A DNA stretch of 64,000 nt, from the NCBI GenBank assembly GCA_964187785.1, contig OZ076409.1, positions 3,102,001-3,166,000 on the forward strand, in the 5' to 3' direction. Under the pieces are notes generated by a model. That model ran no database searches, was not told the DNA's origin, and saw only the letters and a program-made list of their open reading frames with translations. A program made the translations under genes and the position numbers. How positions within the stretch are numbered: the stretch's first letter is position 1; each line of letters begins with the position of its first letter. The DNA is from Amphiscolops sp. MND2022. Lineage: Eukaryota. This document shows, piece by piece, positions 1 through 64,000 of the stretch.

Positions 1-179
1 TTGATATTTGATCTTAACACTAACATTTTGCCTAATTTTTCCACATCAGGTGATTGGCTTCTTGGAACAAGCCCTCACATTTTGTGGTTATTAAGGTAAG
101 TTTGTTCCGACGAAAACAATGGCCGACTCTTTCGAGTTCAATATTCATATCTGTTGCATCTCGTTTCCCTATTTTGATT

Positions 180-2500
180 AGACTTGTAACACCGGCAAAT
201 AGCGCTGTATCAGGTTCTTTTCACATTTCTGGGAGATCATTTTTATACAAAAGGAATAAAATGGTCAAAGTACGGAGCCTTGGGGAACACTTGTTTTTAT
301 TCCTCGAAGATTAGAATTTCATCCATCCTTTTCGACTTCCTGGCATTGGCTTCTTAAAAAACTTTCCAGCAGTTCAAAGATTGGTCACCTTAACCATAAA
401 TTTTAGGTTTTTTCCATAACATTTGAATGGTCTAATTAATCAAATGTTTTTTTTCCAAATCGAAGAAACATGCTTGACTTGTTGATTTTTTTATCAATTG
501 CTTGCTGCATAAGTTCAGCGTTATGCTCAATGGCGTTTGTACAAGAGTGTTTCTGACGAAATCCGTTTTGAATTTACGACAAAATTTACAAAATTTTGCA
601 AAATTTGTTCATTACTCTCCGAAGGACTTTTTCAAACATTTCAATGAATGATGGCAAGAGACTAATCGGTCGGTAGTTTTTAGGATTCTTTTTTGAATAG
701 ATGAGCCTAATAAAACTTCAATACATAAAGCATAATAACAGGTGAGCAACATTCAAAAATTCCATTATAATTCAATCATATCCGTTGCTTTTCTTGTTTT
801 TTTTTTATCGATTTGATGCATTAAGATCTTTCATTAAGTGCAAATGGTTCTAGAACAAAAGTGTTCTCAAAGTACGTGTTCTGTATTTTTTATTAGATTC
901 GGTAATTCTAGATGATAGGATAGATTCCACTGATGTGAAAGGTTCATTCAGCAATTCTGGATCAAGTGCGACTAATCAAGGATGTCCTTCTTGTACGTGT
1001 CCTTTAAGTGTTCTGAAAAGTGTGTCGGGTCGACGGATTGTCCCAACGTTTTTCGAAGTTAAGATCTCTTTTCGCCTTCCTAATTAGAGATTTTACACTG
1101 TTTCGTGCCAATGTGTATGCCGATCAGTTTTCATCCGTGGGATTGTTGATTCATTGTTGTAATTTTTTGTTACGTTGCGCAATTGCGTTCTTGATGTTAT
1201 TTGTGATCCACTCAGTACCATGAGATTTATCATTACCAACTGTTTCCGGTGCAAATTTGCCAACGCGTTCCATAATGGTAATTGCAATTTTTTTCAAGAC
1301 TAATACACCCTCGTTCTTGATATTTTTGAGGTTCTGGTCTAAAAGAACCAAAATGTTCAAAACTTTTTCTTCTCTGATAATTCTCGCAGGATGGTTCTTT
1401 CCTATGTTTTTTTGAAAATTTATTGTTATGTCATCTAGCACTGTGTAGTGGTCACTAAATGAGGTATTGCCCGTCTCTATTGAAACCGAAAAACTGGTTA
1501 TAACGTGATCTAAACAAGTTGCAGAAGTTGGCGTCACTCTAGTTGATAGAATGTTCTGCTTTCTGTAAACAAAGGCAGTCGGACGCTTTTCATAGTCTTT
1601 CATTTCTTTACTCTCAACTATTCTAATGACATTAAAGTCTCCAAAAATCATCGAGTCATCCTTTAGACACCTTAGAAAATTAGGAAGTTTTTCCAAGTCA
1701 GGTAGGAAGTGTTTCATTATGACTTTGAGGGCGGTATATTACGCAGAATGTCCTGTTTTTACCAAATAAGTTTACTCGTCGAAACTTTGCTCGTATTCTT
1801 TTTTCAATTTCAGTTTCGAACTCTGTGGGCTCAAATTCAACTTTAACTCAATATGGAACGCAACACCAATTCTCCCCTATTTTGTTTTGCGTGCTTTCGA
1901 TAGAACCGGTTGTTTCTCTGGTAGTACTAATACTTTGAAAGCGTTTTTCGAAAGCCATGTTTCAGTTGTAGCAGTTACCGTCGGTTTGTTTTTGTAAGAC
2001 ACTATGTTGTTGAATATGATGTTTTTTTCAAGATTGTATTTTGATCCCCATCAAATAAACTTCTCTTTTTTCACTGTATTCGTTGCATGACTAGACTGAT
2101 GCTCACAAGACATCATACGAAAACAGAATTAGCTTTCACTAATATGAACCTTCTTTAAAGTTGAAGTTCCCAAGTCACGCCATGGCTCTCCAATGATACA
2201 ACAGCCGTGTTGTTGGATTCATAAGTTGAAATTTTAGCTTCTTTTTTCGGCGGCGTTTACCCTGACGCTGTATCACGGACAATAGGTCGATAAACTTTTC
2301 TTCGTTACCAGGTGAATCCGGATAAATTCTCTCTATTTCGGCTTTTCGTTTTATTGCCTGATCCGGGACCTAATTTTTGTTCTGTTTTTCTTCGGTTTCC
2401 CTGAAACAGGGGAGCACCCTTACATTGTGAAATATTAAATTTGTCTACACAATTTGTCGATATAACCGAGTCCACTTTTCTTCATTCGCATTCGCATTCA
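180..2500 (-). mobile_element. Degenerate non-LTR retrotransposon (CR1/L2-like LINE): endonuclease and RT remnants
   Basis: ORF 1151-1717 has APE-endonuclease motifs GDFN, CLDHV and SDH. Downstream on the minus strand are broken RT motifs (PISL..FEKVL near 620-670, GVPQGSVL near 266-292) with stops and frameshifts. Boundaries approximate. Confidence 0.8.
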
Positions 2501-3492
2501 CTTTCCCACTGACTTTGCCTTTTCTTGTTGATAGAAGGCAATTCTTACTCTTAGTATAAGAAAGCACATTTCTATCAGTATCAGTTATTCGCCCAAGTAT
2601 GAATAGCGCCCTCTCACTTTACTTTCTAGAAGTTTTGAGTTTACTTCTAACTTGCCAGACTGTTTTCTTTTTGATGGTCGTGTAAAAATCTAACAATAAT
2701 TGGCTTTACAAAACCTGGGTTTGGCAAAAAATGGCACGCTCCAACGTCCTGATGTTTCAAGGGTACTTGTAAGGTTTGTTGACCGGGTGTAAAACGGCGT
2801 CACTGTGACTAGAGAAATTGGATGTCGACATACCCAGAAAAATTAAACATCTTTTGACGAATAACGTTTCATGTTGTTTGTTTTTTCTTTCAACAGCTGA
2901 GCCTCATATAGTATCTTGTCGTTCTCATTTTCCAGAGATGAAATATAATCCTTTTGCTTATCGATGGTTTCGATTAGCCATGATAAGAAGTTTTTCAAGT
3001 ACTCAGGATGGATTTGAAATATCTATAGCGTTGAGTTTTTCCTGTTAAGACATTTTGGCTGTGTAAGAATAGAGTAACGATTACGTAATTCGGATAATTT
3101 CAATCACGCATTCAAGCAACTATTCAAAAGCATTCAATTCGTCGTTGTCTCGTTGCCGTTCAGTGAAAATATTCCCATTTTGGTTACGCAACTGTAACTT
3201 GCATCGAGTCGCAAAGAATTGTTTGTGGCAAAGAATCGTGGCAAAAAATTGTTTGTGACACGTATACTGTTTCTGATTGAAAGTATACAATATATGAAAA
3301 TTCTGTATGATAACCTGCTCCATTTTATCTTTGTGAAAACCTAATTTCATTCGCTTTTCACAGTGTAAACTCTGTTTTAAGTGTAATTCCACTGCTGTGA
3401 AAGTATTCAATCGACCGATTGCGCAGTCAGCCAATAGGGCCGTAGGCCAATTTACCTACCACCTATGTAGAAGCGTGAGTCTCAATAAATAC

Positions 3493-3678
3493 CTGGATTA
3501 CGTAATTTGGTCCCTCTCCCAAGTCTTCGTCAGCAGGTACAGTGACACCTTGTGGGTTGTCTGCAAACGAGGTGACTTTGCACTTGGTGTCAGAAGTATG
3601 GACAGGGTCGGGCGAGATAAACAGACAAGTTATCAACAAAGTTATCACAAACGGATTCCCAAAAAGGTCATTCGCCAT
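3493..3678 (-). CDS. Probable first coding exon of a secreted/membrane host protein; remaining exons not identified
   Basis: ATG, then a hydrophobic signal-like stretch (PFVITLLITCLFIS), ending at a CAG|GTATTT donor in phase 0 (62 codons). Confidence 0.4.
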
Positions 3679-4879
3679 GGTGGATACGCGGTGACAATAC
3701 TGTCATCAATTAAGTGTAATTAGAACAGTCAGGATAAGTTCAGATCAGAAACGAAGAACGATGAAGGAATGAAGGAATGAACTTGCATCAAATCTGTTTT
3801 TTTTAACTAAGAAAAACATCATTACCTAAATTTCAAAAATTCAGGCATAAATGTATCTCAAGTTTGCTTTCAACTTTACTGGACTCCGTTTTAAATGAAA
3901 TGAGATATCCATTAAATACTTACTCTAACAAATCGATCAACTGAGATTTTACAGTTTAGGCCAAAAAGTCAATTAAATTTGAAGCTGTTAAAAAATTGAC
4001 CAATATTTCAGAAGTGCTTGAATTTTGATTTTCGTTTAGCCCTTCATCGTTCTTCTCTTACCAATTTGGAATTACATTTTAAGAACAATGCGTCTTTCTG
4101 TTCTCGAAAAATTAGGTAAAAATGGTGGTGGTATGTCATAAATTAATTCGCGTGAATGAGCAAAATGAGAAGTGAAAGAATGAAATCCAATGCTAAACAC
4201 CTGCTATTGTATGAAAGTGATGCTTGTTCGAAGATGAATCAAAACATCATTGTTGAACCACTTTCTAATCATTTTGGTAAGAAGGCGTTAAAAAAGAGGG
4301 AAAATTAAACAACGCTTATGTAATCGAATTTCCTTTAAAGAATTTAAAATCTTGAACCTAGATTCTGTGATAATAAAACTAGAAGCTCTAGAAGAGAAAA
4401 AAGGAATGTCCAAAATATGATCCATATTCGTTGCCATTTCATTACAGCTGTCATTCATTCCATGTTTAGAGGCTTACAGCTTTTCCAGTTCAAATTTTGA
4501 ATATCAAATATCATGCAATAGTGATTGTTGGGTTTGAGGCCGGAATATTTAATCGAAAATCACCTGATATCAGACTACAGATCTTGGAAAGACTAATTTG
4601 GAATAGTTTCAAACACTGTTTCATAAGCCAGCAACTGGATCTATTTCCAATTTTGAGCCACCAAAATACATATCAAATTTGAGCATCAGAATGAGACTTT
4701 AGTTTATTTAGACAATTCAATTTTGACATTTTTCTCAGCGAAGTCATTCTTTTGAGTCGATTATGCTTTCATTTTTGCAATTTTAGGTCCAATGGAATCA
4801 AGATACTATGAACATTTTAAAAAGTTTAAATTTCCTTTCTTTTCAAAACTACCTTTGCTTGCTGAATGGAGACAACAAC

Positions 4880-5405
4880 AAAGCCGGGAACGGCCAAAGT
4901 CGGCGCTATATCTAAGGCACAAAATGGTAAAAAAGGTACCCTTTGGGCTTTGTGAAATGTTAAAAAAAACAGAGGGACCCTTGGGAGATTTTTGAAAATT
5001 CCCGATAAATATTTTCAAAATGAGATTTTTTTAACAGTGTCACAGTGCCCAAAAATGTAAAAGAGGGTCACTTTGAGACTTTTTGACATCCATCGTGTTT
5101 CAAAAAATCGAAACAAGCGAAGGGAGACCCTTTGGGGCAATCCAAAAAAGTTCAAAAAAAGTCGCATAGTGCCGAAAAAAATGCGAGTGAAAAACACCAA
5201 AGAGGGATCCGTAGTATCTTTTCGAGGTTCTGGACGTCGATGTTCGTGTTTTGGACGAGGTTCTGCCGTTTCGAGTATGTTTTAGACGTCCGTAGTTCAA
5301 GTTGACGTTGTTGAAAAAATAAACAAAAAAGTGGAGCTTACCCGTCTAAAACTACCCGCTGTAATAGTCGGGCTCCTTTTCTACTAAAATGCGTCGACCA
5401 AAAAC
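4880..5405 (+). mobile_element. Non-autonomous DNA element, family A (Helentron/DINE-like), copy 1
   Basis: Conserved left end AAGCCGGGAACGGCCAAAGTCGGCGCTATATCTAAGGC and right end CTACTAAAATGCG(C/T)CGAC, shared with at least five other copies in the window. Confidence 0.7.
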
Positions 5406-8400
5406 AATTGAAACTGAACGAGTTCAACAAAAGGTTTACAAACATTTGGAACAAATCTACTGAAGTTGGATGACGGATAGACATTCAGTCGAGGATTATG
5501 AAAATTCATCATAAACCTTCACATGCAAAGTTTTTTTACAAGTTTATACAGGTAAATGTGTGTTACGACAAGCATTAGCATAGCTTGCTTGCGACAGTAG
5601 ATGTAGAAACTAGCCTACAAAATGCATACGTCCGGGACTAGAACGTTTCGCAAACCAGCTCAGTTTCCTCCTAGGAAGGCCGGTCCGAGAAGGGGGAACA
5701 GTTTTAAAGGACGCTCTCTGGCCTGAATCCAGTCTGTTACTGCAACTAGGTACGGGCATTATGCTTTTTCTCATAACCACCTCTGAAATAGCGTTTGAAA
5801 ATTGGGTTGCTGAATTTCTGAATTCAATCCTAGAAAATTGAAAATCCGGGAAATTTCTCGAGCATATTATTCTAAACATGAAACAAATACCAAATAATAC
5901 ATCAAATTACGATAACGCAGTCCATTCAGAAGACAATGTCGTCTGCACACCCAGCGCGCGAGCTGGACACACCTCCATGGCATCGGCAAATTGTTTAAGC
6001 TGCAATCATGGTCAGATGTTTTCGTTACCAAAAGTGACGATAATCTATTTCATGGCAAATTACTGTGATTTGACACGACACGTATTTCTAGCTGTTTATT
6101 TCGTCTCTCTCGCATGTCGTCTCGTGGGGCGGCTCTTTTTTGTCTTGCATTGCTTTTTCGCTGACAGGCATTTGAACGAACATGCTCACAGTGCCACGTC
6201 AAAATTGACGATTTTTGGTTACCCGTCAAAATTTCCATTTGTCGACAGTTACAGTGTCATCCACATCATACACCTCCGCTAACACTCGTTTCCATTTATT
6301 AGAGATTACAAGTTACCGACACCCAAAAAAGAACAGCAGTTCTGCTGAGTCCGACAGACTGTTTCTTCAAATTGGCTCAACAGAATATTCCACACAAAAC
6401 CCTTGACTGCTTGAGCTTAAAAATGATGTTCATTATAAATTTTCCACGCATAAATGGGTTTTGAATGAAGCGCAAGAAAAAGGATTCGTTCATCAACTGT
6501 TTTTCCTTCTTTTTATTTTTCGCTCATATTTGATAAAAGCTTCCAACAACGAACAAATGCGGTATCAAGCGAGCTCTCTGGAAACATTGAGTTCCTAGTG
6601 GGTAAGTGCTTCTAAATGACTTCGAATTAGTCGAAAGTATCAAAACGTTTGTCAAATTCAGGGAGTTTTCATTCAAATTAGAAAACATTGGTGAATTGAA
6701 AGATTCAGTTATATTCAGACAAATAACTTGGTGTAGACACTGCTCGCAGTTTTTATTTTAGAACATTACTTCAGAAAGACGCAAAAATTCAAGAAAAAAC
6801 TCAATATTCTCTTGTTTTTGATAGGTTCATGCAGATTTTGTCAAGCTTTCGGGATTTTGATGGCATACAGTAGTGTAGAGCTTCACCAACGAATAAGACA
6901 GGTATACAGTAGGCGTTTCTGAATGCAACTTATAAAACAACTTATTGTCAAAAAAGAACGCACGCCAAAAACAAAACTGCGACAAGAAACCTCGTTTTTG
7001 ACAAACTAGTGGCACTTTTGTTCACTTTACGAAATCTTCGAAGAACAGAACTTCCGTTGAAACTTGAAGCTACCAGTACGGGTTTCGAAACGAAATTTCA
7101 CAACTGCGAAAAAAAAGAAACTGTACAGATTTCGAAAACTTTGTCGAAAACGTAATTTTTTTTTGTTTTCGACATTTTTATAGAAATTTTATTTTCCGTT
7201 ATGCCCCAAACGACATAACTACCTACGCAGTATGCCTTTCAAAGGAACAATTTATAAATTTCCAAGTAGCAAAAACTCAGAATGAACGCCAAAAAGTTTT
7301 AACGTTATCATGCAATTTTCGTACAATTTTCGAGCTATTTAAATGGTGTAAACATTCAATAATGACTGAATCCAGTATCCAGTAGGCATTTTGGAAGAGA
7401 TATGAGCAGTTTCTTACAAGAAAAGCGCGTCAAAATTACTAAAAGGAGTCGAAAATATCAAATTATTCCAATTTTTGAAATTTTTCGCAAGTTTTTGACC
7501 AAACATCTAAAAATTTGGTAAGTTAGGTTAGGTATTGTCATTTACTTTGTTAAACAACGAAACAATTCAGTACTTAGTATATTCTCGAATCAACTGTTTC
7601 CTTTAAAAATGGGATAAGATGAATCGAAAAATGCCAAAACTTTCATTCCTCCAAACTTATATGCATTTTCATAGTGCATTTGCTACTCTTGAGCCTCAAG
7701 TTTATGTCCTTGTAGAACAGTTTGTGGCGGAAAATATTTTAACTGAAAACATAGTTCTTAAGTAGCAACAGAAATGTTTTGAACAGGTGGGTTGTCAAAG
7801 TAAATTCATTAATCATTGGTCACCTTTTTCATTCTGTCACTTTTGTATGTGAGATGTTTCAAGTGACTGATTTATGAATTGTTCATGACACTTCTGTCAT
7901 CATGCATGAATACACTTTTTATTCAATTGCGAGAGATTCAATTGTCTTTTTATATGACACCTCAAATTGGTCGCTCACTGCGCAAGTTTGAAAAAAAATC
8001 TATTCGTTTTTATTTCCATAACTTTTCTAAATTAGTTGAAATTTTAATTCAGTTCTATACAGTTTTTAAGATTACAAAAAATCGAGTGGGCAAAAAATAC
8101 TTTTGAACAAATTTTGAAGGAATCTTTCAATAATCTTTAATGTTTTAATTAGAACATAATTATGAAAATCAAAGAAAGTTTGAAACTTTGAAGCCGAAAG
8201 CGACGTTTTGTCATGAACAATTCAATAAATGCACTTTCATTCAAAAGCGTTCTTCACGGATTCTCTTTGAGAGTATACGTTTTTGTATAGACGAAAGCAC
8301 TCAACACAGATTTTTTCAGTCAGTGTACAAAAATTGTTTAGTTGTTCATTGCTTGCTAGTAGCTAGCTCGACACGCTTTTTATAAGAGACAGTGAGTGAG

Positions 8401-9515
8401 CTTTAGCTTAGATTCCAATCATTATTAATCATACTTTTACTGTTTACAATATTATCTGTTTATAACTAAATTCAGGTATCTCTCTATACCCTGGGTTGAC
8501 CAATATAATAATCTTTTCCACTGTATACTTCAATTTCGACATTTTAATATTATTACACAAGGTAGCAGTATTTTATTTTCAACGTATTTTTGTATAGTGA
8601 TGAAATTCCCAGTTCACATTTTCCCCTGAAAACTAACAAAGGAAACGTACACTTATGATTTTAATTCAAAATGGGAAAAAATACGTTGAAAACGAACCAA
8701 TACTCTCAACCGAGTTGGGACAAAAAAGTAAACAATGGAGAAATTAGTTTCCAGCTTTTTGAAAAATTAACTCATTGGATTTCATTTTAGGCAGCCATTT
8801 CAAATCCAACATAGATCCTTATGGCTCATTAGCCGCATTTCGCCGAGAAGAGCCAAGTATGTGATAATTTAGGCATTTCAACAAAACCAATCGAGTTTTT
8901 GTTCGAATGAAATTACTGATGTTGATCAACATTTCCCCGTAAAAAGAGGCGGAATTTACGAAAAATGATCTAAGAAACTTTCAGAAAGCAATTGCATATT
9001 ACTTGTTATTACTTGTGGAATCAAATTCATAACATTATACTTATTTTGAATAAACATTTTTGGTACAAATTATCATATCCTCTTTTACTTTTACCATTTG
9101 AACTGCGAGTTTCATATCACAAATTTAGGGAAACATTCCTTTTCCAGAGATGTTTTATGCAAAGAAATTGTAAAATTAAGTGAATGCATGAATTTTCATT
9201 TATGATCATTCTTCTTGAATCATGGATATTTTTGCATGATCATGGAAGGATTCATGGCAAACTCATGAGTCATGGACGAAAAGTCATGATCTGTAAACCC
9301 GAGTGCCTAGTATCTATTAGTCATGCTTGCGGTCTTTCGAGTGCTTAACCTCTGCTAATTGGAACTTTGACCGAACGATTCCGCCGTTTGCGTTTATTAT
9401 TTTCCGCCCACATAAATGGGGGAGGAAAATCATGATCTGTGATGCGTGTTTTTACCAATTCTGCCAAAACTCCACTTCATCTCCACTCCGTTTATGCACT
9501 TAGTTACTTCAATTA

Positions 9516-9640
9516 TGGTGGCTCAGTCAGGTTGTAGGTCCTGTGGTGGTCAGTTGTAAGTCCTGGGTTCGAACCCGGGCTGGTGCTTGAATTTTTTTGT
9601 TTCCCAGCCAGTAGGTCGTGGGTTCGAACCTCTCCTTCGC
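9516..9640 (+). mobile_element. tRNA-derived SINE-like sequence (Pol III A box and two B boxes)
   Basis: TGGCTCAGTCAGG A-box-like motif and GGTTCGAACC twice. No clean cloverleaf. The upstream segment 9395-9445 recurs at 12020-12072. Confidence 0.5.
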
Positions 9641-11727
9641 CATTCTTTTTTTGCAATAGGCGTGTCGCGGAAAATGTGTGCTTAGCGGGCATCTTGTTGA
9701 GGTTTTAAAAAGTTTGGTACTGCCTAGTCGAAATGCAATATTGGAATTGTAACACTTTGAAGGATCGTTGATTTCGCTCAACCATCCACGTTGCTTGGAT
9801 ATTCCATGAGTTGGATACCCTTAACAAGACTCATGGCATGGCGCAACATGAAATCATGTATGGATCGAAACCCACGGACGGACAACTTTGGTATACAAAG
9901 ATGGCAACAATAGTTTCATTGATTTAACGTGTTTCAAAAATATTTCGTGACACGCCTACCCTAGTCGAGATTGCTTGAACTTATTACACGCTGCATAGAA
10001 ACATGCAGACTAATTTTTAACAAAACATAGAAAATTCAAGAAGAATACATAGCAACATTTTATAGGATTACAATGCAGCTTCCACTATTTGAATGAAAAC
10101 TGAAAACATTTCCACTTTTTCACCGCCGTGATCACTTTGTTTTCACGCGTAAGCCTTAGCGTTTTCAGTTTCTCAAGTAAGTACCTTATGTACCTTATCC
10201 CGGGTTTTCTGACCATTTTGATCATACTATGACCAAAATGGTACCATACAAATCATACAAATATTTTTCTATGATCTGACCATGATCAATCTGGAATCAT
10301 AAATTATTCAGAGTATGGTCAGTCTGGAACCATATACTTCTATATTCCAGTCTGAAACCATAAATGGCCTAGTCTTGAATCATAAATGGGCCAGACTATG
10401 ATCAATTTGAAGTCATAAGTTTTTGTTGCCCACGCGGGATGCCGTGACACGCAATTTAGAGAAAATTTTTCAGATATTGGCATTCGCCAGCTTAATAGGT
10501 TAAATGCAGAACTGGCAATAGAGCCACGTTTGACCTTTTATATCTTATAACGATGCATTGCAGGTGGCAACTCCGTAAACATTTCAGCGAAGTTAACGAC
10601 AAATTATAACGACACAAATTGTTCTCTTCCGCTCCTTAGTTAATCAGTAGTACTTTTGTTACAGCAGTAGTTTTTGTTAGTGTAATCTCTGTTTCTTTTG
10701 AGAACAATTACGAATAATGCAGCAAAAGCTGCCAAACGTTGATTGCTGCCTTATTTTCAGTTTTGTGATTGTCCTGGCACTTCGGTTGAGAAATATGTGG
10801 TAATTTCATCAGTGTATGCGTTAATTGACTACGTTATGCTAATTTTCTATTTATGGCTCCAGGCTGACCATACTCTGAACAATATATCGTCAAGCCTATG
10901 ATGAGCCTGTAATGTTCGATGAAATCATGCTGATCAAAATATGGACCATATATGGAAACAGGTTAATCATAGACTCAACCATGTATGGTCCAGAGTATGG
11001 TCAGCCTGGAATCGACCTTTCTGTATTATGGCAGAGTATGATTAACCTGTTTTTGTATGGGAAGGAAACCCGTATGGGATGCACTAGTGTTAACATCAGA
11101 TTTTTAAGTTTGCAGATCTAAAACATCGGAAGGACGCCAAAAGTGTTTGTTTTCATCACTGAGTGTTAAAACAATCCTGGGTAGTTATACTCTGTTTGCA
11201 AATATTCGCTTCAAAGGTTTATTCCTTTTTTGTACAATATTTTCATGCTGTTCGAAACATCGGTTTTTTATATTTCTACAAAAGACTTTCAATCTGAAAA
11301 AAAAAGCAATCAAGTCAAGATACCCAATGTTTTAAACTGGTTGATTAAATGTATTTTTTTGAATCAGAGAAACTTTGTGTCATAGTTTTTGTATAGAAAT
11401 TTGAGATTTTGTAAAAGACAGACCCCTTATCAAATGAAAAATTCAAGGATCACCTAAATCAACAGGGAAAATGGAGACTATGTCAGATATTGGCTAGAGT
11501 TTCTTTTCAGCAGTTTCAATAGTAAAACGCCTAAATGCCAAAAGGCAAATGACTTTCATATAAATTACCCTCAAAATGTTTCTAAACTGTGCATTATCGT
11601 GTTTACATACCCATCCTATTGGTCAACCCGTCCGGTGCTTTATATGGTATCTGTGGTGTGGTAGCCGGTTGTCTGGAGTCTATCTGTATCAGTGTCAGGC
11701 ATCCAGAGTAGCAACAGTTCTAGCAGA

Positions 11728-14700
11728 ATGGCCACAGGGGTGGTGTTGGAGAAGCCAGGGCATCTGGACATGGGCTACCAGAAGATGTCTCAGGTGGAGC
11801 TGGAAATGCTCACCAACCGGCTGCTGAGACCCCCCAAGGTTAACAAGACAACCCCCCTTCAAGACCCTAGTTGAAAAAAAATCACATATGTGCAAGATAT
11901 TTTTTGCAAAATTCTTGCAAAATTTTGTAAGATCCTGTACGAAAATGCAATATTTGACACTAAAATATCATGGGTTCCCAACAAGGCGTACATGGAGGGT
12001 AGATGACATGGTCCTCATTATTGTTATTTTCCGCCCACATAAATGAGGCAGGAAAATCATCATCTGTGATGCAGTTTTTTTTTTACAAATTTTGCCAAAA
12101 ATCGAACCCGGACTGAAGCGTTACATTTTTAGCGGAAAATATCCCGGTGCTTAACTGGCTTCTTGTTATAAAATATCCTTTCAAAAAACTTTTCTTCTTT
12201 CCAGCTGAGTGCAGCCGAGAGGCAGGAGAAGAGGAGGAAGATGAAGTTCGCACGAGACCTGTCGCCCGAGTGGGAGTACGAAGCCCCCCACGCAAACAGA
12301 CCCATGACCACCAAGGAGAGGAGTGACGTCACTGAACGGGTATCCAGGCCCATCACCAGGTCAAAATCCAGTGTCACCAGGTCAGTGACCTCCACACGGA
12401 CTGTTAAGGTCAAAAGGTCAAAAGGTCAACCAAAACCAACACACTGTTAAGGTCAAAAGGTCAACCAAAACCAACCCACTGCTAAGGTCAAAAGGTCAAC
12501 CAAAACCAACATACTGTTAAGGTCAAAAGGTCAACCGAAACCAACACACACAGTGTCAAGGTCAAAAGGTCAACCAAAACCAACGCACTGTTAAGGTCAA
12601 AAGTTCAAATGGTCAAAAGAACCATTCCAATTTCACCTTTGAAGGCGCAGAGACTTAGGAGTCAGAAATTTTGACAGGAAAAATATGGCACGTTTTTCAT
12701 GTTTTTTTTCTCTCAACACGAAAAAATGAAGCGGGAACGGCGCCCAGCTTAACGCTCAAAAATAGCAAAAGTGCCTCAAAGTTTCCAGGAATCACCAGAA
12801 GCATCCAAAAAACCAAGCATCTCATTTTCAGTTACAGAAAAGTGTTTTTTGAGCCCAAAGGGCGCCGTTCGGTCATTTTTCGGAACTCTGAGATTTGATT
12901 TTAAAGAATTTTTCCTCAAAACCACTCAGCTCACTGGAAAGACTTTGGGCGTTTTGTTAAGTTTTCGTTTCGCATACCTAACCACATTGCAATCTAATCT
13001 AACTAAACTATGGTAAGTGATAGATAATTTGATAAGTTTCAGCTGAGGTTAACTTCATCAACTTTCTACTGAGAACTGAATTATTCATACATACGGTTCT
13101 GCAAAACACAATAAATCCAACGAATAAACAAAAGAATAGTGCTTCCCAAAAATTACAAAACAATTCTTGATATAAATGATATACATATAAATGATACCAT
13201 AATTTCTAAACCGATTGCAGCTCCCATTTTTGGGCCAAAGTGTCAGTCGTGGCGCATTCTTGAGCAACAAGCTTGGCTGCTGATTCCGTTTTTTCCACCG
13301 AGAGACATTTGTTGAAATGTTTGTTGATCAACTGATTCTTGTCTCTGATGTAATCCCATTGAGTAGCAGGTGATATTGTTACGTCATCACAATAGGTCAT
13401 GGGTGCAATAGTGACACCATCTGACGCAACTTCCAGACACTTTCGCAGATTTGATTGGAGTTGCAGCCTGTCTTTTCTAAACATTCCATGATGAGAGTAT
13501 GTTATAGTTGAAAACAAAATGAAAATCTTGCGAAAATCTTGCAAGATGTCTTACAAGATTCTTGCAAGACAGTGCATTTTTCTGCCAGGTTTCTTACAAG
13601 ATTCTTGCAAGACAGTGCATTTTCCTAGCAGGTTTCTTACAAAATTCTTGCAAGACAGTGCATTTTTCTGCCAGGTTTCTTACAAGATTCTTGCAAGACA
13701 GTGCATTTTTCTGCCAGGTTTCTTACAAGATTCTTGCAAGACAGTGCCTTTTTCTGCCAGGTTTCTTGCAAGATTCTTGCAAGACAGTGCATTTTTCTGT
13801 CAGGTTTCTTACAAGATCCTTTCAAGACAGTGCATTTTTTCTGCCAGGTTTCTTGCAAGATTCTTGCGAGATATGCAATTTCTAGATTGTTGTGTTCAGC
13901 ATCTTCCAAAAAGTCCTCGTAGCATGCTTCAACCTCGTGCCTTTGAAGTTCTAGTTTGACAGAAAGACAACCGTATGGCAATTTTTTGGAAGATCGAACG
14001 AAAAATTATGTCTTCAACGCTAGTTTGTGTTTGAGTAAAATATACTGATTACTGTTTAGCTTCTCCATGACACGTTTGACGCTGAAAAAGCTGATGGGGA
14101 AAACAATATCATATTCCTTTCTAAGAGCTGAAAGAATCTTGCTAATAATTGTAAATTTACAGCAAACAATAGAAAGACTTGTCAATTTTTTCGAGAGTCA
14201 CCAAATAACAATCAATTCGAACAAAACAGAATATATTTGTTTTTGTAAACCATCCAAAACATCAACAACTGTGGAATATTTAGGTGTTTATCTGGATCAG
14301 AATTTGGATTTTCAAGATGAAGTGAAAAACATTCTACGGAAAATGGCTATCAGCATCAAAACATTATAACCTATACGCGATACTTTTCCAACTGCGACAC
14401 GATTATTATTACTCAATGCCTTAGTTTTAAGTCACCTACAATATTCTGCTATCCTATTAACTGGTATCAGTGAAAACTTGATTACAACTCTCAAAAAACA
14501 ATTGAATTGGGGAATTAAAGCCTGTTTCATTAGAACTAATATTGACCATTCAACAGATCTCAAAATTCGACATAAAATTCTTCCTGTTTGACATTATTTA
14601 GATTACAAATGCCTTTTATACCTTTGGAAATATAAAAACAGCTTAATTCCAGCTTTTAATAGAAAACTACACTAGCCGACTGCTAAGACAAAGATTCACA

Positions 14701-17700
14701 AAAGAACACAAATTGAATACTCAGATATGACAATAAGGTCTAACTTTCTGCGCAAATGTTTCTTCAAAAGAACATTACCCTTTTGGAACACTCTACCGAG
14801 AAAAATGATCGAAAATTTAATACGAAACAGTGAAAAAAAAAGAATTAAATCTTTTCTTTCTCAAAGATACGAAAATGAAATAGACCGACCACAATATGGA
14901 ATAAAATGTTGGAGTGTTTACAGTTTTACATAATTCGTCTCCATAATCACCCCCTTTTTACCCTTCAATTAATTTTTTATCGATTATGTTGTATACACTG
15001 CCTCTTGAAATAGAAATGCATTTTTATACTATTTTAAGTAGGAAATACAGTGTTTTTAGTCGGCGCTTTTCTTAAGAAAAAAGCCTGACTATTACAGTCA
15101 CTCGTTTTTTTTATTTTTTTTTATTTAAGACAGACTCGAAGCGACGAACGTTAACGTTCAACTAAAGGAAACTAAATACCAGGGAATCGAATGTAAATTA
15201 TTCCAAAGGATCCCCCTTTGGTTTTTTACTTTTTAACCGTTACCTACAAGCGACTTTTTTTCGAAATTTTTTTAATGTCCCCAAAGGGTCCCCCCTTTGA
15301 GTTTTTTGTTATCTTGCTGCAGAATGCGTGTTTATAAATCAAAAAGGGTCCCCCCTTTTACATTTTTCGGCACTGTGCGACATTTTCCGAAAGAATTTTT
15401 TTTCGAAAATTTCAAGTTTTTTTTCCAAAAAAATGTTTTGCGCTTTTTGAGCCTTAGATATAGCGCCGACTTGAGACGTGCCCGTCTTGTTTCATATTTC
15501 TGCTCATATTAGAATGTTTTCAAGTGATGCCTGCTTAGTTAGTTCGACTTGCATTTTCGACAATTTCGGCTCATTTTTCTGAGAAAATATTCCGACTACT
15601 TTATTTGTGCTTGATTGAATTATTAAAACAAGGATTTGCTTGATGAAATAATACATTTTGACATGAATCGCTTGCCTGTACATGAATCTCTGAGGTGTCA
15701 ACCCGTGGCACGGGTAAATCCTTGGCTCCGCCCCCAAAAAGGCATCCAGACACAAATCGTGGCCACTCAACTTGACAGTTCCGAAAGCAGCCAGAGTGGA
15801 TAAGTTCCACATCTCTGGAACTAACGTTTCCAGGTACCACGAAAAAGATTTCATGCCCGGGCACTTCCTCATTTCCGGTTCTTTTTGGGCTGAAAATGTT
15901 GATTTTGCAAAGAAGAAAGTTTACTTGTAGTGAATCATTTTTTAAATGCTTGTGCTAAACTCAAACAAGCCGAGAACGGCCAAAGTCGGCGCTATATCTA
16001 AGGCTCAAAAAGTGCAAAATTTTCAAAATGTGCTCATGACGTTTTTTATGAAAAACTCACAAAAAAGTTTCACCCAAAGGAAGCCTTCCGTGCTGGGAAA
16101 ACGCTTCAGAAGTTCGGATATAGCGGCTGGGACAAATGCGAGCACTTGTTTTCGAACCTCCGCCGCCTCCTCAGTGAAACGGAATATACTTCGGAAATAA
16201 CGTCAAAAATTCGGATATAGCGCTTTACTCCGGATATTACGTTCAAATTTCGGATAGTATTGAAAAAAAATATTGGTGGATATGTATTGAGAAAACCTAA
16301 TGTCAGATGAAAAATGACAATTTTGAACAGTCTCATAGTGCCAAAAAATCTGAAAGGGGGGACCCTTTGAGATTTTCAAACATCTATTATGTTCCAAAAT
16401 ATCAAAAAAAATTGAAGGTGGAACCCATTGGTGCAATCAAAAAATTTTCGAAAAAAATCTCATAGTGCCGAAAAAAATCCAAGTTAAAAACACCCAGATA
16501 GCCAAAGTGGGCACCCTTAGTTGTTTTCAAAGTTCTGGACGTCGGTTTTATAATTTTGGATGAGGTTCTAAGGTTTACGGTATGTTTTGGTCAAACTGAA
16601 CAAATCAACAAAAAAGTGGACCACACGAGTAACAAAAAACTACCCACTGTAAGAGTCGGGCACATTTTCTACTAAAATGCGCCGACTAAAAAATCTCTGG
16701 TGATAGATACAAAAAAGTTGATAGTTTTTTGATAGTTGCTGTATTTATCGTTTTATCGTAACATTTTCGTGAGGTAGAGTTTCCAGATGTAATTGCTGGA
16801 TGGAAATTTCGTAATCAAAATTCATGATGTTTTCCTGGAATTCCTTTAATGAAACCATTACTTCAATATAAATATGGTTCAATATAAATTCATGCATGTT
16901 ATTGCCATGAAGTTATCGCATGAAACCATTTGAAAACATTCATGGAATAGCATGAAATTCCATGTTGAGACAAAACTTTTTTTGGAAAAATAATGATTAG
17001 CGGATTTGTTCGACAAATTTCCAACCCGGGATGTCGTTGGCAGAAAGCAGACTGTGGTCGTAATTCTTATTCCATAGTTTGAACATCGGATGCTCCTGCA
17101 CGTTGTAAAACTTGGACATAAGCATCATGTTATAATCCATGTCTTCCTTCCGTACATTCCTGTTTTCAGAAACGGGCTCAAAAGACTGCGTTATTTTTGA
17201 ACAGGGCACCACATAGATGTCACCTCCACAAAGCCAACACCTGAAAAAAGGGAAAAAGGGGGGCTTTGCAATTTGATTGAACTGAACCAGAACTTGTTGC
17301 ACTATGTTTGCTGATTATCTGGCAGAAAAAACAGGATGTTCAAAATTGAACTAAAAATCTCGCTTTTTTCTTTTTTGTCGAATTTGATGGTTTTGACCTA
17401 TAAGTATCTATTATTCAAGCCAAAGTCAGTTCCATGAAATCTTTTTGAAAACAAAAACAACCAGAGACGCATTTGTGGTAAAGGAGTTGGCTTAGGTTTT
17501 TTCCTTCTGATTCGCTCGGATCCCAATCATACCATTTTGATGAAATTGCACATATTAGGACCTTATATGGTGTAGAAAGACTCCATTAACGTTCTTTCAA
17601 ATCGTAAAGTGTTTGAGAAAATCGAAAAAAATCTAAAAATTGGCCGTTTTTGGGTCATCTTTGGACTAACTTTGGCTTCGTTTCCCAGCCAAACGATTTT

Positions 17701-20700
17701 GATGCCATTGCACATATAGGACTCTAAAATTGTGTAAAATTACTGTAGAAAATTTCGTTCGAATCGTATAGACAGTTTCTGAGAAAATCGAAAGAAGTCC
17801 AAAAGTGGCTGTTTTCCGGTAATTTTTGGGCTAATTTTGGCTATGGTTCTCACATCCCAGGCATACGGTTTTGATGCCATTGCGCACGCAAGGGCTCCTT
17901 TGGGTGTAGAATGACTATGCAAAATTTTATGGAAATAATATGGACAGTTTTTGAGAAATTTGAAATTTTCATTGAAAGGTCGGCAGGAAAAAAAACATTT
18001 TTCCGTCTCCTAAAAATGTTGATATCCTCATCAATGTTTTCACTGTAGAATTCTTTTAGAGAGAACAGAATGTGAAAAAGAGGAGCAGAAAACTACAGTA
18101 GCTCCTTCAATGACTACCCTTGTTGAACATGCTTGAACTTTTTACGTTCTTCAAAGTTGCCAGCAACTTTTATTGTGATTTTTTAAAACTCTTAGAGAAA
18201 CTTTAATGCGTTAATGTTTCCCTGTTGTCATCAACTTTTATCAAGCTGCTTGAAAGAATCATCAAATTTTTGGCGGCAATTTCAAGCCGTGAAGTTCTGC
18301 AAGTTTTTTTATGCATCAGTTCTAATGCACCTTAACGTTAGCAATTTTGCCGCCATTTTAATGCAAATTAACTTCTTTCACAATGTAAACAACAAACTAG
18401 CGCCATCTTCAGCGTCCTGTCTGAGAAGCGGTGATTATATTGAATGAGTAGTCGAGAAATCAATGAGTGAATACGAAGTGATTGTCTCCGTAAAGAAGGG
18501 TGAAATATTTTCGAATTTAATTGTAATAGTCTAAAATGCAGTGTAATTCTACAAGATTTACCACCGGAACCTTACTGAGTTTTCTAGGTTTTATTAAAAA
18601 AATACCCTGCGTGCAGGTTTGCAGCGTGTAAAAAATTCCAGCAGTCTCAACTAGGGTTGTTGTTTCTATGATTGTGTAAGTTTGAGAAGACCTTGACCTC
18701 TGACCTGATTGCAAACTCGTTGTCCTCTCCTGACCTCGGATAGGTCGCCTTCAGGTTGGGGTCATACCCCCCGATGTCCTTGAAAAACTGGGTCCAGGTC
18801 GCAAAGATAGGCCAGAGAAAAAGGGGGGTTTTGATCGGGCTGGAGTCTGGAAATGGGTCAGTCTCATTTCGTCGCTTCCGCTCCTTTGGGCAGAGATTAT
18901 TGGAACTCAACAATCAAATTTTTTGTCACATCTGGTTTTTCTATCAACTTATGTCTCGAAAACTGTTCGTCAAGTTGAAACATTCTTCAAGATGATGTTT
19001 TGTTTTAGGTGTTTTTAGTCGGCGCTTTATCCTTTTAAAGAAAAAATGCCCGACTATAGCAGTGACTCTTTTTTTTCTTCAGACTACAATCTTCACACTG
19101 ATCGGTCCACTTTTTAGAAACAATCCTGAATACAACTAAGGCCAAGTACGGCCAAGGCAAACTTAGTCCAAAGTGTCCCCCCTTTCATTTTTTACTTTCT
19201 CAAGGAAACCTACAAGGCCGGACGTGACTAAAGGGTCCTCCTTTGGATTTTTTCGGCACTGTGCAACTTTTTTTCGAAAATTTTTCAATGTCCCCAAAGG
19301 TCCCCCCTTCGAGTTTTTTTGAAATTTTGCAACAGAATATATGTTAATAAATTCAAAAGGCCCCCTTTTACATTTTTCGGCACTATGCGATATTTTTTGA
19401 AAGAAAACATTTCAAAAATTTCTTTTTTCCAAAAAAATGTTTTGCGCTTTTTGAGCCTTAGATATAGCGCCGACTTTAGACGTTCCCGTCTTGTTCTTCC
19501 AAGCTTTCCTCCTCCGATCATTTTTCCATGGGCGTTTTTTCTTTGTGCTATTTTCTTTAGGCGAAGTTTCAGAGAGCCAAAAAAATCCACAGAGACAAAC
19601 TTCGGCCAGAAAAACACATTTTCCGACTGAAATTTTCCCATGAAAAGTCGCACAGTGCCAAAAAAAAACAAAATGGGATCTCGTTTACCCGTCAAAATTT
19701 GCAAGCAAAAAATTAGTCCTGAGCGGAATTCCAACTAAGCCAAGTCGCGGCGTGAACAGATTCTGCCCAAAATGTAGACCATCAAGATATATTCCGTCGT
19801 CTGAACAAAAAACTCTGGTTTTTAGTCGGCGCATTTTAGTAGAAAATGTGCCCGACTCTTACAGTGGGTAGTTTTTTAGACGCGTAAGGTCCACTTTTTT
19901 GTTCATTTGTTCAACAACGTGAACTATGGAGTTTCAAAACACTCGAACCTCAGACCTCAGAAGCGCGTCCAAAACGAAAAGAAAAAAAAACAAAACACGT
20001 CCAGAACCTCGAAAACACACTAAGGATCCTCTTTAGCCCCACTTTTTTCGGTACTATGCCACTTTTTTTGAAATTTTTGATTTGTTTCGATATTTTGCAA
20101 CACAATGGATGTCAAAAAATCCCGAAGGGTCCCCCCTTTTACATTTTTCGGAACTGTGACACTGTTCGAAAATCTCATTTTTCGAAATTTTTTCGGGAAA
20201 TTTTTTAAAGTCACCAAATGGTCCCCCCTTCAATTTTTTTCATGTTTTGCAACCAGCTGCAGTTTTACAAAACCTGAAGGGTCCCCCTTTTTACATTTTT
20301 TAGCCTTAGATATAGCGCCGACTTGGGCCGTTCTCGGCTTGTTGAGTCTTTAGTTGGGATCCAATTTGAACCGTTTCCGGTTTCGGTTCGTTTTGAACTT
20401 CAAGGTTAAACATCTCTTTCTTGTCGTTTAAGTAATGCCCTTGATGGTTTAATTTTCGTTTGGTACAATTTCTGTCCTATCTGATTCGAGTTGCAATTAC
20501 CGATTCACTACTGGTAGCGGTTTCGAATTTGGGTATAAAATTTAGTTTTGTACGAAACACAAAGAAGTCGAGTTTTTTATACCGAGGCTAATATTCCCAT
20601 TGTAATGTTAGTTCCTGTAAGATGTGATATGATTTTCGAGAATCTCTGCCTTGAAATCCAATTCATGAAGTGCGACTTCAACTAAACTCCACTCGGGAAG

Positions 20701-23700
20701 AGCCACGAGATGCCACGGAACATGCTCGATCTGCTCTCTCGTCTTCCAATCAGTTTCATCTGCTGCCAGAACCGAGACTCGCTTGTCGTGCTCCACGAGA
20801 TTAGCCAATAAGGGCTCGAGCCACTGAATCAGGCATTCCGATTGGGCGTGAATAAACACGACTATCTTTCCACCAATCAAATTCACTGCTCGATTTCGTG
20901 CTTCGCTTACAGTTATTCGCTCTCTGTAATATCTCACCAAATAGGGCAATGACCTTTCAGTGTTCAAATTCGTCCAGAAATCATCAAAGTGTTTTGAAAT
21001 GCTGGAATTTCCATAAACAAAAATTAATATTTCGTTGATAAAGTATTTGTCGGTTCGATTGACCACACTTGAAACGGATGCCAAAATTGTTTTTTCTTTC
21101 TCCGTGTTGGCCATTATGACGATCGAAGTGGTTTTGAACAACTTTTTCGAGTTTTCCTCGTTTTTCAGCTGGGAAAAATCTCTTTTCTGACACGATTTTG
21201 GTCTCGTGTCGCGCCTTCCTTGTAGATTCGAAGTCAATAAACTCGAATACTTAGCAAGTTTTATGGAATCATTGCGTTTGTAAGAACTGTTCTCTTTGAA
21301 ATTCATTTTTGCAGAATCTTTCCAACCATCGGAGAGATCTTTCAAATCAGAGACTGTTTCTTTGACGATCTGCTTCAAACCAGATTTGCTTTGTAAAGAA
21401 GATAAATGATAATGTAATAAAACAGCACCCATTAAAAGTTTCAGAAGAACTACTCCGAAAAATCGTTTCTTGGTACCTTTGAATCGGAATCGCCCCATTG
21501 CAGCAAATAAGTTGAAGTCTTTGCCAGGTTAGAGAAACCTTCGGCTCTTTTCTTTCCCATCACCGATTTTTTTTGGAAAATTAGTGAAAATAACAACAAA
21601 CCAGAAATTATACAAACCAGAAACTATCTGTTTTAAAATCTTTTCCAGGGTGACAGTTTAGAATTGAGATACAAACTTTGTTCACGCTATTTTTGCCTAT
21701 GAATCACGCATTCTTGATTAAAAAATCAACAACTTCCTGTTTTGAGTCACAAAAAACAGTGAATACGTACACATAATTACAATCAAAATGCGTGAAAAAT
21801 GTTTTGTTTGAATAAAACACTGTTCTAATAGACGTTAGCTTCCTTTCATGAAATAAGATTTTAACTTTCATTTAAGCTAGTCTGAAATTTTTCAGGAAAT
21901 TTACTTTCAAAAATTTTGGTAGTGGAGGGGGGGGGGCAGAAAAGAGCCACACCTTCAACAAAGACTTGAAAAAGAAAATTGAATTATCGTCAGCAATGAA
22001 TGTTCAAAACTTAAAATCAATGAATGTAGCTTAGGCGTCTTTATCCAATAACAGGCTCACTGTATTTTTTCGAGGTATGTTTCCTCATGAGGAACAAAAC
22101 GTCTAGTTATATTTCTCCGTGGATCGGAAATTCATTCTGTTTGTTAACAAGATGTTACAAAAGAGTTACGTAACATTATGCGACAAAACACAATGGTTGA
22201 AGTAGCACTCGCAAGTACAAGTGTAGAAAAGTTGCTGTGAATTTTCATTGCGTCTTTTGAAGATGTGTCATCATTTTTGTATCAATGGTATAAAAGACAT
22301 TGTAAAACTCCTAACAATTGCACTTCTGTAAAAGTAGTTATCACGCTTTAAGTGACTTTTCGTTGATTTTCTCCAGACCATGGTGCACAGACCTCACACT
22401 GAAAGGTCCACTTTTTACAGAATTTCTTTGGAATTCCTATCTCACTAGTAAGTATACTCGGGTGAAGTTTCCAAAAGAGGTCCCTTTGTGTAACATCGTT
22501 TCTGACGCCTTTTTCGTTGCTAGACAAAACAGAAGATATATAGTTTCATTGGTTTTTTCGACATTATAAGACTTCTTCCAGAATTTTTAGGAATCGGGAA
22601 AATTTTTCGACTACTTATGCAATCGTGACGTTTTCTCCCGACCTTCCAATGAAAACTTCATATTTCTCAAAAACTGTGCATACGATTTTCATAACGTTTC
22701 GCACAAACATTCTGCACCTAAAGGTGGTTCCTGCGTGCACAATGGCATCAAAATTGTATGACTGGGATCTAAGAAACAACCAAAATTTGTCCAAAAATTA
22801 CCAAAAACAGCCATTTTTGGACATTTTTTTTTCATTTTTCTCAAAAACTGTCCATACGATTCGAACGAAATTTTCTAAAATCATTTTATACCATATTAGG
22901 GTACTATATGTGCTATTTCATCAAAATCGTATGACTGGGATTAGAGCGAGTCAGAAGGAAAAAGACCTAAGACGACTCCTTTACCGCACATGCGACTCTG
23001 GTTTTTCATGTCACCAAAGGGTGACAACTCATATCAACCGACACCTCATATCATTCAAAACTCATCAGAAAAATGAATCCTTCATCAAGAAATATTTCTA
23101 AAAATTAACTAAAGAAAATGATTTATTTGATGAGCAATTATCAGAAAGTATAAGGTAGTAAAATGATCTCAAGGTTAATACTAGTGCCTCGGATTATCAT
23201 ATCATTATCACATTTCTATCAAAATTTTTGGAAATGAATTATTCTTGAGCGGAAGGCCATAAAACGTGAAACTATAGGGAGGCGGAAATGCCGTCGCAGG
23301 AAATTTCGTCGTCAGAAATTTCGTCGTAGGAAAGTTCGTCGTTTTAGCAAATACAGAAATTTCGTCGTCAGAAATTTCGTCGTCGGAAATTTCGTCGTAT
23401 TGATAAAATTCAACAGCGTTCGCGAAGGAGATAAATTAAATTATGCAAATTTTCAATAAATAAAATGAGGTTTAACAACTTTCATTTTGACACCAAAACT
23501 GAGTCAAAAAGTTAATTGCATTCAATCAAGTCATCGAGACGCTTATTGAGCAAGGGTATATTTTCAGTCATGAACTACGTATTTTACCGGTGTATTCACA
23601 CCATACTAGCCAAAAGTTTGCTTGGACCATGTCATCTATCCCCCCAAACTGTGGCGAGGGGAAATAAGACAGAAGGTTCAAATAACATTATGTCGACATT

Positions 23701-26700
23701 GTTTGCGTTGAAATGTTGGTCCAATAAAATAAAATTTTTGTCCAATTCATATAATATTCTCTTATTACAGAAATATTTTTATTCAAAAACAAAATGTGCT
23801 TTAGTGTAGGGAAAATTCGGAGCTTTACTATACAATTTAAGCTTGTTCCGGAGGTGAATTTTTGCTTTTTTGTCAACTTTTTCTGGTAAAATCATCACTA
23901 AAAGTAGTCAATAATAGCAATAATTGTACAACTACCGATACTTATCAAGACGCGATAAATTTTAAAAAATCAATAATATTGACAATTCCTAATAGCTTAG
24001 ATAAAATGCGACGTTTTATAGAACGTAATTTCCGACGACAAAGTTTCTGGCGACGAAATTTCTGACGACGGAATTTACCGCGACGAAATTTCTGGTAATC
24101 AAACTATGCATTCCTTATAAATTTTGGAAGTTCATATCAGCGCAACTAATTATAAAATGTTTTTGACGTATAATTTGGGCATTTTCAACGTATTCACAAA
24201 CCTGATATTAGTTTCAGCTCTTTCAAATTAATATGAGTTTTTGCTTGATATGAGTTGTCGCTATGCCGCGGAGATCATATTTCAGGACGTTTTTCAAAAA
24301 AGGAAAAGAGTATTTGGTTCGGACCTAAAAAAATCTAAAACCAAAAATGATGCCCGAGTTTTTCCAAATCGAAATAATCAGCTTTGCTGCTAGCCAAGAA
24401 GTAACTCGTCATTTTGGTTTGTAGCATTTAGGATGTTTGTTGGGTGGACCAGAAAATGAAAAAGATTTTTCTCTCTATCACGGGACCTGTTTTCTAATGA
24501 AGTGGTTGCTCGCCGGAAAACATAATGCTGGACAAAAACGTGCTTGCTAAAGTGGAGGCTTTAAGATTTTTGAACGACAAGATTTCCAAAGGAATTCTCG
24601 AAGGATAAGTTGAGTAAAACTGGTTCAATTGATTCGATATACTAGTCAAAGATTTCTCGATCAGTCTCTTTTTTGAAGGAAAAGAAATGAGTTGATCAAT
24701 TGGAAGAAAAACGTTTTTCTGAATAGTCAAAAAATGGATTTTTTGCTAACATGGAACACGTAAGATCCGAGCGAAAAAGGTCGCGAAACTCGGCTCCACT
24801 CGAATCAATATAAAATTAGTCTAATCTGAAACTTTATCGAACGCTTCTAAAGGCGAAAAACAATCAAATGAAAACTATGAAAAAAAACCATTTTGTCAAA
24901 CGAATGAGCATTAATTTGCATACTCTTTCTGTAATTTTCCAACCTAAATAACTCAAACACGAAACCAAACTGCACAAAACTGATATCTTAAAGGGTTCTA
25001 CCAGAAAAAGTCTTTTCATCAGGATTTATTCCGAAAGAATTGAAGGGTTCGAATAGGGTTTCAGACAAAAACGTTAGTTGAAGTTTCCAAGAACTTTTGT
25101 TATGATTTTCTAAATCTCTCACGGAGAGACGTTCAGCTGAAAGTATTTTCCTGTTGATTATGGACCTTTATCAAGCTTCTTGCGAGACGCACCCTGCGAC
25201 GTGTTTACGTCTGATGGAGTAGTTGAGAAATTGAAATGTGAACACGAGGTGATCAAATCGGTGACGAAGTGGGAACTATTTTCAATTTTGAACGCAGACT
25301 CTTCCAATTTTACAAGATTTACCACCGGAAAATTACTGAATTTTGTAGGTTTTATGAAAAACTACCTTGCATCAGGCCTGCTTGCTGCAATTAAACATTT
25401 CCAGAACACTCGACTATGGAAGGTAAAAACCATAAAAAAATCTTGAGAAAAAATCTTCGAGAAAAGACAATGATTTGACTTCGAATGTGACAAATTTTGA
25501 CAATATTTCGTCTGGAATGATTTTCGATGCTTGCAAGCATCTCAAAAACCAAAAACTGATGGCAAATTTGGATGTGTGGCTGACAAAGTGCTATATTGCG
25601 GTGATGTAAAAAGTCTTTTTCAACCTGAGAAAGACTATTTTCTAACAGAAGAGCTCAAAAAAGCGGATCAGACACATTGATGAAAGCAAAACATTTTAAA
25701 AAAATACTCAGCGCCGAAGCATCCCAAAGAAGATCATTCAGGAATGAAGAGCGCACTCTCGCAGTTAAAAAAATTAAAGAGCCAAAAGGAAAACAAATGG
25801 TGTCAGATAATTTTTCAACAATAGTCCAAAGTTCCGGATAAAAACTTGAATTTAGCCTCATTGTGTCTTTTAGCCTCTTTCATTTGTCAATTTTAAACAA
25901 ATTAAACTGTAAAAGAATCCAAGAGAGTTCTTCGGCACCCCTTGATGCACAGTAGATCTCAGGCGAACTCAAAAAGAGGATTTCACGTTAATTTTACCTT
26001 ACTACGTACTACGTTCATAAAACTATTGAACAAAAACTGTTTAGACTTTATTGAGTCTGGAAAAAAGTGGCTTGATGCCCAAAAGCAGGAGTCTGGTAAG
26101 TGCGGAACTCTTTCAGACTCTTTTCTGTTTTCCCCCCAAACCACCAAAATTTTTGAAAGTAAATTTCCTTAAAAACTAAGACTAGCCTAATTAAAAGTAA
26201 AACTTTCTTTCATAACGGGAAGTTAACGTCTATTGGAATAGTTTTTTGCTTGAACAAAACATTGTTCACGCATTTTGACTATAATTGTGTTCGTATTAAG
26301 TGTTTATTGATGACTCAAAACAGGAAGCGGTTGATTTCTTCATCAAAAATGCGCGACTACAAAAGAAAAAAGTGTGAAAAAAGTTTGTATCTTAAACCTA
26401 AACTGTCACCCTGGGAATAAATTTAAAATTGAAGCTTTCTGGTTTGTTTTCAAGTCTTTTTGTTATAAGATTTCCACTACTTTCCAAAAAAATTGGTGGT
26501 GTGGGGAGAAAACAGAAAAGAGCCCACTTTGATGCGCCCAAGAAGTTTTTAGTTGAGGCTTTTCTTTAGAAACGAGTCGACTATAGTCTTGGTTTTTCGT
26601 CAGTGTTTTTTAAGACTACTGTCGCAGGCGATCGCCTGCGATGGCAACTGGTAAACGATCGCCTATGATTATTGCAGAGCTTTACCCGGGACAATTGCTC

Positions 26701-29700
26701 TCAATTGAGGAAAGATCGACAGTAAGGCCCGGAAGACCAAAGCAAACATGATTGAAAGCTTTTATAATAAAACTGTTTTGTACGGTTATCTTATGTTATA
26801 AAATGTAACTATATTTCTTTAGTTGCTGTGGTGTTAGTTTGATAAATTGAAACATGTAAATTTAATCAAATGTGTTGATAATAGGACACCAAAGCGTACA
26901 GGTAGAGGAAATGCGTTCAAATGTTTCCTCTCCTGTCGCTGAGGACTAGCAGTCCAACTCGAATATTAACCAATCACAATGCAGTATTTTGTTAATTCAG
27001 TTACGCCGGTATGGTCGGTCTTGTGCTTGCGCCGTACACGGCTTTCATTTGTGTATTTACTCAAGAGTGAAATAAAGGACGGTAGGTCCACTTTGCCATG
27101 CACTGCCTTTACTGTGCTAATCTGTCAGACTCATTAAGCTAGTTGGAGAGTGTGGACGTCTTTTACTGTGCTTTAAAAGTGCAGATATAGAACAAGAATT
27201 GTTGCTATTTTGTACACCCTCAGCCTGTGTGGCTTAGTGTCATGATTTTTGTTGAAAGACATGTAAAATTAAACATACATGTAAACATATGTAAAATTAT
27301 GATGATGAAGTGATGATGTGGACATTGGGTCTGAATAAACCATTTACGCCGACAGGGTTTGTAGTATATTTTTAGATCAAGTTTATGACTCGGTGCAATT
27401 TTTAGCTTTCTTGTTCTAAAAATAGCTCCGTGACACCCTGAATTTAGACTGTCATCCTATTGTGAGTATAAATACGCGAGGAACTCATTGTCCTAAGGAC
27501 TATAGTTTGAGATTCCTTCAACAATATCAATTTATACTTTTGTACGCTGTAAACCATTTCTATCAACTCTCTTTGTTAGTAAAGTTATTGGGACAATTCA
27601 AATATTTCCCCAATAGAAACCTTTATGCCTTCCACAAAAAGACAGAAAGCGAAAGCTAAAAAATCAAGAGAAATGGACATGATGTCCGATTTGGATACTT
27701 TAGACATTTTGCTAGGAAATGGGAATGATACTCCTAGAGAAAGAGAAATAGCGAGCGCTATTGAGCAATCTTCAGTCCAAGGGGACATTGAGGACAATAT
27801 ACATCAAAGAAGTGATTAGGGGAATATTCCATACGAAAACGATCCACTCAGGCAAAATGATGTTAGACAATACTTTGAGACCTTTTCAAATGAATTTAAC
27901 CTTAGGCTGTCTCAAGAAATGGACTCTGTGATGTCCATGGTTCACAATCAGATAAACAGGGCTATCAGTACTGCTATATCTGAAAGAGTTATTCCAGAGA
28001 TCCAGAACATTGTTAGTTCGATGTCATATTCAGGGAATAGGGACACTGAGGCCAGTATGTCCCCTAATAGCCAGGAAAATAGGGAAAATACATCCGGGTT
28101 GAAAACTAAAGTAACAAAAAAGGACTCACGGTCCGCATGTGACTTGAGAGACACCACGGGACGTGGGTCTTACAACTACCTGAACTGACCAAAATAGGAC
28201 TACAAAAGTTCTACAAAACATTATTGCACCCAATTGCACCATTTGGCCTAGCGAACTGAACCAAAAAGGTTTTTCCCGTTTTCCCGCGTAACATACCATA
28301 CCGTGCGAGACCAAAGGATCCCCCTTCCAGTTTTTTTCGGCATTGTGAGACTTCTTTTTTCTTTTTTTTTCCGGAAAACAAATTTTTCCCAAAAGCGTCA
28401 CCCCTTCAATTTTTTGATGTTTCGCGACAAAATGGATGTTGAAAACCTCTCAAAGTGTCCACCCTTTCAGTTTTTTTCGGCATTGTGAGACTTTGTTTCC
28501 AAAAGTTTTTTTCATAAAAGGGTCCCCAACTCACCAATACTTTGACACTTGGAAGACCTTTTGCTATTTTTGAGCCTTAGATATGGCGCCGACTTGAGCC
28601 GTTCCCGGCTTGTTTAAGCATAAACGTTGGTTTCGAGTTGGGACGAATAAGAAACAAGGTGTACCCGGGGGGGTCGAAATAAGGAACATGCTCCTATTGT
28701 TCATGGTTGCCATGAGTTATTACCCTAGTTGAAAGTGGTCGACTTTTACATGCTTTTATAGGTTGCAAGGCTAATTTATTAGGTTTTTGGGAGCTGCTTA
28801 GAGAAGTTTTCATGCTCAATATTTTCATGCTGCGTCACTAATTTTTCAAGCATTTATCAAGATTTCTTTACAATTTAGCGGGTTTTCAGAGTAACATCAA
28901 GGAAATTGAAGACAAATTCCCGCGAAAATTTGTAGGTTTTGAATCAAAATTGAAATTAGACTTCGTCAGAATCTGAATTGAGTTCAAATTGAAAGATCGT
29001 TTTGAGAGTTTTTTGAGGTGACACATGGATTTTTTAAAAAATGTTTTATAGGTTGCAGAGAAATTTTTTAAAAGCACCTTGAAATGCTGCCAGCATTTTC
29101 CAAGTTGCCTTGTAAATTTGCAAAATTTTATAAGTTGCCTTTTAATTTTACGAAAAATTTCCAGGCATCGTCCCTGAATTTTCCAAGTTTTATAAAAAAA
29201 ATTAGCCGGCATTTTTTGAAGGTGCCTGTAAAACTTCGCGGCAACTTCGACCAGGGTACATGGGTGGTATGTATGTATGTGATAGTTTGTGTGTTGTCAG
29301 GATCCATGTGAACGACCCGGAGTCACGTGACTCGTCCGATGGCTCCTCCCCCTCCAAGCCAGCCTCTTCCGCCTCCGGCTCCCCCTTCAAGGGCACGAAG
29401 CCCATGACAGCCGAAGAACTCAACCAGTCCATCATGAGACTCTCCTCTTCATACACCACTCACAGGGGGTCGGTAGGGTATCGACATCAGATGGTGAAAT
29501 AACTATAGGAGGAATTCCCAAACTGCCGAAATCCCAAACTACAGAAAATGAAAAGTTGGTCTCAAACAGCACCATATTTCTTTAGGCTGCAATCTGATTG
29601 GCTGAAAATTGAAATCAAATTGAATTCACTAAGCTGGAAACGCGCGTCAGATTTTGTCGGAATTAATATTATAACGTAGTCAGCTATGTTCCCATACCCC

Positions 29701-32700
29701 TAGTGCCCTAAATGCAGGAACGAAGCGAAGCGGAGCGACGTGCCATACGGCTATGCCCCAATGTTGCTACTTGGCGAAAGAAGCGAAGCGACAAAGCCAT
29801 ACTTCAAATATGCAAATTTTTTCGAATAAATCAAGTTCCAACATAATAGCTGTAACAGCACTAAAAGCTAGTAATTTGAGTTCTGCTGTATGGGACCAAA
29901 TGTTCATTTTCTGCTGTATGAATAGGTACCAACTATAGAATTGTCGGGTTCTCTAGATCTCTTTATCTGAATCTTGTGTAAAAGAAAGATGCCCAATACT
30001 GTATTTTATTTGGCGTAACACGGTCAAGTTTTTTCACCAGACTGATGGAAAAGCAAACTGTGTATACTAAACTAAACATCAAAGTGAGCAATGCATATTT
30101 GTCAACAGGAGTGACACTGGCGACGAAGTTGTTCGATTCAGCTAAGTCAGAACTAACCGCTTTTGTGCAAAAACGGAAGGCATGTAAAAACACCACCCCC
30201 TGTTTTGAGAACCACTTGTTCGATCGCGTTGGAATTTAGCATGCATATTAAGTGATTTGGGCTTTTTTCGGAACCCTACGTAAAGGAGGAGCATGGACGC
30301 TGTGTAAATAAAACCCGAATGTTATGTAAATTGCCACCAGTTGACCCGAGGATCATGAAATTTACATAAGATGGTCACCTACCAACCCTAAGCAATATAC
30401 ATGGAAGATACTTTAATCGGTCACTGATGCTCGGAGTAATGCTTGTTTAAGACACACGGGACCGAACGTGCGGGCACGACCGATAAATGACATTTGAACT
30501 TGGCTTGTAACACCTCAAATGAACCGCAATGATGAACGTAGTGGATTTTTAACGTGAATGAAACCGTATTGGTTAGCCATGCGGTGGTAATCGGCGTAAG
30601 TAAGCAAACGGTACGCATATCATGTAACTCGGGAACCATTGACCCTAGAAACAATATAACCTGGCACGTAGCAACTTTGGATGAGGACGAATAACTTCAA
30701 GGTCACGGAAGAACCTCAAGATCATTTCAGGGGGTGACCCCTAAATACATGGAAAACGTAGCTTAAGACATGTAAATCAGTGCCTTTGCACGATAATTTA
30801 TGCAATTCAGTCAGGCGAGGCGATTCGCGATGCACCATACTTAGTTTGATAAGAAGTACCTCAGAAAGCATGTAAACCATATACTTGGAAGTGATTAAAG
30901 AGAAGAAAGTATTTTGATTTTGATACCCTCCTGACTGACTTTCCTCAGAGACAGAGATCGAGACCGAGACAGAGCCAGAACGGCAGCCACCACGCGATCT
31001 GCTTACTCCGGCTTCACCAGAGGTAAGCTATCAAGGAGCCCTTTTCTCTAATTCACTCCAGCTAGTAGCTCTTACCATCCGACAATTATGACTATAAAGT
31101 GAAAATCCAGATTATAAATCTCCAAAAATCATTTGTAGACCTCAACTTTTACGCTTTCCAGTGGCAGTTCAATTTTAGGTTACCATTCACTCAGTGAATT
31201 TTTAACATAAAATGAACATCCAGAATATATACCTCCAAAAATCATTTTCAAGAACCCAAACTTTTGTTATTTTAGCCCCTTGTAACATTTGTTGTTGACG
31301 ATTTCAGTTCAAATCAACAATTTTATATATTAAACAAGGCAGATCTAATTATCGGAAAAATAACAAAAAGTTCTATGTTGGGGAAAGGATGATAACTTGA
31401 AAGGATGATAACGGGAAAGGATGATAAATCGAGCTGCGCTTTTTTCCCTCTAAACTTGCCATGTTCCAAAGTCATATCCAAATTAAAGAATCTCGTCTAG
31501 AATTTGACCACTTTAAGTTTTGTGCGATAGGTATTCGTAGGGATCTTTGAACTTCTGTGATAATGACCGAAACGACACAAATAGTAAAAAAAACTAGTCG
31601 AACGATTTTATGGGTTAGACTTTCCAAGTAGTTCCATGACGAAAACAGCTAAGTAGGAAGGAACTTTTTCGAAGCGGAATTCGGGGAGTTTTGATTTAAA
31701 AAGGTCAAATTGACCTCCAAATTAGTTGAAAATTTCGAGAAAAAAAACAATTCAATCGCAAATTTTGGGCAATTTTTGAATAACTTTGACAAAATAGAAC
31801 ACTCAAAGGGGTGAAGAGCTAAAAACCAGCCAAAAGGTACGCTTTTACCAAGGCAAACTTGTAAAGTATTAATGAGAAAGTGCCTTAAACGGACCCAAAA
31901 AGACCCAAAAATTTGTAAGTTTTGCAACCTTTGACAATTTAGTCAACATTTGTACATTTTTTCACCATTTCGAAAAGCTAGAATAGAACATCCCGAAGTT
32001 CAACAGCGAGCAAGCAAACTGTCTTGTACGCTCCTACGAAGCGCAATCCAATGTTTCTGAAATGAAAGGCCTCTCAGAATTACCCCATAAAGCTAAAAAC
32101 TCCTTTATTTGATTAGTTTGGACATATTTTGAGAAGTTTTCGAACTTTTCGCGAAGCTCAGTCACCCACAGAGCTCGAAGACGAAACCAAAAGACTTGCA
32201 CTCGTTTGTAACGAGAAGTGTAAAGGTCATGCTGCATTAAAAAAACTCCTCAAAAGCGAACCAAAAAAGACAAAAGTTTTCATTATCAACCATCACGTCT
32301 TTGAGTGTTTTGAAGAAGCTAACCATCAGGATTGTAATGACAAAAAAATGATGTTTTGTGTTCCAAGAATCCATACAAAAAACGGCCAACTTTTTCACAA
32401 ATTGACTGTTTCAAGTAACTTTCAAACGATCAATCATTCGAATAAGTTTCACGATTAAGGTAAATTAGCGAATACCGAAGCTTCCCAGTGTAAAATATCT
32501 TGAAACGCTTGCCAAGATATTGGATTTTCCCGCAAATTCCTGTTACCTCTTGAAACCCTTGATAAGATCTTGTTTATTCTAGCTTGACAGAAAACTCTTG
32601 AAATTCGTGATAGGAATCTTGGTAAGAGTCTTATCAAGAGTGTTAAGAAAATAAAAAACTTGTAAAACAAACAAAAATTTTGTTTACAAGTGTTTGCTGT

Positions 32701-35700
32701 TGTTCGCACTACCAAGCTACATTATCATTTTTTGAAGTATTGGATATAAGACAACACAAAGTATTGAAATTCAGAACATGATAGTTTGGTTGGTAGCGCG
32801 AACAGCCGTGGTAGAATAGGTACGCTGATCAAGCTGAAGTTGGCGTGGGTTTTTGTTTGTTTTCATTCACTTTTGTTAGCTTTTCTTGAAACTCTTGGCA
32901 AGATTCTTGGCATTTCTTGCATTTTCCCGGATTTCTTGGCAAGATTCTTGGCGTTTCTTGGATTTTCTTGGATTTCTTGACAAGATTCTTGGTTTTCCTG
33001 GAAAGTTTTTTGTACTAAAAACACTTTTTCTGCGTTTTTTCAGTCAAAAAAATTAGGCATTTTTCTTGAAGTTCTTGGCAAGATCTTGCAAGATCGTACA
33101 TATTCTTGGCGCTCTTGGTAAGAATCTTGTCAAGATTCTTACCAAGGGTTTCAGGAAACTGCGACATTCTTGACAAGAGTTTCAAGATATTGTACACTGG
33201 GTTAGAAGAGAAAAAGTGTACACTGGGTTTTCAAATTCTACTGAAGTTCGTTTACCTGAGGTGTTCAAAGTGTGAGCGAAATTCCATCAAGCTATACCGG
33301 ACGTTTCTCGGCACAGCTAACGCAAAGTAGAAACAAACGAAATAAATTTGTGGTTTTTTATAGCGAATACAGTTGAGTTTCTGTGTGGGATTTCAAGAGA
33401 TGAAGCGAACGTGTGTTGATAAATCGTACACCGAGAACTTCGCCTGCATTGTAAAACGAATGCGAAACTTCGTCTACGCTTATTAGTTATATTTTCTTTA
33501 GTCCGAGAAGAACTAAAGGCGGTGTAAATTGAAACAATTAATAGTTTTGCGCGAGTAAAGGGATGAGCAGGATTGTATTTTAATTTGATACATTCAACGA
33601 TTTTACTATTAAACTTTGAAGCTAGTGTTTACTGTATCCTAAAGTAGAAACGATACTGTGCCCCACAGGAGCCTATTTTGGTATTCACCGAAGGTAACAA
33701 TCAACAAGACCTTCTGTACGTTTTCAGAAGAAATAGATTGTGTTTTTGGTTCTAAAAATGTCCCCAAACGCACACAAACAAAACAACTCCATACTTTAGC
33801 AAATTACCATACATTTTTAGAAGTTTTTGGTGGGTAGATGTAATCAAAGTCTTCGGAGATACATCAATAGCCACATTAAAAATACATTAAAAAATACTTT
33901 GAAAGATACATTAAAAATCCACAGCATTTTTTTTCAAAAAAAGACAGCTGAAGTTAGATTTGGTAATGATGCGAAATTCCCATTTCAGAACCAACGAAGT
34001 TTCAAACGTTTCATGATTTTCTGGGTAGTTTTTGTATGGTATTGTTCGTCTAAATACCAATTTAACTCATTTACGAAAAATTGCCTCCTAAATATACATT
34101 ATTGGAAAGAACATTCATGCAGCGTTTTTAAAAGAAAGACTTGAAATGAAACAAATGTCTAATAATTTGGTTTCTCTTTTTCTAGATCATCTTAAATCAA
34201 TGTTCACTCCTTTGATACTCTTATTCGCCATCAATATTTCCAAATGTTCTCATTCATCTTGATTATAATCGAACTATTGAACTCTTTGATACTGTTCTGA
34301 ATGCGCCTGGTTTTTATAAAAACTCTATATGGAAAATTCGTTTCCAACTCCAATATCTTGACTAAAGTTCAGTCCTAGTGAGAAAAACCTAACTGCCTCG
34401 CCTCGTATCTTTCTGTTTGGCAGAAATCGAGCAATTATTTTATCAAATATTAAGTCCTTCACTGAGTGCTTCATTGCATTTCAATTGCCATTGTTTTTTT
34501 CAAAAACAGTTTTTCGACAGTTTTATTCCCTTTTACACTAAGTAGCAAAGATTGTAGAACAAGATTCGGATGCTTCCAGTGATCTTTGCTAGGTTTGTAC
34601 TTCTTTTGCAATATTGAAAAATGAGATTGCTTTGAAAATACTGCTGAATATGAAACATTTGCTTTCTAGTCTTTCATGAAACGAAGTTTTCATCAGAAAC
34701 TTTCACGTGGAAATGATAGATAAAGGTTTTGAAGTTTGTTAGGAACTATTTGGAGTGGGAAAACATTACAGGGCCCCCGAGAGGGCCAATTTTTTCAGTG
34801 AAGTTTTCATTGCAAAGGTAAATAAAAAGAACAGCATTTGACCCTTTTTCTTTTTTCCGTTTCAGGTCCAATAGATGACCCCGACGGAGATGCTGACAGT
34901 AGGATCATGAACTTGGGTCAACAGAGTTTGACCTCCCGCCAAATCGGTGAAATGGTCAGCAGGTCAGAACCCGTTTGAAGCTTTCTTTCAAATTTTGAAT
35001 TGTAGTTTTTGATGATCTTGTCGTTTTTCGCCTTCTTATCAATCCGATCGTAGTCACTGAAAAAGTTCTACAATGAGTCTGAAATCTAAAGGATCCTCCA
35101 TTTCATTTTTGAAAACATTTTTATTGTAATTTGAAGGCTAGAGGTGTTATCCCCGCTTCGTGTGACCTTTTTCGACAGTTTTTATTCCGTTCACAAAATA
35201 GTTTCTAGTTAGCAAATCTTTTTCCAAACCCAAAAGGTCTTCCCTTCAAATATGTTTCGGAACTGTGAGACATTCAAAAACAGTTTCTTACTGTTTGGAG
35301 TACTTTTGCGCTTTTCAAGATTTAAACATGGCGCCGATTCATACCACCAATTCTAGCTTATTTTCCTCTAAAAAGTAACATGAAAAACCTCTAAATCAAA
35401 CATGGATTCAAGCGCCCCTAACTCTCATGAAATGGTCGCAACTTTGGTGCGTTTTGTGTCATTTGACCTCTTGAACGTGACCTTATCTCTTTTAGGTTAA
35501 CGACCCCAAAGTCCCGACCCCGCATGCAGCCCCTGAACATTAGACGCGTGACCAGAAAGCCGCTCTCTGCCCTGGAGATAGCTAGTATCACAGAGAGACT
35601 CAACAAACAGGATGAAGCGGTCGATGCCAGGAGAATATACACTCCCTCCCAGAGGCGATTCGGCATCGTCAACTCCTTCCTGTGGAAGGGGTGGAACTGA
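11728..35700 (+). CDS. Host gene, ~276-aa uncharacterised protein with repeated M/L-x-x-x-E-(L/I)-x-x-x-x-x-R-L motifs; predicted exons 11728-11838, 12205-12380, 29301-29468, 30949-31022, 34866-34962, 35496-35700
   Basis: GC-richer exons with GT-AG boundaries and matching phases (0,2,2,1,2). Total 831 nt is an open frame ending ...GIVNSFLWKGWN*. Internal repeats MSQVELEMLTNRL, MTTKERSDVTERV, MTAEELNQSIMRL, LTSRQIGEMVSRL, LSALEIASITERL. The start codon and the exon-3 donor are uncertain. Confidence 0.7.
12401..12610 (+). repeat. ~35-bp minisatellite (about 6 units) containing AGGTCAAAAGGTCA
   Basis: Unit CTGTTAAGGTCAAAAGGTCAACCAAAACCAACACA repeated directly, starting about 20 nt into intron 2 of the host gene. 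Confidence 0.9.
13206..21498 (-). CDS. Polypeptide N-acetylgalactosaminyltransferase-like (GT27) protein with ricin-B lectin domain, probably catalytically inactive; exons approx 21498-~20650, ~18885-18705, 17240-17026, 15889-15676, 13476-13206
   Basis: N-terminal TM anchor and stem; TSIVI; EARNRA..GKIVVFIHAQSE..WLEPLL; PIKTP..IGGYDP; R|CWLCGGDIYVVPCS; ricin repeats CLD..YPCHG, KCLEV..QWDY, KCLSV..QKW. The last three junctions are phase-consistent, one with an AG|GCAAG GC donor. The exon 1/2 junction is unresolved. Confidence 0.8.
13549..13870 (+). repeat. 43-bp tandem repeat, about 7 copies
   Basis: Unit TTCTTACAAGATTCTTGCAAGACAGTGCATTTTTCTGCCAGGT; CAGGT ends at 13590, 13633, 13676 and 13719. 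Confidence 0.95.
14050..14935 (+). mobile_element. 5'-truncated LINE fragment (RT C-terminal region)
   Basis: INSNKTEYICF...VEYLGVYLDQNL, then LSHLQYS-like and FFKRTLPFWNTLP motifs typical of CR1/L2-type RT tails; in-frame stops. Confidence 0.75.
15053..15490 (-). mobile_element. Family A non-autonomous element copy
   Basis: Reverse complement of the family A termini (TTTTTAGTCGGCGC ... GCCTTAGATATAGCGCCGAC...CCCGTCTTGT). Confidence 0.7.
15964..16692 (+). mobile_element. Family A non-autonomous element copy
   Basis: ACAAGCCGAGAACGGCCAAAGTCGGCGCTATATCTAAGGC ... GTCGGGCACATTTTCTACTAAAATGCGCCGACTAAAAA. Confidence 0.75.
17460..17990 (+). repeat. Dispersed repeat family B; inverted copy at ~22625-23002
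   Basis: ACCAGAGACGCATTTGTGGTAAAGGAGT at 17460 matches the reverse complement of ACTCCTTTACCGCACATGCGACTCTGGT ending near 23002. Internal sub-repeats are shared. Confidence 0.7.
19012..20343 (-). mobile_element. Two family A copies (19012-19493 and 19818-20343)
   Basis: Same conserved termini and internal GGGTCCCCCTTT sub-repeats as the other copies. Confidence 0.7.
21543..21948. mobile_element. ~400-bp MITE-like element; second, inverted copy at 26116-26524
   Basis: Terminal inverted repeats GGCTCTTTTC...GAAAAGAGCC. The internal sequence aligns in reverse with 26180-26510. Confidence 0.65.
23281..24095. mobile_element. Foldback/MITE-like element with terminal arrays of ~15-bp GAAATTTCGTCGTCA units in inverted orientation
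   Basis: Tandem GAAATTTCGTCGT units at 23283-23400; reverse-complement units CGACGAAATTTC at 24025-24095. Confidence 0.65.
26620..28174 (+). mobile_element. Solo LTR (1555 bp) with 5-bp TSD ACTAC, inserted in a family A element
   Basis: ACTAC|TGTCGC ... CTTACA|ACTAC (TSD 26615-26619 and 28175-28179); TG..CA termini. Family A sequence resumes after it, to about 28613. Confidence 0.85.
27625..28174 (+). pseudogene. Gag-N-terminus-like ORF inside the solo LTR, with one in-frame stop (27817-27819), running off the LTR end
   Basis: ORFs 27625-27819 and 27919-28188 are in the same frame (offset 294). The helical, charged product reads up to the terminal CA. Confidence 0.6.
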
Positions 35701-36227
35701 ACTAGATAAAAGAATGTATACAACTGTTAAAATTGTTAAAAGTGATATTTTCCTGAATGAGAAGAAAAACACATTTGCTAGAGAGTTGTTCAAGCAAGAA
35801 AGAATTCAGCAAAAACAGTTTAGTCTTGTAAGAAACTGACAAAAAGGGTTGCTTGTAGGAGTTTTCCAAGATCTTGAATCTATCTGGCAAGTTCTTAGAA
35901 TGTCTGTATACATCAAATTACAGAGCAACGGAAATACTAACATTTGTATCAATTGATAAGACTAATAGCTCAAGGTCCATCACATTTAAGAATTTTTCAA
36001 ACAACCAACTAAAATCGATCATCTTGAATAATTTTCCGCCATGAATTCTATTTTCCATGATTTGCCAGAACATTGCTCATGATTCGATATTACCGAAAAT
36101 TTTTCTGTTTAGAGAAAAACTCTTCTGATCTGTTTCTTTTTTGGGTGTCAGGGCATTTCGTCCTATACAATTTCCACCTATGCAATTTCAACCGTTGTCA
36201 TTTCAACCGCTCACAGTTTCAACCTAT

Positions 36228-36456
36228 TGTTGTATTCTCGATCTCTACGGTAAAAACGGGTGTGTATTCTAGAAAGTAAACTATATCTCCTTTCGTATTA
36301 ACTGTACTTTGGTTTCTCAATCTAACATAATGGTATATAAATAGCACAACATAAATAGACAGCGTTTAGAGTTTGTTTGTAAATAATGTCAGTCTCTATG
36401 TCTAGGTCCGTATGTTACGGTGCACGTAGAGGTCACGACGTTTGTATGATGTCACA
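36228..36456 (-). repeat. 3' LTR (229 bp) of a decayed Gypsy element, with adjacent PPT (36457-36466)
   Basis: TG..CA termini; minus-strand GGAAGAGGGA immediately precedes the LTR; located downstream of the integrase remnant. Confidence 0.65.
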
Positions 36457-39400
36457 TCCCTCTTCCGGAGTGGTCCGGTGAAGGTTTGTTGTGTCATCTT
36501 GTTGGACCGTATCAGACGGATTTCATCATCGTCTTTCCGTATTAAACGGTTGCTCCCTTCTTCACTTCTCTCCACTATTTCCGTTGCTGTTGCCTGCAAT
36601 AAATAACCGTTGTTAGTTAATTTTCTCTTAATATTATTTGTATAATACGGTACTCCGCCTGGTTTTTCGGTTTGTTTTGCGAACGGTAATCTATTTGATC
36701 TTCTAACCGGTTCAGTCGGTTTTATTGTGTGTTTTTCTTTTTATATCTACCTTGTTCCGGGGTTAAGTTGTTTTCTTTTGGGAGTAGTTGCAGTTCATCG
36801 TCTATGTTTGTATGTACTGGCTTTCCCTCCGACTTGGTGTGTTTCGTTCCTGACATGGGCGTTTGGATTTTATTATTGAATTTACTCTCTAAGGAGCCTT
36901 TTTTGTAGTGTTTCTCAACAAATTTGAAAGGATAGTCAAATTTGTTCGTACTTACCGAGTTAGTCGGTGTCTTTGTCTGCGAGAAAGTCATGCCTCGCCT
37001 GAATTTCGGCTCCACCGTCTTTTTCTTGGACATGGCCAAATGATCCGTTATCTCTCGGGATGAGTTCCGGGTGATATATACTGAAAGATCCTTGGAATCC
37101 ACTGAAACAGAATTTTTTAAATAGGATAATCTGGTTCTCGGTGCACGTCCGAAGTGGGATTCGAAGGGGTTAATCTTAGTTTCCGATTGTATTGTGAATC
37201 TTAGGACGTATAGTGCTCTGTTAACGCTTTCGCCGACATTTTGGTCGTCTTCTACGTTAGCCAATACTAAATTCTTTAGTGATTGAATGGTTTGTTCAAC
37301 CAATCCGGTGCCAGTATGTAGTGTGGTTTCCGTGGCGATAACTATGTCATCAATGTATGCCATTACCATGGTTCACAATTTTTGTAACGCTCGAGTTATC
37401 GCCCTCTGAAATGTGACAGGAGCATTTCACTTGCCAAAAGGCATGCGCCTACTATCAGAATCCCAGTTCACAGGCAAAGGCTGTTTTCTGCATATCAGTG
37501 TTCCTCACAGGAATCTGCCAGAAGGCCCACGCCAGATCGATGCTAGTGTACATCTTGGCCTTGCATAGCCGAGCTAAGCTTTCGTCAATTCGTGGTAGAG
37601 GATACGCGTCTTTGATAGTTACCTCGTTTAACATGCGGAAGTCGCAACGAAAGTGCAACTCCCCGTTCGGGTTCTTAACCATCACAATACCACTAGCCCA
37701 AAGTGATAGAGATGGTTGAATCATCCCGAGAGCTAGAAGGTTACGCACCTCCTGATTGGCACATTCTTTCTTTTCAGGGAACATCGTAGGGTACCTTCGT
37801 GGTGCTGTGTAGCCTCTGACTCCATCTCAACGGGGTATTTCGCAATGGTAAAACGACCAATGGCGGCCTTGTGCTTCATAAACATGTCATCAAATTCAAT
37901 CAAAATGTAACTTAAGGAAGCGCTTGCTGCAGAGCCCGCAAGTCCTTGACATCCTGGAGCTCGGACTCTGGCCCTGGTATGGGAGCCATCAGCATGGGAT
38001 CGATGCGCTTTCTCTTTTCGCGATCTGATAGACCCTCCTCACTCGGATCAGTGGAAATGATAACTCAAATTCACAAGAAGAATGTATTTCAGACTTCGTA
38101 TCTAATTTAACAGCTTCGTAAACTTTATAAACAAATTTAGAGTGGTCTTTTCCGACTTCACTTTTTACATCGCAAGCTTCTGTGGGATGGCGCGGTATAC
38201 CAACGCCACAGGTACAACAGTGCCCAAGTGGGTACCACCGTGCACATGCTGAGGGTTACTCGTGAAGTTTATGACGCTAACAAAGAAGTGCCCTGTTTCT
38301 CCGATAGCAGCGACACAGTCCTCTAAAAAGACAACATGTTGCAAAGACGCGTCGGCAACAGGCGTGTTCGACACGACATTTTGAGGAATTAGTGGTTCTA
38401 AGTTGTTAGTGACAGTAGCACGGACAACCGTTCTCTCAAAAGGTTGTAGTTCAGAGCGATCTTGACCACTAAATCGGGATCACCAATCTGAGTACGAGTG
38501 TGATGCCAAACAGGATTCACGGGCACTCGCACCACGATCTTCATGGCGGTCAGGTCAACCAAGACTTGATATGCCCTCAAGAAACTTCGGCCTAGGAAAA
38601 AAGCCTCGACTCCCATGGCGTGATCCACGACCACAAAGTTGGTAGCTGACCAATAGCCACCTTGTTGGAAGCGCACACGCTCCGCCATGCCAAACGTTTT
38701 GACAGTTTTACCATTAGCTGCATACAAGTAAACCCGATAAGGCTTCAGCATCGCCCTGGTCTGGACGCGATTGAAAGCAGAGGACGTTAATATAGACACT
38801 CCCAAACCTGTCCCTATTAGCCCTCATAAAAGAATTGGTGCTGCGTCGGTGTACCTGATTGGTTGTTCAGCCGAGTGCAATATTAGCACACGATCATCCT
38901 CTGAGGGTACCGTCTGAGCAGCGACACGAGCCGTGTCCATTTCGGACCAACGACTGTAGGCAATGTCTTTGCTCACGGGGATTTCTATACCCTACGAAGC
39001 TACGTGATCAACCATTCCGCAGTTCTTACTGAAACGTACCCCGGAGGAGTTATTCGCAACACGTTCTACAAAATCCTCAATGGTGGCCTTCACGGCTACA
39101 TTGGGTTCAGGCGAAACCGCAGGTTTGCGGGCCCGATCGCGGTTAGGACATTCACGAGCAAAGGGACCTGTTTGTCCACAACTGGCGTACGCACAACAAC
39201 AAGTGTTGCAGCCACAGCAAGCACAGGTGCATTGCTGGGCGCATGAGGAGGTGACAACACCTCTTGCAGAAGCACCATCTTGTTAGGTGGTAATGGAACG
39301 AAAGGATGAGTATTGGACCTCATAGCATATCGGGGATCATAAGACTGTTTCGGGCGATTTCTCTGTAATTGACGAGTGGTGAACCTCAAAGTTTCCCCAG

Positions 39401-42200
39401 TTGGCGCGTGCAGTTACAGTGGCTTCAGAAGCGTAAACGATAGACAATTCACGTCGCAGAGTAGGATCACGATTTCCTTCTATAAAGCACTTCAGGATTT
39501 CATAACGTTTGGTAGTGATAGGCTCAAACCCTTCCAAGGCATCCAAATTTTGCATCCAGTCATCTTTCTCTAACTGGTAACGGGAAATGAAGGCCTGCCG
39601 CACTTGCATGCGGTTACCTCCAGTATTGAACCGGCTTGCCATTAATTCGAATACTTTCTCTGGCGTGTCACGTTCGGACTCTGCCTTGTTGATGATATAA
39701 TTCCGCTCCTCACCTTCCAGAAGACCAATGATATTCCAAGATTTGTCTTCAGGAGTTGCTTTGACTTCAGTGCGCTGCAAATACCGGCGCAATACCAATA
39801 TTCATCCATCGATAGAGCCTTCTTTAGACCAACGTTACATAGTGGGCCTGGCCTGCGTTGGATCACGACCAGCGAGAAGAGGAGCGATTTCCTTGGACAT
39901 CGCTCTAAATATTGCCGTGGTAAACCGCAATTGTTTAGGGGAGATGTCATTGCCATCCTCACTGCACGCAGGTGAACTGTCCCTGCTTCCCTTGGTGGCC
40001 TGAAGAGATAAGTCCCCCACCAAACGTTTTTTACGGGTGCAACTAGCATAATGGTTGCCCGCGGACATCCCCTCACCAACAGTTGTGTACAAAGAGCTCT
40101 CCTCAGTCACATGTGCACTGCACGAGCAGTGTCGAAGTTATCATCTTCCACACTATTGGCGTGAGATCTAGCGATAGCTTTGATGTCAGTGAAGTCTAAG
40201 GAAGATGAATTCAAGGTTATTGGATTCCCTCCCAAGTCCTGGGTACGTGTCACCAGAATTGTCTGCGAGGGCAGTAGCATGGCACGTGACGTGCTAGGTT
40301 TACATATAACTTGTATCCGCGCAAGTCTCTTGGTTACCTTTGGCGGTTTGGGGGCTTTGATTACAGTTTTAGCGCCCAGTTTCAGCGTCAGAGGACGACC
40401 AGTGGTAAGCGGGCATCACCTTAATATCAGTGTCTCTTCTAGCCGCCGCACTCATCGCATTGATCCGGTCTTGAGCTCGGTTACTTGTACCTCCATGCGC
40501 AACTCACGTTGAAGTAGTAACCATTTCATCTCATGCAACCGGTAACCCATAGCGTCCACTTTCGCAGACTGCACGGTTTGCTGTTGGTTAGTAGCACGCC
40601 TGCTGTCTTTCACGGAACACTGTACTGCCTCAATTTCGAGGGCGACTGCCCTGTGCTGTTCGCCGCACACCGCACGGGTTTCAGCTAGTCGTGGTAATTG
40701 TCGTTTTGCCACCGTCTCAGCCTCTAACACGGCTGTCCTTTCTGCCGCAGCCTCCTCCACGGCTCGATAAGCCGAAGATGGTCGTGAAGAAGCTACGGAG
40801 GTGGCACCGTCCCGAACCGAGGGCGCATTTTCATCTTGCACGCACAATTTTGGTGGTCGCAAGCGATACCTGGCATAATTCATACCACCAACGTAATAAG
40901 TCATACTTTCTAATATGGCATCAGTGTCGTTGCTGCCTGGACTACTGGCCTCATCGGGTGCTCTCGAGCACCCTTAAGCTTCTCTTTCAGCAGTTACATT
41001 AGGGTTGGGCCAGAAGTCTTCGGAGCTGGCACGAAGTGACAAAGTTAGTCTGCCGGCGTATCCTGAGTCCACTGCTAAGTACGAATTCACTCGTCATTGC
41101 TCCTCTTTCCTTTGCTGTTCGGTAGTCACCCGATCAGACATTGCACCTGAAAAACGGGAACCAGTCTTTAACGACTTCGGAGACCGCCGCTTCTGCAGAT
41201 TCAAGTTGCCATTGCTACCGGAACTTTCACGTTGCACCGAGCTCAATTAACATATTTCGTTAGCTTCTACCGCTTCCGGCGTCACAGATTCAGTCAATGT
41301 CGTGTTGCCATCAGAACGTTGATACAGTACTTGCCCATAACATTTTGCAGGCTTTACTGCGTGCCCAACACGTCAATCACATAAGTGACGACCACAAATG
41401 GTACTGACAAGCTCAAATCAGCGTCACGGGTGCCACTTCTAGCGCAGCACTTGATCAGCAAATCACCAATCCGTGCTCGCAGGCACGCTTGAAACCGTTT
41501 AGGACTATCGCTAAGACTGACAGAGACCTCAGATGGTTGGGAGTCGTTTCTGTGAGACCTTAAGACACAAACTTAATATACATGTCTCAAATGGATTGAA
41601 TTTACTTCTACGGGTCGTAGCGAACTCAAACTCACTCACGCAATCGTTACCAACCCACAAAATTGGAAAATTAACTTAATTCAAAGCCACACTTTTACTC
41701 AGACAAGCTCGAGACGTTTTTGACAACTTTTGAATTTTCTCGGATGGTATAAAAAACACATGTGGCTCGTATTTGCCACCAAATAGTCGGATCTGGCTCA
41801 AAAGTGACCAGGTACCCTGCGCCCTCGCAGGTACACTGAACTGAGCACCAATTTGGGCTACGAGGCTTGTACACCATTTCACCCAGACGGTACAGACCTA
41901 CGGTACCCCTATGTATCCGTAGGAGGCGAATTGCACTCTCATCATGCAATTCCCAAGTACCGTTATGAGCTAGTGGTCTGGTTTTTTTCAGCAACGATGC
42001 GTCAACCAGCACAAGGTACAACGGTGGGCTGCAAGTCGTCTCCACTTTTTGGCGGAGGTGTTCAAGTACTTCCAAAAAAATTCGCGAAATACGCCTTTTT
42101 GCACCTCTTTTTGTGCGGTCTGTTTTTGTCAATTTCTGAACAAATGCTGCACTAATTGGCACCAACTTTACTAGGCGGTGCTAGTGGGCACCCACACTGT
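36228..42200 (-). mobile_element. Decayed Ty3/Gypsy sequence: gag, protease, RT and integrase remnants with frameshifts and an internal deletion
   Basis: Gag-like 39337-40904; protease-like 38398-38805; RT 37455-37784 (WASGIVMV, DAYPLPRID, SIDLAWAFWQI); YIDD fused directly to the integrase tail (GLVEQTIQSLK..PFESHFGR). Right boundary approximate. Confidence 0.8.
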
Positions 42201-45200
42201 TGTTGCAATGGTCCAACAAAAGCTGAGAACTAACCTTCGGTCCTGACCGGGTACAGACACTACCTTTGAAAAAAACAGTCCTTTTGATCACTTTTTTTAC
42301 AAATTAGCTACGAGGGTCACCACAATGAATGCTACAGCAGGCAAAATAGGGCTGATGTGTTGCCCCACTAGCCACAGAACTGCCACAGGGCCTCAATTAA
42401 CTGTGTTCGTTAGGTAAAGGGCACCGATAGTCCAGTAGTTTTGAGCATTTTGGCTCTTTTTCAACGTTCTGAGGTCGAAACGTCTGAGCTTATCTCGACT
42501 TTTGAGAACGTTTGGCAGAACAAAAATTTGGCATTAAGGTTTAATTCGGTGGTGGTTGCGAAAACGGAACCACTTTTTAGCTAGTGTTTCGGAATCAATG
42601 ACATTAACTATTGGACAGTCCGGTTTTGTGGAAATTTGATCAAATTTAGCGCGTTTTTCAATTTTTCTCAGCACTAAATGGGACTTTTCACATGCGGTTT
42701 GCACCACCACGTGTTATTTTCACTATGAAAACAGAAAATGTGAACACACAAGTTCCTCAAAAGCGAATAGGCTTGGCACTGTAGAGGTTTCTCCACTATA
42801 CCATACAAGGTCCAAAAACGACCAAAATTACAAGATTTCGACTTGTCCACGATGCCAGAAGTGATTCAACTTGCAACGAAAGTTTTTAGCCGGGACACCA
42901 CAGTAGACCAATTTTGTACGCCATCACAACTGGTCACATTGGTGTTTTTAGGTGACTTTTCGCCCTTTTTCCACTTTTCCTACAATTTTTGTCACAAATT
43001 CAACATCTTACTGCCTCAAAGAGCCGAAATGACTATCGCCACCGTTTTTACCGACTCTCTCGGGGCTCGAGGCTACTTCTTAAGTACTCTTTACAAGGTT
43101 GCTTTGGACTAACGGAGAATGAGTGCTTCAACCAAGGAAAACACCAAAATACCTGATAAATCGCTAATTTTGCAGACATTTTATTCTCTGCGCTCAAAAG
43201 CAATCCATAGGGTGTCGTTACATTGTAAAAACGGGTTACTAACCTGCACCATCTATTCCTCATGTAAAAAGGTGCAATTTCAAAAATTTTGCGAACCATG
43301 ACCCATCTGAGCGACACTTCTGGTCAAGGGGGGTGCACCTTCGCCACGCTTTTTCTCCATATGTAGACCAGATAGAGACGCGCTTTGGACCATCAGCACC
43401 ATTAACACTTGCACATGCTGTCCAGCAAAAACCATACCTCTCGGACGTCTCCTCGAGAAACGGGAAACAACAACCTGGAACACTGCAATTCACCCCTTCT
43501 TCGCCCAGGTGGATTATGGCGCTCCGCCCACCTGCTTCTGTTTTGTATAGCTCAAAATGCTGAAAGTAGCTTAAACAACCCGTTAAAACACCTGCAGCGA
43601 TACGCTACGGTCACCACTTTCTGAAAAAAATATATCCGCTGATGGGTTAGCAGACACACATCATACATTTACTAGTTTTTCTCCGAAAATGCCATCATAA
43701 CACTTGAAAATGGGCTTTTTCCGAATTTTTCTGGATCCATTCCGCTCAACCTCCCAAGAATACATGCTATCGTAAAAAATTGAGCAACCATCCGTCTCTT
43801 TTTCCTTCCACAGAGTCAAAACTGCTTGGCGCTGAATACTGGTGAGCAGATCTTTTAAAAACAATGCATGAAATCTTTCGAAGACGATCCCTCTGTGGTC
43901 GTTAAAAAATGAATTCTTATGTGTCGAGAAGCGCCAAGCGTTTGGACGCACTGGTAGGGTGGAGGAACTGATGCAATGGACATTATACGGGGTAAAACAA
44001 CATGGCACCGGCGCATTTTACCTCCTGAGGGTTACCGGTACCGATGAGGGGGAACCGTCATATCGGACGCTCTCTAGCCTGAAACCAGTCTGTTACTGCT
44101 AGAAATTAGGGGAATTGCACTGTGATTGGCAACCATTGCGTAAGTAGCACATAAAACCTGGGGTTTCTTAGATAACTGAATTTGCTCCAGTGGGAATTTC
44201 TACTAGGTAACTACGATACTCGATGAATTAACAACAATAGCTCTCGAGCATATTACGATCTAAATACATCAAATAATGCACAAATTACTATAATTCAGTC
44301 CTGTTAAGTGGAATGGTGGAAGTCAGGTCGTTGAAGCACCAGCGCTCCGGCTAGGCACAACTAAGGGTACGGGTAAATTCTTCAAGCTGTTATCTGGAAT
44401 ACTGGGTTTGCAGCCCAAAAAAACTTGTTTTTCGGGTCCTTCTGGCCAACACCGTGGCACTCGCACGCTTTCAGCTGTTTTTGCACCGGCGTTCTTCTCC
44501 GTGGTATCGCGGGGCGGCTTTTTTGATCTGTTCTCAGCTGTTTTCTGGCAGGTACTTTGTCGAAAACATGCACAAGATGCCACTTCAGATTTGAACAAAT
44601 TTTTCTGCTGCCAAAATTTCGTTGATCAGCGGTTGCCGTTACATTATATCTTTTTTATTCAAGTAATGGATTTTTGTTTTCAGAAAAAACAATTTAATTT
44701 AAACATTCCAATGACACTTTTTCCTCATTGAATACTTAGGATTGAAATCCCCAACATAGAATGCATACGGGATGTTTTTCTTTCATGAAACACGATGGAA
44801 ATTAGTGTTTATTTTGAGCCATCTGAAACACAAAGTTTTTTCTTGAAACAACAAAAAATACATTTTTCCGAAATAAATATATTTCATTTTTTTCCGATCT
44901 TTGTACAAATGTTTTCATGACTTCCTTTACAGTTACATCTCTATCTCTAATCTTTGTTGTTGGAGTCTCATTTCGCCTTGAAATCGTAGAAAAACAAAAA
45001 CAATTGAAAATTGTGAAAAATGAATATTTGATTTAAGGTAATTTTGAAACCCTTCTTTCCAGTATTATATTTTCAAATTTTCTTTCTCTATATGACGATG
45101 CTCTGCTTTCTGAGCCACAATTTTCATTTACGTGAAATGTTTTTAATTTCCGAAATATTTCTTTATTTTGAATATTAAAATTGTCTTTTCAATGAAAAAT

Positions 45201-45253
45201 TTCAATTTTAATTTATTTGTTTTCTATGCAATTGTCTAACTTGCAAAACGCCA

Positions 45254-47551
45254 TGTCGAGCCCCACTGTGTGGGCCGGCTTTGAAGGACCTTTCGAAGTT
45301 GATGGCCGATTTTCACTGTCTGTCTTACTTATAACGGCCATCATTAAGTCCTTCAGTTGACTAAACTCATTTTGTAACTCGTTTATCTTTCTTTCATAAC
45401 TCTCTTTTATTTCAGACAACTGAGACGAGATGTCAGAAGTTTCGTTACTATCGGAGTCATTGGCAGATGACTGGGCCATGTCTGGATTAATTGGAATAGA
45501 TGTTTCAGACGAAGAACTAATAATTTTACCACTTCTGAGCTCAGTACCTTGTTCTGGATTCATATAGACGAGGGAAAAGGATTATGAGTGAAGACTGGAT
45601 TATCTGAAATGTTATTGCGATGTATTTTGCTGTTCTATTCGATTTGTAATCCCTAATTCACTAAATTTGATCAGAGATGTTTTAACGATGATTAGTATAA
45701 ATGAACAAGTCGTAAAGAAAGTAGCAGGAAATTAGTAAGGTGAATAGGAAAGTTCATCCAATGTTCATCGCAGTTGTAAGTGTGTCAAAAGAGATTACTC
45801 AGTTTTTCAGTATTATAGTTTCTGAAGATGAAAATGAGATGTCTTTTCAAGTAAAATTCGACGTGAGGTGTTCAACTGGATTGTAGCTTGTCGCAATTTC
45901 GGTCTGAGTAATCGCTAATGGCGGTCCAAAATACAGCAGTTCACGTGTCTTTTCATGCTGGTAAGACGCTAAATCTCTTACCAGCCGACTCTTATTGGCT
46001 ATTGCCAGTTGGTGCTAATTGGTAAGTCACGTGACCGGTGTTGTGAACTGCCGCAAGTTGGCCAAACCACATGGTACATCTACATATGCTAATTATGACT
46101 AATCATCACTTTACAATGTCGCAATTACCTGCACGCAGCATCTTGGTTTCTATAGCAACTCAAATCATTCAATAATGTACTAATTTCAAGTCAAACCAGA
46201 GTAAACTGTATCACAGGATGGGAAAACGATGTTTTCCAACTAATTCCAGCACTAAAATCAATACTTCAAAACTAAAGATGGAAATGCGATGAATTTGTCA
46301 GAGTATTTGCTGATTTTCAAGCCTAGTTTAGCTCTGGATGAAAATGCGATGAATGGTGGTCCTTTCGCTCGAAAATCAACACGATATAAACTGACGATGA
46401 TAAAAGGATGAACTCGTCTTCAAAATGAACGATTTCCAGCACAATTTAAATCGACGATGGTAAAAGGATGAACTCTCCTCGAAAATAACTAATTTCCAGC
46501 ACTAGTGAAATTGACGATGAATTCAGGATGAATTCGGTCGATAAAACAGGTGAAGCAGTTAATTCTACAGTAAAGACAAATGTACGATGAGCTTAGGATG
46601 AATACATTCAATAAAACAGCAAAATCAAATGTATCAAATTCCAATGATGAGTTTAGGATGAACTCGTGAATTAAAACAGCAACTATCGAAGCAATTCAAA
46701 CTAGCGATGAGTTTAGGATGAACTCATCCACTAAAATGGTAAATCTCAACACAAGATGAAATCATGATGAATTAATGATGGATTTGCTAAACAAATCAGA
46801 TAACCAGCGCAATCACTCTTTTTTAGGATGGGTTAAGGATGTACTTTCTCATTTCTCTTCTATGCTAGTATGACGATGAATAAAGGATGTCTTACTGTCC
46901 TTAAGAAATGAGAAGCACATTTGTGAGTTTCTACATGAAATATGACGATGAATTAGTGATGAGTTTTACTAAAATGAGTCCCGTAAAATCCGCTGATGGA
47001 TTTATGATGAAAGGTAAAGTTTATTGTCCCATGCGTGGTTCATTCGCAATCTCGGAGATGGGATTGCGATGAACTTAATTAACAGCACCAGTAAATCCGC
47101 TGATGGATTTAAATGAAATCAAATCAGTATCATCACTAAATTAGACGATGAATTTGTGATGTATCTTTGATGAGATTTGTCACAACTACAAACTCTGAGG
47201 CGGGGAGCTAGTAGAAGTTATAACTTTCATCGTTTCTATATCTCGCGGTCCAGTCTGACCAGAAAACTTCTCTCCCTTGTCGTGACAAACCAATATTTAA
47301 GAAAAGTAGCACGTCTAAGGCTAATGGCAAGATCATTTATGCGGACACCGGAACTAGAGCGCTCAGTATTAAGTAGATATATATAAATCACACTCAAAGG
47401 GGGGAAGGGATTAAGGTACAAGTAACGTAGGGTTGCTCACAACCATGGCTCTTATTATATGACTTCATATTGCCCATATCTAAGTACATAAGACATAATA
47501 TTTACATCACAGATATTTAGTAGATTATATTTCCATCATGCTGGCATGACA
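45254..47551 (-). repeat. 3' LTR (~2298 bp)
   Basis: Left edge fixed by comparison with the other copy (TGTCGAG). Right edge inferred from the TGTC...GACA terminal inverted repeat at 47548-47551; not confirmable within the window. Confidence 0.8.
46217..47172 (+). repeat. Phased array of GATG-N7-GATG motifs (~16 units, period mostly ~60 bp, variable spacers) in the LTR
   Basis: First GATG at 46217, 46277, 46337, 46396, 46456, 46516, 46586, 46646, 46706, 46766, 46827, 46875, 46947, 46995, 47057, 47147. Duplicated in the 5' LTR from 63254. Confidence 0.92.
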
Positions 47552-48686
47552 CTCCCGGGGGTGGGATTTGGACTGAGAGTGCAGGGGCCAAATGTGCAGA
47601 GGATGGTTGTCTCGGCGTTGGCTTCGACTGTTTCCTTCGTTTTGTTGGGGAGAAAATGGCCTTCGTTAGTTCTGAACTGGCATGTCCTTCGTTTGTTCTG
47701 TCCTGTGAGAGCTTCTCTGAGAAGAGGACCTTCGGTAATCGTCTTTTTCTGGCATCATTCTGGGTGATTTCGGTTAAAATTTTCGACGCGGCAACTCTAA
47801 TTCTTGGTCCATCGAATGTCCGCTGATCTGCATTTTATTGGTTGTCATGCTTTTGACGGGAGTTTCGGCTGGTTATTTTCGGTAGAAGCTGATTTCTCGG
47901 AGAAAAGTTTCCCTCCAAAACGCCTACGCTGAATAAACAATTCGATTAGCTTCATTGACAAATTGGCAGCGAGTCGGGGATGAATGAACGATGAATTGTT
48001 TGCTCAGCGAGACATCGATGCTGGTTTAGCGGAATGGCTGGCGCCATTGCTTTGTTTACTCGCGATGGAAAGGAGATGAATCGTCGTCATAGCAACTGTC
48101 AAAAGTTACTCCCGCTGCTCGACTTTTGAGTGAATGAGAAAGAGATGAATTCGTCGCCATAGCAACTGTTGCTCGATCTGATTGGCCGAGACTGAATTTA
48201 TGACTGAAGGAAATTACAACCGGTTGTCAGCAGCATTCTCATCCATAAATCATCCTCCATTCAAGTCGGTTTGAAAATCGCCACGATTTCCTTTGCGCGT
48301 TTCCGCTCAACTTCGTCGGCATTGATCTGAGACTGGCAGCTGTCAACAAATCAAATACTTGAAGTTTTTTGTCAAGTCCTTAGGAGGGGACGATTCATTT
48401 TCAGGGAAAGCTTGAGTTGGCTGTACTGGGAAGAAAAGTGATGTCAGTATTTGAAATCGGAGAGTTTTTCATCGATTTTTCATCTTCTGAATTCAAGTAT
48501 TTGATTAACATGGCATTCAAGCTGCGTCGCGCTCTTTGAAATCTTCTATTGAATTTGTTCTTTTGTAATCATGGTTGATCAGGCCATTTAATTACTGATC
48601 AAATTCTCTGTTCCTGGATTCTTCGATTTCTTTCCTTCTTTCACCTTCTTCCATTCTTTTCAGATTGTTTCTGCAATTTCTTCACG

Positions 48687-50141
48687 ATGTCGGATATCAA
48701 CTCCGTCTATTCGTTACCGGAGACCGAGGCCACAGAAAGTAAGTGCACTATTTTTCTCTTCTTCACAAACGGGTCGGGGAATAATTAGGAACTGAAGGCG
48801 TGTCTTGGTTTTAGCGGACTCCGTTCACTCTGTCGGCATCATTTCCGAGCTGACTACATTGCAGACAGTTCCGCCTCAAGAGGCTCCAATCCATGCAGCA
48901 TCTCACGCACCTCAGTATCAACCCGAGCAGCAAATTGAACAGGCCCCTAACGTCCCGTATCTTCCGCAGTGTAAGTACTATCCTTCCATTCTTCAGTTCA
49001 GTCTTCGAATCCCTCATATCTCATCCTTACTTCGTCCAGCGCGACTCCTTTTCGTACGGTGTTTCAGACCACTACCCTTGGTATGCCTCCCTCGGCAGCA
49101 TCACCTTCGGGTGGTATGACCGCCACATGCGGGACATGCTGCGGGACAGCATCCAGCAGTTCAGTGAGTTTGTCAATTTCCTTTTCACTCCTCTAGGCTA
49201 TCGTCCGAACACTCCGATGTGATTCCAATGTAAACATCTCATCTGCATGTAGTGTCCTTTGCAGCCGATTACCCATGTAATTCATTTTTAAGATGAATTT
49301 AGGATGTGTCATGAACATTCACAGCTCTTCATGGCTGACTCGCTGTAAATCCCATTTTTGAAGATGAGTTTTGGATGAATTCTTCTCCGGTCTTCTTTCT
49401 TCGCGCGGCGTACGCGCTCTTTCTTCTCCAATCGTCGTCGTCCAGTAACTGTTTCTTCTTTCAGGCCCCACACCGATCCACGCGCCAAGGCCTCGTCCAA
49501 TCAGCTACTCCGTCGGAGTAGGGACGAGTGATTTCGTCACAGCTAGTGCTGATGCTAGCACTCAAGGAGGGCCCCCTCCACTAGAGTTGTCCTCTTTCCT
49601 TCAGGACCTGTCACTAGGTGCAGTGAGTTCTCCTGTGATGAGGGCTTCCGCCTCCGTCCTCTCGCCGAACTTCCATCGGTACCTCGACGCTAGTGCCTCT
49701 CCCAGAAGTCCTCCTCCTCCACCTCGCGTCACAGTTGACACAGCTGCAAATGCCGTTGTTGATTGCATAGATGCAGCCGTTGATGCCTGTGTGGATACTG
49801 CGGACAAGGAGGTCCAAGCCGTTATTGAGACTGCTGATGGTTCCACTTGTTATGAACCCCAGGTGGAGACTTCCCTGTCTGCTTCTCCTCCTCCACCGAT
49901 TGCTGGTGTTCCAGGGGCAGTTGACGTTGACGTTGACCCGTCCGAAGTTCCCTCAGCTGGCACCACCGAGACCCAACTGGAAATCCCTGGCGATCTCTCA
50001 TTTCATAGTCCTTCATCTGGCGTGTCTGCTCCAGGAAGTATTGCGTCCAATGTGGCTACTGCCGACCTCGAGACGTCTCCAATGGGACCCAGCCTGTTGG
50101 ACTCCGATGACGAGCCCATTGCATCTCGTCTGCCAGGTTAA
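48687..50141 (+). CDS. Accessory gene A (antisense to gag-pol): ~326-aa Pro/Ser/Asp-rich, probably disordered protein; exons 48687-48738, 48815-48970, 49068-49163, 49465-50141
   Basis: Donors GTAAGT, GTAAGT, GTGAGT; acceptors TTTTAG, TTTCAG, TTTCAG; all phase 1. The 981 nt join into one open frame from MSDINSVYSLPE to ...IASRLPG*. Confidence 0.7.
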
Positions 50142-50724
50142 CTAAACAGCTTTAAACCGGTGAAGTATCTGATCAGTAGATTTTCATTCGTTTCCTTCTT
50201 CGTTTTTACTTTCGCTAGCATTTTTCACGTTTTTCTCTTTTCTATCCATTTTCCATCGTTTTTCTGTTTTCACTATATGGTTTTCTGCAGTTTTTCATTT
50301 TTCATCATTTTCTCATCGTCAAAAGTTTTGAACAATAGTTTTTTCGCTCTCTGGTCCTTTTTTAGAACTTTTCATCTCTTTTACATCTTTAAAATTTCTC
50401 GTTTCGGTTTTCGCTATCTTTCAGTGTTTTCTTTTCAGTTTACATCTCTTTTTCATCGTTAAGTTGTTTTTCGCTCTAAAATATCTCAAATTTGGTTCAA
50501 AGTCGTTCTATTCATCTCTTTTTCATCGTTCGAGGCTATCATTCTTTAAGGTTTCCATTTTTCATTCTGGTGGTCTGCAAACACATCTCTTTTTCATCTT
50601 TTCATTTTTTCTTCGTTTTTCGCTTGTATTTCCGATGAAAATATTGTTTTACATCATTTTTTCATCACTCGGGGTGAACTTTTTGATTTTTACGTTTTAC
50701 CTTTGCATTTTTCGGTTTTTGAGG

Positions 50725-53384
50725 ATGTTCATAAGATGTGGTATGTTGCTGTGTGCTTTTCGATGGTGTTTGATATGTATGCTGTTGTGTTAAAACAGGG
50801 CGGAAACGGATCGCTCGGAGCTGGTTCAATCACGTGTACTGTGGCTTAGCTATTGGATACGCGAAATATCATCAGTCCCGTGAATCTTATGTGAGGTGCT
50901 TGTTGTGCAAGCGGGACATAAAGGTTGCAAGTCGTGGCATCACGACTTTTATGGAACATTGTCGGGGCGTCCAACATCACCGCCTCGATTGTCTGGTTCG
51001 GCTTAGACGCGGGCTAGCATTGCGGGATCGTGACGGCAATCTGATGTCAGTGTCGGACAGTGTGGCTCAATCAGCTTTGTTGGAAGGAGTGAGTGTGCCT
51101 ATTGTTGAGCGTTGTCCAGATGTTACTCCAGCAGAAGTTTTCCAGATGGAACTCGCAGAGAAACCTGTCTGGGAAGATCTAGAACAGGACGAATCGGAAG
51201 GCCAGGAACGTACTGTGCGGCTGTTCCTGTGTCTGGTGATTGATGCTCTATACCGGGACTGTGACCTGCTAAGTGTATGTGGATTATGGGAGCTAATGGT
51301 GGCGACCGATGCGCAGCACTTGACCATGTTTGGACGGAGGTGTCGACTGGATGATATTGTGGTAACTATATTTCTATTTCATTAGTTGTAACTAGTGGCG
51401 AATGGGCGGCAAATATAAGATTGACTTGTGTGGTTTGCATATGTTCCTGAGTTTGCAGATTTGATTTTTGTACAGTATTACATTTGTGTTTTAGGGCGTG
51501 ATCATTTTGGGTTTGTGGCCCTTCGTCATGCGGCGTCTGATTGCTTTGTGGAGTGAGTCGACGTTCAGTAGCTTCTCCATTGGCATCGTGGCGGACAGGG
51601 TCGTTGGGCGCGTGAGCATGTGTAGTTCAGAAGGGGTCTCGCAGTATATCCTGTTTTCCTTTAGCTACACGCAGGATTGGGAGCCACGATTAGTTTCATG
51701 GATTGTGAACCTGCTTTGTGGTGCTCTGAGTGAGATCTGTCCCCTAGGCCTAAATTGTGAGCTGTTCCCGCAGTTATATCGTGTCTTGTGCTCAAGTGCC
51801 GGAATTGGGACGATTAGCTTAGTACCCGTTCGACTGGCTGACATCAATCGACTTATAGTGGCTGCGAGCGCGAGAGTTCTTGGGGGCACCGACGTGCATG
51901 TCATCCTTAATCACTTGCAGTCTAGACTGAAGCCCTATGTGAAAGATGACCTGTTGTTGTCCTGTCCCAAACTGTTGCGGGTGAGTATCATAGAGCTTTG
52001 TTTTATCGAAGTTTATGGTTGTAATGGACTCGCTATGTATTATGTTTTGTGGGGGGGGGGGTTGGTATCTTTCCGTTAATAAAACTGTTTTAACTTGTGA
52101 TTTGTTTTTATAGTCGGTCTTAGAAGGCGAGGTGTCTTTGTGGGACGTGCCTGACGTTCTCTCTGAATTGCGTGAGAAGTGGCCTTTCATTTGCGGTTTA
52201 CTGAGGACACCTGATGACGAGGGAGATGTTGATCCGCTAGACTATGTGCTCTGTGGTGATCCTGGCGTCGCGATGCGGCTTCATGTCTTGAGTCTTGTTC
52301 TCCGTGCTCGTGAGTATTCTTGTATTATTTATTTCGTGTGTTTGGTTCGGGCGGCTAAGTCAGTATTGTGTGCAGGGGGGTTGGATTGGTTTGCAAGTAG
52401 GGTGTGAAACGTGTGCACAATTCTTATTCGCTTTTTGTTGTTTCAGTAGTGACTGCGTACCAGTGGAGTTTCAGCGACAGTGCAATTCGCGGGTGTCACT
52501 GGGCATATGAGAGCGCATGTTTTGTACGAGCCCTGTTGGTCTATGTGGTGGACGAGTCGGTCTTACCTCCAGTGACAGATGTACGTGCTTTTCTGAGCTT
52601 GGTTGTGTCTGGATTGGAGTTGAGTGGACCCAAATTAGAGTGGTTGCGGGGGCGGTTTGCAGTACACTCCGACGACTATGCAAATCTAGCCCAGTTCGAA
52701 GAGGATTTAGTGCGAGTGCGGAATTTCTTGCTTGCGGTCGTTGACGAAGTGCTCAATGTGAAGGGACTGAAGGATGAGGTGACATTCCACCTCAGTATCT
52801 GTTGTCCGGTCATTCTAGCAGAGGCAGAGACAGAACTTGTGGTTCAGGAGGCAAGCCGTTTCACGGAGTTACTTCTGGACCTCAAGCGAATCACGTCAGC
52901 TGAGCGGAGACGGATGGATCGCGACATGCCGAACTTTGTGGCCAAGTATCGCAGTCTTGTGAGCCCTGAAGTATTAGCTACGGCTGGTACTGAGATCGAC
53001 CTGTTCCGGGCGTGTGCTAGTGAATCGTCAGTTCGCTTCCTTCGATTCCTATTATGCTTGTGTGAAAGTCCGCAGTTTCCGTTGGAAACGAAATGTGTGC
53101 AAGTGGGTCACATGTCTAGTGATGTGACCAGCAGTGTGTGCGCTACGGTCGTCAGTTACTTGAAGGCACATCGAATACGCTTGTACGAGAGTGTTGAAGG
53201 GCCGCTATTGGATGAAGTCTCAGAAGCAGTTGGGCGTATCACGGATCTGTCAGATTTCACGGAGGAGCTCCTATGGGATGACATTGGCATCGTCGCGAAT
53301 GAAGATTACCGGCGTCATATCTATGAACAGTTAGGATATGAAGTGGATGGAGAGCGAGCAATGAGCCCAGAGATCGGCAATTAA
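50725..53384 (+). CDS. Accessory gene B (antisense to gag-pol): ~732-aa protein with N-terminal C2H2/BED-like zinc finger; exons 50725-50740, 50799-51361, 51495-51980, 52114-52309, 52447-53384
   Basis: Donors GTATGT, GTAACT, GTGAGT, GTGAGT with matching AG acceptors; phases 1,0,0,1. The 2199-nt open frame links four separately called ORFs. Motif CLLCKRDIKVASRGITTFMEHCRGVQHH. The first micro-exon is the least certain part. Confidence 0.8.
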
Positions 53385-56001
53385 CTTTGAATGTTGCAAA
53401 CTCAGTTGATTTAGATTTTGTATTATTTGTATTATTGTTTTTGTAGTATTAGTTCTTTAATGGATTACCAACATTGGGTACGGCCTCTGGATAGAGAGGG
53501 GAGAGAGAGAGAAAATTCTGCTACGTCGGAAAGATCGGTAGTAGTGTATTTACAACAATAGTTATTTTGGTGCCCAATATCTGTTTTTCTTTTGAGTTGT
53601 TAGTGATAGTTACAGAGGATATTAAGTACGTGTAAATCAACAAGTTCGTCCAACAGTTCACTTGAAGCATTGTCATCGGTATTTTTGTATCCTAGATCAT
53701 CGGTCGCGCATCGCTTTTTTGGTGTTCATCGTTATTACATCTCGTGGGAGTGTAAGTAATTCGTCAGCGTTTGATTTTTGATTTCTCATCTCATTTTCAT
53801 CACGTTTTCCTCGGTCGACCGTGCGACGTCGTGGAACCTGATTTTGTCATCGTTTTTACATCTTTCGGTGCGTCAGAAACATTGCATGTTGTTACATGTG
53901 GTTTTTCTACATATTTCATCATTTTTTCATCTTGCGTTTTGATTTCAGCACTTTCGTGCGTTATTTGCTATAGTTCATCGTTTTTGCATCGCCAGTTTGT
54001 CTTGTCCAGTTTTTGCTCATTTTGCTGTATAGTTCATCTTCTTTTCATCGTGCGTTTGAAATGTACGAATTTTGCGTGTTTTCGATGTTATTTGGCTATA
54101 ACGTAAGCAGGGGTTGCATTTTTCATGTCTGGGGGAAATTTTTATTAATATTGCGGTGTTTCGGAGTGTTTTCTTCATGTATTTTAGCGTTATACGGTTA
54201 TAACCGTTTGTCGTGTTTTTGAATTTGCATGAATTTTATGGTACATGTGTTTTGATCATCGTCGTCATGTTTCTAGTTTGTCAACTACGGAACGTCATTG
54301 CATGTATTTTTAGTTCGAATTCTGGTGACCGCCGCTTGCGTGGCAGTCGAAAATAATTTCACTCAGCAGTGGTACTGATAGCCTGTAGGCGTGCAAGGTA
54401 CTAGTGGCTTCAGTCCAAGGCTGGGTGAGTGGAGCTGCTCCGCTCCTTTCAGATGAATGGAATCTCGTAGTTTTGGGCTATATATAGTCTATATGTCATT
54501 TTTGCGGTTGGTTGTTTGCCATTATTCGTCGAAATGGGTTTGTCCATTTGACGGTCAGTCCGCTCAATTAATATGATTGACAACTACGGTTATGCATGTG
54601 TCCAGTTTTAGACTATCTGTTTCTTGTATTTGCATGTATGGATTGTTACATGATGTGTTCCTTTAAATGGGTTGCCCCATTATTGACATGTCGTTATATG
54701 TTCGGTGTTAGTTTCATGTGTTTTGATTTGATATTTTTATTTTCGTTCATTTGGACAGGGCTTTGTCGTCACAAAGCCCCTACAAAACTAACTGAGAATC
54801 CACTAGCCGCTGGATAACCAACGCAGCAAGCTTCATCCGAATATGGTTGTGAGCTCCCCGCCTCAACTAACCAGCACTCTTTTCAGAGAAATGCCAGCCA
54901 GCACGAAGGAATGTTTTGAGCTTTTCGATAGGGGTGTTTTGTATGTTATGAGCTGATGTTTACTGGGGGGTGCTCACTCCTTTGTTAGTTTTGTAGGTGT
55001 TTCGTCAGTTCTTATATTTTGCATGTAAGTTAGTAGGCTTCATGTATTTTCGATTGTTTGTTTCATTTTTATTCGTCTAGGTTTGGAATGCTTTGGTGTG
55101 AATTGCATATATTATCTCATTCATTTTTGAACGGTACATGTATATTTCGGTGCGTTGCTCATTTGTATTGCATGTAGTTTGGAATTGTTAATTTCTTTCG
55201 TGACGTCATTGATTTGGCAGGTCTTTGAACTTTACATGTATTGATCATTTCATTTTTGTGTCGCATAATTCTGTTTGCATGATTCGAAATAAAGTCGGTT
55301 GTTTTTTATCGTTTCGTGGAGTTACATGTTGTTTGAGAATTGGCTGATTTATTGTGATGTTATGTTGATGGTGTTTCCCATCACAAGGAGGTTTTGGTAA
55401 GTCATTTAATATTTTCGAATTTCCATTTAGACTAAATTCATCGTTTTGACATCCTCCAGCGAAGCTAGAGTATTGTGTAAGGTTAACGATAAATTCGGTC
55501 ACGATTTGATGGTAGTGCCCATCACAAATTCATCTCGTTAATTGATTTCATGTAATTTATGAATAATTGGATCTAGTTCATCACTATTTCATCCTCTAGC
55601 CGAGCTAGAGTCTTATGATAGCATGAACGTGAGTGCGTTCGCATTCTGATGGTATTTTCCATCTCGAATGCATCGCTAGTAAATATTGCATGTTGATTGG
55701 TCGAATTTTTGGCTGAGTTCATCACTTTTTCATCTCTCGTGTGTCTGAGCTAAATTTTCAAGTGGTTTTATCCTTTTTTCATTTCGAATTTTTGTGTGTT
55801 ATTTTTTCCTGGTTTTTTGGTCGTTTTTCATCCGCTTTACATCGTGCTTTGTTTTTATACGTTTTTCATGTGATTTTTAGTAACTTTTCATCCATTTTAC
55901 ATCTTCATGTGTTTTTTAAGTTAAAATTGCATGTAATTCGTTCGCTTTTGTGATCTGTTCATCCGTAACACATCTCAAATTTAAAATGAGAGTTTTCTTG
56001 G

Positions 56002-59000
56002 CTAAATCGTTACGTCTATTTTGTTGGTCTTTCTCAGTGCGTTTCTAGCTGAAGTAATCTCATGAATGAGGAAGTCTGGATACTTTTTCGGTGTAGGGTT
56101 CTCACGTAACCTGTACCTACTTTGATTTGATCTAGACGGTCTAGAACTCATCCTTTCTTCATCTTCATTTTGCGTGTTTGTCTGTTGTGACTGATTTTCG
56201 TGTTGTTCGTCTCTCAGAGGTACTCTTATCCTACTCTCATCGCGGGGAGGCGGTAGAATAATTTCTTCTCGCGTTCCAAATCTAACTGTAGGTGGTCTAA
56301 AGTTGTTGTGGTCAGTTTCTACTTGCTGATAGTCTATTCTCGTGGTTATTTCTGGTGGAATTACTTGTGGAGTGTGTTGTTCTTGTACCCGCGGAATTAT
56401 TTCTTCTGAAGGCTCTTCTTCGACTAAGTCTTGATCTAGATTGTCATTCTCATTCTGATCTACCTCGTCGGTCGTCGGAATATTCGAGTCGAAAATGTCC
56501 GTGTCTTCAACCCTTTCGGTGTCTGGGTAGAGATGTTTGGACACGTTGATGTCGTCAATCGGAAATTCCGGTTTGAACAATCTCAGTCGCATGCGATGTA
56601 CGCACTGAGTTTGGTGTGTGCCTACTTTGCGGATGATGTAGTTGCTATCGGATAGCACTTTAATCACCTTGTACGGTCCTTTCCAATGGAAAGTTTTAAA
56701 CTCTTCTTTGCTTCTCTGAGAGTCGTACTTAGGATCTAGTAGGAACACAAATTCATTCACCTTCAGTGGCTGTGCTCGTGCTTTTCTATCATAGTACGTT
56801 TTGTACTTGTGATAGGCGGAAATGATGTTATCTAGATTGTCTCTGAAGATAAAATTCATTTTGTCTAGAATTTCGTTCACGTCCTTACACTTTGTTTCAG
56901 CCGGTTTGTTTGCGTTTCGGAATTGCAGATCTAGTGAGTTGTATGGTGTTCTTCCGTGGAAAGTTTCAGTTGGTGAACATTTCAGTGAATCATGATACGT
57001 TGTGTTATGGGCCATGATTGCTATGTCGACATAGCGGTCCCATTGTGGTCTGTCTGCGTTTACACTAATTTTAAGGATCTTTTTCAGTTTCGCGTGCGTT
57101 CTCTCCACCATGCCTATTGTCTGCGCGTGCTTTATCGTGGCATGGGAGATGTGAATATCAGCCGCTTTCGCGATTTCAGACAGAAGTTCAGCCGTGAACG
57201 CCGTGCCCTTGTCCGTCAGAATGTGTTTGGGCACATACGCGTGTTTTGTGAAGATCGACAGTAATCCTCTGACTACGGAATGTGTATCAGGTCTCTTCAG
57301 CGGAACGGCGAACAGGTAGCGCGAGAAAACGTCAACAGCCGTCAGAATGTGTGTAAAACCGTTCGATGCCGGGAGTGGACCAACGATGTCTATTTCCAAC
57401 AGGTCTTCTGGTCCGTCGCACGGGTCGTAGATTTTTTGTAACGGTGGACGTAGTTGCGTTTCTTTTACACTTTTAGACTTCATGCAGTTTTCACATCCGT
57501 CAAGGACTTTTTGAACTTTACAGGCTAAGTTGGGAGAGTAATATCTTTTACGAAGTTCATACAACATTTTCTTTAAACCAGGGTGTCCTTGTACCGGGCT
57601 GTTATGTAGAGTCCTAATTATTTTCAAAATACAGTCTTCAGGAACGACTAACTGCTTGTGAGACTCTAGTCCCGTGTGATCAAAAAACTGTCTGTACAAG
57701 ACACCGTTTACAACTTGTAGGCGTTTTCGATTTTTGTACAACTTTTGAAAAAACTGGTCTTGCATATTAACTGGGTGTTGCAAAATTTCAGTACCTTCTA
57801 AAAATCTAATCATTTTTTGGATAACCCAGTTATTTTTCTGGACTTGAATTAGATCGATCCCCTCGGCGGGGCTAACCTGACTCCTTACCGGGTGTGATAA
57901 TGATACTTTACGGATGAATTGCGAGAGTTGAATTGGCTCGTCCACGTCTGTGAGGCGGTACGTCAGATGGTTGTCAGTCGCGAAGTCATCTGAGGCCGCT
58001 GTTCTCTCACAGTTGGTGAACTTCATCCCTTTCCCATCGTCATGAGCCACGTCAGTGCCAGTTGCCAATTTCATCTCTTTGACATCCTTCTGGCGTTTGC
58101 ATCTGAGTGGTTCGCTCGCGGGAAAGTAATCAGGCTCGTCTTCCTCCTGTTTTGGTGTACGGGAGGCGATGTCGATCTCGATTCTGTGAATTGGAATAGT
58201 ATCAGTCAATTTTAAATGTACACGGTCTTCAGGTCTAATCTCAAGCCGAGATAAGTAATCCGCTGCGGGATTTTCAACTCCTGGAACATGTGCTAATAGA
58301 AAATTGAACTGAAGGGTTTGATCGCAAAAATTCCAAAGTGATGGCGGGATATGCTTCGCCTGGAAAAATCTAGTCAAGGCCTTATTGTCAGTCATAACAA
58401 TGATGGGTTTTTTCGCACCCCACAAAATGTGGCCAAATTCATCGAAGGCAAAGTGCATAGCTAAAAACTCTTTGGCATACATTGTTAGAGACATCTGGCC
58501 GCCCTGAATTTTCTTAGAGCCAAATGCAACAGGGGCGTATGTATGTTTGACTGACGGGTCTGCATAATCCTCGATTAACAACACATAGCCGGCAGCGTGT
58601 TCGCTGGCGTCACACATGATTACCAATTGTTTATCTGGTAATGGCAATTTCAGAGACACTTTTGTTGCTTTTAACAAACTTTCATTAATTTCAAAAATAG
58701 CATCTTTATGTTGTTGGTTCAGCTTGAAAGGGACGTCTTTCTTGATGAGTTCTTGTAAACAACAAGTTTTATCAGCTAGACGGGGAATATAAGACCTGTA
58801 AAAGTTTACAAAACCAAGATAACGTTGCAACGCTTTCACTGAATTAGGGGGTTTCAACTTGGTTAAATAGTCTGTTACGCGTTTTTCGATGGGAGCAATA
58901 CCAGTGCTAGAAATGGTTTTTCCCAAGTACTCAATTTGTTTTTGTCCAAATTCACATTTACTCATGCTAAGTTTAAGACCAGCTTTGTGCAATTGTTGAA

Positions 59001-61095
59001 AAACAAGTTCAAGGTTAGTAATCAATTCTTCGGGTGAGTGTGCTGCAATTCCAATATCGTCAACATATTGGGCACAGCGGTCCGCTTTGACCAAGGGGTC
59101 CAAATACTCACGGATTACTCCTGTGAATGCTGACAAAGAACGATTAAGACCTTGTGCTAGACGTAAAAATGCAAAAGTTCTAGACCCAAAATTAAACGAT
59201 AACAGTTGGACAGATTGCTCATCGGCCATTGGAATGCAATGGTAGGCCTGGGAACAATCAAGTTTGCAGAAGTACTTTTTCCCGGCCATGTGTTGGGCAG
59301 CGTCAGCAATTGTTGTTACGGGATGATTGTGCTCACCGTAATCGTTTTTGATCAGGTGGTTTATTCTTCTCAAGTCAACTAAAATCCTCAATTTACCATT
59401 AGGTTTACGCTGAGCAAATATCGGGGAAGAGTATTTGCTGTGAGGCAAAGTAGTTATAATCCCGTACTCTTGCATTAGAGCTAACTCCACGAGCAAATCG
59501 TCCTTCAAATTTGTCGGAGTCGGGAGACTTTGTGAATAAACAGGTTCTTCATGTTGAGGTGTTAACTTAACTTTAAAATCAGTGTTCATGCCAATATCAA
59601 AACGATGTCTAGCAAAAATGGAGTTGTACTTTACCAGCAACTCCTTTACCTGTAACCGTTGAGACGGAGTAAGAAGCGAGTCGTCCCAGTTGAAGTTCTT
59701 CAGGAAGTTCATCCGTTGTTCATCGGATTGGGACGGGTCAAGCTTCTCGAGCTCTCGCAGTGCCAGAATCTCATCATAAATCCGTCGCTCAATTGCGTTG
59801 AGTTTGTCTGGCTCACTGCACGTCTCGGGAGTTGGGTACCACTTGGTTGACTTCATTTCAGGGTTCACGAACAGTTGGTTGATCACTGCTTCGGCTTCAT
59901 CTGGGTACTTGGTGATCAAGTTCAAGTGTTCCACTGGCATGGGCGTGATGTTTGCCGCCTGGTGTGGTGTCGGGATGCGAAAGTGTGCCAGAGTGGTATT
60001 GGCTTCAAGTGTGTACGTGTGGTTGTTTGGGTTGGTGACCTGGATTGTCGTCTTGCCCTCGTCTAGGTCAACCAAAGCTGGAGAAACAAGCAAACACGTC
60101 TTTCGCATGAATCCAGGTGAGCCCTCAACTGTACCAGTTGTAAGTGAGATGTCCTCGTCACTGTGGACCTGTATCATCACTTGATGGAGAGGAGGGATCA
60201 CTGTTCTAGTACTGGAACACAAATCAATTAAACCAGTTTTGAATCTGTTGTTCTTTTGCTGTCTAACTTGCATGGACATCATGTGATTAGGGAAGTGGAC
60301 AAGGTGGTTTTTGATGTCTAAGTTGACTGAGTACTTTTCAAAAAAGGACATTCCAATTAAAATTGTTCCCATTGTTGGAAGGATTAGGAACGTTTCTTCA
60401 AATACTTTTCCAGCAACGCAAAATCTAAGTAAGACTTGCTTACGCACTGGGACTAAGTTCCCGTTTGCTATTTGAATTTTGAAATTCGGAGGGGGGAATT
60501 CTTGAAGGATGGCTTCTGGATGAGCCGTTGTTATTTTTCGCAATTCGGCTCCAGACATTGCACTTTGTATTGCGCCTGTGTCTAAAAGTGCGCTGTTTTC
60601 GTATTTGTCAAACTGAAGAGGGACGTAAAGCATTTTATCTTTTTTGTTTAAATGTAAAGTGGGACTGAGAACGTGAATTTCTGTTTTAGTTGCATGTTTT
60701 TTAGCTTTTGAAGCGTTAATACTACTCTGTTTTGCATGTTTTTTAATACTAAGCCGTTTGTCGATTGTTGAGTGTGAAGTCGAGTCGTCGTCTAGATGGT
60801 GGGTTTCCATCTCTTTGGCATCTTCCACCTGCCTCATGGTGTTTGGTTGCCAGTTCATCGTTTGTTCATCGTTGATTTCAGCGAGTGAAGAAAAGCGGCT
60901 GCCGTTGAGTTGACGTGCATTTCTCATCGCTTTTTCATCGTTGGAAAGTCTTCGCTGATAGACGTCGTCAGCTTTTGGTCGTTTGTCCAGTGAAGGCTGC
61001 CATTTCTTCATTGGACGGTTGTGAGTCTGTTGTTGAGTCGTCAGTCGTTTGTCGCGCGTGTCGTTGGTAGCGGACGGAAATCGTGGCGGAATCAA
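56002..61095 (-). CDS. pol: Pol polyprotein (protease, RT, RNase H, integrase), probably expressed as Gag-Pol by -1 frameshift
   Basis: 1697-codon ORF: LLDTGA (PR), YVDD (RT), CDAS/TDNKAL (RNase H), H-x6-H..CENC zinc motif, DIVGP/TDKG/ERTH catalytic triad, WKGPY (GPY/F motif). Confidence 0.97.
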   Translation of the reverse strand: MIPPRFPSATNDTRDKRLTTQQQTHNRPMKKWQPSLDKRPKADDVYQRRLSNDEKAMRNARQLNGSRFSSLAEINDEQTMNWQPNTMRQVEDAKEMETHHLDDDSTSHSTIDKRLSIKKHAKQSSINASKAKKHATKTEIHVLSPTLHLNKKDKMLYVPLQFDKYENSALLDTGAIQSAMSGAELRKITTAHPEAILQEFPPPNFKIQIANGNLVPVRKQVLLRFCVAGKVFEETFLILPTMGTILIGMSFFEKYSVNLDIKNHLVHFPNHMMSMQVRQQKNNRFKTGLIDLCSSTRTVIPPLHQVMIQVHSDEDISLTTGTVEGSPGFMRKTCLLVSPALVDLDEGKTTIQVTNPNNHTYTLEANTTLAHFRIPTPHQAANITPMPVEHLNLITKYPDEAEAVINQLFVNPEMKSTKWYPTPETCSEPDKLNAIERRIYDEILALRELEKLDPSQSDEQRMNFLKNFNWDDSLLTPSQRLQVKELLVKYNSIFARHRFDIGMNTDFKVKLTPQHEEPVYSQSLPTPTNLKDDLLVELALMQEYGIITTLPHSKYSSPIFAQRKPNGKLRILVDLRRINHLIKNDYGEHNHPVTTIADAAQHMAGKKYFCKLDCSQAYHCIPMADEQSVQLLSFNFGSRTFAFLRLAQGLNRSLSAFTGVIREYLDPLVKADRCAQYVDDIGIAAHSPEELITNLELVFQQLHKAGLKLSMSKCEFGQKQIEYLGKTISSTGIAPIEKRVTDYLTKLKPPNSVKALQRYLGFVNFYRSYIPRLADKTCCLQELIKKDVPFKLNQQHKDAIFEINESLLKATKVSLKLPLPDKQLVIMCDASEHAAGYVLLIEDYADPSVKHTYAPVAFGSKKIQGGQMSLTMYAKEFLAMHFAFDEFGHILWGAKKPIIVMTDNKALTRFFQAKHIPPSLWNFCDQTLQFNFLLAHVPGVENPAADYLSRLEIRPEDRVHLKLTDTIPIHRIEIDIASRTPKQEEDEPDYFPASEPLRCKRQKDVKEMKLATGTDVAHDDGKGMKFTNCERTAASDDFATDNHLTYRLTDVDEPIQLSQFIRKVSLSHPVRSQVSPAEGIDLIQVQKNNWVIQKMIRFLEGTEILQHPVNMQDQFFQKLYKNRKRLQVVNGVLYRQFFDHTGLESHKQLVVPEDCILKIIRTLHNSPVQGHPGLKKMLYELRKRYYSPNLACKVQKVLDGCENCMKSKSVKETQLRPPLQKIYDPCDGPEDLLEIDIVGPLPASNGFTHILTAVDVFSRYLFAVPLKRPDTHSVVRGLLSIFTKHAYVPKHILTDKGTAFTAELLSEIAKAADIHISHATIKHAQTIGMVERTHAKLKKILKISVNADRPQWDRYVDIAIMAHNTTYHDSLKCSPTETFHGRTPYNSLDLQFRNANKPAETKCKDVNEILDKMNFIFRDNLDNIISAYHKYKTYYDRKARAQPLKVNEFVFLLDPKYDSQRSKEEFKTFHWKGPYKVIKVLSDSNYIIRKVGTHQTQCVHRMRLRLFKPEFPIDDINVSKHLYPDTERVEDTDIFDSNIPTTDEVDQNENDNLDQDLVEEEPSEEIIPRVQEQHTPQVIPPEITTRIDYQQVETDHNNFRPPTVRFGTREEIILPPPRDESRIRVPLRDEQHENQSQQTNTQNEDEERMSSRPSRSNQSRYRLRENPTPKKYPDFLIHEITSARNALRKTNKIDVTI

Positions 61096-62600
61096 AAACC
61101 CTGATTTATGTCTTCATCAGAGTAGCTTTCTTGGTCTTCTTCTTCGGCAACTGCTTGCATAGGGTTCATCGGCTTTTGTTGTCGTTTTAAATCTTGTCTT
61201 CTAGTTTTGTTGTCATCTTGTGAATTCGTTGCGTATGGAATCTTTCCATATGCAGAACTGCTTTCTTTAGGGACGCGTCGTCTGCAACCCCTTGCTGAGT
61301 GGCCTGTGTAACCGCAAATCTGGCAGACCAATTTTGGATTGTATTTCGGCTTATCTGGATCGGCTGCTTTCTTCATTGGGATTGCATCCTCCTTCTTTAT
61401 GCCGTTCGCTTCGTCTCGTTGTCGGGCGCGACATTCCGTTTTGCGGTGTCCTGTCTTTCCGCAGTAGAAACATTGTCCCTCAAATCGTTTTCGTTCTGTC
61501 GGTTGCGTGGTCGTCGTTGTTGTTGTGGGCTTCGTCGTTGTAATCGTAGGTGGTGCTGAGGAGGTGACCGCGTTAAATGGTTGGATTGCCGTAGGTGGCG
61601 CGACGTACTGCTGGTACTGGTATTTTCGCATTAGGTAGGTTTTGATTTCCTCTGGGGAGCTCTCTTCTTTGTTTGCCATAGTGAGCTCTTGTTGAATCTC
61701 GACTGGCAGTTTTCCAAACAAGAACATTTTGATTATTCTGTCGGCCTCATTGCCGAAGGCTTGTTTGGCAGTCTTCTTGAGATTTTTGAGGAAATCTCCG
61801 AATGTTTCTGTTGTGGGATCATAGCGTGCTTGGTCCCATTTGTAACGGGCCACTTCCTTTAGATCCTCTTTTGCAAATTCTTTTCTGAAGAGGTCGAGTA
61901 CATCCTTTAGTGTTGTCATTGGCGTTATCTGGATGGATTGCCAGTATTCTATTGCGTCATCTCTCAAAAGGCTTTGAAAGAAGTGTAGTTTGTTCTCCTC
62001 GGTGATTTTGTTGGCAAGCGGGCTAAGGTGGTTGAGGAGAAGGTGCTCAAATTCGACGAATTTGTCTTTTTGGCCTCTGAAATTTGGCACGTGTGTCTGC
62101 AGAAGCTTCGTGTTGGTGGTTGTGTTTTTGATCCGTTGGGGGATCGTCTCGATTGCATAGAGTAGTCGTTCCTCATTGCTTCTGGGGGTTGATTCTCCCT
62201 CTTCGTCTGAATCGTCTTCTTGGTAACTTCTGAAGTTGGTGAAGCTGGTTGTCGGGCGGGTGGAGCGGGTTTCTGTAGCTCCTGTCACCATGTCGAGCCC
62301 CACTGTGTGGGCCGGCTTTGAAGGACCTTTCGAAGTTGATGGCCGATTTTCACTGTCTGTCTTACTTATAACGGCCATCATTAAGTCCTTCAGTTGACTA
62401 AACTCATTTTGTAACTCGTTTATCTTTCTTTCATAACTCTCTTTTATTTCAGACAACTGAGACGAGATGTCAGAAGTTTCGTTACTATCGGAGTCATTGG
62501 CAGATGACTGGGCCATGTCTGGATTAATTGGAATAGATGTTTCAGACGAAGAACTAATAATTTTACCACTTCTGAGCTCAGTACCTTGTTCTGGATTCAT
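61092..62600 (-). CDS. gag: Gag (502 aa) with two CCHC zinc knuckles; starts inside the 5' LTR
   Basis: CFYCGKTGHRKTEC and CQICGYTGHSARGC; capsid-like central region; N-terminal coiled-coil; directly upstream of pol. Confidence 0.93.
   Translation of the reverse strand: MNPEQGTELRSGKIISSSSETSIPINPDMAQSSANDSDSNETSDISSQLSEIKESYERKINELQNEFSQLKDLMMAVISKTDSENRPSTSKGPSKPAHTVGLDMVTGATETRSTRPTTSFTNFRSYQEDDSDEEGESTPRSNEERLLYAIETIPQRIKNTTTNTKLLQTHVPNFRGQKDKFVEFEHLLLNHLSPLANKITEENKLHFFQSLLRDDAIEYWQSIQITPMTTLKDVLDLFRKEFAKEDLKEVARYKWDQARYDPTTETFGDFLKNLKKTAKQAFGNEADRIIKMFLFGKLPVEIQQELTMANKEESSPEEIKTYLMRKYQYQQYVAPPTAIQPFNAVTSSAPPTITTTKPTTTTTTTQPTERKRFEGQCFYCGKTGHRKTECRARQRDEANGIKKEDAIPMKKAADPDKPKYNPKLVCQICGYTGHSARGCRRRVPKESSSAYGKIPYATNSQDDNKTRRQDLKRQQKPMNPMQAVAEEEDQESYSDEDINQGF
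61095..61101 (-). other. -1 ribosomal frameshift slippery heptamer G GGU UUU
   Basis: Gag ends CAG GGT TTT TGA. The -1 frame reads GGG TTT TTG ATT CCG into pol and is closed by TGA TGA four codons upstream. Confidence 0.8.
62279..62290 (-). other. Primer binding site TGGTGACAGGAG
   Basis: Begins with TGG immediately after the terminal CA of the 5' LTR. Primer tRNA not determined. Confidence 0.75.
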
Positions 62601-64000
62601 ATAGACGAGGGAAAAGGATTATGAGTGAAGACTGGATTATCTGAAATGTTATTGCGATGTATTTTGCTGTTCTATTCGATTTGTAATCCCTAATTCACTA
62701 AATTTGAACAGAGATGTTTTAACGATGATTAGTATAAATGAACAAGTCGTAAAGAAAGTAGCAGGAAATTAGTAAGGTGAATAGGAAAGTTCATCCAATG
62801 TTCATCGCAGTTGTAAGTGTGTCAAAAGAGATTACTCAGTTTTTCAGTATTATAGTTTCTGAAGATGAAAATGAGATGTCTTTTCAAGTAAAATTCGACG
62901 TGAGGTGTTCAACTGGATTGTAGCTTGTCGCAATTTCGGTCTGAGTAATCGCTAATGGCGGTCCAAAATACAGCAGTTCACGTGTCTTTTCAGGCTGGTA
63001 AGACGCTAAATCTCTTACCAGCCGACTCTTATTGGCTATTGCCAGTTGGTGCTAATTGGTAAGTCACGTGACCGGTGTTGTGAACTGCCGCAAGTTGGCC
63101 AAACCACATGGTACATCTACATATGCTAATTATGACTAATCATCACTTTACAATGTCGCAATTACCTGCACGCAGCATCATGGTTTCTATAGCAACTCAA
63201 ATCATTCAATAATGTACTAATTTCAAGTCAAACCAGAGTAAACTGTATCACAGGATGGGAAAACGATGTTTTCCAACTAATTCCAGCACTAAAATCAATA
63301 CTTCAAAACTAAAGATGGAAATGCGATGAATTTGTCAGAGTATTTGCTGATTTTCAAGCCTAGTTTAGCTCTGGATGAAAATGCGATGAATGGTGGTCTT
63401 TTCGCTCGAAAATCAACACGATATAAACTGACGATGATAAAAGGATGAACTCGTCTTCAAAATGAACGATTTCCAGCACAATTTAAATCGACGATGGTAA
63501 AAGGATGAACTCTCCTCGAAAATAACTAATTTCCAGCACTAGTGAAATTGACGATGAATTCAGGATGAATTCGGTCGATAAAACAGGTGAAGCAGTTAAT
63601 TCTACAGTAAAGACAAATGTACGATGAGCTTAGGATGAATACATTCAATAAAACAGCAAAATCAAATGTATCAAATTCCAATGATGAGTTTAGGATGAAC
63701 TCGTGAATTAAAACAGCAACTATCGAAGCAATTCAAACTAGCGATGAGTTTAGGATGAACTCATCCACTAAAATGGTAAATCTCAACACAAGATGAAATC
63801 ATGATGAATTAATGATGGATTTGCTAAACAAATCAGATAACCAGCGCAATCACTCTTTTTTAGGATGGGTTAAGGATGTACTTTCTCATTTCTCTTCTAT
63901 GCTAGTATGACGATGAATAAAGGATGTCTTACTGTCCTTAAGAAATGAGAAGCACATTTGTGAGTTTCTACATGAAATATGACGATGAATTAGTGATGAG
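62291..64000 (-). repeat. 5' LTR (partial; truncated by the window end)
   Basis: Near-identical to 45254-46963. Confidence 0.95.

Follow-up and report, generated by a model that had tools for sequence, protein, structure and literature searches.

The locus examined here raises the question of why a large Ty3/gypsy retrotransposon should carry dozens of copies of one short bipartite DNA motif, GATG-N7-GATG, together with a spliced antisense gene for a zinc-finger protein, and whether the motif and the protein belong to one system. Within the 64,000-nucleotide stretch of DNA that was analysed (the window), the answer that we tentatively favour, at rather less than even confidence, is that the finger of an antisense-encoded protein, B, binds a lattice of selected sites and so tunes the transcription or chromatin of the element. 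To our knowledge, the ways in which retrotransposons escape or tune host silencing are largely unexplained beyond a few cases, and the sole well-studied self-recognition system that we know of, VANC, belongs to plant DNA transposons.

The element and its antisense genes

The analysis of the window and its related copies reveals a complete Ty3/gypsy element of 19.3 kb on the minus strand (45254-64588; Table 1), and the start given in the original prediction, position 45254, coincides exactly with the edge of the LTR. The two LTRs differ by 6 mismatches over a 2302-bp alignment (99.74% identity), with the last 588 bp of the 5' LTR lying beyond the window end and read from loci L002/L022, and a 5-bp target duplication, TGGCG, stands on both sides of the element. 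The features of a Ty3/gypsy element are present, namely a TG..CA LTR pair with target duplication, a CCHC gag (Pfam zf-CCHC, E=8.7e-5) and the pol order PR-RT-RNase H-IN, in which a protease DTGA motif lies upstream of RT in the translation and is followed by the Pfam domains RVT_1 (residues 569-734), RNase H (799-930), integrase zinc (1157-1215) and rve (1235-1325). The gag and pol frames are both open, env is absent, and at the positions expected for PBS and PPT the 5' LTR is directly followed by TGG and the 3' LTR preceded by a short GGGAG. The element is autonomous and recently active, and its earlier description as young and intact holds with respect to LTR identity, target duplication and open coding frames. 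The accessory region is best conserved just inside the 3' LTR, in a block that may represent the polypurine tract region or an antisense promoter.

Between pol and the 3' LTR, on the strand opposite gag-pol, genes A and B span 48687-53384. Their GT..AG sites, frames and third-codon-position variation are conserved across nine copies, and the models are preserved in eight to nine of these. Gene A is intact in eight of the nine, with splice dinucleotides preserved in all and the stop preserved as TGA or TAA. Gene B comprises at least five exons and a predicted protein of about 970-1020 aa; the three introns between e1 and e4 are 133, 133 and 137 nt long, their donors reading GTGAGT or GTAACT and their acceptors pyrimidine-AG, and the e4 frame is free of stops in 90 of 122 scored genomic matches. 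Judged by these comparisons, A and B are real as gene models, which bears out the predicted pair of antisense, intron-bearing accessory genes, one with a zinc finger. Exon delta keeps a multiple-of-three length and is stop-free in all nine copies despite indels (639-687 nt), and it is in frame with the upstream donor of gene A exon 1 or exon 2, so that alternative splicing of either exon onto delta would be predicted, as would splicing and expression of the A/B unit as a whole. A leader exon may lie further upstream, as a conserved acceptor-like tract stands before the ATG of gene A.

Table 1. Features of the element in window coordinates
Feature	Position	Strand	Description
3' LTR	45254..47551	-	2298 bp, TG..CA, then target duplication TGGCG
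LTR array	46217..47172	+	18 sites, all plus, antisense to gag-pol
Most conserved block, accessory region	47553..47822	.	just inside 3' LTR; 2-5% variable positions vs 10-35% elsewhere
Gene A	48687..49222	+	exons 48687-48738, 48815-48970, 49068-49222; 120 aa
Gene B exon delta	49465..50136	+	phase 1; Pro/Ser/Ala/acidic-rich, fast-evolving
Array in 662-nt delta-e1 intron	50303..50738	-	6 minus sites at intervals of about 70 bp and one plus site
Gene B exon e1	50799..51361	+	zinc finger C-x2-C-x16-H-x5-H at about 50897-50980
Gene B exon e2	51495-51980	+	hypervariable body
Gene B exon e3	52114-52309	+	hypervariable body
Gene B exon e4	52447-53384	+	stop included; hypervariable body
Array 3' of gene B stop	53698..54049	-	7 minus-strand sites
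Array just 3' of pol stop	55356..55974	-	8 minus sites and one plus site (55356)
pol (PR-RT-RNase H-IN)	56002..61113	-	1703 codons, -1 frame relative to gag
gag frame	61092..62618	-	stop to stop, overlaps LTR edge, two CCHC-like knuckles
5' LTR	62291..64588 (in window to 64000)	-	2298 bp, same motif array as 3' LTR

The body of gene B exists as old variants (41-69% identity in e2-e4, synonymous sites saturated) that have been recombined into near-identical element backbones. The finger segment is 79-90% identical between variants, compared with 40-62% for the rest of e1, and its residues C35, G48 and H55 are almost invariant among 40 sequences. Given pS of 0.70-0.88 versus pN of 0.16-0.42 between variants, and dN/dS of 0.10-0.20 where dS is at least 0.09 and unsaturated (with the exception of 0.42 in e1 of ref/C6), protein B is, on these substitution measures, under purifying selection. 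The finger is modelled by AlphaFold as beta-beta-alpha at residues 32-56 (pLDDT 87.9); BED domains show C-x2-C ... H-x3-5-H/C on such a fold. Its Pfam zf-BED match (13.2 bits, E=0.096) falls below the 20.6 gathering cut-off, the Pfam scan of all gene B exons returned no family at or above the curated cut-off, and the homologues found are all unnamed. Foldseek placed Hermes (E=1.4), ZBED1 (2ct5) and ZBED3 (9l4j) in weak rows, with no match at E<=0.001; a PDB sequence search gave no match; and Atlas neighbours carried zf-C2H2_12 or zf-BED (feature score 0.91-0.92, 165-167 shared features). These weak leads, each below threshold, all tend toward BED or zf-C2H2_12 fingers.

Distribution and constraint of the motif

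The motif has 75 matches in 45254-64000 (43 forward, 32 reverse), whereas the 45,253-bp flank lacks reverse matches and has two forward ones, at 27301/27304, that overlap within a GATGATG run. The predicted scarcity in the flank was therefore correct, as was the predicted abundance in the element, although the figure of about 50 copies has to be replaced by about 75, or 58 in a one-LTR unit (17,037 bp). First-order Markov simulation (500 runs) gave 0.76 matches per unit on average and never more than 5, and a comparison of spacings 0-30 showed enrichment at 7 only, with at most 4 matches at every other spacing. Genome-wide, the strict form GATGAA-N5-GATGAA occurs 12,647 times versus 317 for the reversed control (about 40-fold), and its places cluster, among the matches listed, in copies of this element family. 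On these counts the motif appears to be element-specific.

Counting one LTR, 50 of the 58 sites lie outside pol, gag and the gene A/B exons: 21 in the 3' LTR, 4 from the LTR to the gene A start, 2 between the gene A stop and the next acceptor, 7 in the large gene B intron and 16 from the gene B stop to the pol stop. Pol contains the other 8; gag and the gene A and B coding exons are free of sites, a distribution that matches the predicted concentration in LTR, internal spacers and pol linkers. Neighbouring sites of the LTR array are 48-49, 59-61, 70-72 or 90 bp apart, apart from two overlapping triplets at 11 bp, and three further LTR sites stand at 45676, 45755 (reverse) and 45827. The LTR array uses the plus strand throughout, and the internal arrays run on the minus strand apart from the plus sites in the delta-e1 intron and at 55356; this use of both orientations argues for a role in duplex DNA rather than in one RNA. 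Seven sense-strand sites in pol (residues 59, 82, 98, 464, 1010, 1026 and 1651) all fall outside Pfam domains and in the sole frame that avoids TGA; sites persist within the pol linkers in the one stop-free frame.

The site consensus is R-n-GATG-A-A-W-W-W-r-n-GATG-A-A, with half-sites strictly 11 bp, or one helical turn, apart and with site-to-site spacing quantised in steps of about 10.7 bp. TRF reports just 2.1-2.4 units of 60 bp, and information content outside the motif is about 0 bits; the sites differ from plain tandem repeats. When the LTR-array cores were compared with eight other copies, which are related and hence non-independent, and with an aligner that may favour GATG placed over GATG, identity reached 0.887 versus 0.692 for random masks (sd 0.034, max 0.815, 2000 permutations); the internal-spacer cores gave 0.931 versus 0.736, a value reached by none of 2000 permutations. 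In copy C10, for example, 123 of 136 core bases of the LTR array are identical compared with 508 of 703 bases between sites, and a similar excess is found in all eight copies (Fisher p 2e-5 to 3e-13). Cores are 89-93% identical and the DNA between sites 69-74%, which indicates selection on the motif; on these comparisons its cores are under purifying selection, a result that goes beyond the original prediction.

Candidate binders of the sites

In the account that we favour, an antisense transcription unit between pol and the 3' LTR would encode protein A (120 aa) and protein B, the latter probably made by alternative splicing from the first exon(s) common to gene A and laid out as a disordered N-terminal part followed by a single BED-like C2H2 finger and a body made of helices. 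Each unit has 58 bipartite sites, which are cis-acting on double-stranded DNA and kept by selection, and the conserved finger would most probably recognise them, so that in each copy many B molecules would load onto the U3 of the LTR and onto the internal spacers. Such loading may set the transcription or chromatin state of the element (activation or anti-silencing), and B would meet the host through its variable body. That B binds DNA, and in which direction it acts, is our inference. A single zinc finger usually reads 3-5 bp, so B would require oligomerisation on a 17-bp direct repeat.

Comparison of lineages bears on this account. Within the family the motif is constant and the gene B body highly variable, with the finger segment conserved alongside the motif. 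The proposed check, that motif and finger sequence should co-vary, was thus answered within the family by joint conservation, which fits the account, but not by true co-variation, because the motif never changes, and the deep contrast comes from one locus. At this single locus of a second lineage, a truncated one in which no LTR pair is seen, the finger exon is 25% identical and a different dispersed motif occurs with a pair spacing of 57-70 bp and without the motif of the present family (motif 1). A third lineage has a finger exon 43% identical, a similar finger helix and the same motif as its top dyad. Two sister superfamilies in one genome have different motifs with the same pair spacing, placed alike in the LTR, at the pol/gene B junction and inside pol. 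The joint difference of finger and motif between lineages is explicable by linkage alone.

The most serious rival is a DNA-binding factor of the host, whether a transcription factor or a protein of the insulator type, for which the arrays would be selected sites, genes A and B serving elsewhere, for example in counter-defence or nuclear import. It fits the same data nearly as well as protein B, and we regard it as possible, if somewhat doubtful. The whole case for selection on the motif serves it equally well, the motif stays constant though the gene B body varies widely, and a young deletion copy without gene B (LTRs 99.5% alike) retains the arrays, which suggests that the arrays do not need B in cis to function, or at any rate to survive. 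Precedent exists in the Drosophila gypsy insulator with its 12 sites for the host zinc-finger protein Su(Hw) (PMC2374998). The sister superfamilies speak against it, as their paired motifs, with shared spacing and similar placement, are more simply explained by paralogous element-encoded binders than by two unrelated host factors. The genome-wide excess of the strict motif, and its clustering in family copies among the matches listed, also count against a host factor.

Another product of the element, whether protein A, Gag nucleocapsid or integrase, might instead bind the sites in a cDNA/pre-integration complex or in packaging, which we consider unlikely. Gag carries two CCHC-type knuckles, protein A is conserved, and the sites are spread element-wide, pol included; however, the mixed strand orientation speaks against a single-stranded RNA packaging signal, gag and the gene A/B exons hold no sites, and nothing connects protein A to DNA.

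A role of the motif in RNA, as a splicing enhancer, export element or small-RNA-related signal in sense or antisense transcripts, is less likely again. GAUGAA-type purine-rich words resemble exonic splicing enhancers, and the arrays occupy an intron and presumed untranslated regions of both transcription units, but the strict half-site spacing, the quantised site spacing and the presence of both orientations indicate a duplex, an Rfam search gave no match, and the spliced exons are without sites. Finally, it is very improbable that the arrays are functionless, decaying minisatellites carried by a successful family: tandem repeats are common in LTRs, the arrays repeat about every 60 bp and include short tandem stretches found by TRF, and slippage of an 11-bp sub-repeat could yield the quantised spacing, but this fits poorly with the conservation tests and with the same word recurring in five separate places, in pol coding sequence and in the lineage with the 43% identical finger exon.

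Relation to known systems

Protein B binding its own sites would recall the VANC proteins of Arabidopsis VANDAL elements, which bind short motifs amplified in the non-coding regions of the element and act in anti-silencing, with motif binding and methylation loss demonstrated for VANC21 (Hosaka et al. 2017, PMC5735166); the background on VANC in the original prediction agrees with that paper. It describes a short motif enriched in the elements' own copies, mainly non-coding and in dense arrays, as seen here, and VANDAL motifs that are often tandem repeats and diverge between related elements. In both cases the accessory protein is dispensable for transposition chemistry. Unlike VANDAL, the present element is an LTR retrotransposon rather than a Mutator-like DNA transposon, probably from a different host kingdom, and its motif is bipartite, in both orientations and present also in coding linkers. 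Membership of protein B in the VANC family was considered and rejected, as no Pfam family was matched at the curated cut-off; VANC is on this ground not a relative. A bolder reading holds that VANC-like self-recognition arose independently in an LTR retrotransposon, with BED-like B marking 'self' copies, for activation or to shield them from silencing, through a helically phased lattice of about 58 sites that extends over LTRs, spacers and pol linkers, with finger and motif switched together in sister lineages, and with the anciently diverged, recombining body as an arms-race interface with host silencing. We offer this as conceivable but rather unlikely.

Antisense ORFs between pol and the 3' LTR are described in PMC7264820 for maize Grande, rice RIRE2 and Silene Retand, and an antisense additional ORF, brtn of Boty-like elements in Botrytis, is cited in PMC8365987. 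The extra genes resemble A and B in position, orientation, presence in most copies and suspected regulatory role. They differ in that the present element has two genes of 3 and at least 5 exons with probable alternative splicing, a zinc finger, a hypervariable recombining body and an element-wide selected motif. The Drosophila gypsy insulator is likewise a Ty3/gypsy case of clustered repeat sites with unconserved spacers, there for the zinc-finger protein Su(Hw), with its 12 sites in one 340-bp cluster of the 5' untranslated region (PMC2374998). Compared with that host-protein system, the present element has 58 sites in at least five clusters over 19 kb and its own candidate binder. HTLV-1 reads the antisense spliced gene HBZ from its 3' LTR, and its Tax acts on 21-bp repeats in U3. 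Here too an antisense, predicted-spliced gene adjoins the 3' LTR and repeats lie in the likely U3, but there is no bZIP, no Tax-like protein and no env.

Antisense extra ORFs and VANC-like motif arrays are thus already known, and this element varies on both. It provides a natural test system, with hundreds of young copies, a short motif under measurable selective constraint, an element-encoded candidate binder whose putative DNA-binding segment is conserved and whose remainder consists of old recombining variants, and, within the one genome, a sister lineage that differs in both finger and motif. It further offers a clue to function for the antisense extra ORFs of Ty3/gypsy elements, which have long gone without an explanation. 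Should the binder prove to be a host protein, the element would still be a striking case of a retrotransposon keeping a 58-site protein-binding lattice.

Structure, age and antisense genes of the element

The alignment of the two LTRs reveals 6 mismatches over 2302 bp (99.74% identity), with a length of 2298 bp after trimming to the canonical TG..CA ends, and a 5-bp target duplication, TGGCG, lies on both sides of the element. The LTR edges at 45254 and 64588 thus give an element of 19,335 bp, in which the pol domains follow the Ty3/gypsy order of reverse transcriptase, RNase H and integrase, and in which neither a chromodomain nor an env was found. Given this LTR identity, the target duplication and the gag and pol frames, the original prediction of a young, intact, giant Gypsy element proved correct. 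In the host assembly, which totals 1.07 Gb in 1929 contigs, the search returned at least 42 LTR matches, the best 40 of 1640 candidates being scored, with about 17 LTR pairs and 81-100% identity to the LTR of the window copy (ref); LTR-to-LTR identity within a copy was 98.9-99.9% in the 7 copies tested.

Coordinates of the features of the element (window coordinates) and of the type-II locus (last row, local coordinates)
Feature	Position	Strand	Remarks
3' LTR	45254-47551	minus-strand element	LTR alignment
5' LTR	62291-64588	minus-strand element	LTR alignment; sequence beyond the window taken from loci L002 and L022 on the window's contig
gag frame	61092-62618	minus	CCHC knuckles
pol frame	56002-61113	minus	1703 codons; -1 frame relative to gag
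Gene A	48687-48738, 48815-48970, 49068-49222	plus	3 exons, 120 aa, canonical splice sites
Gene B exon delta	49465-50136	plus	Starts in phase 1, without its own start codon
Gene B exon e1	50799-51361	plus	Zinc finger
Gene B exon e2	51495-51980	plus	
Gene B exon e3	52114-52309	plus	
Gene B exon e4	52447-53384	plus	
Type-II finger-gene frames	7991-8923, 9030-11180, 11240-11731, 12047-13351		Opposite pol

Further arrangements were observed around the family and the insertion. Another copy, judged by clustered motif matches and a finger-exon match, lies 17-32 kb before the window start (G000:C1:3070069-3085136), and three successive LTRs were found among the matches listed at 36.35-36.38 Mb of contig C12. 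At loci L032-L034 (G000:C4:61269000-61292000), a direct repeat of 4146 bp comprises an LTR and about 1.9 kb of internal sequence, which suggests tandem or recombined elements with a common LTR. The flank of the insertion at 36400-44000 is GC-rich (43-49% GC in 38-44 kb vs about 36% elsewhere) and includes a decayed reverse-transcriptase fragment (37458-37826, minus strand), the remnant of an older, unrelated retroelement. An open frame of 306 codons at 20611-21528 (minus strand), in which a glycosyltransferase family 2 domain was recognised (E=2.9e-8), is probably a host-gene exon, and no tRNA genes were found in the window.

The antisense, intron-bearing genes that had been proposed, one of them with a zinc finger, are borne out by models A and B, which lie on the plus strand in the interval from pol to the 3' LTR, have canonical splice sites and keep all 6 splice dinucleotides checked in 9/9 copies. 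Third-codon-position variation is in excess in every exon, gene A is intact in 8/9 copies, and exon delta is open and of a length divisible by 3 in all nine despite indels. The four downstream exons of gene B are recognised by tblastx at 47-65% identity where DNA alignment fails, and the e4 frame is free of stops in 90 of the 122 scored genomic matches. A and B are real as gene models, with their expression and splicing being predicted. Gene A ends in phase 1 both after exon 1 and after exons 1 and 2, so that either splice into delta keeps the frame; depending on the donor used, the predicted protein B has 968 or 1020 residues, and the gene B introns measure, in order, 662, 133, 133 and 137 nt. 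This organization suggests that A and B form one alternatively spliced unit. GT-AG introns of roughly 130 nt, together with the closest Atlas clusters, indicate a eukaryotic host, probably an invertebrate animal, and the element was treated as an animal provirus.

Two conserved tracts accompany these models. The first, at 47553-47822, varies at 2-5% of its positions among 9 copies, less than any other part of the accessory region. Both of its strands are open, it has no Pfam family, and it may contain the polypurine tract, a promoter for the antisense genes or an RNA element; Rfam gave no match within 45000-64000. The second is a strongly conserved, acceptor-like pyrimidine tract with a terminal CAG at about 48620-48662, some 25 nt upstream of the gene A ATG, and it hints that a non-coding leader exon precedes gene A, perhaps within the LTR.

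Distribution of and constraint on the GATG-N7-GATG motif

The count of GATG-N7-GATG, earlier estimated at about 50 copies, was revised to 43 forward and 32 reverse matches in 45254-64000, or 58 with one LTR counted. The claim that the flank is nearly devoid of the motif was upheld, with only 2 matches, overlapping and within a simple run, in 45 kb vs 75 in 45254-64000. The 58 sites lie in 17,037 bp; in 500 first-order Markov simulations, the mean count was 0.76 and the highest 5. Across half-site spacings of 0-30, only a spacing of 7 was enriched (58 matches vs at most 4 at every other spacing). The extended word approximates R-n-GATG-A-A-W-W-W-r-n-GATG-A-A and consists of two GATGAA half-sites at a distance of 11 bp, and the information content falls to about 0 bits at the flanking positions. 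Across the genome, 12,647 occurrences of the strict form GATGAA-N5-GATGAA were counted vs 317 for a reversed control, and the occurrences listed by position are clustered within copies of the family.

The proposed concentration of the motif in the LTR, internal spacers and pol linkers also held. Each LTR has 21 sites, 18 of these forming the array 46217-47172, which is entirely on the plus strand; 4 sites lie between the LTR and the gene A start, 2 behind gene A, 7 in one gene B intron, 16 between the gene B stop and the pol stop, and 8 in pol, with 0 in gag and 0 in the exons of genes A and B. Every site in the three internal arrays is on the minus strand. The seven sense-strand sites in pol (residues 59, 82, 98, 464, 1010, 1026 and 1651) all lie outside Pfam domains and share a single reading frame, the one that avoids TGA. 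Since the LTR array occupies LTR sense positions 381-1337 and the sole late AATAAA stands at 2142, the LTR arrays probably belong to U3 and precede the sense promoter; read along the opposite strand, they are upstream of genes A and B.

A plain tandem repeat was considered and rejected, as Tandem Repeats Finder gives just 2.1-2.4 units of 60 bp; the array units have diverged past recognition apart from the motif. Conservation was assessed by aligning the LTRs of 8 other copies to the ref LTR. The core bases of the array (8 per site) were 89-99% identical to ref in 7 of these copies and 69% identical in the eighth, most distant one, vs 67-90% and 35%, respectively, for the DNA between sites (Fisher p per copy, 2e-5 to 3e-13); the LTR beyond the array was 71-95% identical. 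These observations were further strengthened by a pooled permutation test, in which the cores reached 0.887 and 2000 random 15-bp masks placed within the array averaged 0.692 (sd 0.034, highest value 0.815), and by the 2.6-kb internal spacer of 9 copies (0.931 vs 0.736, sd 0.042; observed value reached in 0/2000), values to be read with the copies being related rather than independent and with an aligner that may favour placing GATG on GATG. From these alignments, we conclude that the motif is under selection. The spacing of same-strand neighbours is also quantised, at 11, 48-49, 59-61, 69-72 and 81 bp without pairs at intermediate distances (ref, and 537 pairs in 11 loci), in steps of about 10.7 bp over the ref arrays 46217-47172, 50303-50652, 53698-54035 and 55439-55960, and either helical phasing or the slippage of a sub-repeat of 11 bp could account for this pattern.

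Protein B, its variants and a second lineage

Exon delta of gene B is rich in Pro, Ser, Ala and acidic residues and is fast-evolving, and e1 contains the finger pattern C-x2-C-x16-H-x5-H, in which C35, G48 and H55 are nearly invariant across an alignment of 40 relatives. In the AlphaFold model of e1 (pLDDT 87.9), the finger sits on a beta-beta-alpha unit with helices after it. No Pfam family was found for genes A and B in any frame at E<=0.01; at E<=10, zf-BED (E=0.096), EABR and SLX1_C appeared, all sub-threshold. Atlas neighbours with BED or zf-C2H2_12 fingers scored 0.91-0.92, and Foldseek gave weak rows for Hermes, ZBED1 and ZBED3, with none at E<=0.001, so that these weak leads agree on a BED or zf-C2H2_12 finger. 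The VIA-wide rows for e1 (up to Z 6.3) are limited to the helical hairpin at residues 132-189, and the finger was therefore barely tested by that search; an e1 profile search of PDB sequences found none. The model of e4, the C-terminal 311 residues, is helical with moderate confidence (pLDDT 61.8; residues 206-311 below 50), with no Foldseek match at E<=0.001, a best VIA-wide Z of 5.7 confined to helical hairpins and no homologues among longer proteins. All e1 and e4 homologues found are unnamed proteins from a single source type, and 0 of the 20 scanned for Pfam had a family explaining protein B. An origin of gene B from a hAT transposase, considered for its BED-like finger, was rejected, as none of the searches gave a signal for hAT dimerisation or an RNase-H-like fold.

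Among copies with LTR and pol DNA 81-95% identical, the gene B protein is only 41-69% identical, and in three copies blastn aligns both flanks but not the stretch 51053-53722. Between variants, pS is 0.70-0.88 (saturated) and pN 0.16-0.42; where dS is at least 0.09 and unsaturated, dN/dS is 0.10-0.20, with the exception of e1 of ref and copy C6 (0.42), and for pairs with dS of about 0.02 the values are noisy, ranging between 0.11 and 0.96. Breakpoints fall within gene B, as in copies C10 and C2, with pS of 0.02 in e4 but 0.81 in e1 (51053-53722 and equivalents, loci L011-L037). With synonymous sites saturated and dN/dS low, the gene B bodies are, on these divergence estimates, old variants under purifying selection that recombination has shuffled into a young backbone. 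The finger segment (e1 residues 30-85) is 79-90% identical vs 40-62% for the remaining e1 in variant copies, and all five loci fetched through divergent finger exons retain an unchanged layout, with 41-82 motif matches per 23-kb locus. Copy C12 (loci L013-L014, G000:C12:33225300-33238300) has no equivalent of 50627-57841, where gene B lies together with the 3' half of pol, and retains the LTR arrays; as its LTRs are 99.5% alike, this deletion derivative probably moved in trans.

The expected co-variation of motif and finger was absent within the family because the motif never changes, and the part of the expectation that stood comes from a distant lineage with another word, seen at one truncated locus. 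A lineage with a finger exon 43% identical and a similar finger helix again has GATG-N7-GATG as its top dyad, with 10 sites in 10 kb. The type-II finger is 25% identical over the exon, has different helix residues and occurs at more than 3000 candidate places in the same genome. At the type-II locus L038-L040 (G000:C4:55304500-55330499, local 7991-20294), a gypsy-type pol lies opposite a larger multi-exon antisense finger gene, and the element represents a second superfamily in this genome. Its 26 kb hold one GATG-N7-GATG match (chance level) and 7 sites, with at most 2 mismatches, of the 32-nt word GCCC-N3-GGAC-N5-GTCC-N5-GGTGAAA, which contains the inverted repeat GGAC-N5-GTCC. These sites are paired, 57-70 bp apart, behind gene B, within pol and upstream of gag. 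The word is absent from the window element with up to 4 mismatches allowed; genome-wide it occurs 2,872 times vs 3 for a control, in clusters resembling LTR pairs plus an internal pair. For this one truncated locus, linkage alone could produce the pairing of a different finger with a different word. Locus L042, with a type-II-like finger exon, has neither motif and, at 3.5 kb, is too short to weigh.

Candidate binding proteins and known systems

The sites are selected, element-specific and orientation-independent, keep a strict half-site spacing of one turn, and are tolerated in coding linkers and excluded from the accessory exons, a combination that points to binding by a protein on duplex DNA across the whole element. 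We rank first, as a tentative reading, the element's own protein B binding the motif and acting in trans on all copies, through their transcription or chromatin, on account of its conserved finger, disordered activator-like part and variable body, together with the other finger and other word in sister lineages. A host factor binding the sites, by analogy with the Drosophila gypsy insulator (PMC2374998), comes second and is somewhat less likely; binding by another element protein is improbable. Outside protein binding, an RNA-level role of the motif has a slimmer chance still, given the orientation independence of the sites, and arrays without function are the least probable, given the selection.

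In the plant elements Grande, RIRE2 and Retand, additional antisense ORFs of unknown function occupy the region from pol to the 3' LTR (PMC7264820), and a comparable ORF, brtn, is described in Botrytis (PMC8365987); for animals, such ORFs are mentioned in general terms (PMC8220671). VANC21 is reported to bind YAGTATTAY, a motif for which the transposon encoding it is enriched and which forms arrays in its non-coding regions (PMC5735166). Among the open-access papers listed, no description was found of an LTR retrotransposon that combines a zinc-finger gene in antisense orientation with a selected motif spread over the whole element. What is new here is that a single intact and abundant family unites such a gene with motif arrays, that constraint on the motif has been measured, that the body of the protein exists as old, recombining variants alongside a constant finger, that a sister lineage has another motif, and that the antisense unit has several exons and is probably alternatively spliced. 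For the family, the protein B reading would mean that the finger recognises sites spread across the element and that the bound protein may set, in trans, the transcription or chromatin state of every copy.

Follow-up and report, generated by a model that had tools for sequence, protein, structure and literature searches.

The window analysed here, 64,000 nucleotides of contig OZ076409.1 from Amphiscolops sp. MND2022, ends within a young Ty3/gypsy LTR retrotransposon of 19.3 kb that lies on the minus strand. Its identity as an LTR retroelement, proposed in the initial annotation, was confirmed by paired LTRs, a target duplication and the domains of pol. The LTRs are 2298 bp long with TG...CA ends and 6 mismatches between the 5′ and 3′ copies; the 3′ LTR occupies 45254..47551 (-) and the 5′ LTR begins at the other end of the element (62291..64000, -), continuing 588 bases beyond the window end. 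The target-site duplication CGCCA has its left copy at 45249..45253 and its right copy 589-593 bases past the window end. A primer-binding site starting with TGG adjoins the 5′ LTR (on the minus strand, ...ACA is followed directly by TGGTGACAGGAGC). The gag gene (61092..62600, -), whose ATG lies within the 5′ LTR at LTR position 1989, encodes CCHC zinc knuckles, with two zinc-knuckle hits in the zf-CCHC match to this ORF upstream of pol. The pol gene (56002..61095, -) encodes protease, reverse transcriptase, RNase H and integrase, with the Pfam order RVT_1 (residues 563-728), RT_RNaseH (820-924), Integrase_H2C2 (1151-1209) and rve (1229-1319). The protease is visible in the pol translation as an LLDTGA motif, bearing the characteristic DTG; Pfam gave no protease hit, and no env was detected in the element. 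The 1.07-Gb genome contains some 700-1200 members of the family at the least.

On the plus strand, antisense to gag-pol, the initial annotation described two separate genes, A and B, which proved to be exons of one spliced gene of 1013 codons with at least five exons and at least four introns, the latter with conserved GT-AG borders. The first mapped exon, A (49449..50136, +), is of low complexity and evolves fast. It probably begins some 17 nt further in, at a TTTCAG acceptor, and further exons with the start codon would lie upstream. It is followed by intron 1 (50137..50798, +; 662 nt, GT-AG), by exons b1 (50799..51361, +), b2 (51495..52064, +) and b2′ (52114..52396, +), and by the last exon, b3 (52447..53384, +), which ends at the stop codon and whose reading frame is uninterrupted in over 100 copies across the genome, some as little as 50% identical. 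Exon b1 encodes a conserved BED-like zinc finger (C-x2-C-x16-H-C-x4-HH) and a helical domain. The zinc-binding signature Cx2C...Hx3-5[H/C] is present, and across 26 relatives its residues C33, C36, H53/C54 and H59/H60 vary little or not at all. The window protein scores below the gathering cut-off for BED PF02892 (E 0.094, 13.2 bits against 20.6) and zf-BED matches, also sub-threshold, were found in 8 of the 26 relatives, with a best E of 0.0022. Language-model neighbours of the protein carry zf-C2H2_12 or zf-BED, at scores of 0.91-0.92. Foldseek returned nothing significant for the zinc-finger fold (best E 0.68, with ZBED2, ZBED1 and ZBED3 at E 3-6), and the best VIA result for the same fold, Z 5.4, fell on the helical part.

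The motif CATC-N7-CATC pervades this element. The window contains 77 copies where 1.8 are expected, 75 of them inside this one element; in 100 dinucleotide-preserving shuffles the mean was 1.79 and the maximum 6, none reaching 77. The 25 positions that had been listed before are all exact matches, the 21 copies in three clusters on the plus strand and the isolated ones at 48470 (+), 47979, 49292 and 49363 (all -). To these are added dyads at 48064 (-), 48240 (+), 50724 (-) and 55356 (-) and eight inside the gag-pol coding sequence. Specificity for a gap of 7, the test set in advance, was likewise confirmed. The element's 18,761 bp contain 32 (+) and 43 (-) dyads with this gap, whereas each of the other gaps between 0 and 39 gives 0-6 per strand. 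In the host flanks (45,239 bp), gap 7 yields 0 + 2 matches, which overlap each other in a single CATCATC run. The full site is bipartite, TTCATC-N5-TTCATC(G), that is, two direct half-sites exactly 11 bp apart. Information content is restricted to aAnTTCATC-N5-TTCATCgT, and the 60-70-bp units are otherwise unalignable. The distances between dyads form a ladder of 48-49, 59-61, 69-72, 79-82, 90, 101, 110 and 120 bp.

At least eight separate places in the element carry the dyad, protein-coding sequence included. The earlier proposal of one motif common to LTRs and internal spacers is supported. In the 3′ LTR, an array of 18 dyads on the gag-pol sense strand (46217..47172, -; LTR positions 380-1335) has a modal spacing of 60 bp, and a small cluster of three dyads (-, +, -; 45676..45841) precedes the Gag ATG by 130-300 nt. 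The only TATA-like motif of the LTR, at positions 167-169, lies upstream of the array, which may therefore be transcribed leader and not U3. Four conserved isolated dyads (47979-, 48064-, 48240+ and 48470+; 47979..48484) lie upstream of the mapped exons of the antisense gene and two more (49292..49377, -) just upstream of exon A. Array 1 (50303..50666, +), with six dyads 68-71 bp apart, is located where the initial annotation had placed it, between A and B, in a spacer that is in fact intron 1 of the single gene. Array 2 (53698..54049, +; seven dyads) starts 314 nt past the antisense stop, and array 3 (55439..55974, +; eight dyads) reaches to within 28 nt of the pol stop.

Ten relatives from this genome, with Gag identities as low as 57%, retain the dyad, and gap 7 is exclusive in them too. 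Among seven relatives, identity is higher in the cores than in the spacers of the LTR array (0.90 against 0.73), array 1 (0.86 against 0.70), array 2 (0.76 against 0.60) and array 3 (0.99 against 0.84): the cores are under selection, and the motif is conserved across lineages. Selection also acts within pol. Seven embedded dyads (56149, 58024, 58072, 59710, 60808, 60856 and 60925) each encode D-x-x-x-M, and an eighth, at 60508, has the opposite orientation. Over the 6289 bp of gag-pol there are 7 dyads at gap 7 and 0-1 at other gaps. The pentapeptide D[GAVDE]xxM occurs 8 times against 0.9 expected, and 7 of the 8 occurrences are encoded by the dyad, where codon usage predicts 6.7%. Selection at the nucleotide level thus overrides codon usage in pol.

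The best-supported reading of these dyads, which was already the primary one of the initial annotation, is that they are helically phased sites at which a sequence-specific protein would bind double-stranded DNA, selected as the cis-elements of a regulatory platform; judged from the sequence, its chances are about even. Like an array of binding sites, the dyads repeat a short motif of fixed internal geometry that stays conserved as the spacers drift, and the 11-bp spacing of direct half-sites fits a rigid protein geometry on B-DNA. The putative binder would act as a dimer or higher oligomer, and the spacing between dyads, quantised at roughly 10 bp, would give each complex in turn the same rotational position on the helix. 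The arrays of the LTR and of intron 1, those beyond the antisense gene and beside the pol stop, together with the dyads in pol, could then form one enhancer- or insulator-like cis-regulatory platform for two convergent units, gag-pol and the spliced antisense gene. On this reading the dyads are cis-elements under selection throughout a superfamily of giant Ty3/gypsy elements, with the product of the antisense gene itself, through its BED-like zinc finger, as a candidate binder.

The strongest rival places the proteins on RNA. The sense RNA would carry GAUG-N7-GAUG, each GAUG gripped by one CCHC knuckle of the Gag nucleocapsid or by a host RNA-binding protein; the many scattered sites would label or compact this 19-kb RNA and so serve its packaging, export or stability. 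Short dyads of a tetranucleotide are known targets of retroviral nucleocapsids (the UCUG elements of MLV Psi are an example), and the Gag of this element has its two zinc knuckles. The interior of the element has 30 dyads on the plus strand, the GAUG orientation of the sense RNA, and 7 on the minus strand, among which 47979/48064 and 49292/49363 form small clusters that are conserved. Seven of the eight coding dyads share the majority orientation and are maintained at the nucleotide level. Such a bias is not predicted by a plain double-stranded enhancer site and points to a strand-specific, RNA-level function. It may also be caused by a T-rich spacer on the T-rich strand. The plus strand has, in addition, a G-over-C skew, which for the cores runs against the T-rich account. 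However, the left LTR holds 20 dyads on the minus strand and 1 on the plus strand, so that the same RNA carries 20 in the opposite orientation. In a sister lineage (c3_d and c5_d; pol 70-75% identical), arrays mix both orientations as inverted pairs, in LTR and interior alike, with a fixed offset of 24 in all 10 close (-)/(+) pairs of c3_d; these resemble a symmetric protein complex more than a hairpin. Outside its arrays, c3_d has the same bias as the interior studied here, 12 against 3, in favour of the RNA reading. A base-exact gap and a ladder of roughly 10 bp typify duplex DNA and not flexible RNA, and protein sites on RNA appear unlikely.

Long-range pairing of the LTR with the interior, which the initial annotation had offered as an alternative, is less probable still and receives little credence. 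CAUC dyads of the LTR and GAUG dyads of the interior would fold or circularise the genomic RNA, and the sister lineage would form local hairpins instead. Complementarity of the cores and of their TT/AA flanks follows from the motif itself, and the mean predicted duplex for an LTR and an internal 25-mer is -13.8 kcal/mol, which is no improvement on the -12.5 for cores only (shuffled spacers) and far from the -40 of true complements. Pairing of the N7 would require identity, yet LTR and internal spacers share only 2.55 of 7 positions. Since the N7 spacers are not complementary, pairing gains no support. Pairing selection would also not hold a 7×7 internal loop at an exact length, and no compensatory N7 changes were seen across families. 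Should the array belong to U3, the RNA would lack its 5′ LTR copy. The inverted pairs of c3_d could give short hairpins, and the complementarity of their cognate N7, although weak, is slightly above that of non-cognate ones (4.25 against 3.27 of 7; n=8). The opposite orientation of the LTR and internal arrays, which the pairing model took as its basis, holds for this copy but is not a single switch; it is also lineage-specific, because the sister lineage has both orientations paired in the LTR and the interior. The complementarity therefore differs between lineages that conserve the dyad itself.

It is highly improbable that the interior dyads are internal polypurine tracts, priming plus strands so that the second strand of so long an element is made faster. 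Lentiviruses and Ty1 do have central PPTs, and the interior dyads have a purine-rich sense form, GATGAAAAAnnGATGAA, and are spread every 1-3 kb; but they are unlike the sequence abutting the 3′ LTR, and LTR arrays in pyrimidine orientation, inverted pairs and the exact gap are left unexplained. The least credible reading is a neutral one, in which a 60-70-bp unit was duplicated in tandem and carried the motif along by chance: tandem arrays are common in non-coding regions of LTR retrotransposons (PMC11963269), and TRF finds a 60-bp period in the LTR. It is contradicted by units diverged past recognition except at the dyad, by cores conserved above spacers, by single dyads at conserved places and, against codon usage, in coding sequence, and by persistence of the motif across lineages with 57% Gag identity.

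Several other systems are comparable. In the Su(Hw) insulator of Drosophila gypsy and in enhancer repeats of retroviral and ERV LTRs, one protein-binding motif is arranged in arrays. The Su(Hw) array also belongs to a gypsy-type element, with AT-rich spacers and a uniform orientation, but these systems have an unrelated motif in a single array at one place, whereas the present dyad occupies its several places, coding sequence among them, with helically quantised spacing. HTLV-1 has a spliced antisense gene, HBZ, and foamy-virus Tas binds both the LTR and an internal promoter. By analogy, the antisense gene could be a self-encoded DNA-binding regulator with targets in LTR and interior; there is no sequence relationship to either virus, and the regulator of this intracellular retrotransposon is putative. 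The BED fingers of BEAF-32 and DREF read clustered CGATA / TATCGATA sites, and CATCG resembles TATCG. These systems resemble the present one in the BED-like finger, in clustering and, in one lineage, in palindromic arrangement; BEAF-32 sites do not form an 11-bp direct dyad, and the protein described here is a sub-threshold BED match and a putative binder.

In a tentative extension, doubtful at present, the element would be a complex retrotransposon that recognises itself through a circuit in which the antisense BED-like protein would bind the approximately 75 phased dyads as an oligomer and control sense versus antisense transcription or shield chromatin, as Tas, Tax or EBNA1 do for their viruses. 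The motif is unchanged across elements whose antisense proteins are 26-60% identical, and since it stays constant while the protein diverges, no co-variation ties the protein to the site.

In overall layout, the closest parallel is with plant Retand/Tat-type Ty3/gypsy elements (also Grande and RIRE2), for which the available text of two reports describes a long region between pol and the 3′ LTR, tandem repeat arrays within it, and a conserved gene antisense to gag-pol with a suspected DNA-binding and regulatory role (PMC11963269, PMC7264820). The same layout is found here, as an 8.4-kb region (47552-56001) with the antisense gene and three arrays. The Retand region is given in those portions as shorter (2.9-6.6 kb), as are its LTRs (0.3-1.2 kb against 2.3 kb). 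Antisense ORFs with a TRP28 domain (PF04195) are reported in 97% of Retand clusters; PF04195 had no hit at E≤1 in any block of antisense ORFs of the present element, which lacks this mark of Retand. The review text among these sources never mentions introns, which the spliced gene found here has, and the portions used of both papers do not describe one exact dyad common to arrays, LTR and coding sequence (PMC11963269, PMC7264820).

Tandem repeats and antisense ORFs of LTR retrotransposons are thus known, and their functions are treated as open in these sources (PMC7264820, PMC11963269). This case provides a clean handle, with an exactly spaced dyad under selection and a conserved, intron-bearing antisense zinc-finger gene in one element. 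Because the oligonucleotide and the 187-residue domain are both defined, the role of retrotransposon accessory genes and internal repeats becomes directly testable. At its copy number, the family would put tens of thousands of identical putative binding sites in host chromatin.

A direct repeat with an offset of 17,037 runs from 45251 to past the end of the window, and 5 kb of sequence beyond that end were added to delimit its two copies. They are the LTRs (45254-47551 and 62291-64588) of a Ty3/gypsy retrotransposon that lies on the minus strand and measures 19,335 bp. Each is 2298 bp long with TG...CA ends, they differ at 6 positions, and the target duplication CGCCA is found on both flanks of the element. 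The minus-strand sequence adjoining the 5′ LTR is TGGTGACAGGAGC. The gag ORF (62600-61092, -; 502 codons) encodes a CCHC knuckle, and the pol ORF (61095-56002, -; 1697 codons) encodes, in this order, RT, RNase H, the integrase zinc-binding domain, the integrase core and the integrase C-terminal domain, with a protease motif, LLDTGA, also present in the translation. The Gag ATG is located at position 1989 of the 2298 of the LTR, so that the first ~103 Gag codons are carried by each LTR (62291-62600, -; counterpart 45254-45563, -). The only TATA-like motif of the LTR is at positions 167-169, and AATAAA occurs at positions 527 and 2141. Pol homologues had no informative name, the single one given being “hypothetical protein”, and Rfam found no family at gathering score over the whole window. 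A first-look search of the 1.07-Gb eukaryotic assembly to which the window belongs returned 675 candidates with the region of the first interior array as query and 1219 with the last antisense exon, both described below.

The element is marked by a dyad, CATC-N7-CATC (GATG-N7-GATG in the opposite orientation). Over its 64 kb, the window contains 77 copies of it; 100 dinucleotide-preserving shuffles gave a mean of 1.79 and a maximum of 6, none reaching 77. From 45240 to the window end (18,761 bp), 32 (+) and 43 (-) dyads have a gap of 7, against 0-6 per strand for each other gap from 0 to 39. The flanking 45,239 bp hold 0 + 2, and this pair overlaps within one CATCATC run. The initial annotation had listed 25 dyad positions, all of which were recovered, and its proposal that a gap of 7 is specifically enriched is borne out by these 75 dyads.

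Arrays of the dyad occur in the LTR (46217-47172, -) and at three places on the plus strand of the interior, array 1 (50303-50666), array 2 (53698-54049) and array 3 (55439-55974). With sites oriented CATC...CATC, the consensus is aAnTTCATCctaAatTCATCgtca for the LTR array and TtTTCATCnnTTTTtCATCnT for the interior dyads. Information content, computed from 108 and 150 distinct 85-mers of eight elements, falls to about zero beyond the ~21-nt dyad stretch. Tandem Repeats Finder picked up just 2.1-2.4 copies of a 60-bp unit in the LTR and did not recognise arrays 1-3 at their 60-70-bp period; outside the dyad, the array units have diverged from one another. Spacings from one dyad to the next fall into classes of 48-49, 59-61 (mode 60), 69-72, 79-82, 90, 101, 109-112 and 119-122 bp, with almost nothing in between. 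This ladder rests on 219 distances from eight related elements, whose kinship makes it a description rather than a probability, and the window copy by itself shows the same classes. Between arrays 2 and 3, window 54201-54700 has no BLASTN match in 4 of the first 6 relatives compared and no conserved ORF on either strand, which makes it a variable non-coding filler.

Ten further copies from the same genome were compared: seven full-length, one truncated and two belonging to a sister lineage. In the seven full-length relatives, pol is 91-99% identical at the nucleotide level and the LTRs and interior just 57-90%. Each carries, in matching places and with orientations unchanged, 59-75 dyads with a gap of 7, against no more than 4 for any other gap. 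Across these relatives, identity in dyad cores versus spacers is 0.90 versus 0.73 in the LTR array, 0.86 versus 0.70 in array 1, 0.76 versus 0.60 in array 2 and 0.99 versus 0.84 in array 3, gaps being scored as non-identical and any mis-registration of the tandem arrays tending to exaggerate the contrast. The truncated relative, whose Gag is 45-60% identical, has 8 dyads upstream of gag at multiples of 60-72 bp. The sister lineage is more distant (70-75% amino-acid identity in pol, 54-57% in Gag) and its two copies have 52 and 53 dyads with a gap of 7, against no more than 5 for any other gap; their motif is ttCATCGnTTTTnCATCGT. Here, the dyads form inverted pairs, GATG-N7-GATG-N9-CATC-N7-CATC, in the LTR and interior alike (4228-4720 and 10433-11429 of the copy L034-L036; also in the second copy, L037-L039), and the offset of 24 bp is constant in all ten close pairs. 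This composite of four half-sites is not present in the lineage of the window element.

Dyads also extend into coding sequence. Over its 6289 bp, gag-pol contains 7 dyads in the orientation that reads CATC on the plus strand (other gaps 0-1), which account for 14 of the 32 CATC tetramers present, and one additional dyad in the opposite orientation. All seven encode D-x-x-x-M; their locations are the pol N-terminal region, residue 458, the linker joining RNase H to integrase, and the C-terminal tail. That they share a codon phase follows from the need to avoid stops and does not count as independent evidence. Gag-Pol contains 8 D[GAVDE]xxM pentapeptides where 0.9 are expected, and 7 of these 8 are dyad-coded versus 6.7% expected from codon usage (GAT is 38% of Asp codons; codons ending in G, 18%). 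The excess of dyad coding and the excess of pentapeptides are two independent results. The sister lineage has coding dyads at the same places. No dyad occurs in the 3042 bp of antisense exons.

These exons belong to a gene on the plus strand, antisense to the element. The initial annotation had described two genes, A and B, on either side of array 1; they are in fact exons of one spliced gene spanning 49449-53384 (+). At least five exons (A, 49449-50136; b1, 50799-51361; b2, 51495-52064; b2′, 52114-52396; b3, 52447-53384) are linked through GT-AG splice junctions that have pyrimidine tracts, the introns being 662, 133, 49 and 50 nt. The joined exons form a single frame of 1013 codons with a stop only at the end. 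The start codon does not lie within the five mapped exons; putative upstream exons would lie around 48.6-49.2 kb. Inspected directly, the exon ends show G|GTTA[AC]C as the donor of exon A in all eight copies of the window's lineage; the AG preceding the last exon is kept in all ten copies, including the sister lineage in which that exon is 26-27% identical, and most other junctions are retained. The GT-AG introns are conserved between lineages with exons at just 26-46% identity. Because the genomic RNA is the opposite strand, such introns would survive retrotransposition. An 11-G run closing exon b2 directly before its donor (52050-52062, +), where relatives differ, is likely a length-slippage hotspot.

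Array 1 lies within intron 1 of the antisense gene and array 2 begins 314 nt past its stop; since array 3 adjoins the pol stop, arrays 2 and 3 are located between two convergent genes. The plus-strand ORF blocks are kept as protein in all relatives, the last being open in >100 copies at identities from 100% down to 50%. When window 49449-53700 was compared with the copies L031-L033 and L025-L027, the antisense exons were 47-60% identical, without BLASTN match, between copies whose pol has 98% amino-acid identity. The gene is a hypervariable cassette, whose divergence implies recombination between lineages or diversifying selection. A low-copy relative, L028-L030 (G000:C11:10052565-10076564), has two genomic matches (100% and 96%). 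In it, the last exons of the antisense gene have a homologue adjoining a pol N-terminus that is truncated, gag, and an LTR with dyads; possible readings are a deleted element and a gene undergoing domestication.

The antisense protein matches no Pfam family at threshold, its homologues have no informative name, and no relatives were found in viral_contigs or metagenome_contigs. In exon b1, C33, C36, H53, C54, H59 and H60 are invariant or near-invariant among 26 relatives, in 8 of which zf-BED is found below threshold (best E 0.0022). Among the ESM Atlas neighbours of b1 (0.91-0.94, leads only) are clusters carrying zf-C2H2_12 and zf-BED (0.91-0.92). The AlphaFold model of b1 is confident, with a pLDDT of 85.7; Foldseek returned no match at E<=0.001 for b1 or b3, with BED fingers at E 3-6 for b1, and the best Z of a wide VIA-align search was 5.4, on a helical hairpin; neither exon was assigned a fold. 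The signal for a BED-like zinc finger in exon b1 is weak but recurrent. For the last exon, the representative library contains 63 relatives, and none of ten clusters looked up was named. It models as a helical domain without fold match and had no usable ESM Atlas match.

The half-site CATCG presumably resembles BEAF/DREF sites. The dyads are predicted, at roughly even confidence, to be sites bound by a sequence-specific protein on duplex DNA, through which they would play a regulatory role. The base-exact spacing of half-sites 11 bp apart, the ~10-bp ladder, the free spacers and the symmetric composites favour this reading. The binder could be the BED-like protein that the element itself encodes, although this is doubtful. 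Several observations count against duplex-DNA reading: the interior dyads have a strand bias (30:7, coding ones included), which suggests strand-specific reading; the LTR array is preceded by the sole TATA-like motif and may hence be transcribed; the motif does not co-vary with the antisense protein; and Foldseek and VIA gave no fold confirmation of the finger. An improbable alternative, less so than the other rivals, is that a protein reads the dyads on RNA, for example the two CCHC knuckles of Gag gripping GAUG-N7-GAUG. It is kept alive by the strand bias of the interior dyads.

Long-range RNA pairing between LTR and interior dyads, which the initial annotation had raised from their opposite orientations, fares worse. 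A full duplex on the sense RNA needs identical N7 spacers, yet LTR and interior dyads have only 2.55/7 of these positions in common (2.94 and 3.38 within classes), and their mean duplex energy is -13.8 kcal/mol versus -12.5 with cores only and -40.2 for true complements. The dyads at 47147 and 55520 do match over all 15 nt, which is unremarkable among 378 pairs. The orientation flip itself stands for the window's lineage and does not extend to the sister lineage, where the LTR as well as the interior has inverted pairs; in these, N7 complementarity is 4.25/7 for cognate pairs versus 3.27 for non-cognate ones (n=8). The conserved feature is the dyad and its gap, not LTR/interior orientation. 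An ordinary tandem repeat is rejected on the higher conservation of cores than spacers, the drift of units outside the dyad and dyad coding against codon usage. A polypurine-tract role was rejected, the dyads being unlike the sequence adjoining the 3′ LTR.

Among described systems, plant Retand-type elements come closest. Grande and RIRE2 also carry antisense aORFs, whose function is unknown (PMC7264820). The window element has an antisense protein negative in the TRP28 test, a spliced antisense gene, and arrays having one dyad in common with LTR and coding sequence. Literature searches found no comparable system with a spliced antisense gene and one dyad across arrays, LTR and coding sequence; searches for an antisense ORF with introns or a BED finger in an LTR retrotransposon found no such system, and those for the hexamer only primer matches.

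Window 36000-44000 is a G+C-rich block (42-49% versus ~36% around). On its minus strand are several ORFs, 141-216 codons long and without Pfam match, and the block may represent a gene cluster or a further mobile element. In the flanking host DNA, a 306-codon open frame at 20608-21528 (-) encodes a glycosyltransferase family 2 domain (E 2.9e-08).

Follow-up and report, generated by a model that had tools for sequence, protein, structure and literature searches.

A predicted eight-exon gene lies antisense to a Ty3/gypsy LTR retrotransposon in an animal genome

The layout in which a retroelement bears an extra gene antisense to its own genes is already known in plants, fungi and retroviruses. 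In Botrytis cinerea, Boty-like Ty3/gypsy elements reportedly carry an antisense gene named brtn. The promoter of HBZ, the antisense gene of HTLV-1, is located in the 3′ LTR. As described in the main texts of three papers, plant Ty3/gypsy elements of the Tat/Retand/Grande/RIRE2 type contain additional antisense ORFs that encode TRP28 or PMD domain proteins, are retained in most active copies and have been proposed to play a DNA-binding or regulatory role (PMC11963269, PMC4408406, PMC7264820). HTLV-1 HBZ, together with other retroviral antisense genes, appears in the main text of one of them as a nuclear regulator that is spliced and encoded in antisense at the retroelement's 3′ end (PMC11963269), a main text that does not use the word "intron". 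In our literature search of main texts, a multi-exon antisense gene was not found in any LTR retrotransposon of an animal.

The window analyzed here, a 64,000-nucleotide stretch of an Amphiscolops sp. genome assembly, contains a complete, young 19.3-kb Ty3/gypsy LTR retrotransposon on the minus strand of this animal genome, the parts of which are as follows:

45254..47551, minus strand: 3′ LTR of the carrier, 2298 bp with TG...CA ends
56002..61113, minus strand: pol ORF, 1703 codons, encoding protease, reverse transcriptase, RNase H and integrase in Ty3/gypsy order
61092..62618, minus strand: gag ORF, 508 codons from stop to stop, with CCHC zinc knuckles (zf-CCHC, E 8.7e-5)
62291..64000, minus strand: 5′ LTR of the carrier, cut at the window end and reaching 64588 in extended coordinates

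The LTR pair (45251-47552 and 62288-64589) is 99.74% identical over 2302 nt with 6 differences, a 5-bp target-site duplication (TGGCG in minus-strand reading) is present just beyond the 3′ LTR, and a primer-binding-site-like TGGTGACAGGAGC follows the 5′ LTR on the minus strand. The initial ~110 codons of gag lie within the LTR, and the same N-terminus is repeated at 45213-45581. Pfam matches in pol include RVT_1 (1.9e-23), RT_RNaseH (8.8e-16), rve (1.6e-13) and Integrase_H2C2 (2.9e-13); thus, TG..CA LTRs, a short target duplication, a CCHC gag and a PR-RT-RNaseH-INT pol, all characteristic of Ty3/gypsy elements, are found together. The Rfam scan of the window gave no match. That the host is an animal is indicated by 43 matches to the nuclear-receptor zinc finger against 0 to the RuBisCO small subunit. 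The antisense gene is located on the plus strand between pol and the 3′ LTR, tail-to-tail with pol, and a complete LTR element on the opposite strand bears out the original prediction that it sits antisense inside a retrotransposon.

That prediction had divided the coding region into a "gene A" ORF and a five-exon "gene B" opening with a mini-exon. Our best model is a single gene on the plus strand, with 8 exons and 1052 codons, running from an ATG at 48687 to a stop at 53384, of which the stretch first flagged is the 3′ two thirds:

48687..48738, plus strand: exon 1, starting at the first ATG after an in-frame stop; donor AAA/GTAAGT, phase 1
48815..48970, plus strand: exon 2, DSVHSVG...NVPYLPQ
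49068..49163, plus strand: exon 3, HYPWYASLGSITFGWYDRHMRDMLRDSIQQF
49465..50136, plus strand: exon 4, the former gene A ORF, ending ...LLDSDDEPIASRLP; donor CAG/GTTA, phase 1
50725..50740, plus strand: first mini-exon as formerly proposed, not conserved and falling in intron 4 of the eight-exon model
50799..51361, plus strand: exon 5 (formerly exon 2), starting G/GG-RKR and bearing the BED-like finger
50822..50992, plus strand: BED-like C-x2-C...H-x5-HH finger with an upstream W-F
51495..51980, plus strand: exon 6 (formerly exon 3)
52114..52309, plus strand: exon 7 (formerly exon 4)
52447..53384, plus strand: exon 8 (formerly exon 5), ending ...GERAMSPEIGN and then the stop

All 7 introns of the window copy are GT..AG, and the exon 1 ATG and donor are conserved among the mapped copies. 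The ORFs at 50774-51385, 51495-52079, 52114-52407 and 52401-53384 do join canonically as first proposed (51361/GT..AG/51495, 51980/GT..AG/52114 and 52309/GT..AG/52447), and the GT..AG boundaries and phases of these four large pieces hold in 14 other copies, down to ~50% protein identity, with similarity between copies ending exactly at the splice sites. Comparison among copies thereby establishes the predicted exon–intron structure and its open joined frame. Between the gene stop and 55288, no plus-strand AATAAA was found. The LTR, intron 4 and the spacer adjoining pol contain clusters of (C/G)GATGAA.

All four pieces were recovered end to end by tblastn in 14 further copies with 50-94% identity. 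Across the resulting 15 copies, 204 of 210 splice-site dinucleotides are canonical, five are mutated and one is unmapped, and all seven introns are canonical in ten copies. When the model was transferred by homology alone, an uninterrupted ORF of 1040-1052 codons was obtained in 5/15 copies, each from a different diverged group (WIN, the window copy, and L025, L023, L017 and L015), an intact share that is biased upward because the 15 copies were picked from matches with an open exon 8. Among the scored genomic matches listed, 110 of the 127 exon-8 copies lack a stop. Young copies that are 97-100% identical all retain the introns, in agreement with the earlier argument that introns antisense to the genomic RNA can pass through reverse transcription and so survive retrotransposition.

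Between subfamilies, dN/dS is 0.07-0.18 for exons 5-8 (not near 1 in this comparison across copies, which had been suggested as a check) and 0.13-0.31 for exons 1-4, with dS up to saturation. The same genome also contains an exon-8 relative of 25% identity (P0025), which has a pol of 69% identity 2.3 kb downstream on the opposite strand, and another relative, P0013, has no counterpart here above 32% identity, which makes it probable that one or more other organisms also carry the family. Opposite-strand ORFs between pol and the 3′ LTR are thus conserved across copies and lineages, as in an antisense accessory layout. The substitution patterns demonstrate purifying selection on the predicted gene, which has also persisted in deep lineages of the element clade. 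Together, the comparisons support a real gene, with introns and under selection, that runs antisense to the retrotransposon RNA. LTR elements are known to capture genes, according to the main text of PMC11963269, and a host gene acquired passively by transduction might be carried along without a role for the element; we regard this as very unlikely, given that the gene's position is the same in all subfamilies examined as well as in a clade with pol only 69% identical, and that the gene has been under purifying selection across saturated synonymous divergence while element-borne. An accessory gene retained by selection remains our preferred reading.

The limits of the gene were examined at the junction of exons 4 and 5. 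The mini-exon and its intron (50741-50798) are in phase in the window copy and the ~90% group (ATG...G/GT, then G+GG), and intron 4 conserves an ATG preceded by a purine at -3 and, upstream, a motif, both of which would suit a separate five-exon gene B starting at ATG 50725 and descended from a hAT transposase that was captured and is catalytically dead. However, the equivalent ATG plus donor yields T/GA, a stop, in the ~72% group and L013/L015, and the mini-exon frame does not fit in L014; in the ~80% group, no splicing is needed to bring the ATG into frame. Since the mini-exon is not conserved and the gene starts upstream at 48687, the proposal of five exons and ~732 aa does not hold. The acceptor at 50798/50799 fits the conserved donor 50136/50137 at the end of the gene A ORF; therefore, the single-gene model is best, and genes A and B most likely belong together as one, contrary to the limits first drawn. 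The exon 4–5 junction reads G/GG, G/GT or G/GA, encoding Gly in 15/15 copies, which makes the variable base a synonymous position. The exon 4 donor (CAG/GTTAAC or GTTACC) is weaker than the other donors, and past it there is a TAA in the window and an open frame of varying length elsewhere, with no conserved stop. Intron 4 also holds a conserved block, TTTTCATCACTCCGGG and then AGGATG, which could serve in some subfamilies as an internal promoter with a start codon, giving a shorter product.

The hAT part of this alternative was assessed separately. Similar to hAT/ZBED derivatives, the protein has an N-terminal BED-pattern finger with upstream aromatic residues and exons 5-8 of comparable length, and exon 6 is predicted, in a low-confidence model, to form a helix, three strands and helices, an order compatible with hAT. 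The C-x2-C...H-x5-H(H) finger noted in the original prediction is present, with its Cys and His residues invariant in 8/8 aligned copies. It scores 13.2 bits against a cut-off of 20.6 for Pfam zf-BED (PF02892), which four of eight copies match below threshold (E 0.0082-0.095), and hhalign placed it on the BED finger of real hATs with E 0.033 and a probability of 1.5%, so that the finger appears weakly BED-like. Unlike hAT/ZBED derivatives, the gene has no detectable catalytic core, hAT dimerisation domain or terminal inverted repeats. Dimer_Tnp_hAT (PF05699) and all other hAT-related Pfam families were found at E≤1 in 0/18 last-exon and 0/25 exon-6 relatives, whereas 5/5 real hAT transposases of the same genome, used as a control, match Pfam hAT with E 2.6e-15 to 7.4e-15 or better. 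Against these five hATs, hhalign gave a probability of 0.06% in one comparison, 0.2% for exon 8, 1.5% for the finger and 0.6% for the full length. For a DDE core, sequence profiles are blank (hhalign 0.06% and 0.6%; Pfam 0/25) and the structure models have pLDDT of 44 and 53; the only exon 6 residue that could be the first Asp (in ADR) corresponds to Gly in the ~51% group. Around the gene, only short, imperfect and scattered inverted pairs were found, none bracketing it. Neither the identity as a hAT transposase nor a hAT origin as first suggested is supported by the Pfam, hhalign (≤1.5%) and inverted-repeat results, and we consider a separate hAT-derived gene B unlikely.

The protein family has no named relative in the databases searched. 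A word-based exon 8 search restricted to proteins >546 aa was empty; from 1.84 billion representatives, HMMER returned 77 matches, all ≤367 aa and unnamed, and the ten of these that were looked up come from ENA assemblies. The exon-6 profile gave 71 matches, from ENA only, matches of the pol search were all unnamed, and a metagenome scan with A1 gave one 34-residue match (L050) at chance level. The exon 4 product is Pro/Ser/Ala-rich and acidic, and the N-terminal third (exons 1-4) is probably disordered, judging from composition. Past the finger, exons 5-8 encode ~640 residues that are modeled as largely helical; exon 8 is predicted to be all-helical in a low-confidence AlphaFold2 model (pLDDT 53), and exon 6 was also modeled with low confidence (pLDDT 44). 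With these low-confidence models, Foldseek found no match in PDB at E≤0.001. Pfam at E≤1 gave nothing for exons 4, 6, 7 and 8, PDB sequence profiles gave no match better than E 0.4, and ESM Atlas yielded, for exon 6, HEAT/ARM-type matches at 0.88-0.90, which with low recognition and <170 shared features count as leads only, and no match for exon 8 (score 0.75). Consistent with the view that the product is not env-like, there is no clear transmembrane segment: the best 19-residue hydropathy window is 1.9 and includes two Arg.

The antisense gene and pol differ strongly in their divergence among copies. The nucleotide identity profile is 94-99% in pol versus 53-60% over 50946-53446; synonymous difference in pol is 0.141 between WIN and L014 and 0.182 between WIN and L016, and reaches ~0.8 in exons 5-8 between WIN and the ~51% group (L013, L015 and L016). 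A back part that is 53-60% identical next to a pol that is ~95% identical indicates cassette-like recombination, in which the putative exchanged cassette would extend from the variable half of exon 4 to exon 8 and ~0.7 kb beyond, with pol nearly identical. The history of the region 49.6-54.1 kb differs from that of pol, as it also would if the plus-strand gene were an independent mobile element, such as a DNA transposon, nested in the retrotransposon. We regard such nesting as extremely improbable: flanking inverted repeats longer than chance were not found, the order is the same in all copies, and the divergent block has one edge within coding exon 4, leaving exons 1-3 in the conserved backbone. 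Near-uniform pol versus deeply diverged cassettes points to modular exchange, which may be type-specific. It is conceivable, if rather unlikely, that the protein is a type-specific DNA-binding factor for the (C/G)GATGAA clusters of its own element, with ancient diverged cassettes shuffled on a near-uniform gag-pol in a serotype-like or incompatibility-like manner; if true, a type system would operate between competing retrotransposon lineages in an animal genome.

Overall, the locus is probably best explained as a single 8-exon accessory gene of an animal Ty3/gypsy element, antisense to the element RNA. Transcription would start from a promoter in or beside the 3′ LTR and be followed by splicing. 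Being antisense to the genomic RNA, the introns would stay unspliced in the transposition intermediate and be copied into every new insertion. The product might bind DNA in the nucleus to the element's benefit, whether by controlling transcription, by counteracting silencing or by targeting, and by analogy it may have a regulatory role of the kind proposed for plant Tat/Retand antisense genes and HTLV HBZ. An animal genome with hundreds of copies, ranging from 100% to 25% identity and with seven introns, offers a natural series for probing the function of antisense genes. For annotation, gene callers will split such a gene (all database ORFs found are ≤367 aa) or label it as a host gene.

The gene resembles HTLV-1 HBZ in being antisense at the 3′ end of a retroelement, with splicing predicted here from sequence alone, whereas HBZ is a small bZIP protein, has a single intron and is unrelated in sequence to the gene described here. 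Like brtn of Boty-like elements, the present gene is an extra one that a Ty3/gypsy element carries in antisense, but the protein here is very large and multi-domain and is found in an animal. Similar to plant Tat/Retand elements, as far as their main texts describe them, the extra gene is placed between pol and the 3′ LTR, antisense to gag-pol, in an extended pol-3′ LTR interval; no TRP28 (PF04195) or PMD domain was found in the antisense gene by Pfam scans at E≤1. Different from these plant elements, the present one has an animal host, and its antisense gene, with seven introns and 1052 codons, encodes another protein family with a BED-like finger.

The window carries a multi-intron gene that lies antisense to the RNA of a retrotransposon and is conserved and under selection. 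The host genome is that of an animal, as it gave 43 hits for the nuclear-receptor zinc finger and 0 for the RuBisCO small subunit. The sequence is eukaryotic, with a G+C content of 35–49%, and contains a direct repeat of 2302 nt (45251–47552 and 62288–64589; 99.74% identity, six differences), the second copy of which extends beyond the window, its remainder being taken from the genome sequence. On the minus strand, the repeats start with TG, end with CA and are flanked by a 5-bp duplication (TGGCG), and the LTR boundaries were therefore set as listed. As originally predicted, the gene is inside a retrotransposon: the LTRs, the duplication and the minus-strand gag and pol genes identify a complete, young Ty3/gypsy-type LTR element of 19,335 bp.

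Features of the carrier element
45254–47551 and 62291–64588, minus strand, LTRs (direct repeat, TG/CA ends, duplication)
61092–62618, minus strand, gag ORF with CCHC knuckles, starting inside the LTR
56002–61113, minus strand, pol ORF of 1703 codons (order protease, RT, RNase H, integrase)

The first ~110 codons of gag (62291–62618) are repeated in the 3′ LTR at 45254–45581 (ORF 45213–45581), the gag frame starting within the LTR. In five other genomic copies (L014, L016, L017, L023 and L025, with their extensions L028–L032), the longest pol frame is shortened to 604–1100 codons; the antisense gene, of 1045–1052 codons, is still open in three of these five (L017, L023, L025), a proportion biased by the picking of copies for an open exon 8. 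Outside the element, an ORF at 20611–21528 (minus strand) matches glycosyltransferase family 2 (E 2.9e-8), and the upstream region 38000–42000 is G+C-rich (48–49%).

The four ORF pieces forming the back part of the gene (exons 5–8) are present with canonical splice signals at their ends. Searching the 1.07-Gb assembly with the last piece gave 127 scored copies among 1211 candidates, in identity bands of 100–97%, 92–89%, 81–77%, 74–69% and 52–50%; 110 of the 127 are stop-free by hand count of the listing. In all 14 further copies taken from the four lower bands, the four pieces follow end to end with similar-sized gaps, and the homologous places hold GT, AG and a pyrimidine tract, so that the predicted joining of these ORFs through canonical sites holds well beyond the window. 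Similarity to exon-6-related database ORFs ends exactly after ...LLQ/LLR, where the following codon, GTx, is the donor. The dN/dS check across element copies suggested earlier was run and gave values far from neutrality, 0.07–0.18 per large exon between subfamilies (where dS is unsaturated). Conserved splice signals, similarity ends and low dN/dS together confirm, at the level of sequence comparison, the three introns and the coding nature of the pieces.

The 5′ end differs from the original prediction, which gave five exons and ~732 aa with a first exon at 50725–50740. This exon works in the window and the ~90% group (subfamilies are named by identity to the window's gene); at the same conserved ATG, the following donor would give a stop (T|GA) in the ~72% group and in copies L013 and L015, the frame does not fit in L014, and the ~80% group is in frame without any splicing. 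An upstream ORF (49449–50141) ends ...LLDSDDEPIASRLP-G in every subfamily, and its end reads CAG|GTTA with similarity stopping there, which is a phase-1 donor. The exon-5 acceptor requires one base for codon completion, and joining yields a Gly codon in each of the 15 copies (G|GG, G|GT or G|GA), so that the base that varies is at a synonymous position. Three more small exons, joined in phase 1, extend the frame upstream to an ATG at 48687, the first one downstream of an in-frame stop.

Exons of the antisense gene
48687–48738, plus strand, exon 1
48815–48970, plus strand, exon 2
49068–49163, plus strand, exon 3
49465–50136, plus strand, exon 4
50799–51361, plus strand, exon 5
51495–51980, plus strand, exon 6
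52114–52309, plus strand, exon 7
52447–53384, plus strand, exon 8

The exons of this model add up to 3159 nt (1052 codons plus stop), and all seven introns in the window are GT..AG. Carried by homology alone to 15 copies including the window, it retains canonical splice dinucleotides at 204 of 210 positions (five mutated, one unmapped), with all seven introns canonical in ten copies. The joined frame is uninterrupted (1040–1052 codons) in five copies, each from a different diverged group; the remaining ten have at least one stop or frameshift, an insertion or incomplete mapping. Exons 1–4 are also under purifying selection (dN/dS 0.13–0.31). Genes A and B, the two ORF groups previously kept apart, are thus most likely one gene, and some subfamilies may additionally make a shorter product starting within intron 4. 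Within this intron (50560–50740), a block TTTTCATCACTCCGGG followed ~60–100 nt on by AGGATG is kept in all subfamilies while the surrounding intron diverges; it may be a promoter plus start codon within the gene, or some other cis element.

The first 325 residues of the predicted protein form an acidic, probably disordered region with a high content of Pro, Ser, Thr, Ala and Gly. Exon 5 starts with RKR, followed by W-F...C-x2-C-x16-H-x5-HH; the Cys and His residues of this finger, noted earlier as C-x2-C...H-x5-H, are invariant in eight of eight copies, and four of the eight match Pfam zf-BED below threshold (best E 0.0082). For the other ~640 residues, neither Pfam nor PDB gave a sequence match. 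AlphaFold2 gave low-confidence models, all-helical for exon 8 (pLDDT 53) and a helix, three strands, then helices for exon 6 (pLDDT 44), and fold searches returned nothing meaningful. The protein has no convincing transmembrane segment, in agreement with the prediction.

The gene had also been proposed to be a captured, degenerate hAT-like transposase. Genuine hAT transposases are abundant in this genome (150 scored PF05699 matches among 2215 candidates, several ORFs intact), and five intact ORFs of 578–690 codons served for comparison; all five match Dimer_Tnp_hAT, three of them also zf-BED or DUF659. Profile–profile comparison (hhalign) of exon alignments with the alignment of these hATs gave probabilities of 0.06% for exon 6, 0.2% for exon 8, 1.5% for exon 5 and 0.6% for the full spliced protein, the sole aligned stretch in exon 5 being its finger against the BED finger (E 0.033). 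Exon 6 has a single Asp at a plausible first-strand position, which is Gly in the ~51% group, and no inverted repeats bracketing the gene were found. Given these scores, the unconserved Asp and the absent repeats, a hAT origin is unsupported, though with fold models of low confidence it is better called improbable than refuted.

Identity to the window in representative elements is 90–99% in pol and 80–95% in the spacer adjoining the 3′ LTR, whereas in the back part of the gene (50946–53446) it is 53–60% (L014, L016), 64–80% (L017, L023) or 91–95% (L025). Elements with pol ~95–98% identical (56002–61113) bear back parts just 53–60% identical (49600–54150). Synonymous differences from the window in pol are 0.141 (L014), 0.182 (L016) and 0.160 (L023), and in exons 5–8 about 0.8 (~51% group: L013, L015, L016) and 0.60 (L023); in L025 the two regions agree (0.138 vs. 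0.171). The divergent block has its left edge within exon 4 and its right edge ~0.7 kb beyond the stop, and at least seven cassette types are distinguished among the 15 copies. Faster evolution of the antisense gene does not account for the contrast, given saturated synonymous sites together with a dN/dS that remains low; the best explanation is recombination between element lineages.

Database relatives are all unnamed ORFs of at most 367 aa, each a single exon of the kind called by prokaryote-style gene finders, and the ten clusters checked all come from ENA assemblies. One exon-8 relative, P0025, shares just 25% identity with exon 8 of the window, matches a site in the same genome at 100% and stands at the head of another large clade, itself divided into sublineages; ~2.3 kb downstream of this site, the opposite strand encodes a pol 69% identical to that of the window, which indicates that the gene has long belonged to a broader clade of elements. 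Another, P0013, has its closest match in this genome at 32%, suggesting that the family is probably present in at least one other organism.

Young copies show that introns are retained through retrotransposition, as anticipated for introns antisense to the element's RNA. Transcription of the gene would start within the 3′ LTR or the 1.1 kb next to it, the seven introns would then be spliced out, and the product might have a nuclear DNA-binding role in the element's favour, by analogy with HTLV HBZ and with the genes that plant Tat/Retand elements carry in antisense (PMC11963269, PMC4408406, PMC7264820). A candidate promoter for antisense transcription is a TATATAAA-like box in the 3′ LTR (47375–47395, plus strand), ~1.3 kb upstream of the ATG. 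In 18.7 kb of the element (45254–64000), the hexamer GATGAA/TTCATC is found 87 times vs. 39 times in the window's other 45 kb, and the 7-mer CGATGAA 30 times vs. 2.4 expected from base composition. GATGAA density peaks at 46000–47200, 50000–51000, 53000–56000 and 63000–64000; the clusters are non-coding (LTR, intron 4, spacer adjoining pol), switch strand between LTR and internal regions, and may be protein-binding sites.

The antisense-gene layout itself is already known from plants, fungi and retroviruses; brtn is reportedly the antisense gene of Boty-like Ty3/gypsy elements in Botrytis cinerea. As far as searches of databases and the main texts of the literature show, the animal host, the 1052-codon size with seven introns, the protein family itself and the cassette-like mosaicism are new.

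Follow-up and report, generated by a model that had tools for sequence, protein, structure and literature searches.

The pol gene of a young Ty3/gypsy LTR retrotransposon in Amphiscolops sp. MND2022 contains eight copies of a short spaced motif, GATG-N7-GATG. These DNA words are maintained through the choice of codons in lineages that are actively copying, and the same motif is massed in the LTRs, the spacers, and a predicted intron of the element. The presence of a DNA code inside pol is well supported. The best explanation, to which we assign a probability of about 0.55, is that the pol sites likely dock a BED-like finger protein encoded by the element's own antisense cargo gene, which would activate or protect the integrated copies of its family; activation or protection from silencing is the least certain part of this explanation. 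The cargo protein as the binder, its binding, and its function are proposed here from sequence comparisons.

The element and the layout of its motif

The analyzed window comprises 64,000 nucleotides of contig OZ076409.1, and the element extends from position 45254 to 589 bp beyond the window end (19,336 bp in total). It is bordered by a 5-bp target-site duplication, CGCCA (45249..45253), the second copy of which is located just outside the other element end, beyond the window. The 3′ LTR (45254..47552, minus strand) is 2299 bp long, has TGTCA...GACA termini, contains 21 motif sites, and is 99.7% identical to the 5′ LTR (62291..64000, continuing 589 bp outside the window, minus strand), which carries an array with 60-bp spacing. 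A primer-binding-site-like sequence, TGGTGACAGGAG (62279..62290, minus strand), adjoins the 5′ LTR and is common to six sister elements. The gag ORF (61092..62618, minus strand) encodes a zinc knuckle and has its first methionine codon at 62600, within the LTR, and the pol ORF (56002..61113, minus strand; 1703 codons) encodes protease, reverse transcriptase (RT), RNase H (RH), and integrase (IN). The element is a Ty3/gypsy LTR retrotransposon, with paired TG...CA LTRs, the 5-bp duplication, the primer-binding-site-like sequence, gag, and the PR-RT-RH-IN domain order, in which the protease match is below the cut-off (E 0.036) and the RT, RH, and IN matches are above it. These features are typical of the group, whereas the 2.3-kb LTR holding the gag start, an accessory region of ~8 kb, and the motif lattice are atypical. 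All 40 scored matches to the element (out of 3729 candidates) show at least 99% identity and the LTR pairs of five further copies are 99.6–99.9% identical; therefore, the family is large and young.

Several structural details accompany this architecture. Since gag starts inside the LTR (62291-62618), the 3′ LTR holds a second copy of ~100 of its codons, as is also found in the sister families. Between the LTR array and gag there is a near-perfect palindrome around CACGTG (AGTCACGTGACC; 63064-63075 and 46027-46038), a possible host E-box, and a similar CACGTG palindrome occurs in a sister LTR. One copy (C6) has LTRs ~82% identical compared with 95% identity of the interior, and two others (C4 and C11; L015:6738-9435 and L018:6766-9445) have a pol 99% identical and a cargo allele with a protein identity of only 46–58%, its exon layout and motif being unchanged; modules thus appear to have been swapped between copies by recombination. 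Loci L020-L022 (C10), L062-L064 (C7), L094-L095 (C11), and L098-L099 (C7) show either tandem duplication of the LTR and cargo 5′ region or cargo and arrays without pol in the fetched 20 kb, and such copies are possible non-autonomous derivatives. Just beyond an element end, locus L013 contains a MITE-like fold-back repeat of 408 bp (~3140-3550), 92% self-complementary. To the left of the element, positions 36722-42180 of the window hold pieces of other retroelement-like ORFs (a YIDD motif, gag-like), and positions 20608-21528 a 306-codon ORF, probably a host gene, which we take to resemble a glycosyltransferase family 2/GalNAc-transferase exon.

GATG-N7-GATG occurs 77 times in the window compared with 1.79 expected sites (the largest of 100 shuffles gave six), and 75 of these sites lie within the element (45676 to 63998), the 45 kb of flanking host DNA containing two. 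Spacer 7 alone is enriched in the element, every other spacer from 0 to 29 giving at most five sites. It is a family-specific short motif, massed in the element and rare in the 45-kb flank and in related families. The full-length copy carries 79 sites: 21 per LTR, seven in the predicted intron, 22 in the spacers, and eight in pol, with none in the internal gag and cargo exons of the window's copy. Six sites on both strands separate the 3′ LTR from the P/S-rich cargo exon (47979..49377), a seven-site array with ~70-bp spacing occupies the predicted cargo intron (50303..50738), and two non-coding arrays with 16 sites separate the cargo and pol ends (53698..55974). The densest arrays, those of the LTR upstream of gag and the intergenic ones, reach 6–10 sites per kb versus 1.6 in pol.

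A sequence-only reading of this window had proposed that selection coats the whole element with sites wherever the protein tolerates it. The distribution argues against this view: among the 21 fetched element regions pol carries 1.4 sites per kb and gag 0.24 per kb, no site occurs in 10.9 kb of the P/S-rich cargo exon, which is fast-evolving, the window's copy has a site-free stretch of 2974 bp, and the sites form clusters with intervals up to 2–3 kb. Even coating of the element is ruled out by this cluster-and-gap layout and the nearly bare gag and cargo exons, in which sites with one mismatch show no excess. One gag site (intact in five other copies) and one cargo-exon site (intact in six) are imperfect in the window's young copy, and single sites are therefore dispensable.

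The half-sites recur with a period of 11 bp, the spacer between them is A-rich, and sites occur on both strands. Array spacings cluster near 48, 60, 70, and 81 bp, with a phase coherence of 0.78 at 10.5 bp (35 non-independent gaps), and the pol site pairs are spaced 48, 48, and 69 bp; together, these features point to a protein on duplex DNA. The non-coding sites have flanks that resemble one another little (median best identity 0.46), the LTR showing no more than a weak 60-bp repeat. The observed/expected CpG ratio is 0.98 in the element and 0.91 in the flank, and because CpG is not depleted, a VANC-type loss of DNA methylation is an unlikely output; DNA demethylation is probably not what the motif serves, and a ratio near 1 hints that there is little CpG methylation available for removal.

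Codon choice at the pol sites

The seven pol sites and peptides listed in the sequence-only reading are all correct and lie in frame 0 of the pol ORF. On the minus strand, DEKAM (aa 59; 60925..60939), DEQTM (aa 82; 60856..60870), and DAKEM (aa 98; 60808..60822) are found in the pre-protease region, DEQRM (aa 464; 59710..59724) at the start of an ordered, conserved helix before RT, DVKEM (aa 1010; 58072..58086) and, 48 bp from it, DGKGM (aa 1026; 58024..58038) in the predicted disordered RNase H-integrase linker, and DEERM (aa 1651; 56149..56163) in the C-terminal tail. An eighth site, absent from that reading, has GATG on the non-coding strand and encodes HPEAI inside the protease (aa 198; 60508..60522, plus strand). 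Thus seven of the eight sites are on the sense strand, although both strands are equally easy to encode, and the sense sites are all in frame 0 because the other frames would need Cys or Trp. Pol has eight DxxxM peptides, of which seven coincide with motif sites; the exception, DIAIM in the integrase, is unable to encode the motif.

The sites had also been described as confined to linkers, which is wrong. Six of the eight fall in variable windows comprising 31% of the residues (binomial p=0.014, with the sites clustered), and both RNase H-integrase sites are in a disordered stretch of the predicted Pol model (residues 140-1170, mean pLDDT 76.7). The remaining two are in folded parts, HPEAI within the folded protease and DEQRM heading the conserved helix, both with a pLDDT of ~90 in the predicted model. 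A second family (family B), ~75% identical in DNA to the window's family (family A), likewise departs from a linker-only rule, its pol sites including DGKTM, at a beta-turn, and one within the highly conserved FARHRLDI block. At the DEQRM position, 117 homologues conserve E in 60% and R in 91%, compared with D in 8% and M in 2%; the conserved E and R supply motif bases and D and M fill free positions, the motif being threaded round two conserved residues of a folded helix. Peptides of the form D-[VADEG]-x-x-M reach 4.1 per 1000 aa here versus 0.35 in the 117 homologues (a baseline leaving out P0001, P0006, and P0009), and this ~12-fold enrichment is a clear instance of protein sequence being shaped by a signal in DNA. 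The predicted Pol model also contains an all-beta domain between the protease and RT (aa ~295-380), and the related Pol proteins P0023 and P0046 carry PF00692, which we take to be dUTPase; the domain may be a decayed relative of it.

The proposal that the pol sites are selected at the DNA level is borne out. With the protein fixed, 3000 synonymous shuffles gave a mean of 0.71 and a maximum of four sites, compared with the eight observed. All seven eligible peptides use GAT, which accounts for 37% of Asp codons, together with a G-ending fourth codon (15–35%), a joint probability of 2e-8. The test of synonymous-site conservation suggested in the same reading, made here between copies, gave a concordant result: variants present in two or more copies occur at one of 28 sense-site wobble positions versus 872 of 3301 other third positions (p=0.002, an approximate value as the copies are related). 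Motif bases carry singletons about as often as other positions do (0.154 vs 0.170 per column). Shared variants being rare and singletons normal, decay is therefore free once a copy has inserted, and the sites are kept only in lineages that spread. These family-A statistics comprise 17 of 18 copies, the diverged old_C10, which keeps five of the eight sites, being left out, and three of the 11 near-identical loci L002-L012 were aligned.

Each pol site is intact in 14–17 of 17 family-A and 16–19 of 19 family-B pol copies. The residues between D and M vary (T/P/S/L/A/K) and the wobble G is constant. At five sites with orthologues in both family A and family B, the two wobble bases are retained, compared with 18 of 35 GAT and 91 of 209 G-ending codons kept overall. 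As a check on ascertainment, pol sites beyond those of the reference were counted: none was found in 18 family-A copies and two, each in a single copy, in 19 family-B copies. Relatives lacking the GATG arrays do not retain the peptides with free codons, since the pol ORFs of all six sister elements (56–61% identity, three shortened by stops) have no sites and lack the peptides, the position of DEQRM reading DDQRR, DKQRK, EEQRH, or AESRA. The flanks of all eight pol sites are no more like array units than shuffles are (P 0.09–0.78), so the sites arose in place, by point change, and insertion of array fragments into pol is ruled out on the same grounds; in conserved domains, the alignment with motif-free relatives runs codon by codon through the sites.

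Related families and the antisense finger gene

In the stretch separating pol from the 3′ LTR, the element carries an antisense, predicted spliced cargo gene on the plus strand. Its predicted exons are a P/S-rich ORF, fast-evolving and free of motif sites (49449..50136), an exon with a BED-like zinc finger, C-x2-C-x18-H-x5-H (50799..51362, with an approximate end; finger at ~50897-50983), an exon with AG/GT ends conserved across families (51495..51980), a short exon, 57% identical over 67 aa between alleles, with approximate boundaries (52113..52308, trial coordinates without AG/GT), and a last exon (52447..53383). The finger is predicted to form two strands and a helix around C-x2-C...H-x5-H. 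The zf-BED match is below the Pfam cut-off in the six of 17 members that show it (best E 0.017), and Atlas neighbours carrying zf-BED, zf-C2H2_12, and FAM200-ZBED5 lie at 0.90–0.91. Searches of PDB sequences and profiles, Pfam, Atlas (last exon), and longer homologues gave no family above the cut-off for the cargo, and a fold search with the finger-exon model (mean pLDDT 59) gave no match with Z of at least 5. A profile search of representatives yielded 170 proteins, mostly short, with a hAT family in none of the 12 scanned against Pfam, and no significant match was found to an RNase H-like core or a C-terminal dimerization domain. Cargo alignments A4 and A5 presumably resemble hAT blocks. The sub-threshold BED match and the Atlas neighbours make hAT origin a candidate ancestry for the cargo.

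Every related family examined at the DNA level, a survey that leaves out the P0004/P0005 family, has an antisense BED-like finger gene and a clade-specific spaced motif, which is also present in pol, sometimes at the same positions. In the sister clade, all six elements have a homologue of the finger exon, and the word is AYGA-N13-WCGT, a pattern defined post hoc from the data, which outside pol peaks at spacer 13 in all six (5–11 sites versus 0–5 at other spacers). It occurs in the RNase H loop of all 16 sister pol copies, with the Thr codon always ACG, codon identity between distant sister subfamilies being only 44–53%, and at the pre-RT helix equivalent to DEQRM in nine of the 16. The excess in pol over synonymous shuffles gave P values of 0.002–0.046 in four of the six sister elements and 0.13 and 0.40 in the other two, and a matrix trained on non-pol sister sites gave P≤0.005 in three of four source elements. 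Two outgroup families (~42% identity) have cargo homologues and the dyads GGCC-N5-CGGC and CGGA-N6-ACGG, with a pol excess of P 0.003–0.010 in three of four copies and 0.11 in one, where matches of the position weight matrix (PWM) for outgroup O11 count overlapping windows twice. Overall, the pol excess is weak in three of the 10 elements tested (P 0.13, 0.40, and 0.11).

The sister motif was not found in family-B pol. In family B, the direct repeat is accompanied by an inverted pair whose members are 9 bp apart, with both strands represented in the pairs, an arrangement that links the two motif geometries. In the family of P0045 (L114-L119), nearly all of the 29 matches have at least one in-frame stop in pol, in many of them a single TAG, which may reflect either read-through or shared decay.

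The finger segment preceding the first zinc-binding His reads SRGI(T/S)T in the GATG families (an old diverged copy differs), in which the exon is only 43–85% identical, GRGL(QN/QT/HN/SS) in the sister clade, and KGVVE/KGAFE or GSGEF in the outgroups. The predicted recognition segment changes along with the motif, an agreement that reflects shared descent among about six related families and hence is not an independent test. In Hermes, the residues of the BED finger that read bases belong to its loop and the beginning of its helix (PMC10368747), and we map them onto the cargo finger tentatively, by position.

The candidate reader, its possible roles, and known systems

Taken with the clade-specific motifs, the finger segments make the cargo finger the probable reader of GATG-N7-GATG. 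We propose that the cargo protein would bind two half-sites one helical turn apart, possibly as an oligomer in the manner of hAT transposases on subterminal repeats, and that it would be recruited by the arrays at the LTR and gene borders. The pol outposts would extend it over intron-free coding DNA, with gaps shorter than 2 kb across gag-pol, and the bound protein would likely keep copies of its own family open for transcription. Placement of sites in codons would follow from the lack of introns in gag-pol, leaving codons as the sole route over 6.6 kb; the cargo gene, unlike gag-pol, can hold an array in a predicted intron. If this is correct, the element recognizes and likely switches on its own copies through an antisense-encoded finger protein. 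By analogy, the best reading is a VANC-like self-recognition system.

A wider and more tentative proposal, which we consider possible, if somewhat less likely than not, concerns the clade as a whole: an animal LTR-retrotransposon clade with a self-addressing code, in which a captured and disarmed DNA transposase would serve as the reader, each family would have its own spaced word, and that word would be rewritten in pol codons at the same few positions (the pre-RT helix end, the RNase H loop, and linkers) as finger specificity shifts, altering Pol and providing sequence-specific anti-silencing in a genome without CpG depletion. According to a 2019 review, in the part drawn on here, the anti-silencing mechanisms encoded by transposons number only three, all of them from plants, and piRNA and KRAB-ZFP systems are the target of none (PMC6719617). 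The clade is a directly testable animal candidate for such a mechanism: one genome holds several of its families, every one having a motif of its own and a predicted finger, which allows finger-by-motif matching.

The same binder could have another job, coating the cDNA or pre-integration complex (end bridging, compaction, nuclear entry, target tethering) or damping copy number, which we regard as unlikely. Such a role would agree with selection visible in spreading lineages only, with clusters recurring every 2–3 kb or less over the whole element, and with the binding of subterminal repeats by hAT transposases in transposition (PMC10368747), but a uniform coat fits poorly with the 3-kb gap over the cargo exons, and the densest arrays occupy intergenic DNA and the LTR upstream of gag, places where regulators of transcription would be expected. 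We consider it improbable that the motif is read by a host DNA-binding protein and has no connection with the cargo gene. DNA-level selection fits any binder and the tie between cargo and motif is by sequence, but the motif varies by clade within one genome, together with the cargo finger, and is nearly absent from the flanking host DNA. Quite improbable, too, is an RNA word, GAUG-N7-GAUG, acting as a packaging, export, or splicing tag: such a tag would suit the placement of the internal arrays and of seven of the eight pol sites on the strand of the genomic RNA, but the LTR arrays point the other way, family-B pairs mix strands, hairpin formation is impossible for a direct repeat, and a period of 11 bp with helically phased spacing points to duplex DNA. 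Very improbable are a protein-level signal in DxxxM (e.g., a cleavage or interaction motif), which the enrichment of the peptide would suit and which is largely refuted by the fixed synonymous positions and the other peptides produced by opposite-strand sites (HPEAI, HRLDI, and one out of frame), and neutral fragments copied from the arrays, given the flanks of the eight sites and the codon-for-codon alignment of those in conserved domains with motif-free relatives.

Docking of the cargo protein on its own family's copies, our preferred reading, finds its closest parallel in the VANDAL/VANC systems of Arabidopsis Mutator-like elements, which likewise combine an accessory gene with a family-specific motif massed in introns, intergenic, and terminal regions (PMC5735166; PMC6719617). 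In the parts of these accounts considered here, VANC21 localizes to non-coding regions, tandem duplication expands the VANDAL motifs (PMC5735166), and the motif is absent from the coding probes that were assayed (PMC5735166; PMC6719617), whereas here coding pol carries sites that arose in place. The carrier is an LTR retrotransposon rather than a Mutator-like element, the motif is a spaced pair, the finger is BED-like, CpG is not depleted, and the cargo matches no curated Pfam family in place of VANC; the element is therefore likened to VANC-type systems and is not a member of them. Hermes, a hAT transposon, has BED domains that read 4-bp sites cooperatively and prefer AT-rich flanks (PMC10368747), and its subterminal repeats share with the present sites paired 4-bp half-sites, an AT-rich context, many copies, and a BED-like zinc finger (PMC10368747). 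Unlike in Hermes, the sites are found throughout a 19-kb retroelement, including coding DNA, and there are no terminal inverted repeats of a DNA transposon.

In a search of the literature, from which most subscription papers, Repbase Reports, and supplements were outside the scope, no description of this arrangement was found. The plant Retand (Tat) Ty3/gypsy elements are similar in having a long region from pol to the 3′ LTR, an antisense gene predicted to bind DNA, and family-specific arrays (PMC11963269). The protein differs, and the gene here is predicted to be spliced; the published account of Retand, in the part drawn on, gives the function of its TRP28 protein as unknown and describes no shared short motif and no pol sites (PMC11963269), and Pfam scans of the cargo and element ORFs gave no TRP28 (PF04195) match. 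Foamy virus Tas, whose DNA-binding sites lie in the LTR and at a promoter inside env, offers a further parallel as a retroelement-encoded DNA-binding activator (a candidate role here) with targets in both LTR and coding DNA (PMC7390438). The likeness is one of layout: Tas targets, as described in that source in part, are few and have little shared sequence (PMC7390438), whereas here one word recurs 79 times and the gene is antisense.
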